A DNA stretch of 64,000 nt from Moniliella sp. 'wahieum' (Eukaryota): the NCBI GenBank assembly GCA_003971905.1, contig RSEE01000165.1, positions 1 to 64,000 on the forward strand, given 5' to 3'. Made by a program: the position numbers and the translations under genes. The notes under the pieces are model-generated. The model did no database searches. It saw nothing but the letters and a program-made list of their open reading frames with translations, and was not told the DNA's origin. Positions 1 through 64,000 of the stretch are shown here, in pieces (position 1 is the stretch's first letter; every line of letters begins with the position of its first letter).

Positions 1-20
1 TAACCCTAACCCTAACCCTA
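1..20. repeat. Telomeric repeat (TAACCC)n, left chromosome end
   Basis: Window starts TAACCCTAACCCTAACCCTA, the C-rich strand of the TTAGGG telomere, in the orientation expected at a left end. Only about 3 units are present. Confidence 0.85.
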
Positions 21-162
21 GGGAGGGCCGAGGGTAGATAGCGAGCTACCGAAGGGGAGAGAGTTATGCCGAGGCGATAGCTCGCTATAAAATCGTCCGC
101 TCTATGCAGCATATGCCCTCCGTTTTTCGATTGGACCACCCGTTCAAAAGTTACACCCCCCC

Positions 163-203
163 ATCCCTAACCCTACCCAACCCAACCCACAACACCCACC
201 CTC
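163..203. repeat. Degenerate internal telomere-like tract
   Basis: ATCCCTAACCCTACCCAACCCAACCCACAACACCCACCCTC: one CCCTAACCCTA core decaying into CCCAA/CCCA variants, same orientation as the terminal repeats. Confidence 0.6.
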
Positions 204-763
204 CGATGGCCTCAGGACCGAGTACAACATGAAGGTTGAGCTATGCCCCAAAGGACACCGAATCTGGTGTCTGCCAGGTAGATCAGGAGGTGTGCTGAAA
301 AAAAATATTTTGCGTTGGGTGGTGGTGGTAGGTGGTGGCGACGGCCTTCCGGGTGGTGGTGGTGGTGGTGGCGGCGGCGGGCGGCGGCGGCGTTGCTATT
401 TAATTAATGCTGGTCACCGGTGGGTGGTCACGGGTGCGCCGGGGGTCATGACGGCAAGGCCAAAAATACCCTGGAATACATCAGGTGGGATCCCTCCAGT
501 ACATCTAGATGTATCACAGGGATCTCGTGACATCCAGCCAGTCCCGTGACATCCCTCGGGAGTTGGGAATATGTCTAGGTGTGCACGGTCGGGGCAGACA
601 GAGGGGTGGGCTCGCGCTTCGTCTCGGGTTGTGGCTGACGCAGCCCGCATGAACGATGAAAGGCGGTCAAGGCTGGGGGCGCGCCTGAAGCGGCGCGAGA
701 CGTCGGCGAGGTATACGAAGAAGGCGGCGCGGTACAGGAGAATTGGGGTCGAACGACGAAGAT

Positions 764-3214
764 TCATGGACCCGAACAGCTCGGTCCCGGTGATGGTGGT
801 GGTGTTGCTGCTTCCGTTGCTATTGCTGCCGCTGTTGCTGTTGCTGTTGCTGCCGCTGTTGCCGTTGCTGTTGCTGCTGCTGGTGCTGTTGCTGCTGGTG
901 GTATGGTGACAGGGTCCAAAATCACGGTGGTCCTGGTCCGACGAAAGTCCGAGAGGGAGCGTCGCTGCGCTTCGGCCACCTGGGCTTCCTCGAGATTGGC
1001 CAGCAGCAGATCTTGCCGTGCTTGCGCTTCGGGAGGCATAGGCGCATGTGGTAGTGGCAACGTGATGAACTTGGGCATTGGGCGGTGGTCGAGGTCGAGC
1101 GAGACGGCGGTGGCGGCTTGCAGCACTTCGATCAGTTGCTCCACCTGTTGCACATTTTTGCACTGCAGTAAAAATTGTTCCCTCTCGGCCCGCACGCGCA
1201 CCACGTGGGGCCGTTTGACACAGTCCACCGCCAAGCCCGATTCGGCTGATTGCAAGGAATAGCTGCGAACAAAGCTGCCGTACGGATCGGCGCCCGCGGC
1301 CGTACCAGTTGACATAGCTCTTGTCGGTCAGCGAGGTGAGCAAGTCACCCGAGGGGTAGGCCATCCTGCGGCGCAGTCCCGCCCTGCTCGCCGCTTCGTC
1401 CGGCCCATTGCCCAGCGAGGTACGGGTAAGGAGGGCCGCGAGGTGAATCGCATGGCGCGCCTGGTGCGCCGCTTGGCTCGCAGTGTGTGCCATGGAAAAC
1501 ACCGAGTTGGGCTTGGAGTTGATCGCACTCGTCTCATCTTCCCACAGCGGCTCGGAAACCGCGAGCGCGCCCTTGGTCGGACCAAACGCCTCCTGCGCCA
1601 CAGCACGCGGCACCACAGCGCTCATATCCCCCTTGTACACATTCAGCATCGTCCCGTGCACCACAAAGTACAGTCGGCGCCAACTTCGGTCATACGATGG
1701 CACCCTGGCGCAGTATACTCCATCTTGCGCGCCAGGTAGCCCTCGAGATGCCCCCACACACGTACTCCGGCAATCGCTCCCGCCCTTCTTCTTCCCTCGG
1801 AAACACCATCACAGCCCGCCTCGACCCGGATTGGGGCGTGGCCGCACTGGCAAAGTACTCGGGTGGAGCATCCAGGCCCGACGCTCCGGCAGCCTCGGTC
1901 ATCACAGTCGCCGTCCCCACGTCGGCAGTCGCGACGGGCGTCGCGCTGCCTGTGTCGGCCGAGATGGAGTGGCACTCGCTTCGTGCTGGTGCTGCCGTGC
2001 GACTGAGAGAAAGAAAGGGTGGAACAGGAAGCAGAGGAAGGACTTGGACGGAGGTCAGGAGCCAGCGCATAGAGCGAGCGCGATCGACCGGACAACAGTC
2101 CGATTTCCGTACCCGAAGACGTAGGTGGCGACGACGGCGTGTGGGGGCGGTAAAGCGGAGCTTCGTCGGCCCTGTGGGGGCCGTGCCCCAGCTCAGGGGC
2201 GCAGGTGCGGGGGAGAGGCGATCGTGGCAGTGTACATGGGCGTCGGCATGGGCCGTTCCTCACGCGACTGGGCAATGTGGCTCGGCAACATGGGCGTCGT
2301 TGACATGTCACCCAGCCCGCCAGGGGCAGCAAGCAGCGAGCGGTTGGGCGCTGCCTGGGGTTGGGGCTGTCTAAAGTTGTTCGAGGTGACGGCAGCGGGG
2401 GCGGCGGCGGGACTCGGGGCCGGGTGCAGCGGTCTGCTCTGAGGCATGGTCGGATTCGGAGGAGTTGGCAAATTTCACCCAATTCTCCCTCCCCATGCGA
2501 GGGGTGACGAGCTGAGAGGGATCCATGTTCATGGTGGGGGGAGGGAAGAGAACCCCAGTGCAGCAACGGTGGAGCAGACGCCCCCCCAGATCCACGAAGA
2601 TAGGACAAAGATGAGGCCGAACTGGTGGGGCTTACCCGGCGCGTCACCTCGGTCGCTGAGGGGGCGGTGCGGTTGGAGGCCGCCGTTTCGATCAAGGGGC
2701 GCAAAACAGGGCTTGTTCCGGGAGACGGGTGGGTAGAAAGGCGAAGAGGCGGGACGGACAAGCTTTGGTCGTGCACTCCGATGCGCGGGGGGTCTGACAG
2801 GAAAAAGGGGTCAGTGGGGTTCCCCTTATGTGTGCAGTCGAGATGCGTGGCGTAGCGTCAACGTACTCTGGCCATCTACGGGGGGTAACGGGGCGAAAAT
2901 TCAGGCGAGGTGGAGAAGTGTTCTGCCTCGTCGGGTTGGGAGGTCGGATGGAGGCCGGGCACGGGGGAGAGGTTGTGGCTAGAGGGGGGTGCGCTGGAGA
3001 GGGCATACTCGCGGGCGGTGGGTGCGGCGCCGGCAGGCTGGTCGGCATCGCTCTGGCGCGACAGGCGACGGATGCGGAGACGGGAGTTCCGTTGGGGGCG
3101 ACGGACGAACGGTGGGGCGGGGAGAAGGGCAGGGGCGCTAGACAGCTTGCCGTCCCCGTCGCGCTTCTGGCGCAGGGCGAAGGAGGGCCGGCGGAAGTGG
3201 GGTCGGGTGGGCAT
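764..3214 (-). CDS. Fungal PH-domain protein (frameshifted; ends approximate)
   Basis: Stitched frames give ERLPEY.C..H.EGYLARKMEY..PG..SYDRSWRRLYFVVHGTMLNVYK and RSYSLQSAESGLAVDCVKRPHVVRVRAEREQFLLQC..LDLDHRPMPK, a split PH fold after a Pro/Ser-rich N-terminus. Candidate ATG at 3214; the stop could be at 764 or about 668. Confidence 0.7.
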
Positions 3215-3612
3215 GAATGGAATGAGGTTGCGGTCCGTCGCAGCGATAGCGAAGGGAGAGGTTGTGTGGGGGCGGGGGAGGGCAGGGGAGAGAAGGGGAG
3301 GACAGGGGAGGAAAGGCGATGGAAGGCGATGGAGTGTAGACGGTGGTATGTGCGCCAGGGCCACCACAGAATGCAACAGCACTCTGTTTTGGGTTTATAG
3401 TCGTGTGAGCCGCACAGTGGCCATGTGCTGTGGCAGGCCGGCTGGCGGGGCAGTGTGCTGCCGTAGGGGCTGCGACTGGCGTCTACTGTGACACACTCCC
3501 CTCTTCGGCCTGTCTCGGCCGTGCGGGAACACTTGTTGCTACCATACGCCCTACCCAAACCTACTCAGACTCAGTCCTGACATGTGACATCTCAGGTCGC
3601 AGGCGCGTCCTT

Positions 3613-3695
3613 CTGAGTACCTGAGTACTGACTGAGTACTGTGCACTGACGTACTGACTGAGTACTGTGCACTGACGTACTGACCCTGAGGTACT
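3613..3695. repeat. TGAGTAC/TGAC-based short-period array with a ~27-bp direct repeat
   Basis: CTGAGTACCTGAGTACTG followed by two copies of ACTGAGTACTGTGCACTGACGTACTG. Confidence 0.85.
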
Positions 3696-3943
3696 AAAGC
3701 CGACACCCTTGGCGTGTGGCACGCCCATGTCACACTCACATGCCACCGGCTCCACCCGCAACCCCATCCGGCAAGCCTCGCCCGCGGCCCCCCAGTGCCA
3801 TCCCGGTCTCCCCCGCCGCCACCCCTCCCACGTGAGCGTCACCAGCCACCCCGTCCTTTTCCCCGCCCCGCCCGCTCCCCCGCCCCGCCCCGCTTCCGCA
3901 CTCCGCCAGCCAAGCCACGCGTGGTAGTCCCAATGCGTAAGCA

Positions 3944-4092
3944 TCACTAGCACTACACTAGTCACGAGTCACTGGTCACTAGGTCACTAGGTCACTAGTC
4001 ACTGACCATCGATCACTAGTCAAACGTCACGCGTCATGCGCATCACGAGTCTCTAATCACTTTAATCACTAGTCACTAGTCACTAGTCACTG
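3944..4092. repeat. TCACTAG heptamer array (degenerate)
   Basis: Many TCACTAG/TCACTGG/TCACGAG units; perfect (TCACTAG)3TCA at 4066-4089. Confidence 0.85.
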
Positions 4093-5267
4093 GATCCATA
4101 CTCCAATCGATTGTATGTCCGGCAAGCTGCTACTCGGTGAACCCCTGGCCACCCCCTCCCGCCAGCATCCATCATGCCCGTCCCCATCGGCCATTTCCAA
4201 TGCCTCTCTTCCTGCTTCAGCAACTCTTCAAGCTGCGTACCACACGACTTCCAGCTGAACCGATCATCGATCATCCTGCGTGACATCACTTCTCACCGCT
4301 ACGTACCGGTCACCGACGAGTGAGTCTCAGTAGTGAAACAATGGGGGCGAGGGCGAAGCACTACACTGGGCGATCAATGCGTGAGCGCCATTCATCCGTC
4401 ACACCAATGAGAGCTCAGAGCTCAGAACCGCGGTTATCTGTTAACGTGCTAGCCGAGCAGCTACACTGCCAAGCTAAGGACGATTGCACTGTGCAGGGCG
4501 GAAACATTCAGAGATCGCTTCTCGTAAGCTCCTGACGCCAGCCCGAACTTGAATGCAACAAAGTGAAGAGGACGGAGGGGAACGAGGCGCGACGGGAACC
4601 AATCCCGAGCGGGCGAGGCACAAAACTCCATAGCCAGTTCCGGTTGCCAGCGACAGGACCGTTCAGGCCATCAACCCAAGGGGTGCCACATGCAGCGAAC
4701 GCCACCTAACTCCAACAAGTAGGAATATCCTCCGCAGCCTAAGGTCCCTAGAGGGATGCTCCGGCTGAGGGCATTGCAGTGGACGCGCACTGGCGCATCC
4801 GAGCCCCTGTCACCGCATAAGCAGATCTGACTAATCACATCCCTTCCACCCTGTTCTACCCGACTCTCCTTTATCATCTGCTCCTGACGGGCTCGTCCCT
4901 TGGAATGCTACAACCATCAGTATACATCATGCATCATGCATCATCCCCTCTCCTCACATATTAGGTTGAGCTCACGTTTATCTGTGCAGAAGAGAGACCG
5001 TCTATCTCCTGCCTGCCTGAGCCCAGCGACGGACCAGCCCCACCGAGTGCATGATGGAAACCCGCGGCGTTACCCCTACAGACGCCCTGCCCGTCCCAAA
5101 ACCCAACCCCTGCAAGAAGACCTCCCCCATGCCCGACACAACCCATGACGCCGCCGCCGCCGTGTCAGCGAACACGCTATTGACCAAGGGTCTACGGGCC
5201 AGCCGCCTCCAAGGTCACTCTGACCCTCCTATACATCCAGGCACCACGCCAGCACCCTATCCACTTC

Positions 5268-5453
5268 TGTTAAGACGCGGCTGTGTCAGATGCTGGAGAT
5301 AGGTAGTGGGGGTGGTGTTGCCGAGCAACGGCGAGCTGGACCTACGGGCCGTGATAGGTTCTGGGCCTGGAAGCGCGTAGAAGCTCATAATGGGAGGTCC
5401 GCGACACGTGCCGCGGAAACCCAATGGGCTCTGGAACACTGTGGTGGTCAACA
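5268..5453. mobile_element. Candidate solo LTR or small insertion
   Basis: Segment absent from repeat copy B. It begins TGTTAA and ends TCAACA (TG..CA, 5/6 inverted match). No clean target-site duplication (ACTTC vs CTCTG). Confidence 0.3.
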
Positions 5454-5511
5454 CTCTGGACTAATAGCACCACACCTTATCCTTATCCAAGTTCTCTTCC
5501 TCAGTGTCTGT

Positions 5512-5542
5512 TCAACGTTCAACGTTCAACGTTCAACGTTGA
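5512..5542. repeat. (TCAACGT)4TGA heptamer array
   Basis: Four perfect 7-nt units read directly from the sequence. Confidence 0.95.
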
Positions 5543-6199
5543 AGCTGTTGAAGTTCAATATTCAATCCAGCGCCTACCTTCACCTCGACACTGCATGACT
5601 GCACTTGGGACATCGCTGGGGAACCAGGATCATTACACGCAACCTGAAGCCGCCGCCGCCAATCTCCCGTCCGCTCCCACTGCCTCACAGATCCACTTCC
5701 CGCCGCCGCCGTCACCGCGCCCGCCTCACCGCAACCGACGCGTCCGCTGAGCCTACCTAGGCCGCTACGGTCACGGTACGCCATACCCCAAGCATATCGC
5801 CTATCCAGACCGGAGTCGGATCGAGACCCTCTTCGCGGTCCATCTGACGCGCACGCAAGTGAGTCGATGGCTGCGGACACATCCGCAGGTGCTGACGGGA
5901 CACGGACGACTTTGATGCGGCGGTGCTTCGTAACCCGCTAAAGGTGCTTCGTAACCCGCTAGCCACACGATAACAGCCTTAATACTAGCAGCCCAAAGCC
6001 CAAGACACACACACACCCCACCTGGTGGACGAGCCACCCGCTGCCCCCGACGGAGAATCGATTCCGGTATACCACGCGCGTGTCGGCCGGGCCGTTACCG
6101 ATGGTACCAAGGCTGCTGACCGTGGCCGCGAGTCCCGCCGTAAGCGCTGTTTCCATCACCCGTTGGCCATCGTCGCCACCACAGCGGACGGCGTGCCCG

Positions 6200-6603
6200 T
6201 TGCCCCGCGCAACGAGCGCGCATCAATGACCACGGCAGAGTGGCCTCTATGGCCCGTGGCCGAGAAGACTGAGCTGGCTGGTCTAGCCGCGATGGATGCC
6301 ATGGAAGAGGCGCCTCGCCCGTCGGCGCCGACGCCCGTGCACCGCACCCGGACGGTGCATGCCTTCGGGATCACCCCCGAAAACAAGTTCCCCAAGTGCA
6401 AGGCGCGGCTCGTGGTTAAGGGCAACGAGGAAGACACGAGCGACCTGCCCAACGCCAGGACCTTTGCCAGCATGCCCTCTGACCAAGCCGTGCGCACGGT
6501 AATTGTCGGTGGGCACGAGCAGGGTTTGAAGGCTTTCTAATTCGACTGCCAGTCGGCCTATCTACACGTGCCCATTCCCTACGAGGTGTACATCAAACCG
6601 CCA
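6200..6603 (+). mobile_element. Ty1/copia reverse transcriptase relic (N-terminal part of RVT_2)
   Basis: PRNERASMTTAEWPLW..AE..EL..L, KARLVVKGNEE, TFAS..VRTVI, in-frame TAA at 6538, then FDCQSAYLHVPIPYEVYIKPP. This matches copia KARLVAxG..TFAP..(Q)xDVxxAFL..EVYMxQP. No downstream YVDD motif seen. Confidence 0.85.
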
Positions 6604-7844
6604 ACCGTTTCTTGCGGGACAAAAACAACGTTTTGCGTCTTTCACCCTACCCCTGGCCTTGGCCTCACTCGGAGTCAGCATCAATCGATCATAAGCATCG
6701 CGGTCACTGTCTGGCCCTGTTGCATCCCTAGCGATTCGCTGGCATCTCGATACCCAAAAAGGATCGAGGGGTCTCATTTTAAATCCACCAAATCATTTAC
6801 CGCCTCTCAGATCTCAGCCTGAGACCCCGCATCCCACAAGCTCCCACCGCCCACCGGCCTCAAGACCCGTTGAGTAAGAGATGTGCTGGGGTTACATGGT
6901 TCCAGCTGTACAGGCCTCGCGGCCGAACCTGGTCGACAGACTGAGGAGGTGCGCATACAAGCCACCAAGCCACTAGCATAACACAGTCACCTCAGGCCTG
7001 GCGCTGGTCTCAGATCGTAGGCCTCAGGCCCTCAGGTCCCGCCACAGTGTGCAGAGCCTCACCCTTCGGGCTTCAAGCGTCACGCGTCAAGCTGTACGGT
7101 TTAAGCTTTGCGAAGCCAGGGCCTCCGCCGCACGCCGGCCGGCACCAAGCATCATGCATCAAGCATCACGCTTCCAGAGCTAGCTCCAAGCTTCAAGTCC
7201 ATCAGTGTGACACATGTTCGCCCCCTAGCGATTCTGCTCCGAGCACAGCCCCAGTGCGCCGCGGAAGTCAGCAGCCCACCTACCGAGTTTGCCGAGCAGA
7301 GTACTTCTGTGACCTGAGAGACTGCAGCACGGACCTCGACTTTCTCCTGATTAATGATTCCTGATCTTCTGTTTCGCAAAGAGGGGGACGAGGTTAGGAA
7401 CACACTCAACCACAATCGATGATCCTTTCGCTGTTGAACAACACGAACCCCCGGCCGAAGAGCTCCGGCAATTGAATGAGGATATCGTCGCTGATTTCTC
7501 CCAGCGTCATTGTTGATGGTACTGGTGCATTTGGTTCCCGGTTGCGAACACCCGAGCAGTGCAGCAACACATGATTGCTACTCTACCAGAGAGGAACTGA
7601 CAACGACGCAGGCAACAGAGGCGTGCGTGGACCTCTAGCCGTCAAGTTCATAAAATGGAGGAGCTGCTCAGCCGGGGACTGGCAGCACATGGCTTGCTTG
7701 GATGTTTCCGCGTGGAGTGGACCCCGCTGGGCTACGGAGGCATACACTTTGCCGCACCGTGTTTGTAAAAGAGCAGAGAGCAGGCAGTTGATGAAGACTG
7801 CATTGCACATGAACGAAGGACGCTCGAAAATACGTATACTAACC

Positions 7845-7960
7845 GCTCGGCAGTACATTGACTAACAGCTCGGCAGTGCATTGACTATCGCAACGTGTGC
7901 ACAAGTGTTTCTGTCAGTGGGAAGCACTGCAGGGGAGGGTGGCTCGGCTATACATTGACT
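7845..7960. repeat. Three copies of a ~20-bp repeat
   Basis: GCTCGGCAGTACATTGACTA (7845-7864), GCTCGGCAGTGCATTGACTA (7868-7887), GCTCGGCTATACATTGACT (7942-7960). Confidence 0.85.
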
Positions 7961-9077
7961 TCTGTTTTAAATCAACACGAGGAGACCATCGTGCCTTCGG
8001 CCCGGTCCGCTGCTGCGTCGTCACCTTAGCCATCGTTCCTCCTTCGCCACCTTAGCCACCGTTCCACCGTCGCCACCGTAGAAATAATATCACCGAAAAG
8101 TGGCACAGGGCGTTTCCTTTTTTTATATGCTACTGGGTAACTCCCGCGCAAGATGAACAGTTTGGTTTAGGCGTAGCGTTTCCCCTGTCCCAGCATTAAG
8201 CTCTGCCATTGATATGGATGCAGAATCGAGACTTGATGTGGTGTGAAAGAATTCCAGCGGATCTGGGGCCTAGTATTCCTTCACCTCTTCGTACTTTACT
8301 AAATGAGTCGTTTCGCCTGAAAGAAGGGATTCTCCAGGGTCTTGATATGGTTGGTCACAATGATGCATACTCCGCCTTCTCGCGATGTTGGGTTGCTTTC
8401 GACCGTCCTTGGTCATGGATGCTCGTGTGTCAGACTCACGCCGTGCTAGGCGCCCCTTGGCCCGCTAGACCCGTATGGCACTACGGCGCGATTCTTATCA
8501 GTTGGAGATCCTGTGTCACCTTTCGACTGTGCCCTTCCTTAGGAGGTACATATACCTCCTGCGTGCATAGATGTATGCAATCCATCTGCTTCCCTTGCCC
8601 CATCTCCGTTCCTGACATCGTGTGTGATACAACGGTACCAAGTGACGATCCAGTAGTGCCCGAGAGAAAATCGTTGATACGAGACCAATGCGCATGCAAA
8701 CCCTACCCTTGCACTCGGGATCATATTGTCGAAGAAAAAGGAAAACACACACCTCAAAAATGGAGATCAACGACGTGGGAAGGGCCATTTCAATGAGCAC
8801 TCGCGCTCATATCACGCTTCTCTCGCCAAGTGTGGCCTCGATGGCGCCTCTGTGGGAATGTGTACTGCACTTCAGAGGGCAGCCTCTGCGCCGACGTGGC
8901 TTTCTTTCCATCCCACTACACTTGTGTGACATGGGACCTTATATTGGGGCTCACTTTTTAGTTACGCGCCTTGGCTGTCTGGGGCCTGGTCCTTGGAAGC
9001 TTACCTCAGCGGTCCGTGCGCTGCCCGTAGGCCGAAGGTGCGGGCGACGGCGGCTGCTCTGCCACTCCACCACTCCA

Positions 9078-9699
9078 ATGCCTGCCGACGCACCTCCTTC
9101 GGCCTCCGCGTCCTCCTCGGCCTCGTCGGCAGCGTCTTCCCCTTCCTCCCCGGCACCCCCAGCCCCCTCGGCGCCATCAGCACCATCCGCACCATCTGCA
9201 CGCCAGCACCCTCCTTTTTCCACGAATTCTTCGGCTTTGCACTGCAAAACGCCGGCCTGACCGAAGCGGATCTGCGCGGCGGCATCCCCACTTGCTCTTC
9301 CTCCTCTGCCGCTGCCTCAGGGGGCGTTACGGCTCCGCTTCCTCCTGCTCACCACGTCGCTCCTGATGGCCATGGCCTCGATTGTGGCACGGGCGAGCCA
9401 CCGTCCACCCCCCCGGTTGCCCTTCTCCTTCTCCTTCTTCTCCTCCTTCTTCCGCTGCGCCTGCTCCCGCTGCTGCGCCTGCTGCCGCGCCAGGCTCGAG
9501 CTTTTTCGCGTCGTTTTTCGGCACGGCGCTGCGCAACGCTGGTCTGACCGAAGCGGAATTGCGCGGCGGCACGAGTACTGCCACGCCTACCCCGACCCAG
9601 GAAGGCGCCGAGTCGGGTGGTGCAGCGGAACCTGCACCTGCCTTGCCCCCAATCGCGCCTGCTGGTCTCGGCGTGGTCCCCTCTCCGTCTTCGGACTAA
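9078..9699 (+). CDS. Orphan Pro/Ser/Ala-rich protein with two 23-aa repeats (needs two frameshifts)
   Basis: FFHEFFGFALQNAGLTEADLRGG (9215-9283) and FFASFFGTALRNAGLTEAELRGG (9502-9570). Five synonymous differences between the copies in this frame. Confidence 0.55.
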
Positions 9700-10990
9700 G
9701 ACGTACCCCCGCTGGGACCGGGACTGGAGTCGTAACGCGTAACGGCGACCGCCCCAGGCGGAGCGAAGCAGGTCGCAGAACAAGCCATTCGTCACGCTGC
9801 GAACGCCACAGAGTGGGTACTGAGTACTGAGGGGAAAGCCCGTGGGGTTACCGCTGAGTGTGCGATTTGAAGCTGGACATGTGCTTGCTACTTGCTTCTT
9901 CGGCTGTGGCGCGACCGGTGGGCGGGTGAAGGAGCATATACAGGGGGAAGGGGAGGCAGCGAAACCCTTCAGGTCTGTGTCCCATCGCGACTCGATTCCG
10001 TCCGATCTGATCTGATCCGGTTCGAGGCAAGACTGACCACGCCGCCCCATCCCCATCCCATCCCCAAGTCCACCTCCACCTCCAACTCCTCCAACCGCAC
10101 CTCAGCCAGTAAGTGGCCACGCTGAGCCAGCTACTCTTTCCGCAGACCGATGTCCATGTCCACGTCCATGTGCATTCCCATTTCCATTCCCATGCGCGTG
10201 TGGTGTCGGGCTGTGCGGGCTTGCCGTAGTGCGCCACGGGGACCCCTGCCGTCGTCAGATGTTTACACTGGGACCACAGGAGGAGGGAGGGGCAGTGCTG
10301 CCATGCATGTCGTGCCGTGTCGTGTCGTGTCGTTTCGTGTCATGCACTGCAGGCGTCGCAACTTGGGCAGCTGGCGGGACCAACCTGTCCCGATGGAATG
10401 TCCTGCGGTCCAGCGGTCCAGCGGTGCAAGATGTACGTATGTAGGTGTCCAGGTGCCCAGATCCACAGATACGCCGATGGCCAGGCAATCTACACACCAG
10501 GGCGCGTTAGGCGGCAGGTCTTACGTTGCGGGGAACCGCCGGCGGGAGCTACGGTTCGTGCGCTGGCGAGACTCCTGCCACACACACCGCGCCACAGCAC
10601 GTCCACGTGGTACCTTGGCCCACAGCACGCCACAACAACACCCACAGCACAGCAACACAAGACAGCACAACAGAGAACAGCAACGGAGGGTAGCAATGCA
10701 ACGCGGACGCAGACGCAGACGCAGACGGGGACGGGGGGCGGGGGGGGGGGGGGGGGTAGGACAGTGTCCAGACAGGCGAAGAGACAGGCGGTCCCGAGCA
10801 GACGCAAGAAGAAACGAAGGACAGACAAACGAAGGACAAGAAGGACAAGCGCGGTAGTAGAGTACAGTCCTCTGAGGAGGGCGCGGGAGCGGAGGAAGGA
10901 AGAGGTAAGGAAAAGGTGTAAAGGGGTAGGATGAGGGGCGGGAGAAAGACACAGTGAAGACAATAAGAACAACCCCGGGGGGGGGGGGAG

Positions 10991-13442
10991 CTAGCGTGCC
11001 GGAGCACGGAGGTGGGCGTTGCGCGGCACCGGGGCGACCGGGAGCGGTTCTTGCTCCTGCTGGGCAGCGAGCAGGCTGCCGGGCGCAAAGGGCCCGCGGA
11101 ACAGGTCGGCGGCCTTGACCAAGGGCGCCCCACTTGGCGGGTGGGAGTGGGACGCGAGAGGCGGCGGGAGCGGCGGGGGCGAGGTGGGCGCCGGCTCGCG
11201 TGGGCCCCAGGGCCGGCGGGCGGTGCCGGAGCGGGAGAGGGAGGAGGCGGCGTTGGAGGCGGAGGCGGACGCGCCGGCGCTGCCGCTGCCAGTGGGCGCG
11301 GACACGGGCATGCTGGCGAGCAGCTGGGGCTGTTCCTGGGCCAGGAGGTAGGTGCGTGCGAGGAGGATGTTCTTGACCCAGTCGCGGTGCGCGGCCGGGT
11401 CCGAGAGGGAAAAGTAGTGGACATAGTCCTGGTCGGGCTTCTCGAAGAGCGTGACGGCGTCCTGGCTGCGCACGGCAAACGAGTACTGCTTGGGCGGCTT
11501 GGGCACGCCGGCGCCTGGCTCGGCGACGTGCGGCGCAACGAGGTAGCCGTCAAACGTCGAGAGCGAGCAGAGGAAGAGCGCGTCCTTGCCGCTGGACGAC
11601 TTGGCGACCCAGAGCGCATGGTCGTGCAGCTCGAGCCACCTGCGCGCCACTTGCCCGTGCGCGCGTGACACCTGCACCCACCCGGCCAGCACGGCGACTG
11701 GCTCGGCACCGAGCGCAGACAGCACGCCGGCCAGCTCGGTCCGCCGGAGCAAAAAGTAGTCGCTGCCACCGGCGCGGCTCGCCACCGTGTCGGCCACCGC
11801 TCGTACTCGCGCAGCGGCCGCTCCACGCCCCACCGGGCGCCACGTCCACACCACCCACGCCGCGCCCGGCTGCGCACTGTCCTCCGTCTGCGCCACATTC
11901 GTCCGCGCCAGCACGGCAAGCACCAGCTCCTTGGCGCGCATGTCGGGTGGCAGTCAATGTGAATGTAGCGTGCCGCGTCACGACATAGACCTTGTGCGAG
12001 AGACGAGGACCGGGTGGCGGGGTCGGCTGGCTCGATAGCGGCATGGGCGGCACGCTGGCGCCGCGGTGGCTGTCGTGGGCGACGTGGCGTCTTTCATGCC
12101 TCTTGATTTGGACCGGCGCAGGGATCGGGATCGCAGCACCGCGTCTTCCTCCCCCGCCGGTGGTGGTGCGGTGGCAGCGGCGGCGATAGTGGCCCGGCCG
12201 ACGTGGTCGCATTGAGGATGGGCGGGCCGACGTCGGGCCGACGTGTGGGGGAAAGGTGCACGTTGGGCGAGGGTGCCTTGTGAGCGGCGTGCCAAGCGGC
12301 GAGTTCGGATTGTTCGGCCGCACGCTACGTACCTCGCGGGTTGTGTTTGTGCCCGTCCTCCTTTTCGCGTTGGTCGGCAACCACTTGCAGACGCGAATCA
12401 GGTCGACTGGGTCCACGCCCCAGGGCAGGGCATGGGCTTGGACATGGGCATGGGCATGCCGCCCATCGGCCGCGAGGATTGCCAGCGACGCGACGGGGCC
12501 ATGGCAGCCGGAACGGGAACGGGAACGGGTTGCGGATTGGGGTGGGAATGGAGATGAGGATGCGCATGGGCCTGGGCTGGGGATTGGGGTTGGGGTTGGG
12601 GTTGGGCATGGCGACGGGCAGGGCGGGGGCAGGGGCAGGGCTCGGGCTTTTGCGCCGGGTGGTGTTGGAGGCGAGTGAGGCGAGCGAGGGGGGGACCTGA
12701 GTCTGGGGTGGGGCCGAGAGCGGGGCGGCAGTCGCATACGCATGGCCGCACTGGAGGGGGCGAGGGGGGGTATGGGCATAGCGTCGGCGGCATAGCTGGT
12801 GCAGGCGCGGGTGCGGGTGCGGGTGCGGCGGCAGCGGTGAGGGCGCGGCGGCGAGGGGCGGCTGGGGGGAGGTGTGGCTGGGCGGCGGGAGGATGGAGGA
12901 GTGGGGGGAGGAGGCCGAGGTGGGGGAGGACTTGGATGCGGCGCGGCGGTGGGCGGGGAGGGTGCGTTGGAGCGAGCGCTGGAGCCCGACGGGGTTGACG
13001 ACGCGCTCGCCGAGTGGAACGTCGTCCTCGCTGTCGGATGCGTGGCGCGGCTGCGGGGATGAGGGGCGAGGGGGGAGAGAGGGGGAGGGGGAGGCGAGGG
13101 GCTGGGTTGAGGCTGGGGGTGGGGGTGGGAGCGGCGCGGGGGCGGGGTGTGCGGGGTGGGGTGGCGGGGCCATACGCGTCCTCGTCGTCCAGCTCGTCCT
13201 CCGACGGCGTCGTCAGCGCGTCGGGGGCGCGTTCCAGCGCGCGTGCGGCGGCCAGGAGCGCGCGTCGACGATGGGGGTGCGCCCGGCGGCGGGCGCCGCG
13301 TGGCCGCCATCGCTGCTGCGTAGTGGTCCGAGTCGGAGCCCGAGGGGGGCGGGTGCGGCGACGGCTGGTGGTGCGGGGGCGGCGGGCGTGGTGGGGGCGG
13401 GGCGGGAGGCTGCTCGCGCTGGCGGCGCAGGTGGAAGCGCAT
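10991..13442 (-). CDS. Fungal protein with Pro-rich N-terminus and C-terminal (RA-like +) PH domain
   Basis: C-terminal GWVQVS..RRWLELHDHALWVAK..LCSLSTFDGY..KPPKQYSFAVRSQD...DYVHYFS...HRDWVKNILLARTYLL is a PH fold. The N-terminus carries a DSEDDVPLG motif. Several frameshifts. Confidence 0.7.
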
Positions 13443-13541
13443 CGGACGCGGGTGGGGGGGGGGGATGGCGATGGAGATGGCGGTGGGGACGCTGGGGATG
13501 CTGGGGACGAGGACGCTGGTGGTGGTGGAGCAGCAGAGAGG

Positions 13542-13590
13542 AGCTTAGCTTGGCTTAGCTTAGCTTAGCTTAGCTTAGCGTAGCGTAGCT
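13542..13590. repeat. (GCTTA)n microsatellite
   Basis: About 9 pentamer units upstream of the PH gene. Confidence 0.9.
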
Positions 13591-14822
13591 GCTGGCCGCT
13601 GCTCCGCTCCGCCCGCCTCATGCATGCACTCACCCGTGCAGCCCCGCCGCCCGCGCAGCACGCCAGCGTCACCCATCCCCCCGCTGTCCCCGCATGCTAG
13701 GGTTGGCGGTGGCTACTGCCCCCTGCGCACCCGACTTCTGCGGCCACGCTCCGCATCGCCGCCGGCCGCAGGCAGTACACCGCAGCACCCACCTGTACCC
13801 AGCAGCATACAGCCCCCGTGGCTGCTGCCTGCGCTCGGGTTAAGCCCCTGGGCTCGCTGCCCCCTGCCTGCTGGCCCTCCGATCGTGCCAGCGCAGCCAC
13901 CCATCACCACACTGGCGTCGTGCGGGTTCGGCCGCCTCCCCTGCCGCATGTCACACGGGCAAAACCCACTGGGATCGCCTCCTCCTCCGCCATCTGTGTC
14001 CCATAGCATCCCCAGCATCGTTTCCATCGCACGTACGCCACATGTGCTGTGCTGTGCGCGTCTGCAGGTGTGCGAGTTGCAGTCCGGTGGTAGACGTACC
14101 GACCGACGCCATCGACCGGTCCGAGACGCGCACCGCCAGACCAGCAAACGGGCACGGATCCGGACCGATCGGCGAAGGGCAACGATCGAGAACAATCCCC
14201 AGGGAGTGCGAGAGGGAAGAGTCACTACGTAGTCCTAGCAGATCGAGGCCACGCCCTTGGGAATCTGAACACTGCATCCTAGAAGCTGTCTGTCTGCTTT
14301 GGTCAGGGCCTGGATCCATGTCCGACCCATCTCGTCTGAGCCATATTCCAACAGACCAGGCGGGGAGTGTGCTCCGCAGCGCACCCAACACAGGCGCCCA
14401 GACCAAGCCCACGCGGGGGAGAGAGGTGCAGTAGCCTCTCGAGGCAGATGGAGAGGACCGCGAGAGAAAGAGAGCGCTGCAGTCTTTGATCCGCCCTGCC
14501 AACTCAACGCAACACTGCCGTCTGTTTTCTTTTCCGTGGACGAGGCCCACCACGAAGACAGACACGCGTCGAGTACCAAACGGGGCAGGGGGAGCAGGCA
14601 GAGGGACAGCACGGCGATACGCACCCCGACGACGGCCGACGGAGTCAACCTTCAAGTTAGTGGGGGGGTCACCGGGCGGAATGGGGGGTGTGGGGCGGGC
14701 GGGCGGAACGGGCGCTGGTGTGCTGGTGCGCTGGCGCCCGCCGTGGCTCGCCTTCGGAGCGACGACTGCGACCACCACCACCTCACTTCCCCACCACCAC
14801 CACCCCCGCGTGTGCCGGCGCC

Positions 14823-17577
14823 ATGTTCGAGCGATCGCTCGAGTCGCTGATCAAGGGCTTCCGCTCGCACCGGGGCAAGGACGAGGCGGCGTACCTTGCG
14901 AGTGTGCTTGCCGAGATCCGTGCCGAGACGCAAGCGGCCGATATGGAGGTGAAGGCGAACGGGGTGCTGAAGCTGGTGTACCTGCAGATGCTGGGCCACG
15001 TGTCGTCGCACGCGGCGTTTGCGATTGTGGAGGTGATGGCCGCCCGGCCGTTCCACTTGAAGTATGTGGGGTACTTGGCTGCGGCGCAGTGTCTCCCCGC
15101 CGAGTCCGACGTGCTCATCCTCGCCACCAACTTGTTGCGCAAAGATCTTGCCTCGCCCGCCGAGCTGGACATTATGGCTGCGCTCTCTGTCCTGCCGCAC
15201 CTCATGACCCCGGCGCTGGCGCAGCACCTGCAAGCAGACGTGATTGCGCTGGCGAACCACTCGAAACCTGTCGTGCGCAAAAAGGCCGTCGTCGCGCTCT
15301 ACTACCTCATCCTCGCCCACCCGCCCAGCCTGGACAAGGCGTGGGTGCGTCTGCAGGACCGGCTGGACGACGAGTCGGTGCCCGTGCAGAGTGCGACCGT
15401 TAGCATCCTCACGGAACTTGCTCTGCGGCCTGAACCGATCGGACCCAAACCGCTCCTGCCACTGGCACCACAACTCTTCAGCTTGCTCACACCTCCTGCA
15501 CCAACAACTGGCTCGCCATCAAGCTGATCAAACTCTTTGCCGCCCTGTCGAGCGTCGAGCCGCGCTTGGCCAGACGCTTGCTCCCGGCGCTGACGACCAT
15601 GCTGGAAACTACGTCGGCCATGTCGCTGGTGTACGAATGTGTGCATGCCATCATTGTGGGCGGCATGCTGCGTCGGCCCGACACCGCCTCCCAATCCCTC
15701 TCCCTCTCCCAATCCCAATCCGAGTCCGACCGGTTCGCCTCGCTGTGCATCAACAAGCTCGGGACGTTTTTGAGCCACACGGACCAAAATTTACGCTACA
15801 TTGCGCTGGTGGGGCTGATCAAGTTCCCCGACGATGCGCACCTGCTGCGGCCGCTGGAGCCCGAGGTGGTGCGCTTGGTCCAAGACCCATCCGACTCGTC
15901 CGTACGCCTCCAAGCGTTTACCCTCCTCACTGGACTCGTTACCCCACCCGCCACCTTTGGCGCCTACACCTCCACCGTGCTCGCCATCCTTGGCCTAGCC
16001 CTGCCTACTACCGAATCCCTATTGGAATCCCATCTGGATCTGGATCCGACGACGGGGGGGGTGTGCGTGCCACGCTGCGCGCTGGTGGGATCAAAGCGCA
16101 CGCTATCCGGTCCGGCGCCAGTGTGCCCTCTGGGTCAGCCGCGGCGCGGCTCAAGGGTCTGCTGCATGCCGCTGCGCCGGCGACGGCTTGGCGGGCTCCG
16201 CACCGGAAGAGACAGACGAACGCGGGTACATTGTCGCCGGCACGAACCGGCTGCGGAAAGAGGTTCGGTGGGCCTATGCGTTGGTAGGTGCCAAGGACGA
16301 GTATGCGCTGGTGCGGGGTAGCGCGGTGACCTTGCCCCACACCGAGGCCAAGACGGACTCCGACGCCGACGCCGAGGCAGCACGGGCGACGTACCTGCTG
16401 GCGTTGTTTACCATCTACCCACAGGCGGACGCGTTGTTGCAGCGCGTGATGGATCGGCAGTGGGTGGATTTGCTAGTACGGTTCCCTTCCACGCGCTTGC
16501 CGTCCTTGGCGGCATTTGCGCTCGACCCGACCCGCTTGCCGTTACTCCTGTGCATCTTGCGCGTCAAGGCGTCGCAGCATAGCTTGCATCTCCGCCCGGA
16601 TCAGCTCGCGGCCCTTGTGCACTTGCTTGACCAACCCCCGACCACCGCGCCGACCCGCACCAAGAACACTTCCCGGCGCTCATCCAGATTCTCCTCGACC
16701 TTTGGCTCGCGGCGTCGCCCTCGCCCTCGCCCGCGGCCCAATCCGGCGCAGCATCAGAACCATCATCGGGAGCAGGAGCAGGAGCAGGACCTTCGCCACC
16801 TTGCTCGTCGGACACAACCACAGCCAACCTCTTGATCCCGTTCCTGACCCGCCTCGGGCAGCAGAGCAAGCAGCTCGAGACGCGACAACGGGTGCGTACC
16901 TTCCTAATCTCCTGTAAAGGGTGACGTGATGACACGGGATGTGTGGATGGCAAGCTGACATGGGGTTACGGCGGCAGAGCATGGAGGCGGTGCAGATTCT
17001 GAGCGATGGCGCGGCGGCCGCGGTGCTGCACGCTTCGCCGGCGGGGGTGGGGCTGGGGCTGGGCGCTGCGCCGCACCTGTCGCCGCCCACGGAGGCGCGG
17101 GTGCTGTTTACGCCTGTGCGGCGGTCGACGCTGACGAAGCGCAAGGGCGTGTTTGCGCAACCGGCGCTGCTGGCGGCGCCGCGCGCGTCCAAGGCGGCGT
17201 CCAAGGCTGCGTCCAAGACGGCGAGCAAGCCGACGAGCAGGCCTCCGCCGGCGGCAGCGCCGACAACCCCTTCTACCTCTCGGCGGGCGGCGGCGGCAAG
17301 GCGCGGCGGGGAAGAAGAAGAAGGCGGGGTGGCGGCGGCGGCGGCGGACATGGCGCAGACGGAGACGGACATGGCGGCGGAGGAGGTGCCGATTGTGGTG
17401 CTGGACGCTGTGTTTGCGCCCCCAACGCCCGAAAGGCCGACGAGCAAGACGCTGTGCTGGCCGAGGGCGCCTGCCGTGCACGTGACGCCAAGCGCCGCAA
17501 GCAGAAGGCCCCGCCGCGCCGCTGACGTCAGCCAATGCATCGCACTCTCCATGGAATCTCTAGTCCACTTGATATGA
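14823..17577 (+). CDS. APL5: AP-3 complex subunit delta (3' end approximate)
   Basis: MFERSLESLIKGFRSH, KANGVLKLVYLQMLGH, VLILATNLLRKDL, NWLAIKLIKLF, TSAMSLVYECV, DQNLRYIAL are delta-adaptin trunk motifs. Low-complexity C-terminus. Confidence 0.92.
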
Positions 17578-17904
17578 TCGGACCGCTGGATGGGGGGCCA
17601 CGTGGCACAGCACGTGCAGTTACGTACGCAGCGCAGCCACGCGCCCTGGCTGGTGCAGGGCGAATGGCGGCGGTGGATTTTTTCAGGCAGTAATTTAGCT
17701 GGGCTGGGCTTTGCTTCTTCTCGACACTGGCACGTGTGGGTTAGTCGCAGCCGCACCTCCGCCACCACCCTCCATTGCTCTCACCACCACCACACCACCA
17801 CTCTCACCACCACCACCCACTCTCACCACCACACCCCACTCTCCCACTCTCCCCACTCTCACCCCCACTCTCCCCCCCCACTCTCCCCACCCCACTCTCA
17901 CGGC

Positions 17905-20900
17905 ATGCTCCGCTGCCACGCCGCCCCCTGCGCGCCGCCCTCACCCGCCTCCCACACCCGCCGACGGCCGTGCGCGTCGCGGTGGCGCTGACACCCCCCG
18001 CCCCCCCTCGCCACCCCCCCCGCACGCGCCTTTGCCGCCAGCGCGCCCTCCCCGTGCGCTCCCGCTCGCGTGCCAAGATGAACCGGCAGGAGCTGGCCAT
18101 GCGCCAGGTCGCCATCGACATCAACCAGATCAAGCAGCTCGCGAGCGCCTCGACAAGGCCGACCCCACTGGTGGCCCCGGAGCCGACGGCAGCCTCATGC
18201 CCGACACGGCCTTCCTCCCCGCCCGACGCTGAGCTCGATGCGTTTACCGCTGCGCTTGCGGAGCCTGCGCCTTTGACGCCGCTCCAGCTGGCCCAGATGG
18301 CGCGCATCCAGCTCCACCGCACCCGCATCGCCGCCCAGAACGTGCCCCACCTCTTCTCGCCCCACTTTGTCCGCCACGCGCTCTCTGACGCCCACCAGCA
18401 GCAGGCCGTCGCGGCTGTCCGCACGCTGGCCAACCGTCTGGCGCACGCCCAACCCCCCCTCATACACCCCTTCCTGCCCCCTCGGACGACGCCGCTGCCC
18501 AGCAAGGTCCACCGCCGCTGCCCGACCTGGCCGAGCCCATCCGCCTGCTCACGTCCCGCGTCGGGCTGAAGGACACGCTGCTGGCCGCGGAGAAGACGGC
18601 GCCGCCGGCGCTCGTCGTGCCGCCCATCCCCGATCCCAGTCTGCCAGCCGAGGAAAAAGCACAGGCCTACCGCGAGCGCAAACAGGCCATCAAGCAAAAC
18701 AAGGCCCACGCCACCCAGGCTCTCCAGGCCGAACTGTCCCGTCCGACTTTACTGTGCCGCTATCGTCCAACGACATTATCCTCTCCCTCTTGACGCGTCT
18801 GCAGGACACGGTGTCGGCCGGGGGTGCGGACTCCTCTCCCACACCCGTGCCGATTGCCGAGGTGATCAGCGCCAAGGAACTGCGTTCGCTCGCGGTGCTG
18901 GCGGCGCTGGAGAACAATGCAGATGGGATCAAGGCGCTGGTACAGGTGGCACTATGATGGACAAGGCGCACTACTCGCAGTTGACGAGCCAGCAAGCGCT
19001 GCAAGACGCTGCGCGTGTCGAGGCCGCACGCAAGGCGCCGTACCGGGCATGGAGTACATCAAGCCCCCTCCCTTTGACCCAGTGCCCGCACCGACGCCGC
19101 GGCCACCTACGCTTTGGCCCGCACCAAATGGCCGATGGCCTCGGACGCCTCTTGGCGCCCAAGGGCAAGCTCGAGGTGTTGCGTGTCATGTACCGCGAAA
19201 TTGCCGATAGTTTCGTCCCCCCCCCCACATCTACTTTTGAGTGTGGAAGGTCTGGTATTGACCTCTGTTCTTACTTTGCTTTGCAGCCGGAGTGGAGATG
19301 ACGGGGCCGAAGCACTGGCTGATTCGCGCGCAGGTCGAGGCAGGCGACGTGCCCGGCGCGATCACGGCACTGACCGAGCTGGAAGACTCGAGTCCGGCCG
19401 AGATGCGGACGTACGCATCGGTGATTGTGACACTGTTCAAGCGGGAAGATTTGGCAAGCAGCAAACAGCCTGGTCGCTGTTCCAGCAGATGCGTTGGCAG
19501 CGCACCCGGTACCGGACGAGCCGCTGTACACGCGCATGATCCTTGCCTGTGCCGCAGGCAAGATCCCAGAGCAAAACGTGCACAGCTGGCGTCGTGCGCC
19601 GGGGAACGCGCTATGGACCTGTTCAAGGAAATGACGTTGACCTACCACGTTCGTCCGTCACTCAACACGTACAATGCCGTGATCCATGCCCTGGCAAAGA
19701 CCACGACTTTGCCAACGACGCCATGACCGTCTACCGTCAACTGGTCGACCTGCAGTTCACACCCGTCCGCTCGAGCACGACCCCAATACCACCGCCGATG
19801 CCACTGCTGCTGCGCCGCGCGAAACGGCCTGGAATTCGTGCCGGACCGGACGACGTTTACAACTTCTGGAAGCGTTTGATGGCAATGGGGATCTTGCGCG
19901 GGGCAAGTGGGTAGTGGGGAGATGCTACGGGTAGCCCATGCGTTATTTCGCCGTCTACGGCGCCGCGGACACGTACACGAGAGCAAAATTTGGTCGATGC
20001 CGTGGCGCGCTTGCCGATGCCAAGACGGTATCGTTGTTGCTGCACTGCTATGCGCACTACAACCCGCCGTTGGAGCCGTTGCTGCAAGAGGCGCGCGAGG
20101 CGGCCATGGTGCGCGAACGCGAAGAGCTCAGTCGTCTCGACCAGGGTTGCCGTTGGGAGAGGAGGAGGGGACACGTCCCTTCCCGACATGGAGTTTGACC
20201 CCCAGTTGCCCCCCACTGTGCGCATCAAGGAGTACCGCGCGCTCAGGCGAAACGCATGCAGGGCGTGCTGGACATGGAGGCGGCCGTGGGCTTGGACCAA
20301 AGCGAGCCTACGCCAGCACCACCATCATCGCCATCATCACCACTCTTTTCTACTTTGCCCCCTACGACGAAGCCAGTGGAGAAGAGGCGCCGGGGTGTAC
20401 AACCTGCTGGAAGACAAGGAGATGCAAGCGCTGGCGACAGAGGAACAGCAAGCGGAAAAAGAAAAGATCAAGAAACGTTGGCGCGCAAGCGGCGAGATTA
20501 TGGCGCGCATCGACGCGGAGCAGACCGCAAGGACGAGATGGGCGGGATCTTGGTCCCGGACAAGCCCGGGCCAAGCGTGGAGGAGAAGGCGGAGAAGGTG
20601 GCGGCGCACGTGCGGCGTCTGGCCGAGGCACAGCGCACAGCGCACCTCGAAGCCGCGCCGACGTGCCCAGCGACGTGGCTGCCGGCGTGACTTTGCCGCA
20701 GACCAGCGCCGGGGTGCTGCGGGAAGTGGCGGCGATCCTCGGCTCGCTCGCCGAGTCGGCCGATGCGCGCGCGGCGGCGCGGCGCGCGCCGAGAAGGACA
20801 ACGGGCAGCTCGACGCGTGGCTCGCCGTGACGGTGGACGCGGACGTGCTGGCGCGTACCTGCGGGTGCTCATGTCGCACGGCCGCCGGAGCAGGTGCTGT

Positions 20901-21674
20901 GGACGATGGAGGCGGCTGTTCAGCGCCAAGGCAGAGGAGAACGTGTATGCGCGCTTTGGCCTCGAGCCCGACCGGCGTGCGTTCGAGTGGCTCTTCCGCA
21001 CGGGCCTCTTCTACGACGAGACGGATCCGCTGCGGCCGGCGGTGGACCGCGTGCTGGACGCGGCGTGGCGGCGCTTTGAACAGTCGCGCAGCTTCCGTGA
21101 AGGCGACCCGGCCGCCCACGGCGTCTGGCGCTTCCGCATCGAGAACCTCGCGCGCAGCTTCCGCCTCGACGAGGCCATGGCCACCTTCCGCGCGTTTGTG
21201 CTGGCGCTGCCGCCGGTGACGACGGACGTGATCAACGGCGTGCGTCCGCTCGACGCGCGCGGCGACGTTCCACTTGCGGCCGAGGGCGCCAACACCCAGT
21301 CACCGCCCCCGCGACGACCGCTCAGCCGCACGAATGCGGCAGCTGATCCACCAGCTCGCCACGCACCCCCGCTACCGCTTCCCCAAGGGCGAGTTTGACC
21401 ATCTGCGCAACCGGCTCGTGCTGGCGGGCCGGGCGGAGGACTTGGCGCTGGTCAAGCGCGCGCAGGCGGTGTACCAGATGCAGCTGGGCCACCTCTGCGC
21501 GCGACGAAGCAGACGCGCGCGCGCGCCCCCCATGCCCCAGACGCGCGTCGGTGGGCTCAGCCCCATCGTCGAGGACGAGAAGCGCAAGGCTGTCGTCAAG
21601 CGCCGCCAGACCAACTGGCAAGCCAGGCTGCCCGCCGCCAACGCAAGCGCAACTACAAGCGCAGCAAGCGGTAA
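17905..21674 (+). CDS. Pentatricopeptide-repeat protein, probably mitochondrial
   Basis: AWSLFQQMR..AHPVPDEPLYTRMILACA, ERAMDLFKEM..VRPSLNTYNAVIHALAK, AMTVYRQLVDLQFTP. Arg/Ala-rich N-terminus; many frameshifts and a probable intron near 19230-19290. Confidence 0.8.
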
Positions 21675-21855
21675 TCTACAAAAAACACGTCTTCTTTTCT
21701 CTTCTGCTCTTGTTTTCTCTTGCTTTTTTCCTTCTCCCCCCCCCCCCTCCCATCCATGCATCCCCTGTCACTACTCGCCTGCACTTGTGCATGCAAAAAG
21801 CTAATGGAATCCACCCCCATCATGAGCACGAACACCAGATGGATTTAGGCTCTAC

Positions 21856-23026
21856 TTACTCCTCCGTCGCGCTGACTGCGCGCTGGACAAAGTCCCATAG
21901 GCGCGACATGTCCGCGTCGTCGAGCGCGTCAAACACGTGGTCTGCGCCAGGCAGCTCGTCGTACGTCGTGTCGATGCCGGCGGCGCGGGCGGCACGCACG
22001 AGCGCACGCGCGTGCGACGCACCGCCAAGTCCGCATCGCCATGCGTCACGTACAGCTTGGCCCGGCGCACCAGCCGACGCACCTCGGACGCGTTGCCCGC
22101 GATCCACGCGGGAACATCCGTCTTGTCGAACCACTCGGCACGCTCCAGGTCGCCAACAGAAACGAATGTAGCTCGCCCGTCTGCTGGCAGTAGCGGTACA
22201 GCTGCCACGGTCACGCCAACGCCACGTCAGGTCAGGTCAGGTCAGGTCAGTACACAAGAGGGAATGGGAGGGACACGTACCATGTTGCGCGCGTCGTCGG
22301 CGCTGGTGGGCCCCGTGTTGGTGCAGACGGGCGCGGTGGGTCGGCGTACTTGGCCAGCGCGGCCATCTCGGTGGCGGTCATGCACCCGCGGAAGGGCGCA
22401 GCGCAGGGCCGCTGGTAGAACGGGTCGCCGAGCTGGGTCTGCGGGTAGATGGCGGCGACGGCGCAAATGTTGGCCAGGTAGCGCTCCGACGCGCCGTCGG
22501 CCAGCGGCAGAAACTCGTTCTGCCCCACCGCCAGGTTGAGCGCCAAGAAGCCGCCGGCCGAGTTGCCCATCAGCACCGTGCGCGCCGTGTCCATCCGCGG
22601 CGCCGACGGCCGCAGGTCGCGCAGCAGACCCGGCAGCTCGTCCATCGTCCACCCAGCGCGTCCCCACGTCGCTCAGCACGGCCGGCACGCGCACCTGCGG
22701 CACAGTCTGGTGGAGGCAGCACAGCGGACACGGGTCAGCACGTCAGCACCACCACCACCACCCATCCACACGTCACCACGCCACATACCGGTAGTCGGGG
22801 AACACGCCAATCATCGTGTCGCGGCCAGCCGCGCACCAGGTGCGGGTACAGCCGGTCGCGCCCGCCGTTGGTCAGCCGCCGCCGTGCAGCCAGAAGAGCA
22901 CCGGCAGCGGGGCGGCTCCGAGGAAGCACGGCTGCCGGCGGGCACGGCCGGGAGGTGGACGTCGGCGCGGATCGGCACGGCGCCGACGGTCTTGAAGGTG
23001 AGCGTGAGCGTCTCGGCGCTGCTCAT
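21856..23026 (-). CDS. Alpha/beta hydrolase (HSL-like esterase)
   Basis: LFWLHGGG oxyanion motif, SPDYR, GNSAGG nucleophile elbow, HGDADLAV, PGADHVFD. Introns near 22710-22790 and 22190-22280. Confidence 0.85.
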
Positions 23027-23285
23027 CGCGGCGGCGGTGCGTTAAACGTTGAGCTACAAGGGGGGCCACTCGTCAATCGACGGTGTACTAACGTATTATT
23101 ACCACGCCCGCTCGGTGCAACCCACTGCCACGTGGAAGGCCGCCGCAGGAAGGTGGCGCTGCGATCACCGCCACCACCATCACCGCCACCACCCCCATCG
23201 CCACCGCCATCGCCACCCATCACCCGCCCCTCCACCCCTCCCCCGCCATCTCCCCCCACCCCCCCCCCCCCCGCGCCCAACCGCC

Positions 23286-26198
23286 ATGGTGCATCCATTA
23301 GGGCTCGCCTCGGCGGCCCTCACCCTCGCCCTCACCCTCGCCCTCGCCCTCGCCGCCGTCGCCCCCACCACCGCCATGGCTAGCCCGCACCCGCTTCCGC
23401 AGCCCCCGCCTATGCTTCCCACGACTACTACGCCCTCCAGCTCGACCCGCGCGCACGCACCTCGCCCGGCGCGGCGCAGCAGGCGGCGCGCGACCTGGCG
23501 TCGAGCTGGTGGAGCGAGTGGGCGAACTGCCGGACCACTGGCTGTCCGCACCCCCAAGCCCACCTTGTCCACGCGCGCCACCTCCCACCGACGACGACCC
23601 CGTCCTGCGGCGTTGGCACCAGCTGCTGCTGCCCCAGACTGCACGCCGACGGTCTCTGTCGGGCGGGGCGATGATCCGCCATGTCGAGAAGCAGGTCCCG
23701 CGCCAACGAGCCAAGCGCGACCGCATCTACTCGCCCTGGGACACGCCCGAGGTGTACGCCGAGGCGTTGTCTGCGCGCGACGCGGACGGGCACGTCCGTC
23801 GCGACGATGCGCTGCCTTGGCGACGCCACCTGCCCGCGCCGCGCGGTGCGCAGCCCGACCCGCGCGACGATCCCGACTTTGCTTGGTTTGCGCAGCAGGC
23901 CAACAACAGCAGTGCCCACCTGCTCGCCGCGCGTCTTCCCCGCCGCCCGAGACGATCATCACCAGCATGGAGCGCCAGTTTGGTATCCACGACCCGATTT
24001 TCCCCAAGCAGTGGCACCTGGCCAACGACCGCATGCTCGGCAACGACCTCAACCTGTCGGGTGTCTGGGCCGAGGGCATCACGGGCCATGGTGTGCGCGT
24101 GGCGCTGATTGACGATGGGCTGGACATGCACTCGGACGACCTCAAGCCCAACTTTTACCCTGAAGGCTCGTACGACTTTAACGACCACACGCCCTTGCCC
24201 GAGCCGCGGCTGTTTGACGATACCCACGGCACGCGCTGTGCCGGCGAGATTGCGGCGGCAAAGAACGATGTGTGTGGGGTGGGCGTGGCGCACGATGCGC
24301 AGGTGGCCGGGCTGCGGATCTTGTCGGGCCCCATCTCAGATGCGGACGAGGCGGCGGCGCTCAACTACTACCGCTTCCACGACAACCACGTCTACAGTTG
24401 CAGCTGGGGCCCGCCCGACGATGGCCGCAGCATGGATGCGCCGCGCGGACTGATTGCCCAGGCCATCCTCAACGGCGTCCAGCGCGGACGCAACGGCAAA
24501 GGATCGGTGTATGTGTTTGCCGGCGGCAATGGCGGCGGGTCGGACGACCAGTGCAACTTTGATGGCTACACCCCCATCTACAGCATCACCATTGCCGCCG
24601 TCGACCGCGAGGGCAAGCACCCGTACTACTCGGAGATGTGTTCGGCCATCCTTGCCTCCAGCTGGTCGTCGGGATCGGGCGACCACATCCACACCACCGA
24701 CGCTGGCAACCTCAAGACGCACGAGCAGCGCTGCACCAGCGGGCACGGCGGCACGTCGGCCGCTGCGCCGCTCGTGGCGGGCATTGTTGCGCTCGGACTG
24801 TCGGTGCGGCCCGAGCTGACGTGGCGCGACGTGCAGCACGTGGCGATCAAGAGCGCGGCGATGGTCAACCCGGACGACGCCGACTGGCAGACGACACAGG
24901 CCGGGCGGCGGTACAACCACAAGTACGGCTACGGCGTGATTGATGCCTGGCAGTTTGTCCCACGCGCGGGAGCACGAGCTGGTCAAGCCGCAGGCGTGGC
25001 TTGCGTCCGAGGAGCAGACCATCGTGCCGACGGCCACGCTGATCCGCGAGGGCGGCGTGCACGCGACGCTGGCCATCACGGCCGACATGCTGCGCGCGGC
25101 GAACCTGGCGACCGTCGAGCACGTCACGGTCAAGGTGTGGGTCACCCACGAGCGGCGCGGCGACCTGCAGGTCGAGCTCGCCTCGCCGCACGGCACGACG
25201 AGCGTGCTGGCGCGCCCACGGCGGTACGACGAGGACCGCGACGGCCTGCCCGGGTGGGGGTTCATGACGCTCAAGCACTGGGGCGAGGACGCGGTGGGCA
25301 CGTGGACGCTGCGCGTGTTCGACCAGGCGCATCCGCTCCGCACGGGCAACCTCTGGCGCTGGCAGCTCACCCTCTGGGGCGAGAGCATCGACCCGGCGCG
25401 CGCCACGCCCTGGCGCTTCCCCGACGGCACCGACGAGGCCCAGGGCCGTCTCCCTGCGCCCGACGGCACCGCCGCGCCCACCGCCACCATCACGGACGCC
25501 GTCGCGGCCACCACCACCACGGACTCGGCCGCCAGCACGCAGCGCCCCAAGCCCACCCAGCAGCTCCCGCCCGACCACGGCGTGCGGCCAGGCGAGTCGG
25601 AGATCGACTTTACCCACCCTTCCCCGTCTGCGGACCGGCCCGAGGCCGACACGGCTACCTCGCGCGTCTGCGCGGCAACGGGCCCTGGGTCTGGGTCGGC
25701 GCCGGCGTCGCGCTCGCCTTCCTCGTTGGCTTGGCGGTGTACTTTGCGGTGTGGGTGCGTGCGCAGCGTCGGCGCCGCCGCGCGACGGGGTACGAGTTTT
25801 GTGCCCGACGAGGAGGAGGTGTGATGATGGGCCCGTTGGAGCGTACAGGGCTCGGGCGTGGGGGGCGTGGGCGTGGTGCGGCGCCGGCGCGCGCGCCGCA
25901 AAGGAACTGTACGATGCGTTTGGCGACGATGCGTCGGACGACGATGCGGCTGCGCGCGGTAGCGAGGACCGCACTGCGCTCCTCCGCGCCACCACCGACG
26001 TCTACCACGACGACCCGCACCAGCCCCACTTTGCGCTCCACGACGGCGACGTGTCCGACGACGACGACGGCGACGGCGACGAGGGCGACGATGCTCGCCA
26101 CGCCTCTGCGCCGCCGCCGCCGCCGCCGCGCGCCGGACGAGGTGGTGTTTGATGCGGACCACGACGGCGCGCCTGACGCTCGGACAACAAGGACGTAG
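23286..26198 (+). CDS. KEX2: Kexin (subtilisin S8B prohormone protease)
   Basis: Signal peptide; RQRAKR prodomain end; catalytic IDDG, HGTRCAGEI, GGNGG, GGTSAAAP; P-domain (EHVTVKV..RRGDL..FMTLKHWGE); C-terminal TM segment and acidic tail. Confidence 0.96.
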   Translation: MVHPLGLASAALTLALTLALALAAVAPTTAMASPHPLPQPPPMLPTTTTPSSSTRAHAPRPARRSRRRATWRRAGGASGRTAGPLAVRTPKPTLSTRATSHRRRPRPAALAPAAAAPDCTPTVSVGRGDDPPCREAGPAPTSQARPHLLALGHARGVRRGVVCARRGRARPSRRCAALATPPARAARCAARPARRSRLCLVCAAGQQQQCPPARRASSPPPETIITSMERQFGIHDPIFPKQWHLANDRMLGNDLNLSGVWAEGITGHGVRVALIDDGLDMHSDDLKPNFYPEGSYDFNDHTPLPEPRLFDDTHGTRCAGEIAAAKNDVCGVGVAHDAQVAGLRILSGPISDADEAAALNYYRFHDNHVYSCSWGPPDDGRSMDAPRGLIAQAILNGVQRGRNGKGSVYVFAGGNGGGSDDQCNFDGYTPIYSITIAAVDREGKHPYYSEMCSAILASSWSSGSGDHIHTTDAGNLKTHEQRCTSGHGGTSAAAPLVAGIVALGLSVRPELTWRDVQHVAIKSAAMVNPDDADWQTTQAGRRYNHKYGYGVIDAWQFVPRAGARAGQAAGVACVRGADHRADGHADPRGRRARDAGHHGRHAARGEPGDRRARHGQGVGHPRAARRPAGRARLAARHDERAGAPTAVRRGPRRPARVGVHDAQALGRGRGGHVDAARVRPGASAPHGQPLALAAHPLGREHRPGARHALALPRRHRRGPGPSPCARRHRRAHRHHHGRRRGHHHHGLGRQHAAPQAHPAAPARPRRAARRVGDRLYPPFPVCGPARGRHGYLARLRGNGPWVWVGAGVALAFLVGLAVYFAVWVRAQRRRRRATGYEFCARRGGGVMMGPLERTGLGRGGRGRGAAPARAPQRNCTMRLATMRRTTMRLRAVARTALRSSAPPPTSTTTTRTSPTLRSTTATCPTTTTATATRATMLATPLRRRRRRRAPDEVVFDADHDGAPDARTTRT

Positions 26199-26503
26199 AC
26201 GCTGCGCTTTACCTCTGGCGACACACAATGCATAACCCATCCCATCGCCACCGCCATTGCCGCCATCTCCGCCGCCATCCACGTCGTCGTCATCAACGTC
26301 GGCCCCATTGGACGGATGAGCGAGGCGTACGTAAGCACGTCAAATCATGCGTCACATGACACGCCTCACGCCGTTCCGCCCCCAACGATTCCGCCAGCGG
26401 CCACCCCGGCGTCCCCTGCATTGGAAGAGTAACCACCAACATCAGCACCAGCACCTCCACCACCACTCCCACCACCACTCCCACCACCAACACCTCCCCC
26501 GCG

Positions 26504-27448
26504 ATGAGCCAGGCCGCCAGCCTCTTCTCGCGCCTTGCCAGTGCGTCTCACCCCCCCCCCCGCGCGCTCCGCGTGCTGACCCTTAACCCCCCCCCCCCCC
26601 AGTCCCCCTCGGCGTCGCGGCGATCGGCGTGCAGGCCAGCCTGTACGACGTGCCCGGCGGGTACCGGGCGTGATGTTGACCGCTTTTTCCGGCGTCAAGC
26701 CGCAGGCCACTGGCGAGGGCACGCATTTCCTCGTCCCGTGGCTCCAGCGCGCCATCCTGTACGACGTGCGCATCAAGCCCCGCACCATCTCCACCACCAC
26801 GGGCTCGAAGGACCTGCAGATGATCACGCTGTCCCTCCGTGTGCTCTCCCGGCCGGATGTGCAGCACCTGTCGAGCATTTACCAGGGCCTGGGACTGGAC
26901 TACGACGAGCGTGTGCTGCCGTCGATCGGAACGAAGTGCTCAAGGCGACCGTGGCGCAATTTGATGCGGCCGAACTCATCACCCAGCGCGAGGTGGTCTC
27001 GGCGCGCATCCGGGAAGACTTGTTGCGTCGCGCGCGCGAGTTTAACATTATTCTCGAAGACGTCTCCATTACGCACCTGACGTTCGGACGCGAATTCACC
27101 AAGGCCGTAGAGCAAAAGCAGATTGCCCAGCAGGACGCGGAGCGGGCCAAGTTTGTGGTGGAAAAGGCCGAGCAGGAACGACAGGCGTCGGTCATTCGCG
27201 CCGAGGGCGAAGCCGAAGCCGCCGCCACCATCTCGTCCGCGCTGGAAAAGGCCGGCGACGGGTTGCTGACCATTCGCCGGATCGATGCGTCGAAGGACAT
27301 TGCGTCGACGCTGGCCAACAGCCGCAACGTGACCTACCCCACACGGCAACGGCATGCTGTACGTCTTTCTCTTTTTCTTGAGCCCAGGGCGCGCACGTAC
27401 TGACCAAGGGTTCCCGTGTGGACCAGACTGAATGTACCGGCGCCGTAA
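26504..27448 (+). CDS. PHB1: Prohibitin 1
   Basis: [84 protein letters not shown]. Introns at ~26542-26622 and ~27359-27426. Confidence 0.95.
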
Positions 27449-27988
27449 ACGAGGAGAGACCAAAGCTACCACATTTATTCTTGGCATTGACCACACTGCT
27501 CACAGAAGAAGAGGAGGGGGGGGTAGCGGACCGGGGAGGTATGGGTGTGTAAGGTGCAAGCAGTGCGCTTCTTGGCGCCAGCCAAGGTTCAGTTGCATTC
27601 GATTCTGATTGGTCATGGCATTATTCATCTCATCTCATCTCATCTCACATCTTTCATCTCTCGCCTCTTATCGTTTAACGGGGAGGCGAAACGGCGAGGC
27701 GAAACGCACGCGACAGCCAGACAAACAGACTGAGATGCCACCCAATCCGGGGACACAGCAGGGCTGGATCGCAATCGCTACGTACAGGACGCTGGGGACC
27801 AACCCGTCCGCAGCGAGGAGCGCGCCGAGAGTAATCGTGGGGGCAGGTGGTGGTGCCCAAACAGGAACGACAACACCAAAAACGGAAAAAGACAAGCCAT
27901 TGATCGATCATTCATGCAGAGGAAGCACAGGGGCAGGAGGAAGGAGCAGGGAGGGAAAGGAGGGAGTATAAGGGGGAAGGAGGGGGAA

Positions 27989-30900
27989 TCAGGCAACGTA
28001 ACGTAAGTGTTACGTTCGCCGTCGACGCGTTCCATGTAATCTTTTCGATCAGCGCTTCGAACGAGCGTTTGATCTCGGTCACGTCGACGGTGAAGCGGGG
28101 CGAGATGGCTTTGATGACTTCCTGGAGCAGCGAGTTGTGGGACAACTGTTTTTGGGCTTTAAGAATGCGCACCGCGGCCGCCTGCAGGACCAAGTCGCGT
28201 TCCATCAACACCTGGCTCTCGGTCTGCTTACGTTCCTCCATCGTTTCCGCCTGCTGCAGCTGGCTGATGCGAATGCGCAACCGATCGTTCTTAAAGTGCT
28301 CGTTGATGGTGAACGGTCGGTGGGATCGACGAGCTTGCCCTGCGGATGCTTGCGCAACACACGCCCGGGATCGGGCCCGAGGCAAGCGCCAGCAACACCC
28401 GTTTCAACTCGTCCTCTGGGATCATGGTTTGCTCGAGAATCTGCTCAAAGGTCAGCGAACGCGGCGGCTGCGACGGCGAGGACGCGTGCGCAGACGACGC
28501 TGCCGCGCTCGGAGAGGGCGCGTCCAGGGTAGACCGCGTTGAAGAGCAACAGCACCATGGCCTGGTAGGGCGAGACGATGAGCAGCTGCCGCTGGGGCTT
28601 GTTGGGCATCTGCCCTGAGAAAGATGAGGCCCAAGGTATGTTGCCAGCGCAGGACACGGCCTTGGTGGCGCGAGGCGTAGAACTGTTCAAACAGCTGTGT
28701 CGCGCGCTGCAGCGACGCGGGCAAGCGCACCGCCGCATGGACGGGGTAACTGGGCCAATGTGCATGCGTCAGCACATGCACGTCCATCGCAAACCCAAGT
28801 GTGTTGTGTTCCGGATCGTCCGACGCGGCCTTGGTCGCGAACCGCCGCCAAGAAGCCGTCATGTCGTCGCTCACCCGGATGTCCTTCACATCGTCTCGAG
28901 CCGCCGCGTGAATTCCGGGCCACAGATCGCCTTGAGCTTCAGCAGCAGGTTCGCCTCTGCGTCCGAGCTGGCACTCTTGTTGAGCAGCAACGCTTGGCAA
29001 AGTACCGCGTGTAGAATTCTTCAAACATGTCCTTGTCTGGTGCGCAGAGGCAAGAGAAGGAATGCAAAAAAATAGCATGTCAGTTCACGTCGTCCACGCA
29101 CAGCACAGCATAACAACGCGGGTGTGACCCAAGCAGGACCGAACCCCCCCCGCAAGGATAAGAAAAAGAACAAAGCAGAAGGAGAAGGAGAAGGAGATAC
29201 CGATACAGATACGCACCCTTGATAAACCGGAACAGACGCAGCGATCGTCCAAGTCCTGCATCAACTCCTCGTCGCCCTTATCGCGCACGCCGAGGCGCAA
29301 CAACGTATCGAGGTGCTTGGCCAGCATGACGGCCGGTAGATTGTCGCGCTTGGCAATGCCCGTGGCAAACCCGTCGCCGAGGGCAGAGAGAAACGTGTCG
29401 GCCTGGTCGGCAAACGTGCTGGTGACCATGCCCGACAAATCTTTCCACAACGCAATCAAATTGGGAATCATGCTGGCCGGTGCGCCCGTATTGACGATCG
29501 CATGTGTCTTTTCCTCGACAAACGTGCGGAACACACGCAGGAACGTGGCGCGGGCACGTCGCCCTTGCGCACCGGCGCGACGAGGGAAAACTTCCGGCTG
29601 GCAGGGGGACGGGGCACGTCGGCGTCGTCCACGTCCACAAGGAAGCTTACTTGAGGGTACCGCGACATGAGACGGTACAGCACGCCCACATCATACCACG
29701 ACGACGAATCCAATAGAGACGGTACCAATTCCATCAGCTCTGTCACTTGCTCGTCGACCAAAATCCCAATCAACACGGCCATGAGCCGACGCACTTGTTT
29801 CTTGTCCTTGCCCAGCACCAGCAGCGCCAAATTCGTTTCAAACTCCAGCACGCCCTGCGCCCAATTCGCATACAACGCCGCAGCGTTCCCGCGGTTCATG
29901 GCGCTGGGCAACGAACTGGTCGATGCACCCGCAGCGGCCGGAACCGACTCGGTCTCCCCCTCGCCCTCGGCCTCGGTCGCCATCTCCACGTCCATCTCGG
30001 TCCCTGGCTCGTGCGCTGCGCCGCTGGTCGACGCTGGCGTCGCGTCTGTGGTCGGCGGCGCGGACGCTGCGCCCGACGAGGCGGTAGCTGTAGCGTCGGC
30101 CCAGGCCGATGCTTCGAGCTTGCAGCGGGCCAAGATGCGCACGGCGAGCGAACGGTAGTACGTGGGGAGCGCCTGCTTGTGGGACAGGGCGTGGTTGCTG
30201 GACGACCAGCGGTATGCGTACCCGATCTCTCGTCGCAAGGCGAGGAAAGAAAGGAGGAAAGAAGGTAGGTGGGCCTTGTCCCATCGCAGGGCCAGCACGC
30301 CTGGGAAAGCGTACTGCAGCAGCGGAGTTTGGACCACGGGCGTGCGCAGTGCCAGATCAAACAGTACCGAAAAGGATTGTGTAACAGCGAGCTTGAGAGG
30401 ACTGGGATCGTCGATGTACCTGTACGACAGTTGGTTGAGCATGTCCGCCTCCCCCCCGAGCGGCAACATGATCTGTGCCACAATCTTGGCCAGCTGCACC
30501 TCCTTCTTGAGCTCAGCAACAAAGTAGGCCAAAATGTTTCGAGACGGACCAGGTCGTCGGCGGTGCCCACGGCCAAGTCCGACGCACCTAGCACGGTGGT
30601 CTCAAAGACACGTGTGTGGTGCGTGGTGCGCCGCTTGATCCACGCAAGGATCGCAGTGTGGAACTTTTCCGATTTGAAGTCCACGTCGTGCGGGGGCCGT
30701 TCGACCAGATCGCCCATCTCCAAGTCCTGGGCCTCGCGCACCATCAGGTTCAGGTCGAGCTGGGGGAAGTAAGGCGCATGGGAGGGCAGGCCAAGGAGGA
30801 GGTTGAACTGGTGCTCCAGCGGTGTGCCTACATCGTGCATCGACGGCAGCGGGGCAGCCGGGTCGGCCAACCAGTTCACCAAGTCAGGCGGCTGCGGCAG

Positions 30901-31127
30901 AGGTTTGACGACAAAGGCACAATGAGCATGTTTGTGGTTGGTGGGGGGTGGCCCAGGCGGTGGTGCGCGGACGGTCGACGGGCGCGCTGGCCAGGACGGC
31001 ATGGACAAAGGGTCGGACGAGGTGTGGGAAGGCACGGCGCCCGTGCGCCGCGTGGGATCGTGCTCGCGCGCGCGAAGGCGGCGTGGAGCACGCCGGCGGC
31101 GGGCATCGACGCAGACGTGGCGGCCAT
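27989..31127 (-). CDS. Cullin, cullin-4-like, with divergent N-terminal half
   Basis: MLAKHLDTLLR, KDMFEEFY..AKRLLLNKSASSDAE, VHVLTHAHWPSYP, GRVLRWQHTLG, neddylation motif LQAAAVRILKAQK, C-terminal YMER..YVA*. Intron ~29050-29216. Confidence 0.88.
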
Positions 31128-31549
31128 GGAGCGGGGGGAGTGGTGGTGGTGGTGGTGGAAGTGGAAGTGATGGTGGTGGTGGTGGAAGTGGAAGTGGTGG
31201 TGGTGGTGGTGGAAGTAGAAGTGATGGTGGTGGTGGTGCTGATGGTGGTCGAATGCGTCGCGGCGGCCACGGTGCCAGCCGCTCATGTCAGCCTGCCACC
31301 TGCCAGCTCTGTGGGGACTATGGTCCTGCGTCCGATGCACGCACGTGACAATGGCACGTGATACGGCACGTGACGACCATCTATCCTAGTTCCCCATGAG
31401 AAGATCTGTCTTTTTGTTTGTCTTTTCCTCCCCCGTCGCTCTTCTGTCTACCATACCTCCACCTCCACCTCCACCCCCCCCTCCCCCTCCCCATCTGGTC
31501 GTGGGCAATGCAATGGAATGCGATGCTAGCGTTCGTGACGGCGCTCGGC

Positions 31550-32847
31550 TCACGCAGTGACGGCGTGGATGGAGGCGGCGAGGTGCTGGATGTTGCCCGG
31601 GGTGATGCCGGCGACCGAGATGCGGCCGTCCTTGGTGAGGTAGACGTGGTGCTCCTGCACCAGCTTGGCCACCTGCTCGGGCGAGAGCCCCGTGTAGCAG
31701 AACATGCCAATCTGGCTCGTGATGTGGTCCCAGTTGAGTTGCTGCCGTGCTCCTCGACGAGCAGTGCCTTGAGTTGGGCGCGCATGCCGTTGATCCGGTC
31801 GGCCATGCCCTTCACCTCGCCGAGCCACTGCGCATTGAGCTCGGGCGTGTTGAGGATCTCCGACGCAATGCGCGCGCCGTTGCAGGGCGGGTTGCTGTAC
31901 AGCGGCCGGACCAGGATCTTGATCTGGCTGTCCACGCGCGCCTTCTCCTCCGGGTCGGCCGTGACGAGCGAGTACGCTCCCACCCGCTCGCCGTACAGCC
32001 CCATGTTCTTGGCAAACGACTGCGACAACATCACCGGGTGACCCTGCTCGACAAAGTAGCGCAGCGCAAACGCATCGCGCTCAGCGTCGCCCGAGGCAAA
32101 GCCCTGGTACGCCATGTCGAGGAAGGGGAGGTGGCCCTTTTGCTTGAGCAGCGAGCTGATTTCCTTCCACTGCGCCTGGGTCGGGTCGACACCAGTGGGG
32201 TTGTGTGCACACGCATGGAGCAAGATGATCGATCCCTCGGGCGCCTGCAGCAGATCCTCCTTCAGACCCTCAAAGTCGAGCCCGACGGTACGCTTGTCGT
32301 AGTAGCGGTACTGCTTGACCTCGAGGCCGGCGTCGCGCATAAGGGCGTGTGGTTGCCCCACGACGGCGACGGCAGGTACACCGTCTTGGGGCCCGGGTAG
32401 TGGCGCTGGAGAAAGGCAGCGGCAATGCGGAGCGCACCAGTGCCCGAGATGGACTGGGTAACGGCGATGCGGCCGTCACGGAGCGGGGCCGAGTCGGGAC
32501 CATAGGCCAGCTCGAGCGCCTTGGCAGTGAAGGAGGCAAGACCAGTGATGGGCAGGTACTCCTGTCGAGCTGCTTGGCCAGCAGACGTTCCTCGGCCGCG
32601 CGGACCGAGGGCAGGACATAGGGCTTGCCCTGGGCGTCGCGGTAGGCACCGACACCGAGGTTGATCTTGCGCGGGTCCTGGTCGCGCTTGAAGGCCTCGG
32701 TGACGCCGAGGATGGGGTCGGGCGGGCCGGCCTTGACGGCGGCCCAGGTGGAGGCGGGGCGGCGCGGGCAACGAGTGGCGGGAGGCGGAAGGCGGCGCGG
32801 GGGAGTGCGCGGGGGAGCGCGCGGGGCAGGGCGCGGGCGGCGAGCAT
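31550..32847 (-). CDS. AAT1: Aspartate aminotransferase, mitochondrial
   Basis: Arg/Ala presequence; [55 protein letters not shown]-lysine motif [29 protein letters not shown]. Confidence 0.96.
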
Positions 32848-33813
32848 GGTGGGGTGGGGTGGGGGTGGTGGAGGAAGAGGAAGAGGAAGAGGAAGAGGAA
32901 GAGGAAGAGACAAGACGGAAGAAGAAGAGCGCCCAGGGGCAGACGAGAGGACGTGATAAATAGCACGGGAAACAGCCGCGGCGGCCGGCGGGGTGGAACA
33001 GGGCTGGCGGGGAATAAGACACTGCCCCCGTGCGGGGCGCCAATAAGTCCGTCGGGCAGGGGGCGAGTGTGTGGGCGCAGCGCCTGCTGTGCATCTGCGC
33101 CCACTTGCGGGCCTGGGAGCGCCACCCGGGGCGTTCCGCAGCACTGCCCCCGTGCGTGTGCTGGGCGCTGTGGGCGAGAGCGGTGTGCTGCGCCCCGTGG
33201 ACGAAGGGTGGCGTGGTGCCTGGCTGCGCAACCTTCTCACGCGTCGCGCAGGGACACAGCGTCTGCGTTCCCATCCGCTGTCTCGGCCGTGTGTCTTCGC
33301 GGCTGCCAGCGCCTCAGCCTTTCTCACCTCGTCTTGTCCCATCAGATCCAGATCTCCGAGGCCTGCTCCGCGGTGCAAACGCTGGCCATGGCACGCAGGG
33401 TAGGCTGTCGAGTGGGGTTCGTCGTACAATGGGCCAGCGCGTGCGAGCAGCGGCGGACATGTCCCATCGCCATCCGACGGCGGGCTGAGCAGCTCGGAGC
33501 GGCTCCGCCAGCCGCGCCGCCAGCGCAGTTAACGCAGCAGCAACCATCAATCATCTAATCTAACATGCAACACGTACCACGCGCAGCCCCATCCCCTGTG
33601 CCTCTCACAGGCGCAGTGCCACGGCCTGGGGGGTGCGGGGCACACAAAGCCGCCCCGACAAGAAACCAAAACACAACAGTAAACCCGAAACCAGAGCAAA
33701 AAGAAGGGACAGTCGATCGACCCAGAGACCCATGGGTACATGTTACACGTTACGCGTTATCCGTTACTGGTGGTGCATTACATGGATTCGATCGGCGATC
33801 GGCGTACTCGAGC

Positions 33814-36800
33814 TTAGCTCGTGCGCGCCGACGCACGGGCCTCGTCGGCCGTGGGAAAGCGGGTGCGCAGCCAGGGCGCCAGCTGGGCCAGCACCGCCGC
33901 CCAGTCCGGCGCGTCGGCTGCCCCGCCGCCCGCCGGCACCCACTCCACGTGCGAGAAGCTGGCGGGCGAGCGCTGCGTCGGCGTCAACGTCAGCTCCCGC
34001 ACCAGCAGCGCCCTCGCCTCTGTCTGCGCCGTCTCGGACGCTCCACCCGTCGTCTCGCCGTCTTGGGGGCCACCTGGGGGGGCACCTGGGGGGACACCTG
34101 GGGGGACACCTGGGCGGGCGGCAAGCGCCACACACGCCGGAGCGCACGGTGGTACCGCACCAGCTGCAGAGGCACAGTCTCCGTGTGCGCCGGCCGGACC
34201 ACCTCGGGCACCAGCTCGGCCGGCACACTGAGCGTCGCGGGCGGTGCGCCGGGCGGGAAGAAGGATTGGCTCGGGTGCAGCTGCGCCCGCTCTTGTGTCA
34301 AGCACTTTAATCCCACGGTTTTCTTCCCACGGCCAGGACTGCGCGATGATGCCGCGTGCGAGGCGTTGTCGCTGCTGGTGCTAGTGTTGGTGGTGGTGCT
34401 GCTGGTGCTGCTGCTGGGTGGTCTTCAGTTTGGTAGATTGGTCGGGCGTCGCCAACACCGGCAGATTGCACGTCGCGGTCCATGTCCATACGCCGGACGC
34501 TTTGGCTTCCGCGTCGGCCTGGAGCGTGTGCTCGAGCGCGTGCAGCTGCTCCGACGACCGCTCCAACTGGTCCAGAAGCGGGAACAGAATTTCGTCCGAG
34601 AGGTACGCGTCCAGCTCCGCATGCCGCTCCAGGTCCATGTCGCTGGTACTGTGTGCATGGAGTCCATCCCAATCCCAATTCCAATCCCAATCCCAATCCC
34701 AATCCAGTCGTACATCACAACCGACAACCCACAAGCCAAACACAAAACACAAAATACAAACCACATGAGGATTGTCAGCCACGCACACCCGCAGACTGGA
34801 TAGAGGAACGCTCAGACGAGGACGTACCTGCTCAGCGCGGCGACATGCGCCGTGCGACTGGTATGCCACACAGTGCGCTCCACCTGCCACAGGGGCAAGT
34901 TACCCTGTGCCAGCGCGCGCACATCGTCAAACAACTGGTGCCCCGACACTTCCACGTCCAGCGTCACCTCTGACCCGGGCACACAGTAGGACAACACGAG
35001 GTGATCTTGTTTCGCCTCGAGCGCCAACGGCCCGCGCGCTCCCACGCTTCCTTCCTTCCCTTGCATCCCGGCGTCTAACCGGCCTTCCAACCCTTCAAGG
35101 GAATCAGAGGTTGCGCGCGCCCACACTTGGCCATAGGGCACTTCGGTCGGGACGAAGACCGCACAGTAACCCCAGCAGCCCCAGCAGCCCCCGCCCCAGC
35201 AGCCCCAGCCCCAGCGACGGCAGCGGAGGCATCAGTCCCAGTAGGCCACGCGAGGTGCAACGGACGCGAGCTTAAAGCAGCTTGCACCGTCGCCTCAGTT
35301 GCGGGCACCACCAACCCACCCACTGTCGCACTGAACCGTTCCGACCCGCCTGGTGCCCCGGCCCACGCGGATCCTTCCAACGCGCAAAGTTGCTCCCAAC
35401 TCGCGCTGCACCCACTTTCCTTGTCTGTCGCGGTTGCGGACTCGGGCTCGGGCTCGAATGCGGACTCGAACTCGGACTCGGACTCGGACTCGGACTCGGG
35501 CTTGGGCTCGGTGGTGTGGGTCGCGGTGGGCGTGTGCGTGTGGCCGAGCGGGGCAAACGGGGCGAAGAGGTGCCAGTGCGAATCGCAGCCTGGCCCGGAC
35601 ACTGTCGTCCCGGTGTGAGAAGGGGTGCTGGTGTGCGTACTGGCGCTCAGGTGCGTACTTGGGTGCGTACTTGGATCGGTGGTTGTGCTTGGGAGCGTGG
35701 ACGGCGGGGGCCGCTGCATACGGGAAAAAGTAAAGGCGAGCCAGGGTAGCGGGGACTAAGTTGAGCATTGAGCGGGACTTGGAGCAGCAGACCCTCGGCG
35801 GACCAAGGAAGTGTACTGGGCGTCAGATACGGTGCCAAGTACACCTCGCCCCCGCATGTGCAGGCGACGCTACCGCACCGCATGCGGAGATGGGCAACCG
35901 GACGACTCGCCTCCCGAAGAAGAAGAAGAGGGTTCCGTCGTTGGGCAATCCGTCGTTGGGCAATCCGTCGTTGGGCAATCCGTCGTTGGGCAATCCGTCG
36001 TTGGGCAATCCGTCGTTGGGGAATCTGTACTTGGGGGATCCGTAGAAGATGTCTCTGTGGCAGGAGAATGGGCGCGAGAGTCCTGCAGAGCAGGAGGATG
36101 CGCCGACTCGGACTCGGGCGGGGACGAATCCAACACCCACCGCTCGGCCGTCGCGTTCTTCCATGCTGACAGATGGTATTCCGCCAACAAGCCCGCGGCC
36201 TCGGTAGCTTCGTCCGGCCGGATAAAAATAAGTGGTAGCGCGTGGCGCCGGCGGGTGGGTCCCCGCTGTCCGCCGCGTCGCCACCGTTCCCCCGTCGGCA
36301 CGGTCGTTGGGCAGAGGACGCGTTGGCACGGTAGGCGTATGGCGGAGCGCGGCATGGGGCAGGACGAGGCACTGGGACCGGCGGAGAATCGTAGCAAGTA
36401 CCCCTGCTGGGACGAGGGAGAGCGGAGCGACCCAGTGGGGATAAGCGTGTGCCAACGCGGCTGGTGGAACGAGGTCGAGGGTAGTGCCGACGACCGACTC
36501 GGCCAGGCTGAGCACCTCGCTCCGAGCGCGCGCTGTCCCGCTCGCCGAACCGGTAAAGCTCACGTGGTTCGCTTGGCGTACAAAGTCCAGCTCCACGTCC
36601 AACCGCTGTTCGAGCGCTTGCTTGAGCACAGGCCGTTGCGACAGCAGCATCCACACCACGGGATCGAGGCGCAAGGGCGCGGCCGAGGCGGAATCCGACG
36701 AGGTCGAACCAGAAGCGGAAGCAGAGCCAGAAGCAGAACCAGAAGCAGTACCAGCAGCAGCGGGGGGAGGCGGTGGGGCCAGTTCGTGCGGATGGACAAT

Positions 36801-37400
36801 CCCGATCAGGTGGCGTACCAAGCGGTACACAGCAGCGTCTTTACGGATCAAGCGGGCCGGGGTGCCGTGCATAGCGAGCTTGTGCGCCTGCTGCTGCACC
36901 GCGTCGGACGCACCAAGGGGGGCACGTCATCGGCCAAGTTGGCCAAGACGAGCAGACGACGCAACTGGGACACGCGGAACGCGCGCGACACGGCCTGGCT
37001 CGACTGGGCCCAGGCTCGCGCCCAGACAGCCTGCTTGTCCGTCACGGACCGCGCCGGTCCAGGTGCGACTGCAGCCACGCCGGCTTGATCGCCAGCACGT
37101 CCTCCAGCGTCGGCTCGCGCGTGCCCTCGGCTTGCTCGGCTTCTTGGTCCTGCTTGGCCAGGTCCAGGATCGTCGGGCCCGCCGGCGGAGCGCGCTGGGG
37201 CGCGTCAAGGCCGCCTTGCGCGTACGGGACCGGGGCTTGCGCGTGCGCGCCGGCGCGGGGGGCGTGGAGGAGGAGGAGGGAGGGGGAGGAGGAAGAGGCG
37301 GAGGTGGTGAGGCGGGGCTCGGGGCGGCGGCGAGGCGGGCGGAGAGCAGCGCGTGGGAGGCGCTGGGCGCAGCAACGGCAATGCGCACCAGGGCGCTCAT
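33814..37400 (-). CDS. Large hypothetical protein, possibly mitochondrial (could be more than one gene)
   Basis: Continuous coding-like minus-strand frames from ATG 37400 (MSALVRIAVAAPSASHALLSARL) through EPTLEDVLAIKP, SRAFRVSQLRRL and RHAELDAYLSDEILFPLL to a stop at 33814. Probable intron ~34630-34787. No family firmly recognised; SLS1-like is only a guess. Confidence 0.45.
35934..36038. repeat. 15-bp minisatellite (TCCGTCGTTGGGCAA) x5 plus 2 degenerate units
   Basis: Read directly; encodes TTDCP repeats in a minus-strand frame. Confidence 0.95.
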
Positions 37401-40400
37401 GGCGGGCAGAAGCAGCAGGCAGCTCGGCCGCTCGACCGTCCCAGCAGGCGCCCGCACAGGACAAGTCAAGCACAGCTACCTGGCCTCGCTTTCTGTCCGC
37501 CCGACTTGGATTCTTCTGGGGCCGCCGGCGGTGAATCTTGATTTCTTCCTGCGCCGCCCGCCCTCTACCCCGCTGTTGCACGACCGCATCACGTGATCCT
37601 CTCCCTCTCTCTCCCATCACATGGCCCGCCGCGGCCAGGGGACCACACCCAGCCAGAGTGAGATTGCTGGTGCCCACTTCTTCTCGCTCGGCCTCCTTTG
37701 TCGATCGATCGTAGATCGACAGGTTAGGCATAGCATCTTGTCCGGTGTGCTTGCCGCGGCCAGGAGAGACAGGCTCCGTCGTATCTAGCTTCATGTTGTC
37801 GTCTCCTCGGGTGCCGCAGTGGTGTGGTGCGAAGGAGTTGCCTTCACATGTAATAAGTGTTAGTTCGATGGAACGAATGCTGTCACAGTCGGGGCCAAGG
37901 CGAGGGAGACCAGAATCGGACTAGGCCAATAAGGGGTGTAGCAATCGTTCGTACCAGGGAAGAAGCAAGAACAGAGGGCATGGTGCGAAGTGGAAGAAAC
38001 AGGGAAGGAGCGAGACGCTCGAGACGAAGAATTTGGAAATGGGAGCGAGATCAGCCAAGGAAACACAGAGGGAAGCCAGAGAGTGATGCAAATGCCGTCC
38101 GAGATAGAGAAACCACATATTTGGCGACACAAACCTCGGTGCTTGGCCTTGCCCCAAACAGAGGTTTTGTTGGAACGGAGGGAAAGACATAAACAGAAGG
38201 AAATGTACGAGTGGAACGAACTGAAGGATGATTCGGTCGGATCCGTCTATCACTGCATCTGCCTATAATAGTCTGTTGCTAATCCATACGTACTGCTATC
38301 CAACCCGGAAGCCCTAAAAGACATTCCATCTTCCGCGCCCCCCCGGTCGGTCATCAGACTCGTTGAGGCCTAGGGCGCAGAGGGAGATGTAGGGTGGAGG
38401 AACAAGGTACTGTGTCCATATTGTTAGTTGGTAGGATGTTCACCACACCTCAGTTAACCACACCCTGTGGCGGCCCTCTGGTCCCCGCCGAGCCCACAAC
38501 GGTCTCTTCCACAACATTTGGCTTGCTAACCCCCTATGGGACATGTCTCTCGTTGAGGCACGGCGTCCGTCCCCCATGCACTCGGTCTCCTCGAACCGAA
38601 GAACCGACGCGGTCCCGACCTTCCCGCGCCTGGCTTTTTGGGCGTGCGAGACGAGCGTCTGACTCTCAGTCTCCCCATCGTAGGTCTATATGTCTCCTCC
38701 TCCTTTTCTCCTGAAAGAATACCCGGTCGAATGCCGTTATCGCCAACAACAACGACTAACATGCGCCCTGCGGCAGGTATTATACTTGGAGCTGTTATCT
38801 GTCTCATCTCGTCTCGTCTCGCCTCGTCTCATCCCCGTGACAGGGTAGGTATCCGATTCAACCTCTCATCTTCCTTGACGCAGTGGACGGACGCTCTCCC
38901 GAACAAATGTGATTGCTGCGGCAACGAAGTGCGAGAACCCAGAGAAGGGGGAAGCGCAGAAGCATACATGAAGAAGAAGAAGAAAAAGTGTGTTTTGAAG
39001 AGTCTTCAATATTCACTTACCATCAGCCTTTTTTCCCACCGAGATCCGCGGGGTCAACGGTACTAACGGTGTAAACCCATCAGCCAATACGACCCAGACC
39101 GGGGCGATCGGTATTGGGATTGGGATTGGGATTGGAATCGGATCGACAGTGGGTGGCAAAAACGACTAATCAATCCTTAGTACTAAGCGCGACGACGGTC
39201 ACGGTGGGTGTTGCAGCTCACGCGAAAAAAAAAATGGAAAACCAACAGAGTGTACACACGGCAACCGTCACGAGAGTGGAATGAATGTTGTTGAATGGGT
39301 TGTGGATTTTGCCTGGACGTTGAGCCTGAGCCTCGAAGTTGAAGTTGAAGTTCAACGTAGAGAGGTGTTGGCGTTGAGCGGGGGAGAGGGTTGGGAGCAC
39401 CTCGGTTTGGTTCGACATCTCGTGCCAACTGACGTACTACCGTGACGGAACGACTGACACTGACACTGACAACTGACGCCAGTTCTGATGCCCATACAAA
39501 GTGGTCCACATGGGGTTGTGGTTGGGGGGGGTTGGTTTGCACACGGAGGACACATGAGAACACAAGAGATGTGACAAGGCAGAGTGGTGGGCGACGCACG
39601 GGCCAGCTGCCAAGACCAAGCACGGCGGGGCGCTATCTCGATCTGGGCCAGGCACGGCAGCAGTGTTGCCACCGCTACGTCATGTGCGCGTAGGTTTATG
39701 ACGTGTAGGGAGGAATAGGACTGCGCGCAGCCGAGCATCCAGCACAGCACCGCACTAGCCCAGTGTGCCGCCCGCCCCAATTTTAATTACCCAGCCTACA
39801 TGGCGCACGTACCTGCCGCTAGCCAGGTACCCAGCCTGTCCCCAGCGACATACAGCAGCCTGTGGGGCAAACGTCAAACCGCAGCCCTCACAACATCAAC
39901 CCTGCTCACCCTCCCACCGCGATGCGCCCGCCGCCTTCCCCCGCGCCCTGACTGGCTCGCGGGTGGGCGTCCTCGTGGGGGGCGAACATCATGAGACGGG
40001 GTGTGTGTGGTGCAGTGGCAAAAACGAACGAGCGGTGATGGTGTCGATGAGGGGGCGAGCGCAGGGAATAGCTCGGTCTGTCTTGTGCAACACACTGGGA
40101 TGGCGTTGCATCTGCCGAGCACAACACAAGGCTACTACTACTCGCATCAGCAGATGGATTGGCAGATTGCGCAGAGAGAGAGAGGGTAGGGGATGGATGA
40201 CGAACATGAGGCAGGAAGAGGTACGAAGTATGACCCCGTCTGTGGCCCCGCACCGGCCGCCTTTCCCTGGCCCTAACCCGCGCAATGCGTGGTGCTGGGC
40301 GATGGATGACGCACACCGCAGCAGAGCGGCGAGGGGAGAGGGAGAGCTGTAGCGACCCCCGACGGGCGCCGTGCGGGCGGTCGTGCGCGCGGTGCTCTCC

Positions 40401-40572
40401 TGCTGGGTGAGCCAAGTGGCATGCTGGCCCCTTGCCTGCGCTTAGGGCGGCCGTGTCTCCCGCCGCTCTGCCTGCCTGCCCGCATCGTCGCGCTGGCTCG
40501 CCCCCGCACCTGCCCACTCTCCCCACCGCCCCCTTGTTTCTCCACCGCCTTCCCGCGTCGCACAGCGGCAGG

Positions 40573-40580
40573 TATATAAA
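40573..40580 (+). promoter_or_regulatory. TATA box of the aldo-keto reductase gene
   Basis: TATATAAA in a GC-rich context about 130 bp upstream of ATG 40708, followed by a pyrimidine tract. Confidence 0.6.
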
Positions 40581-40707
40581 GTGTGCCTGTGGGTCCTGCC
40601 GCGCCGCCGCTCGACCCTCGTCTACCTGTCTCTCTCCCTCCCTCCCTCCCTCCCTCCCTCCATCCATCCTTCCATCCACCCCTCGCTGCCTTGCCATCCA
40701 CCCCGCC

Positions 40708-41925
40708 ATGGCCGACACGATTGACGTTGCCGCGTTCCAGGCCCACAAGGCTTCCAAGAGCAGCCCGCTTCCTACCGCAAGGGCTCCAACCGCCCCGGCC
40801 TGCTGGACGGCGAACGCCGTCGCTCGTCTGTCACGACACCAAGATCAAACTCAACTCGGGCCACTACATTCCAGTGGTTGCGCTTGGCGTGTACAAGGCG
40901 CCCAACGACTCGACCCGAGGACGCGGTCAAATGGGCATTTGAAGCGGGCTATCGCCATGTTGATTCGGGTACGTGTATTCTATGCTTCTCGTGAAGGAAT
41001 GTGAGCCAGCGATCCAGCGTCTGTTGGCACCGCAGCGTCCTGTCGAATTTTGTTCAAGTGTTGTGTACTGACCGTACGAGAGGTGAGACGCGCGTGTGCG
41101 CGCTATACTGCTGCTGCTGCTGCCCTATTATGTTGCTGCCTTTGTGTGTTGCCAGCGGCGCGGTACGCGAACGAGGAAGCGGTGGGTCGGGCGGTGCGCG
41201 AATTCATCCAACGCACAGGCACACCGCGCGAAGAGATCTTCATCACGTCCAAGTTGTGGGACGCGGACCACGATCGGGCTTCGGAGGCGATTGACGAATC
41301 GTTGAGCAAGTTGGGCTTGGACTATATGGACCTGTATCTGTTGCATTCCCCCGGTGCGGATCGGACGACACGCTTGGCGGCATGGAAGGCGATGGAAGAC
41401 GCGGTGTATGCCGGTAAGATTCGGTCGATTGCGTGTGTCGAATTTTGATGTGGAGGAGTTGGATGATTTGTTGGCCCATGCACGGATCAAGCCCGCCGTG
41501 AACCAGATTGAGTCGCACCCTTTTTTCCAGCACGAGGAGTTGCGGCAAGCCACGTTGCAGCGTGGGATTCACGTGCAAGCGTACTCGCCCATGGCGCAGG
41601 GCGCCGCACTGGAACGTCCGGAAATCGTTGCGATCGCCAAGAAACATAACAAGTCAGCAGCCCAGATCTTGCTCAAGTGGGGCATGAATATCGGCAACAT
41701 TATTCTCCCAAATCGCTCACCAAGTCGCGCATCCAATCCAACGCCGACTTGTTTGACTTTGAACTGGACCAGGACGATATGGACTTGCTCAATAATCTGG
41801 ACGAGGGCATGAAGATGGGCAAGTTGGGCCCGGCTGGCACCTCGGCCCCGGGCTCACGTCGCTCTTCCTCCACCACCGGGGCTTGTCGGGGGCAAACTGC
41901 AAATGAGCACCAACTGAATGGTTAA
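40708..41925 (+). CDS. Aldo-keto reductase (2,5-DKG reductase/Gcy1-like)
   Basis: IKLNSGHYIPVVALGVY, GYRHVDS|AARYANE (intron ~40968-41154), REEIFITSKLW, DLYLLHSP, VSNF, PAVNQIESHP, AYSPMAQG, IQSNADLFDFEL. The D/Y/K/H tetrad is present. Confidence 0.93.
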
Positions 41926-43922
41926 TATAGTGTTCAGGAGCTCGCATCCCTCGGTAATAGAGACACGTTTGTCCTTCTTCTTTTCCCTTCCTCTCCTCTC
42001 CTCTCCTCTCTTCTCCTCTCCTCTCCTCTCCTCGTCCTTCTCGCCTCTGGGTATGTCGCATGGATGGTCGTGGCGGTGAGGGGGGGAGACGTTTGCGCTG
42101 GCGGTCGGATCCCCCTTCTTGTGTGTAGAGGGGGGGTGGACCGCTGGCTGTTACGGCTTTTTTTTGCAGCATGCATTGTATGCCCGCACACCATTGTTTT
42201 CTTCATATCATTAGTCACTCTAGTTACGATACGTACTCATCTTACCCTTTGCCGGCTCGCAGTTTGGTGCTGTTGGACTGATGGGTGCCCATAGATTCAG
42301 TTTGTCTCCCCCATGACAGAGGGAGATGTGGAGACATGGACACAGGGTTTAACATTTTCTCGATGTCGCGTCCTGTGGAACCACTAGCGTCGCATGAAAA
42401 AACACCGTATCAGTGTGGTCGAAGATTACACTAGTACTGGCATGACGGACGGAATGGACCAAAAACTCTTCCCGAGAGAGAAAGTGTATACCCCGACCGA
42501 CCCGGACGCTATACTGTGAGGCTTATCAGACGACCCTTTCCCAATCGTCACAATATATATATGTGACCTATGACCAGAACACTGATGACGAACTTCTACC
42601 ATAGCTAATCGAAAACGCTGGTAAAAGGTTGCGGATAGATATGTGAGGACTACGTACAAAATTCAAGGTGGGCAAGGCTGTGCAAGATTGTGCACAAGAA
42701 ATTTCGATTAGCCATGACAGCTTATTAGTTGACCACAGAGAAGGGCGCCAACAAAAACACGACTGCAACCAGAACTACATACTTACTGTAAGAGACGATT
42801 TGGGGAAAGAAATCCTACTTTCGTTTTCAGAGGCGCCTGCGCGCTCATCAAGTCTCCCGTGTTAGGGGAGGAGAAAGTCGAATTAAAGAAGAAAAGGATA
42901 AGGTGCAAGTATAAGTATAGCAAAATGAAAACGAGAGAAGAATGAGGACGATGAAGAGCAGGAGAAAGAGGAAGAGGTGACGGTGGAGGAGTAAGCAGGC
43001 AAACACAAGGCGACCTGGCAGCCTCGTTTTGACTCTGCACCCGGAGGTGGGTAAGAACCGTGGGGTGCGACGCTGGAACATTGCCGGGCCGAAGCATATA
43101 TACGGTATCGAAACCCCCCCGTAGAAAGCAAGTCCTGACTCAGTGGTAATGACCAAATGCACTCGCCCCAACTGCGAAGATCTGTGGTCGAAATGACCCC
43201 TTACCCCACTGGTTCCCTCTATGTTTTCGAGGGGGAGGAGGGGTGATGCGAGAGATGTGAGATGTGAACCGAGTAGGCGGGAGAGATGAGAGCTGAGGCG
43301 GAGTAGATAGGTGCCCATGACTAATGATCGATGGGCACGGATGATGGTTGGTACAACGAGAAGATTCAAGTGATGGAGGTGGGTTTTGATGGACAGAGAA
43401 AAATGGAGGTTTTTTGGGGATTGCCCGTCAGGCATCAGGCCTCAGGGGCGAGATTGGTGTTTAGTTACTAGGCAGCAGAGCAAAGAGAAGCATGACATAC
43501 ATTTGATGCAGTTATCAACAGGCCTGGGGCCTGAAGCTCAGGCCTGCAGAGCCCAAGAGGAGACGAGAGAAGGGAAGCCTGGACGCTTGACAGAACCTTT
43601 TCCCGCTTGCCGCTTCACATGTCACGCGTGTCACGAGTCAAGCGTTAAGCGAGCATCGATCCCATAGTAGTGATGGCACGTGCGCCACCGGATGAGAGCT
43701 GTAGTGTGATACGCCTCATCGATCATCTCGAAGACGATGTCGATGATGCAGATGAGGGATGGTCATGCAATGCATCATGCATCGACATTCGAATCCTCGA
43801 GGCGACGTCGGGGCGACGGGGTTGCCAAGGCGGGGTCCAGCCAAGATAGGCAGCGACTAGCGACGCCTGAGCCTGCTGAAAGAGGATGGGATCCGCAACA
43901 CGGGAGCATTGCAGGCGGCGGC

Positions 43923-44168
43923 TCGGTGACATGTTGTTGACCAGGGTCCTATGGGCCAGCCCCCTCCGCGGCACTCCTGACCATCTTACTCATCCGGGCA
44001 CCACACCAGTATCCCTATCCCCTGGCCTAGTGCCGCTCTCTTTCTTCTCCTTCTTCTCCTTCTTCTTCTGATCCTCAGTCTGGGTTCAACGTTCAACCCA
44101 GCTCCTGTCTTCTCTCGGCCATTGCATAACTGCACTTAGGACGTCGCTGGGTAACCAGGATCATTACA
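43923..44168 (+). repeat. Dispersed repeat, copy B (homologous to 5164-5637)
   Basis: Colinear with copy A, roughly 80% identity by eye, many transitions; lacks the 5268-5453 insert. Confidence 0.85.
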
Positions 44169-45820
44169 TGTGATGCGTGTCACACGCACATGTCAAAAAG
44201 CACATGGGACGTGGGACAAGCATGCGACTGGCCAGTCCGAGTGGCTGTCATGCTTGTCTGCACGCTGTCTGTTGTTCTTTGGAGCGTCTATGGACGACGG
44301 ACGACGATGACGCGATGCCGGTGAACGTGGGGAACCGATTGGGCTCATCCGTGGCAACAAGGCTGGACATGGTCACGGAGGGTACGTACCCCCCAACCGG
44401 AAGCATGCGATCATGTGGATGTGATGCATGATGCGCCCCCAGCACCCTGGCCGGCCGAACGAGAGGCCACAGGGGCGGCGAATGTTTTGTGTACTGAGTG
44501 TACTGCTGTGCGAGTACGAGTACTCAGACTACTGAGTACGGAGTACTGAGGACGGGGGACGGGTGGACTGTGGCTGACTGGGGCCGGCTGGTGGCCGGGA
44601 AAAAGCCATATGGTCTGGGATTGTTTCTCAAACTGCCGTCGGAGGGTCCCAGGCTGTCGAAGCGGTGGGTGTGGTCGATGATGGATGATCGCATCGCCAA
44701 TCGAACTGAGTAACCGAGTCCTCAGACTCAGGACTGGGCGACTGAGGTACGGATCGATGATTGATGTAAATGATAAGAGCAGCGGTTAAGACGGTTAAGC
44801 GAAACGTTAAACGTTAAGGTTGAACGTTTCGATAGGCGATAGCAGCTGCTATATGCTATCGACTATCAGAGGCGGAGGCTTGGTGGGTGGCCGGGCGAGA
44901 GAGGCATACGCAGCTTCACGCGTCACGCATCCCATCGTCCCAACCGAGTGTAGGACCCTACGTACTCCTCCCACCCGTCGCTCGTCGGCACTCGACCCTC
45001 GGTCTCCGTTTCACGTCCACGCGTCCTCAGCGCCTCACGCGGCAACGTCTCAACGCCGTCAACGCGCACCAAAACGTCGTCGACGATCTAACGTCCAACA
45101 GCGACCATGCTCGATCGACCATCAGACATCAATCATCGATCATCAACCGACAGCAGGCCCTCGCCCTCCGCCCGAGCGACGCGGTGTGGAAGGGTGTGGA
45201 GGGTGGACTGGGGGACTGGGGGACTGGGGGCTGTGGTTGTAGCGAGACGAGCACAGCCGCCTGCTCCCCCCCCAAGCCACATCCCGGCGGAATACCACCT
45301 TTCTCTTGGCCAGCGTTGTTCGGATACACGCTTCGTGGTGGGTAGCGCTTAGCGCTTGAAGCTTGATAGCGCGTAGCACCGTTGGTGTGCATAGCCACGG
45401 CCCACTGCTATCTAAGACTGCCAGCACTCGGCGGAGGGTATCGCCTGTCTGGCTCCCCAGCGCACCGCTGCTGTTCCAAGCACGCAGCCCGTCCTCAGTG
45501 CCTCCGTACTACTCAGTACTCAGTCCTCAATCGGTGGCTTTGACCGTCTCGCAGATCTCAACTCTCGTGGTTTGCGTTTGGCCTCCTCAGCGCCAGCCTC
45601 TGCTCCTCTCGCTTAGCGCTTTCGCCCGATCCAACACACCTCCAGACAAGACAAGCGTAGGGGTTAGGCACCCCCCCCCTGTGTTTGTCCCACCGGCTCT
45701 TGTTTCCCGTCGTCCGTCTGCCTCCCTTGCCCCCTCCCCCCCCCCCTCTCTCCTGTCTCTTGCACCCCCCACCGCTCCCCCCCCCACCGGCCACCACCCC
45801 TTCCGCCTGTGCCGACGACA

Positions 45821-47974
45821 ATGAACTCAGCCTCGACGCTGAGCAAGGACCCCTTTGTCCTCACTGGCGAGACCGAAACGGGCCGTCGCGCCTACCCTGC
45901 CGGCCAGCTCTATGCACCTCTGCCACTGACGATCTCCAGCCGCTGTATCCCCAGGTGCGTATCCCGCCACTGCAACAGCACATGTAGCGGACGATCATAG
46001 ACAGGGCCACAAAGACTAACCATGCTCCTTGCCTTGCCTTTCTCCCTCCCCAGAAGCCCCAGCGCAAACGACGAACTGCCATCCTGGCTCTTGGCGCCAT
46101 TGCGGCGGTTGTCATCCTGGCCATCGCGGTACGGTGTTGCACTCTTCCGTCTCTTTCCCCTTTTTGGCGAATGATCGATGGTCGGCTACTGACCCTGACC
46201 CCCCCTTTCTCTTTCTCTTTCTCCTGCAGCTTGGCGTTGGCCTGGGCGTTGGCCTGCACAAGAAGAGCAGCCACTCGGCCACAGGTTCGGGCGGTACCGA
46301 CGGTGGCAGCTCCACCGGCAGCGGCAGCGGTAGCGGTAGTGACACCGGCCCTCCTGTCCCGCAAATCCCCTACGCTTACAGTCTTCCTGGTGGGGATGCT
46401 GCCGCCGTTCCGGCAGGCCAAGATGATAGCCATGCGGGCATGCTCGAAAGTGGATATTACACTGTGCGTGTCTCCCGTTTTGCTTGCTGCTTGTCCTTTG
46501 CCCCGCGTCGGACCGGTAATATATGGGTCCCCTGACACTGACACCTTCCCCCCCCCCCGCTCCCCCGCTCCCTTCTGGTCGCATTTGCCGGCCGGCAGAC
46601 TTCCTACACTAGCTTGACCAATGCGTTCCAATGGACACCTCAGGCGCTGCACTTTAACGGCACCCACCCTGCCTCGGCCGACATTACCATCAACACTACC
46701 GCCCCGACCAATGTGGAGATTGACGGGTTTGGCGCGTCCTTGACTGATGCCAGTGCGTCGCTGCTGATGCAAATCAAAAAGTCGAATGGGAGCGTGTACA
46801 ATGCGACGATGCATTCGCTGTTCAATCGTCGTTCGGGTCTGAGCATCTTACGTGTTTCCATTGGTTCGTCCGATTACAGTTTGCCCGGTAAAGTCTACAC
46901 GTTTGCCGACCACAAAGGGTCGTCGTCCAACCCGCTCTCCAAGTTCTCAGATAAGACTGCCCACGCGGACTTGTACCCCATCTTAAGGGACGCACTCCAG
47001 GTCAATCCGGCACTCAAGATCAGCCTCTTGCCCTGGTCGCCCCGTCCTGGATGAAGTCCAACCAGAACATCAATGGCGGCTCGCTGGCCAATGGCATGAC
47101 CAATACCCTGGCTGAGTACCTGGCCCGGTCCGTACAAGCGTTCGACGCTGCTGTCGGTGTCAAGCCCTGGGCGCTGGCAGTACAGAATGAGCCCTTCAAC
47201 GCCATGCCTTACCCATCGATGCTCATGACCTCCGAGCTGCAGATGCAGCTGCTCAGTATCCTTCGTGGCCGCCTGGCCCAGCTCGGGTACGGCGCGACGT
47301 ACCTCTGGGGCTTGGAGGATGACTTTGTGCACTGGGATACGGCTGCGAGCTTGGTCAAGCAGAATGCGTCGAGTGTGGATGGGATTTCGTGGCACTGCTA
47401 CAACGGCAGTTGGCAGGGTGCGCAGTCGCTTCGGCGGCCGTTGGTGCGCAGATGGCACAACAGTTGCGCATGTCCATGACCGAGTGCACAGGCCAGGACA
47501 CGAACCAAGATAACGAGCCCAGCGTGCGCTGGTGGACGCAAAACATTTTCCCCATGCTCGCGCACAACTTTAGCTCCATCCTCGTGTGGAACGTGGCGCT
47601 CAACAGCCAGTTTGGGCCCCACCTCGGCTCCACCATCTGCCAAAATTGCAAGGGCGCAATCGAGATTGATCCGAGCTCGGTCGAGCCGAGCTTGCAGAGC
47701 ATCATGCTCCAGCACTTGTCTGTCGCCTCCTCGGACCTCACCCGCCTCGGCGGCGGACCAGCACACAACCCTTCCCACCACGATGGGCAAAACCCCTCTT
47801 CGTCTTGCGCCCAAGCACAGGCGTTCCAGGCGCCTTGGAACTCCCCGCAACACGATACGGCTTGGTGGTGGAAAACTCGTGAACCAAAACGACCACCATG
47901 ACCGTCGCGCTCCACCAACGTACCGCCTCGCTCCCGGTTCCCTCGGGCTTGTCGTATATGTCTGGACAATGTAA
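45821..47974 (+). CDS. Glycoside hydrolase family 30 with N-terminal TM anchor (possible beta-1,6-glucanase)
   Basis: RKRR plus hydrophobic helix plus LGVGLGVGL; IDGFGASLTDASA, LRVSIGSSDYS, PWSP..WMK, acid/base VQNEP, WHCY, nucleophile MTECTG, WNVALN..GP. Introns ~45955-46053, ~46128-46229, ~46466-46598. Confidence 0.9.
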
Positions 47975-48593
47975 GCGACTGTGAAGCACCCGTTGGTCTC
48001 ACCGTCGTTGTCGTTGTCGTCGTTGTCGTCGCTGCACGTACCCCACCAGGAGTGGCTCCTATGCCCTCCCCCGGTAGCGCCGCCCCACCGTCCTCGGGCC
48101 GGTTCCAGTCCACTGTCTCCCAAGGCCACATTGACGGGCCGGCTGGATAGTCTGTTTTTTCTTTCTGTTTTTGTTCTTGTAGTAGCATCCCCCTCTTCCT
48201 TCTCCGTGCCCTTCCGTCCCGTTGCCTTGCCATGCCCTGTGCGTCGATGCTGTACCCCTTCCCCCCTTTGCACCCTCCCGGTTGGCTAATCCTTACAACC
48301 TCTAATCTCTGCTGAACAATCGGCCTTATGAGTCCTGTGAATCTGCTCTGTGCCATCCACACTTGCCTGGACCTGCCTGGTGTAGGTATAGTTGCTGTGC
48401 CAGTGTTGGCAATTGCCTCTTGGATATCAGGCGGATATCTAACCCCCCAGCCAGCTGCAATGTTCAAGCCGCGGGCAGCCAAGTTTAAGTACCCAGTGGG
48501 GCTGGGCGGCGCATGAACGAAATGCAAAGTCAACTCCACCCCCAACTCCACCTCCACCACTCCTGGTCTGCTCGCCTGCTCGCCGCCGTCGCG

Positions 48594-50333
48594 ATGCCCG
48601 GCCTTGGCCGCGACGACGCGCCCGCCGGCTGCGGCGACGCGTTCGAGTTCGAGTCGCTCTTCCGCAACGCGCACATGTCCCACGTGCAGCTGTACGTGCC
48701 GAGCGAGAGGTGGCGCATGCGACCGTTGCCGAGCTCGGCGGCTTGGGCACCGTTCAGTTCAAGGACCTCCTTCCGCACGTCCAGTCGTTCCAGCGGCCCT
48801 TTGTCGACGACATGAAGCGTCTCGACGAGATGAACCGTCGTGTGCGTTTCCTCGAGACGTTGCATGGCCAAACAAGATGTGCTGGTGAAACCGTTCGATC
48901 CGGTTGTGCCTGCTGGTGGGCGTATGCCGGCGTTAACGCTCGGCACGCATGCGGGTGGCCCGCAGGTGCTGGACCCGTTGGCGGCAGAACTCAAGAGCGC
49001 AGAAGATCGTATGGCGAATATGAATGCGTCGTATGAGACGTTGGAAAAACGCTTGGTCGAGCTCGGGAGGCACGCCACGTGCTCCGTCAGACGGCGGTTT
49101 TTTTTCAACAGGCCAACACGTCCAGTGCCACGGCGGTGGGATCCCGCTCCCATGCTTCGCTCGACGAGGCCCGGGTGCCCTTGTTGGACGACTATCGGGT
49201 TGCAGCTGGTCCAGGACAATGACTCGGCGTTTGCCAACTTGGACTTGGAGTGCGTATCCGTTAAGGGTTCTTGGGCGTCGATGTTTGGTTGGTTGGTTGC
49301 CTGCCCGTATCACCCTGGGTACTAATGTTTTTTTTTTTGTGGTTTATTTCTGGGGGGGGGGTTAGGTTTGTGGCCGGTACGATTGACTGGTCGCGGATGG
49401 CTATGTTTGAACGGATCGCATGGCGCGGGCTGCGGGGCAACTGTACATGAACTATGCGAGATTGCCCAGCCGTTCCAGGAGCCTGGGCGGGACGAGGCGG
49501 TGTACAAGAACGTGTTTATCATCTTTTCTCATGGCACCGAGTTGTTGGCCAAGATCCGCAAGATCAGCGAAAGCATGGGCGGCAGCTCTACCCGGTCGAT
49601 GCGGATGCCGATCGGCGGCAGGACACGTTGCGGGAAGTGGACGAGTCGGATGGAGGGCTTGGAACGCGTGCTGGACACTACCTCGGCCACGCGCCGGGCC
49701 GACTGGTTCGCTTATGGGACCATGTGGCGGCGTGGGGCGAACTGGTACGGAAAGAACGGTTGATCTATGCTACGCTCAACCTGTTCCAACGCGATGTCAG
49801 TGGCAAAACGTTGTTGCCGAAGGGTGGGCGTCCACAGCTGACTTGCCCACCATCCAACTCGACCTCCGTCACCGCCTACGTACATGCGCATCGACAAGCT
49901 TACCGAGGGGTTCCACGCGCTCACACGGCGTATGGCGTGGCGTCGTACCAACAAGTCAACCGGGCCTGTTTCCGTCATTACCTTCCCTTTTGTGGCTGTC
50001 ATGTTTGGCGATGTGGGCCACGGCCTGCTGATGTTCTCGGCGACGTTGGTGATGGTGTGGTAGGAGGATACGTTGGCCAAGGTCAAGGACGAGATTTTTG
50101 TCCCTGTTCTTTTACGGTCGGTACATTGTCCTGCTCTGCGGGCACGGCCGGCGTGGTGATGCTGACGCTCATGGTTGCAGTGTGGTTTGCACTGGCGATT
50201 GCGATCCTGTGTCTGATGGAGGGCTGTCGGCGTTCTTGCATGCGCTCCGCCTCCACTGGGTCGAGGCTGGCAACAAGCACTATGCGCGGCTGGATACCCG
50301 TTTGAACCCCTCACGTTTGTCCGGGACGAGTAG
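48594..50333 (+). pseudogene. VPH1: V-ATPase V0 subunit a homologue with a large internal deletion and an in-frame stop
   Basis: SLFR..MSHVQLYVP, VQFKDL..FQRPFV, KNVFIIFSHG, AEGW, PPTY, AVMFGDVGHG, FFYGRYIVLL, then directly ILCLMEG.SAFLHALRLHWVE..GYPFEPLTF. TAG at 50061-50063. No SYLRLWALSLAH motif. Confidence 0.75.
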
Positions 50334-50717
50334 GCACTTAACCTTTCCTCCCCATCGTCGTCCCCATCGCCATCGCCATCATCTTCACCATCATCTTCGC
50401 CATCGCCACCACCGGCGAGCACTCGCTGTGGGTGGGTTTGCCCAATTCGATCTTTTGTGCAGGGAGCAGCTGGGGGACTCGGTAGCAAGCGGAGCGCAGG
50501 GCGAAAGAGTGGGTAGTAGTAGGAGTAGTATAATTGAAGGGTGAGCCACATGGCGATGGCGAGCGGAGGGCGGAGTGAGCATGGATGGTTCCGCTGTGCT
50601 GCACGTGCGCCCACTGCACCGATTGTGTGGGGTTGCGGTTTGCAGACGGCTTGCTTTGCCTTGGCTTGTCTTTGCCTTGTTTGTTGTTGTCCGGCCATCT
50701 CGCTGCGTGGATTCGCC

Positions 50718-51470
50718 ATGGCAGCACCTCCTCCGCGCCCCGCGTACCTCCACCCCACCTCTACCGCCACGCCCACGCCCACGCCCACCAAGTGGCTCCG
50801 CGTCTTCTCCAAGGACTGGCAGCCGACGCGCACCGGCAAACGCTTCACGCCCATCCCCGACGACGCCATGCTCGCCCTGGCCCAGCTCAACCCGCTCCGC
50901 ATCGTAACCCCCGCCGACCTGGTCAAGCTCCTCGACCGCCACGGCGTGCCCATGCCCCATGTGCCCCATGTACACCATGTACATAACCGCCAGGCGCACC
51001 CATCGCCCGCATTGCACGACCTTCCGTCGTACGAACAGGCCGTGCGCCCGCCTGCCTGACCGCACCCAAGCCACTCAAGACGGCGGGGGATGTGCTGCGG
51101 GTCCTGGACCAGCTCGGCGTCGCCGTCCCACGCGTCAGCTTGCTCCCCCGCCATATCCACCGCACGTGGCGCCGCAAGTCAACGCGTATCGACCCAACCG
51201 AGCTGACGCAAGAGAGGGCACAGACGGGACAGACACACCCGATGCAAGAGAGGAGGAGAGTGCAAGAGATGGGAGCGAGGCAAGAGATGCAAGAGATGGG
51301 TCGAGGGGGAGGAGAGTGGCGGAGCATTTTTCGAAAAAGTGGGTGCCTAAACGGGCGCCGCGGTCTTCTTCCCGGCCCGGCATTGTCCGCCGAACTGCTC
51401 GGCATCCGGCTCGAGTCGTTGCCGAAAGTGAGATCTCGAGTTGCTCTACCAGTGGGGCGTGCTGCGCAAG
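50718..51470 (+). CDS. Small hypothetical protein (3' end uncertain)
   Basis: GCCATGG start and C-rich third codon positions (KWLRVFSKDWQPTRTGKRFTPIPDDAMLALAQLNPLRIVTPADLVKLLDRHGV). No family recognised. Confidence 0.45.
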
Positions 51471-52317
51471 TAAGCTTCCAGCAAACATATCCTACACACG
51501 CAACCCACAACCAATCAGGCACCCAGGCAAGCAGACATCCAGGCAAGCAGGAAACACCCGACCAGGCAACCAAGTACGCCTCCCTTCTTTTCCTTGTCCC
51601 CCGCTTTCCTTCTGTTGGCAGTTCATCGCCATCTGCCCGCCCTCTCTCGGCCGCGCTCCAGGCCCAGAACGTGCCAGAGCACCCCAGTGCACGCCACGCC
51701 ACGCCAGCGCTGTCTTCTCGCTCGGTGCGCGTGCCTGGGTGGCTGTGGTTGTATGATTGTACCCTCTCATCTCCGTCGCGCACATACCCTCTCTTCCCCC
51801 CGCCGCGTACTTTTTATTTTTTGTTCTTTCTTTCTTCTTTTTATATCAGACCTTTCTTGCGTTTGGCAGGCACCCAGCCATCGCCCGGTACGCGCGCCGA
51901 GGACGAAACGCATTCTGCAACCTGCGATCCGCGACCTGCAACCCGCAACCTGCAACATAACTAGCACCCATGAACCATACCAAGGAAAAGAGACCCGTGC
52001 GAAGGACCGATGTGCGCCGTGCCTTGGCCTTGTGCGCCGTGCACTACACGATCAAAACGAAACAGGACTGCTGGTGCGAGAGGGCGAGGAGGAACAAAAA
52101 CAGGGAGATAAACAGACAGTCGAGAGAGTGCAGAAAAAGGACAGAGAGAGAGAGAGAGAGAGAGGAGGAAGGAAGAGCGGCCTACCATCTGGGTGGACGA
52201 GGGGGGGGTAGACGGGGGTGAAGGGGAATGACTAGGACGCTCTACTCTACTCTTGGGCCGAGACGAGCGGGATCCAGACGCGAAAGGATGTACTCGATGC
52301 GGGGGGAAAAAGTGGTT

Positions 52318-53253
52318 TTAGCGCGTTTCAAACGGGCGCAAGGCCGCGCGTTGTTCTACCATGCGCGACCGTACTTTCTTCAACACCTTGATCATCTTGC
52401 TGCTGGTCAACTCTTCCGTCGACACATCGTGGATCAAATTCTCCATTGACTCGTACCTGGTCCGTCAGATCCATCGTCGCTGGCGTCACGGGCGCACACG
52501 CCTGGACCGAGGAAATGACGTTGCAGCTCGAACCGCCATACTTTCGCTGGCGACGTGGTTCCGTACGACGACGACGTCCGTCGAGAACACCGGTGCGTCC
52601 GTCGACGTTACCTTCAAAGGCGACGTCGATGCCCTCTGGCTGTTCCCTCCGTCCCCACTTCTGCCTCCGGCCGCGGGACGCTTTGCGCTTGGCACGCGTC
52701 GCGCTCGCCCCGACGTAGCAGCTGACGAGGATACTGGTTCGCCCACCACCTCCCCTCCACCTCGTCTTCGTCCTTCGAATCTTCCTCCTCGTTCCTCAGT
52801 CAGATGCATCTGGTCTCCCACATCTCTTCATATTCCTCTTCCTCCTCCTCCTCCTCCTCGTCGCTCAAAGCAGATGCAGCAGGGTCGGAGGACCCATCGA
52901 GGTACTGCAGCGCGCGCTTGAACGCGACGAGCAAGCGCGCCGGCACAGCAGCACGGGTCGTACGTGGGGCCGCTAGGAACGCCATGATCTCCGCCCGGCT
53001 CAACGGGCTGACCTGCGCCTTGCTCACTAGCCCATACTCGTTGTCTGGGATAAACCGCACAGTGTACGTGTGCTTGCGCGCGCCCAACGCAGCACGCGCC
53101 CGCGCAGGCACCCGCGCACGGTCCACCACCACCGCAGCCATGGCCGGTAGCCCTGCATGCGCGCAAGCACCAGGTCGCTCACACGGGGCACACCGGGCGC
53201 ACTGGCGCTGGCGGCGGCCGGGGCGGCGGTCAGACGCGCCTTCTTCGGGGCAT
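52318..53253 (-). CDS. PWWP-domain chromatin protein
   Basis: DLVLARMQGYRPW(P)AVVVD across a 1-nt frameshift, YTVRFIPDNEYGLV..LLVAFKRA, acidic linker, and C-terminal VSTEELTSSKMIKVLKKV resembling a TFIIS-N/IBD-type helical domain. Confidence 0.72.
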
Positions 53254-53565
53254 CCTGGGGGCGGTGGAGGTGGAGGGGGAGGTGGAGGTGGAGGTGGAGA
53301 TGGAGATGGTGGGGGGGCCCAAGGCTGGATGCGGTTGGCTGAGCTCAGCAGCGCCACGTGATGCGGGGTGGGTGTCACCTGTCATCACACAACATCACAT
53401 GTGACATGCCCGTGTGATCGCAGGGCTATCTGATCGGAGATTGGATCTGATGCGATCAGCTGCTTACGCTAGGCGGCGGAAGGCGGGGCGGAATGCGGGC
53501 GAAGCGCAGGCGGCTATCTCGGTGCTTTTTTCGTCTCCGCCACCGGCTGGGAGCTGTCCAAGACG

Positions 53566-55178
53566 ATGAGCATGAGCGCTGCGCTCGCCGAGCTGGACTA
53601 TAAAACGCCTTCGACCGCCCCTGCGGCTTCGGAGGCGTCTTCGGCGCGTCCTCGCCATCGACGCAGTGCCGTCCTCGCCATCGCCAGTGCCACCCCCACC
53701 CCCGCCGTCCAGTCCGTCTCGCGCGGCAAGAAGGCCGTCGCCCTGCACTGGCGCCTTCACCACCTCCCTCCTCAGTGCGTCCCCCCCCCCATGTGAAATC
53801 CACCACGCCTGCTGACTCTGCCTCCGCCGCCAGTGACGCCGTTCGACGTGGTCAAGACGCGTCTCCAGCTGCAGCACCCACCCCCTTCTGCCCCCACACC
53901 TGCCCCACCTCCCGTGCCGCCGCTGGCGTGCTGCCGCGCCAGCGGCGTGTCTGCCGCCTCGTGCCTCTACGCCGCCCCGTCTGCCGTGCCGCTCGACCGC
54001 CATGCCCCCCGTCCAGCGCTGTTCCAACACGCGCCCGTCCCGCCACCCTCGTTCCACCACATGAAACTTGCCTCGACCTGTGCGCTCGCCGACCTGCCCG
54101 TCGCGGCCGCCAGCCCCGTTTTGTCCACGTCCGCTCCGAGCTGCGCGCGTGCACGACGCCGTCCGCGCTTGGGTCCGCGCCGGTCGTCCCCCCCCCGCTC
54201 CCGTCCCACACGTCCCTGCTCAGGCGCATGCTCAGGTACAGGCCACCCAGATCCCCCATGCCCACACCACCCAGCCGCACTTGACCGGCATGGTCGATGG
54301 CTTTGTCCAGGTCGGCCGACGAGAAGGCGTGCGCGGTCTCTGGCGCGGCTTGACCCCGACCATTGTCATGACCGTCCCGAGCCAGGTGACTTACATGGTG
54401 TGCTACGATTTCTTCAAGGAACGTATGGGTCGGGCCTACCGTGCTTTGGACCACTCTCGCTCCTCTTCCTCTTCTCCAGGCACGACGGACAGCTACTTAC
54501 GTCGCTCGTATCGGGAGCCAGTGCGCGGTCGATCAGTGCAACGCTCGTCACGCCTTTGGAGCTGGTACGCACCCGGTTACAAGCCATGCAGGGCGATGCG
54601 CATGGCGGTATGCGGTCTACCCTCCTACGTCTCGCACGGGACGCGCACGCTCACCCCCTCTCCCTGTGGCGCGGCCTCGGCCCCACACTCTAACCGCGAC
54701 GTTCCCTTTAGCGCTATATACTTCACTGCGTACGAGGCGCTCAAACGTTCCCTCACAGGCGGGCTGGGCCTTGGCGAACGTCGGTCCCCCGCCCGACACG
54801 CCCAAACTCACACCCCCAGGAGTACGCTCAGGATCATTCCCACGCATCGGAATTCGCCGTTGCCTTCGTCTCGGGCGCCAGCGCGGGCATTTTGGCCGCC
54901 CTGCTCACCCACCCCTTTGACCTGGTCAAAACTCGAAGACAAGCCGTCCTCTCCGACCCCAGTCCCAGCAGCGCGGACACCAGGGCGGAGCCTAGTGTGG
55001 GCAGGAGCGGGAGGGCAGTAGCGGTACGACTACGGTGCAGCTCCTTCGGCAGGTGTACCAGCAAGAAGGCGTTGCTGGCCTGTTCCGTGGCTTGAGCCCA
55101 CGCATCGCCAAGGTCGGCCCCGCTTGCGGTGTGATGATTGGCTCGTTTGAGGTCATGGGACGATTGCTGGATGGATAA
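53566..55178 (+). CDS. MTM1: Mitochondrial carrier, Mtm1/SLC25A39-40 type
   Basis: Three carrier signatures (TPFDVVKTRLQ, TPLELVRTRLQ, HPFDLVKTRRQ); Cys-containing insertion in the first loop; GLWRGLTPTIVMTVPSQVTY, RDVPFSAIYF, PRIAKVGPACGVMIGSFE. Confidence 0.9.
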
Positions 55179-55238
55179 ATGGCTAATCGTCCCGACCGGA
55201 ATGTACCCCCCCCCCATCCCACCCCAGGCCAACCCAAC

Positions 55239-55344
55239 CCAAGCGAATCCAATCCAATCCAAGCGAATCCAATCCAAGCGAATCCAATCCAAGCGAATCC
55301 AATCTAAGCGAATCCATCCAAGCGAACGCGATCCAAGCGAACGC
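55239..55344. repeat. ~15-bp minisatellite (CCAAGCGAATCCAAT)n
   Basis: About 7 units just downstream of the carrier stop codon. Confidence 0.9.
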
Positions 55345-58300
55345 ACCCGGCCCGAATCGGTACTTGAACGGTGGTTCCCCACCCACCCACCCACCCGACG
55401 CACAGCGCGCGACGGTTCAGCCTCGTCCGTCCTGATCCTCGTTTTCATCCTGATTCTCGTTTTCGTCATCGTTCCGTTTTCGTTCCGTTTTCGTTTTCGT
55501 TTCGGTCCTGATTCCATCCTTCGTTCCCCGCCTTCCTCTCCCACCCCCTTCCACCCCCTTCCTCCTCCTCATTGTTCTTTCTTGCTCCTGCTCCTTCCTA
55601 CACTACACACCTTGCCCAGCCGGCACCCGGGCTCCTCGCGCCACCCAAGAAAGAGGAAGGTCGCGTGGCGTGGCGCGGCGACGCGGGGCAAGGCGGTCCA
55701 GGGCGTTGGGGCGGGGACCCTGGACCGGACTTGTATTCGGGGGGCAGTCAGCCGTGCTAATATACCTTACCTTGCCTTTCCTCGCCTGTGCCTTTTGCCT
55801 TTTGCCTTTGCCTGCCTTTGCCTTTGCCTTTGCCTTTTCCCGCCTTCGTCCTCGCTTTTGCCTTGCCTTTCGCCTCACTCGCCTTGGCTGTCGCCTTCGC
55901 ATTCGCATTTCGGATCGGGTGGCGTTTGGCGTTGACATTTCGGTTCGGTTCGGTTCGGGGGCCGCGCGCTGGGTCGCCGTACCACGCACGCCGCGCGGCT
56001 GGACGGCAACGCATTGGGTTGGTATTCGTCCCAGACGTTCGGTTGGTTGGGCGGTGGGGCGGTGGGTCGGTCCTCCCTCGTCCGCCACGCGCGGCTCGAG
56101 GTTGAGGCTTGCCTGCGTGTGCGCTGTGTTGTGCGCTGTGCCACCACATCCCCACCCGCACCCACACCACATATACTACACTACACACTCACACTCACAC
56201 TACACCACTACACTACATTACACTTCTGCACCACATTTCCCTGCACTGCTCTTCCTCCTCGTCACTTTCCTACCCTCCTACCCTCCTACCCTCCTACCCT
56301 CTTATTTTGCAACGTGTATCATGCCTTGTTCGGTGCGTGCTCTCTCTCGCTGGTAGGCCCGGTCGGGGAGAACCTAGGTCGATAGATGAGGGATGGTTGG
56401 ATGGGTGGATGGGTGGATGGTTGGGTCTCCGATCTCCGAACTCCGATCTATCGGGAGAAATCGGATGATTGGTTCGGACGCGCGGAGCAGTACGGATGGG
56501 GAGACCAGAGATCAGAGATCCGGCATCAGAGATCCGACATCAGGGATCAGAGATTAGAGATCAGATATGGGAGAGGACGGCTGAGCGTTGAGAGGCGGCC
56601 GAGCGGAGCCAGCTGAGCGTGGCGGGCTACGACCCGCCTGGCCCCCGGCTGGATGGAATCCATCCGTTCGTCCATCCACATTTTTCTCCTCGCGCTCTTT
56701 TAATTGTACTGCTCTATCAAAATGATACCCTTTCACCAGGATCGCGTGCCCGCTTGGTTCGGCGTACTGATGAGGATTGCAGTAACCACCAGGATCTCTT
56801 TGCCCTCCGCGGAAGATCGATTACCCACCCGATGAGTACACTCAGTACTCAATATACTCAATTGAGTCGCGCCTCCCGCGCTGAGCGCTGAAAATTGAAT
56901 TCTCCGACCTTTTCACCATCCCATCCTCGTCCCCGTCCTCGTCCTCGTCCTTCCAACTCACACCCCCTCCTCGGCGCATCGCTTCCGTCTCTCCCTCGGG
57001 CCTCAGGCTCGCTTGCTCGAACGCCCATCGTGTGTTACATGGCCGATGCGCGTCGCGTCGCGTAGTGAAGGTTGAACGTGGAAATAACATCGGAGAAGTG
57101 GGCTTTGGCGGTGCTAGATGGGAGCGAGGCCAAGGTGTTGGATGCGTGCTATCTGATGGTTTGCTCCCTGGATAGTGACTAGATGGCTTGTGGGCGTCCG
57201 GCGTGGGATCAGCGTTGGTTGATAGGCGTCGTATTGGTTGGTTGGCTACTGTAAATGACGCGAATGGGTGGTTGCCCCACACGCCACGTTGCCTGACACA
57301 AGTCGATTGAATATTGACGTGTGACATGCACATGTGACATGTGACACAGGCACCCCCCCACGTGGCATGTGACATGCGCTCCAAGTGGGATCACATGCTT
57401 TGCACCCGCCGCGCACCCCACCACTGCCCCCGTGCTGCAGGGTGGGTGTATACGTCATGCTCACCCATCCATCCGTCACGCGCTAGTCACTAGTCACTAG
57501 TCACTCGCCTGCCTCCTCGTCCGGCGCGCCCCATGGAGAAGGCGGAGAGCACGGTGGATTTGGATCTTCGCATTCCACCTTGGGCATCCCACTTTCTGCT
57601 TGTAATTGCCAACTGCCACGCCCACCAGGCTACTGCTACTGGCAACTGGCAACTGGTAATTGATCACTAGCAAACGATAGCAACTAGTCGCGTGAGTGCA
57701 GTGAGTACTGTCAGTACCGAGTATACTGCGTTTTCGCGAGTCTGATGCAATATCAGGTCTCCAACGTCGGTTCAATCCAATGTCCAAGGTCCAATGCGTC
57801 CCTTCCCTCTCTCTTCCCACCTTCTTCCTCGCTTCCTACTACCTCTTGCCAACTGCAAAATGCACTTCCCTCCCGCGTCGCCGTCCGTACAGAACACCCT
57901 TGTTCCCCCCTGTTTTTCCCCTCAGCGACGCACCCTAATCGGCATGCATCGTGCCGCGGACCTACCCTGCCTGCCTCTCTTCAGATCTGATCTCACTCTC
58001 AGTACTCAGTTTGCCTAGGGCCTAGGGCTTAGAAACTGCCGCGACAGAGACGCACCAGAAAGCCAGAAAGACGCAGACACGCGCCCCCCACCCCGTTCGT
58101 CCAACCTCCGTTTCGTTTCACTAGGTCACGCCGGTCGATCCCTCCGGCCCCTCCCGAGGCTCAAGTCACATAGCACATGGCGCACAAGTCGCTATACCAC
58201 AGAGTAGTCACTACCCAGGTCAGGGGGCTCAGCGCTCACGCTCAGGCCTCAGGCCGGCCAACAGTTCGTAAGTTCGTTTCCTGAGGTTCAGCCTCGGCAC

Positions 58301-58505
58301 GCTCCAGGCCGGACTGCGCCATTGATATCTGAGAGTATTCGGAGAAGTACCTCAGTACTCAGTTTCGGGCCAGGTATAGTCCCCCGGTCCCCCATTAGCG
58401 TTCAGTACGTTCAGCGCAATAGACCAGTGGAAGCGCCCGCGCCTCGCTAACTAGACCGACCGGAAAACGCCAGTATTCATCGCGGGCCAGAGACGGGCAG
58501 CGACG

Positions 58506-58546
58506 CATGTCACCATGTCACCATGTCACCATGTCACCATGTCACC
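58506..58546. repeat. (CATGTCAC)5 octamer array
   Basis: Five perfect units read directly. Confidence 0.95.
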
Positions 58547-61380
58547 ACTTGGCATCCAATCTCGAATCTTGAAGGACTATCCTGCGACCTGCATCCCCCG
58601 TCGTCCTGTCGTCCTGTCGTCCTTGCAGATCTCGCACAGGACATCATGGTATCGGTACTTGGGTTCGTGCCACCATGTCACCGCGGTTCCAGCTATGCAC
58701 TATGGCTGGCTATACTGCTACTGCATACTGGCCCAGGCTAACTGCATCAATGCCATCCATGGTGGCGCCGCTTGCCCTCGCCAATCGATCGAATCGATCT
58801 ACGATCGACGATCTAATCTCCGTAATAGTCGAAAAGTCGTAATAGTCGCAATAGTGCCTACCACATCCACCGGTTCAGCCGTAGGGACCGTCGGGGGTGT
58901 GGTGCATGGAGAGCATCCTCGCCATCATCAGCAGCGCCTTTTCCTTTTTTCTTTTTTTCTTTTTTTCTTTTGGTCAAAGGAACTCTCCTATTGGCCCCAC
59001 CATATGTCTCTCCAGGTCACTGTATCAGTCACTATGTAGGAGGGAGATTGCTTCGGATGCCGACAGGTATTCATTCAGCTGCATGGAATGGCGCCTTATA
59101 TACCAGAGGAGAAGGAGAAGCTATCACACGGTAGACGACGCGTGATGAGGGGAAAGAGACACAAAGGGGGCAAGGAAGATCTAGAACAAGGATCATACCC
59201 ACATCCTGTGGGAATGTGTGTGTGATCCGTCACACTAGTCAGGGCTAGACAAGGGAGACGAAGGATTAAGGTCCTGTCAAGACGGGGGAAACGACAAGAT
59301 CTTCCGTGGGAGAAAACTGTCACGGGCTGCGGCGGACCGGAGATGGAAGGAATCCAGCAGAGAACAGATCATAAGGCCTAAGGCCTAAGGAAAGGGAAGA
59401 GCGAGAGACACAGGATGCAGAATTGGAAATTGGTGCGAACCTAGAGTCATTCGGTAACAGCCTCGGTCTGCCTCGCCCTTCCGTGGGCGAGCGGGAACGT
59501 CCATGTTTTTGTGCCAGCGCGGGACAAGAAGGGGGAGGGGGGGGAGGGCATAGGCTATAGGCATACCGGAATCCCAGGACCGTATAGACACGAACAAGAA
59601 CGCCCTTGGAGCAATGGGCGCGGGGAGCGCAGGCAAGCTCGTGGGTTTGTGCCCCCAGCACATCTCGGCCGAAAGGTATACCGCTGAGCTCAGGCTGAGC
59701 GCTTGCAAGGCGCCAGAGGGATTCCCTATGGATATGCGCACCCAGCATCGCCATTGTTTGCCATCGCGGGCAGGATGGGCAGGATGGGCAGGACGATGGG
59801 CGGGGCGCTTGTGCGCCATGCGAACCTGGTCAAGCGGGTGAACCTGGAGGGGGCCGGCGGCTGGGGGCCGGGGACGGAGGAGGGGACAGTGTCACCATGC
59901 CAGTCACCTGTCACCATGTCACATGGCACCTGTCAATATGTCACATATCACCTGTCAGCATATCACCTGTCAGCCATGGATCGTGACGCGTGATGGATGA
60001 TGCATGGACCTGGTGCGACACCTGTCTGGCCCTGACCCATCCAATTATCCATCCGACATCCCCCGCTCGGCTGGCCTCGGTGTCGGGGCCAACGGGGGGC
60101 AAGAGCGCGCAGCCGAGCGCGGATAGTGCAAATGTCGACAATGCGAATGGGAGCGCTAGCTCAGCGCTGCGCGGCTGAGCGCTGAATTTCTGATATGAGA
60201 TCTGGGATCGGAACGGCAGCGTTGAACGTTGAGGTTCGAGTCCAGGGTTCAGGAGGCCTGAAACGAGTAATGGCAACGAGAGGCCCAGCGGGATAGAGAT
60301 CTCGTCCAAGGGCAGCGGCTACTCGTGGCGGATCGAACCCATGGAGTATGGATAGGATGGATGATCGATGATCCGTCGAAACGAAGGCCGGCTACTCTGC
60401 TCAGCTCAGCACTGGGGAGCGTTCAGGTGAACTTCAACTTCAACGTTTTGAGGCTCCCCTCTAGTGCACTAGTCACCGTTGCTCAGTCGAGCATGGCGGG
60501 CGCGGGTGATGCACAGAGGGAGGGAGGGGAGGCAGGATGGAGGATGAATGATGGATGGTGGATGATGGATGATGCGAAAAATCGCCCGACTGTGTGTGTC
60601 TCATAGTGTCTCGCACGCCCCGCCTGGCGCCGTGCGGGGGTGTGGGGCGGGGCGAGTGTGGAGCGGCGGCCGGGGGTGGGGCGATGGATGGCCTGGCGAG
60701 GGCAGCTGGGATGGGATGGGCTGGGATGTGTGCGAGCACAGTGCGGTTGCGGACGGACCAGGCGCGGGCGCGGACATGGGGCATGGGACACACACGCGAT
60801 GCCGCGGGCCCGTGTTGCTGCTGGTGCGCAGGCAACGGCAAAGCACGCCTCCTCTGCCCGGCAGCGCGGCGGCAGACGCACTGCCCCCCACGTCCGCCGC
60901 GCATGGCGCCAGAGCACAGAGTGTACCGAGTAGGAGGAGTACTGAGTGTGCTGAGGTCACATGTGGGCACTGCGTAACCGAGTACCGAGTGCCGAGAGCG
61001 CCAAGCGCGGTGCCAGTGGAGTGTCTCCCGCGGAGATGCCGGACCCCGTGGGGACAGCCCCCACGCAGCGCCAGAGCCACGCCAGATACTCAACCCGTCG
61101 GGGTTTGTTTGGCCGCGGCCGGGTCCCAGGTCGGATTCTGGTCTGATGCACTTGGCTCATGCTTTAAAGCGCTGCCGCCGCGCTGGGCCCGCCTTTTTAC
61201 CCGTCTGTCTCTTGGTGCCCTGCTCGCCAGTACGTCTTTCCTTTGGCCCACCACCACCACCACCACCACCACCACCACCCCCTCCTTCCTCCGTCTGCAT
61301 CTGCATCTGCATCTCCATCTCCATCTCCATCTCCATCTCCATCTCCGTCTCCGTCGTCTGTGTGCGCAGCGACGACCAGC

Positions 61381-64000
61381 ATGAGCACCCCTTACCCCCC
61401 AGCCCGGGCGGCAGCACCCTCGACGACCCCCACGCCGCCGCCCATCTCGCCTCGCCAGTCTCTCATCCCGACAACCCGTCTCTCGGCGAAAAGAGCGCCG
61501 CCAAGGCCCTCTCGCCCCTGCCCAGCTCCTCCGACCCGCCCGACAAGCACGACAAGCACGACACGCCTCCCGAAGAGCACCACGTTGATGTGGAAAAGGC
61601 CAAAAAGACGTTTGCCGATGCCGAAAAACACTTCCGCTCCGTCTTCAAAAGGCCAAGCGCGACATTGAAGCCGAGCCAGACGAGCAGGATCAGTTCAACT
61701 TGCGCGACTACCTCTTGAGCCATGCCGACGACGCTGCCCAGGCCGGCTGGAAGTTCCGCAGCCTCGGCGTGTCCTGGTCCAACTTTAGTGTGCGTGGCAA
61801 CCGCAAGTCAGAACCTCAAGGTGCCCACCATCCCGCGCATGGCCGGCTTGGAACTCATCGGCCCTTTCCTCACCATCCTCAAGGCCGTCCACATCAACCC
61901 GTTCCCGGTCAAGGAACGTTTTTTGATTCAAAACTTTGATGGCTGCGCCAAGCCGGGCGAACTGGTCTTGGTCATTGGCCGTCCGGGCGCCGGATGCTCC
62001 ACGTTCCTCCAGGCCATTGCCAACAAACGCAATGCCTTCCTCGGCGTCGATGGCGAGGCCACTATGGCGGCATCAGCGCCGACGAGGTCCGCAAACACTA
62101 TGCTGGCGAAATCGTCTACTCGGAAGAAGACGATAACCACCATGCTACCCTGACCGTGGGCCAAACGTTGGACACGGCCTTGCGCCTCAAACAACCCGCC
62201 CACTCCTTCCCCGGTTACACCCAGAAAGAGTTCCGCGCCGAAGTGTTGACGACGCTGCTCAAGATGCTCAACATGGAACACACACGCAACACGCTCGTCG
62301 GCAGTGCTACCGTGCGCGGCGTGTCGGGCGGCGAGCGCAAACGTGTGTCGATCTTGGAAACGTGCTGCACCAATGGCTCAGTACTGTGCTGGGACAATGC
62401 GACGCGTGGCCTGGACGCGTCAACGGCTTTGGACTTTGCCAAGACAATGCGCGTCTTGACGGATGTACTGCAGACCACGTCGTTCTTGACGGCGTACCAG
62501 CCTCGAGGGAATCTTTGATCTCTGCGACAAGATCTTGGTTATCGAAGGCGGTCGGTGCGTGTACTATGGCCCGCGCAGCGAGGCACGCCAGTACTTTGTC
62601 GATCTTGGGTTCCTTGACCGCCCGCGGTCCACGTCGAGCGACTGGATCACCACCTGCTTCGACCCCAAGACGCGCGAGTTCCAAGAGGGCCGGTCTGAGA
62701 AGGACGTGCCGTCGACCCCGGAAGAACTGGAAGAAGCTTACCGCAGTAGCAAGGTGTACGTCAACACGATTGCCGAGCGCGATGCCTACAACGAATCTGT
62801 CGCCGACAATACCTCGAACCAAGACCAGTTCCGCGAATCCGTCCGCGAAAGTAAACAAAGTACGCCGGCCACCACACGCCTGTACAACGTGCCGTTCTGG
62901 ACACAGGTGTACGTGCTGTTCCAGCGCCAGATGAAGATCCTCCTTGGCGATCCATTCGATATCTTCATGGACTACTTTACTGCCATCTCGCTCGCTCTCT
63001 TGTCTGGTGGCCTGTTCTTCAAGCTGCCTACAACCAGCAACGGTCTCTTCTCCACCCGTGGCGGTGTCGTCTTTATCCTCCTTCTCACTCAAAGTCTTCA
63101 CACTTTTGCCCAACTCTCGTCTCAAATGCAGTCCCGCCCCGTTTTGGCTCGACAACTGACCTTCACCATGTTCCGTCCCGCTGCCTCCCCATGGCGCAGA
63201 TCATGGCCGATCTGCCTCTCGCCGTGCCGCGCGTTACCATCTTCATGATCATTCTCTACTTTATGCTGGCCTTCGTACGTCCCCCTCAACCCTACACTAC
63301 TCCCTCTTTTTTCCTGTTTTCCCGTGCCAATGCTAACCCCACACTTTTTTTGCCCGTTCCTCCCTCAGGTCTCAATGCGGGCGCGTTCTGGACCGCCTGG
63401 CTGATCATCATCCTCAGTTACTTTGTGTTCAAGACACTGTTCACCATGTTTGGCGTCATGTGCCGTGACTTTTACGGCGCTGCGCGTCTCGCCGCCGTGC
63501 TCATCTCCATCATGGTCCAATGGGCAGGTTATGTCCAGCCACTCAAGTTGCAACACGGCTACGTCAAGTGGATCACTTACCTGGATCGTGCGTTCGGTTC
63601 CCCCCCCCCCCCCCTCTCCTTCCCCCATCCCCTGTTGCTCTGATTGATCCGCAAGAGATACTGTACTGACCACGTCCATGCGGTTGCGTTTTTCTGTTTG
63701 TGTGCGTGGCTGTGGTTGCGTCGGTGTACAGCGGTGTACTACAGTTTCGAAGCGCTGTTGATCAACGAAGTGAGTTATTTAACGTTTTCCTGCGACGGCG
63801 CACAAATCGTGCCTTCGGGCCGGGGTACCATGTCGGCTTGGGCCCAACCAGGTCTGCACCCTGCCCGCTCAACGCCAGGAAGCACGGTGGTCCACGGGCA
63901 AAATTACCTCGATGTCGCCCTTGGTTTCACGCGCGGCCACTTGTGGCGCGACGTCGGTGTGCTGTTTGTGTTTTTGGTGGGCTTCTTGGTCATGACGTGC
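61381..64000 (+). CDS. PDR-type (ABCG) multidrug ABC transporter, N-terminal half, truncated by the window
   Basis: Degenerate Walker A GRPGAGCST, signature VSGGERKRVSI, Walker B CWDNATRGLDASTALDF, VYYGP..EARQYF, TMD1 (FSTRGGVVF), extracellular loop with CTL. Introns ~63275-63368 and ~63587-63730. Confidence 0.94.

Follow-up and report, generated by a model that had tools for sequence, protein, structure and literature searches.

Flank-copied palindromes between T-N-A anchors in the intergenic DNA of Moniliella sp. 'wahieum' are probable excision footprints

The window, a stretch of 64,000 nucleotides of DNA from the smut-related fungus Moniliella sp. 'wahieum', contains many short arrays that follow one rule, TCA-N4-TCA with a self-complementary N4, and raises the question of what places so many different palindromes at one spacing. 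An earlier note on this DNA offered two answers, a general chromatin or origin factor that binds phased sites, or a cut, hairpin or template-switch process that writes palindromes beside TCA. The pattern itself is real. The described sequence is present at all 25 coordinates that had been cited, and the same 13 palindromic tetramers are found in the window. Two of the cited sites (53395 and 57981) carry the described letters in the inverted form TCA-N4-TGA rather than as TCA-N4-TCA, and the chain at 7073-7093 reads as described except that its first spacer, AGCG, is not a palindrome. The sites in the window, all unstranded, are as follows.

3571..3695, cluster with 7-nt units (3578, 3622) and 8-nt units (3614, 3647, 3673)
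3944..4091, long mixed array, chiefly TCA-CTAG, with 8-nt units (3976, 3984), a 9-nt unit (4057) and a CGCG unit (4027)
4264..4273, one unit with a TCGA core
4927..4943, two units with a TGCA core
5512..5564, ACGT array with a 9-nt unit (5540) and an ATAT unit, within an LTR-like remnant
6807..6816, one unit with a GATC core, whose left flank is the template
7024..7168, cluster in which an 8-nt unit (7024) and a TGCA unit (7152) lie on either side of the mixed chain 7073-7093
7348..7357, one unit with a TTAA core
9733..9830, TAA-CGCG-TAA and TGA-GTAC-TGA units, the TAA unit missing from the earlier listing
33750..33759, TTA-CGCG-TTA unit
39006..39015, one unit with an ATAT core
43435..43725, units at 43435, 43615 and 43716 and a 9-nt unit at 43622
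44086..44925, units at 44086 (in an LTR-like remnant), 44422, 44808 (TAA anchor) and 44916
45133..45522, units at 45133, 45357 and 45513, upstream of a gene starting near 45820
53395..53404, inverted form TCA-CATG-TGA, a minor class
56842..56891, GTAC unit, 9-nt unit (56849) and GCGC unit
57308..57503, units at 57308, 57335, 57487 and 57494
57981..58361, inverted form at 57981 and units at 57999, 58229, 58242 and 58352
58508..58546, 8-nt class in a tandem run of period 8
59372..59388, two TAA-GGCC units
59904..60371, cluster upstream of an ABC transporter gene, with an 8-nt unit at 59911 and units at 59984, 60176, 60223 and 60362

On both strands, the window holds 87 TCA-N4-TCA sites, 44 of them with a palindromic spacer, whereas Markov backgrounds (15 simulations each) predict 15.0 and 1.1 at order 3 and 16.2 and 3.1 at order 5. 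Spacers of 2, 3, 5, 6 and 8 bases give fewer sites (23, 37, 27, 35 and 13). Inverted forms are scarce, with palindromic spacers in 3 of 7 and 2 of 7. The TCA rule holds but is too narrow; TAA/TTA obeys the same rule, which excludes a TCA-only anchor and makes the anchor T-N-A. The enrichment is 34-fold for TCA/TGA and 54-fold for TAA/TTA, and the remaining twelve x-N-x' anchors stay at 0.7–1.4-fold, so that equal enrichment around other trinucleotides is not seen.

None of the 49 TNA-palindrome-TNA sites of the window lies inside segments that our gene model calls coding. At least two arrays (5512-5564 and 44086) sit in LTR-like repeat remnants; a related copy of the former remnant (44084-44168) carries just one ACGT unit. 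A solo LTR of 200 bases (about 59035-59228) lies inside a CTAG unit. The 7 other copies examined do not, and targeting of the motif by the retrotransposon was rejected.

The palindromic-spacer pattern recurs in all 8 other blocks sampled from the genome. Outside the window, 740 kb contain 1078 TCA-N4-TCA sites, of which 596 are palindromic, and all 16 tetramers occur, some sites being counted twice through one homeologous pair and one inverted duplicate in the sample. Collapsing tandem runs leaves 524 TCA sites in 814 kb. The intergenic density is about 8.6 sites per 10 kb; young repeats hold 0 sites in 11.4 kb and older ones 4 in 21.9 kb. For comparison, metagenome loci, which included neither a close relative nor U. 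maydis DNA, have palindromic spacers in 3 of 24 TNA-N4-TNA sites (the five loci nearest the query, 89 kb, gene-dense) and in 18 of 375 (the remaining 75 loci). A sequencing-run lookup with window positions 40700-47900 listed no run, and a literature search, thin on subscription journals, did not find this pattern in print.

The letters of the spacers are related to their surroundings. A flank ab-TNA-pq gives TNA-pq-q'p'-TNA-pq or the mirror image, that is, the flank templates the palindrome. Of 364 isolated sites, 286 have a matching flank (116 only on the left, 112 only on the right and 58 on both sides) and 78 have none. Of 24 chains with two different palindromes, 11 show the predicted flanks at both ends and 22 at one end or more. 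The period-7 identity of the collapsed sites falls short of seven bases in 325 of 524, with peaks at (0,2) and (2,0) of 68 and 66. These sites are therefore not 7-base duplications, and a plain 7-base tandem duplication is ruled out as their origin. It is extremely improbable that the units come from simple slippage of 7-mers prone to hairpins (six palindromic bases and one more, cf. CNG repeats) or from assembly error. Perfect tandem runs are indeed common (126 chains with identical palindromic spacers), unit numbers differ between homeologs, and the assembly is rich in 1-base indels, all of which speak for such origins. However, most sites are not 7-base duplications, the other twelve x-N-x' anchors are not enriched, and the homeolog, although assembled separately, is identical for 55 of 103 cluster calls. 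Slippage would account for array length but not for the first unit, and as an origin it is largely refuted.

The same site can be filled in one homeologous contig and empty in the other. The other copy is empty in 20 of 103 cluster calls, where control anchors give 1 of 36 and 17 of 731, and in 16 of 67 against 14 of 168 when matched 5-base repeats are the reference. In a second homeolog pair, 4 of 10 cluster calls are filled in one copy and empty in the other, three of them clean single events. These pairs are unpolarised and may include deletions; a change from empty to filled is presumed. A strict automatic test gives just 4 clear events and 1 ambiguous event of the +7/+9 type at TNA among 132 indels of 5–11 bases. 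No homeolog of the window itself was found; its two ABC-transporter matches are 80% paralogs.

The first of the two proposed answers, a general chromatin or origin factor reading TNA every 7 bases at selected sites, is very unlikely when these data are considered. Absence from coding DNA, strong clustering (a neighbour within 50 bases for 38% of sites versus 10% at random) and a mild density peak 500–750 bases from gene ends are what phased binding sites might give. A reader of TNA, however, needs no 16 palindromes copied from one flank, and about one fifth of the clusters differ between homeologs. Promoter-bearing gaps are not favoured, the density ranging only from 8.4 to 8.9 per 10 kb across tandem, divergent and convergent gaps under a rough gene model. 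The sites are without conservation beyond their flanks, with 26 substitutions in 790 bases against 116 in 2955, a comparison of low power in which shared sites are counted from both copies. Some arrays may have been co-opted later. The link that the earlier note drew to an over-represented, intergenic and putatively ARS-associated motif of U. maydis, ATTCACGATTC, which fits TCA-N4-TCA, likewise finds no support. The motif occurs 0 times in 784 kb here and has a non-palindromic spacer, CGAT. Literature searches for the motif and for an association with ARS gave nothing relevant.

The spectrum of unit lengths limits the process further. In 780 non-redundant kb, the two +7 forms number 121 and 116 against 4.1 expected each, with 201 further ambiguous cases; the +8 forms number 13 and 12 against 0.5, and the +9 forms 19 and 21 against 0.2. 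The counts for control anchors do not exceed 10 and 6. The rarer 8- and 9-base forms retain more of a duplication that reaches 7 bases but never 8. A test free of any assumed anchor gives an excess of inverted dinucleotides only where TNA lies five bases from the end. The counts are 145, 19 and 27 for repeats of 5, 6 and 7 bases and 0 of 76 for 8 bases, and the third flanking base is retained in 0 of 15 cases. Inverted inserts of 3 and 4 bases are at background. Joints that keep both overhangs are rare, with 2 in the same 780 kb, both in symmetric contexts.

The cut and hairpin option is supported by the flank-copied spacers and can be made precise. We consider that the units are probably excision footprints of a flank-hairpin transposase of the RAG/Transib/CACTA type with a 7-bp NN-TNA-NN target duplication, and that repeat hits and slippage probably built the arrays. 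One unit would be the scar that repair leaves after a cut-and-paste DNA transposon has inserted once and been excised. Insertion at NN-T-N-A-NN would duplicate those 7 bases, so that ab-TNA-pq flanks the element on both sides. At excision, the transposase would close each flank into a hairpin exactly at the junction, and a host nuclease would open the hairpin two bases past the tip to leave a 4-base palindromic overhang (pq q'p'). End joining, possibly aided by T:A pairing across TNA, would then retain one overhang and trim the other end, most often back to TNA. The predicted product is TNA-pq-q'p'-TNA-pq or its mirror image (+7), or less often a +8 or +9 form. Left and right hits at one TNA would put two different palindromes in phase, and repeated hits would give perfect 7-mer tandems, which slippage could extend. 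Features expected of a flank-hairpin footprint are observed here: the insert is reverse-complementary to the end of the flank and makes an even palindrome, remains of a fixed-length target duplication are variably trimmed (5, 6 or 7 bases, never 8), and matching empty sites, unpolarised, occur in homeolog pairs.

A short-range template switch in replication, or flap-templated repair at a TNA lesion, in which two bases are copied backwards with re-entry 5 to 7 bases upstream, is an unlikely alternative in the light of this spectrum. A single switch has the geometry of one inverted dinucleotide with a direct repeat of 5–7 bases, joints with two inverted pieces are rare, and the element becomes unnecessary. 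It leaves unexplained, however, the strict TNA specificity, the fixed inversion of two bases and the hard limit at 7 bases. It would also be expected in introns. A strict set of 31 introns (3 kb) holds 0 sites against about 2.6 expected, and its small size makes it uninformative.

Scars in the tens of thousands beside hardly any resident elements would be unusual and count against a transposon origin. No resident element with an NN-TNA-NN duplication was found among the matches listed in an inverted-end scan of about 0.85 Mb (about 1% of the genome), in the larger indels between C101 and C12 or around three CACTA-like loci, and a matching pair is absent among the first 100 matches listed of two pattern searches. 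Transposase_21 (CACTA-type) remnants on C17, C62 and C34 are candidates only as the source of the scars; the ends of the three CACTA-like loci are not detectable. Searches for the hAT, MULE, KDZ and Plavaka families were empty, with controls silent too in three of the four; hAT (PF05699) gave no match with its controls silent, and MULE (PF10551) gave none in this genome.

The missing elements would be explained if a host-encoded or domesticated transposase-like nuclease made 7-base staggered cuts at NN-TNA-NN and hairpinned the ends by the same cut-fill-hairpin chemistry without a mobile element. This reading, which we regard as rather unlikely, yields the same class spectrum, and the CACTA-like gene on C34 is single-copy with long open frames and no detectable ends. 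Against it, the duplication needs fill-in before blunt hairpins, a step that comes naturally with a resident element. Substitutions in the C17/C62 transposase pair are even over codon positions (14/18/16, versus 7/3/17 in the neighbouring gene), which gives the pair the look of a decaying fossil, in a comparison blurred by frameshifts. Scars are almost absent from genes (1 in 19 kb), as would fit with selection against a large intermediate.

More broadly, a RAG-like cut-and-hairpin enzyme may be rewriting intergenic DNA continuously, either as a 7-bp NN-TNA-NN transposon lineage with almost no residents or as an element-free host nuclease, at very roughly one event per 150 substitutions; we hold this to be possible yet doubtful. 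If true, such an enzyme would have written some 60,000 palindromic units in order of magnitude, and a eukaryote would possess an undescribed engine that gives rise to tandem repeats and promoter sequences. On the reading as excision footprints, the scars would document a single transposition and repair pathway naturally and on a very large scale, and sequence alone would reveal its target site, the length of its duplication, the position of hairpin opening and the outcomes of end joining. The footprints would seed tandem repeats and put every A-xy-y'x'-T palindrome near genes, and the duplication of the flank-hairpin transposase would be longer than those described for its likely clade. This is also a caution for motif discovery, where a motif that is strong, phased and intergenic can still be a mutational scar.

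Among known systems, the footprint of Tc1/mariner elements is a short direct repeat of the target around a small palindrome taken from the element ends and fixed per family. The direct repeat around a palindrome is alike here, but a fixed element-end palindrome is ruled out, as all 16 cores occur and match the flank. PIF/Harbinger elements share the TNA-type target (TWA/TNA) and have a 3-bp duplication. The duplication here is longer than 3 bases, which argues against them, and a 3-base duplication cannot yield the +8 and +9 forms. The U. maydis motif named in the earlier note differs, as a sequence, from the scars in being one fixed string with a non-palindromic spacer.

The '10-bp repeats' of U. 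maydis, whose sequence is not given in the passages concerned, are likewise an abundant short intergenic motif of a smut fungus suggested to be transposon footprints (PMC4081816). Footprints of hAT elements (Ac/Ds) are alike in their hairpin-derived palindromic insertions, microhomology-aided joining and few dominant products, but their palindromes are odd and centred on the complement of the bordering base (PMC5873905), whereas the scars here are even. The hAT-type joint p q' a' b occurs 2 times against 4.1 expected, which rules out hAT-type odd palindromes; 3-base odd forms are at 2–3-fold versus 1.3–2-fold in control anchors. Rust-fungal hAT7 families are a basidiomycete precedent for 7-bp duplications, and CMCT-clade elements (EnSpm/CACTA, Transib, Plavaka and ESTA) are described as making duplications of 2–5 bp (PMC12730594), a range that the inferred 7 bp here exceeds and that counts against the proposed transposase. 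The MULE Muta1 also forms flank hairpins (43+43 nt, no bases lost), but has 8–9-bp duplications and more than 90% precise excision in yeast (PMC5499845), and this mostly precise excision would count against a flank-hairpin footprint.

Flank hairpins are published for hAT, Transib, RAG and Muta1 (PMC5499845), and Artemis opens hairpins mainly at +2 (PMC2175297); the proposed scar chemistry would match both. V(D)J coding joints with P nucleotides and Transib/RAG-type excision joints are alike in their even palindrome turning at the last flank base (PMC5499845, PMC2175297), in the dominance of two added bases, as expected from opening at +2, and in the variable trimming of the partner end. Unlike them, the joints here lie between two copies of a 7-base TNA-centred duplication, and their number per genome is very large.

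The earlier note described short arrays in the window in which TCA anchors flank an N4 that is usually self-complementary, and all the coordinates it cited were correct on re-reading. The window contains 87 TCA-N4-TCA on both strands, against 15–16 expected from order-3 and order-5 Markov models, and N4 is palindromic in 44 of the 87 (1–3 expected from the same models). Other spacer lengths between TCA anchors give 13–37 sites each. Outside the window, 596 of 1078 TCA-N4-TCA in 740 kb (with some double counting) are palindromic, and 16/16 palindromic tetramers are present. A 17-base pattern of two units has 641 matches in the whole genome; the same pattern reversed, as a control, has 2. The anchor should be noted. 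Palindromic sites with TCA/TGA anchors were observed 642 times (18.8 expected) and those with TAA/TTA anchors 122 times (2.3 expected), and the remaining twelve x-N-x′ anchors lie at 0.7–1.4 times expectation. The true anchor is T-N-A, and the middle base is identical in both anchors of a site far more often than not. The note had considered that N4 and its palindromes might not be enriched, or that other anchors might be enriched equally; given the Markov excess and the T-N-A specificity, neither is the case. The pattern is real and genome-wide.

The analysis covered the window, eight blocks chosen by hand rather than at random (about 0.8 Mb together), and pattern and family searches of the whole 69.5-Mb assembly. 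The window is the telomeric end of contig C165, with TAACCC at 1–20. The AP-3 delta subunit encoded there shares 65% identity with that of Tilletiaria and 52–58% with those of other Ustilaginomycotina, and from these identities we regard the organism as a smut-lineage fungus. Contigs C101 and C12 are homeologous over 94,440 aligned bases with 3.3% substitutions, and stretches of C17 and C62 are also homeologous, so alleles can be compared. Two copies about 3–7% apart occur at C101:5666–110000 and C12:about 142000–250000, and also at loci L181 and L183. These paired copies make it probable that the organism is a hybrid or a heterozygous diploid. No homeolog of window 56200–64000 was found in the assembly. 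Window genes (e.g. 40709–41900 and 61380–64000) are otherwise normal but carry many frameshifts, and 1,018 of 1,666 indels in the homeolog alignment are of one base, which suggests uncorrected long-read errors. Contig C8 carries a 3.5-kb inverted duplicate of 99% identity around a 3.3-kb spacer (424501–428046 and 431385–434933, within L073–L090).

Single units were compared with an empty site ab-TNA-pq, where q′p′ and b′a′ are the reverse complements of the flank pairs. Among 524 collapsed TCA sites, 325 are shorter than a full 7-base duplication; identity at period 7 reaches two bases into one flank but not into the other in 68 and 66 cases, and two bases into each flank in 23. The spacer matches a flank in 286 of 364 isolated sites. 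Across 780 non-redundant kb, counted after collapsing tandem copies and excluding simple repeats, pq q′p′ alone occurs 121 times and b′a′ ab alone 116 times (4.1 expected each), and a further 201 palindrome-only units parse in more than one way. The palindrome is accompanied by one extra flank base in 13 and 12 units (0.5 expected), by both in 19 and 21 (0.2 expected) and by three in 0 and 1, and two units have both palindromes. Counts at control anchors do not exceed 10 in the palindrome-only class or 6 in any other class. An anchor-free test confined the excess of inverted dinucleotides to TNA starting five bases from the repeat end, with 145, 19 and 27 such cases for repeats of 5, 6 and 7 bases, respectively; non-TNA cases equal the reversed-only control, and none of 76 repeats of 8 bases has the inverted dinucleotide. 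The reconstructed target shows little base preference outside TNA, though the neighbours AA, TA, GC and AT are under-used. G or C is favoured at the TNA centre (463 of 559 clusters vs 73% of non-coding TNA).

Of 103 cluster calls between C101 and C12, with shared sites entered from both copies, 55 are identical, 28 are changed and 20 are empty in the other copy, the last including some unit-number changes or unclean cases. Controls with other anchors are empty in 1/36 palindromic and 17/731 non-palindromic pairs, and non-palindromic TNA pairs, a set that includes decayed scars, in 10/111. In a comparison with non-coding 5-base repeats at period 7, 16/67 TNA units are empty in the other copy vs 14/168 of the repeats. 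A strict test requiring near-perfect flanks gave 4 clear events and 1 ambiguous event in 132 indels of 5–11 bases, a yield lowered by the many 1-base indels of the assembly. Between C17 and C62, 4 of 10 aligned cluster calls (4 unaligned ones left out) are empty, three being clean single events. In the clean filled/empty pairs, which are unpolarised, the empty allele has one TNA without a palindrome to slip from. Substitutions number 26/790 in sites vs 116/2955 in flanks; at this low power, the sites are no more conserved.

On the best reading, the units are scars of hairpin-type excision by a putative transposase whose target is the 7-base NN-TNA-NN. If such a target were duplicated and the flanks then hairpinned, the observed class spectrum would result. 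Retention of one overhang and removal of the other would give exactly the form with seven inserted bases (+7), and partial fill would give the +8 and +9 forms. The +7 form could also be parsed as an extension by three bases, with joining through a single T:A pair, and we infer that such joining may explain its dominance. A left and a right hit on one site would place two different palindromes in phase. Of 24 two-palindrome chains, 11 show the flanks predicted for this on both sides and 22 on one side or both; one chain is counted twice via a duplicate, and several lie within longer arrays. The mixed chain at 7073–7093, which the earlier note singled out, could have arisen by a right event, a substitution and a left event, one of each.

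Using a self-trained coding model, which is rough owing to the frameshifts, we found 0 clusters in 141 kb of coding DNA, 1 in 19 kb of within-gene non-coding DNA, and 8.4–8.9 per 10 kb in gaps, whether tandem, divergent or convergent. A neighbour lies within 50 bases for 38% of clusters vs 10% at random. There are 0 clusters in 11.4 kb of young interspersed repeats and 4 in 21.9 kb of older ones, as expected if scars accumulate over time. The 712 perfect sites in 784 kb extrapolate to an estimated 60,000 or so genome-wide, and 20 differences vs 3,095 substitutions correspond, very roughly, to one event per 150 substitutions. The window also holds LTR pieces:

about 59035–59228, solo LTR, roughly 200 bases long (TG...CA), with a 5-base duplication
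5270–6540, LTR-like remnant followed by a reverse-transcriptase fragment

The solo LTR split a TCA-CTAG-TCA unit and has at least about 40 copies at 88–100% identity among the matches listed. The reverse-transcriptase fragment, which we take to be Copia-type from its motif, has no Pfam match, and a piece at 44084–44168 is related to this remnant (81%).

Whole-genome family searches for hAT, MULE, KDZ and Plavaka gave no match, these being weak negatives. Transposase_21 matches were obtained at three loci, on C17, on the homeologous C62 and on C34. The copy shared by C17 and C62 resembles a fossil in neutral decay, and the single-copy CACTA-type gene on C34 (L182:3262–6872), with long open frames, is a candidate domesticated or recent copy. 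At none of the three could inverted ends or a duplication centred on TNA be detected. Two pattern searches for TIR elements with an NN-TNA-NN duplication found none among the matches listed (100 of 127 and 100 of 133). An insertion at C101:22915–23474 (L018:2915–3474), missing from the homeolog, begins and ends with one 8-base word, which recurs once in its interior, and is without inverted ends; possibly, it represents two nested site-specific insertions. Because these searches found no resident element, two other origins of the scars are kept in view: a nuclease acting without an element, which we consider unlikely, and template switching, which seems less probable still. Mariner, Harbinger, template switching and CNG repeats serve as general background for comparison.

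The putative excision scars can be compared with known systems. The earlier note had linked the sites to an intergenic, ARS-associated motif of Ustilago maydis, a link that is not supported: the motif occurs 0 times in 784 kb here and breaks the palindrome rule, and its ARS association was not found in the literature searched. Repeats of 10 bp in U. maydis, mentioned without their sequence, have been suggested as transposon footprints (PMC4081816). In hAT, Transib, RAG and Muta1, the flank is hairpinned and opening is left to the host (PMC5499845), and Artemis opens hairpins mainly at +2, giving a 4-base overhang (PMC2175297). Microhomology is common in Ac/Ds joints, and Ac/Ds palindromes are not even (PMC5873905). 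Those here are even, which speaks for chemistry of the RAG/Transib/CACTA or MULE type and against hAT7, although among basidiomycetes hAT7 sets the precedent for 7-base duplications (PMC12730594); the target sequences of hAT7 could bear on this comparison. The kind of scar is already known; what appears new is its target, its scale and the way it builds arrays.
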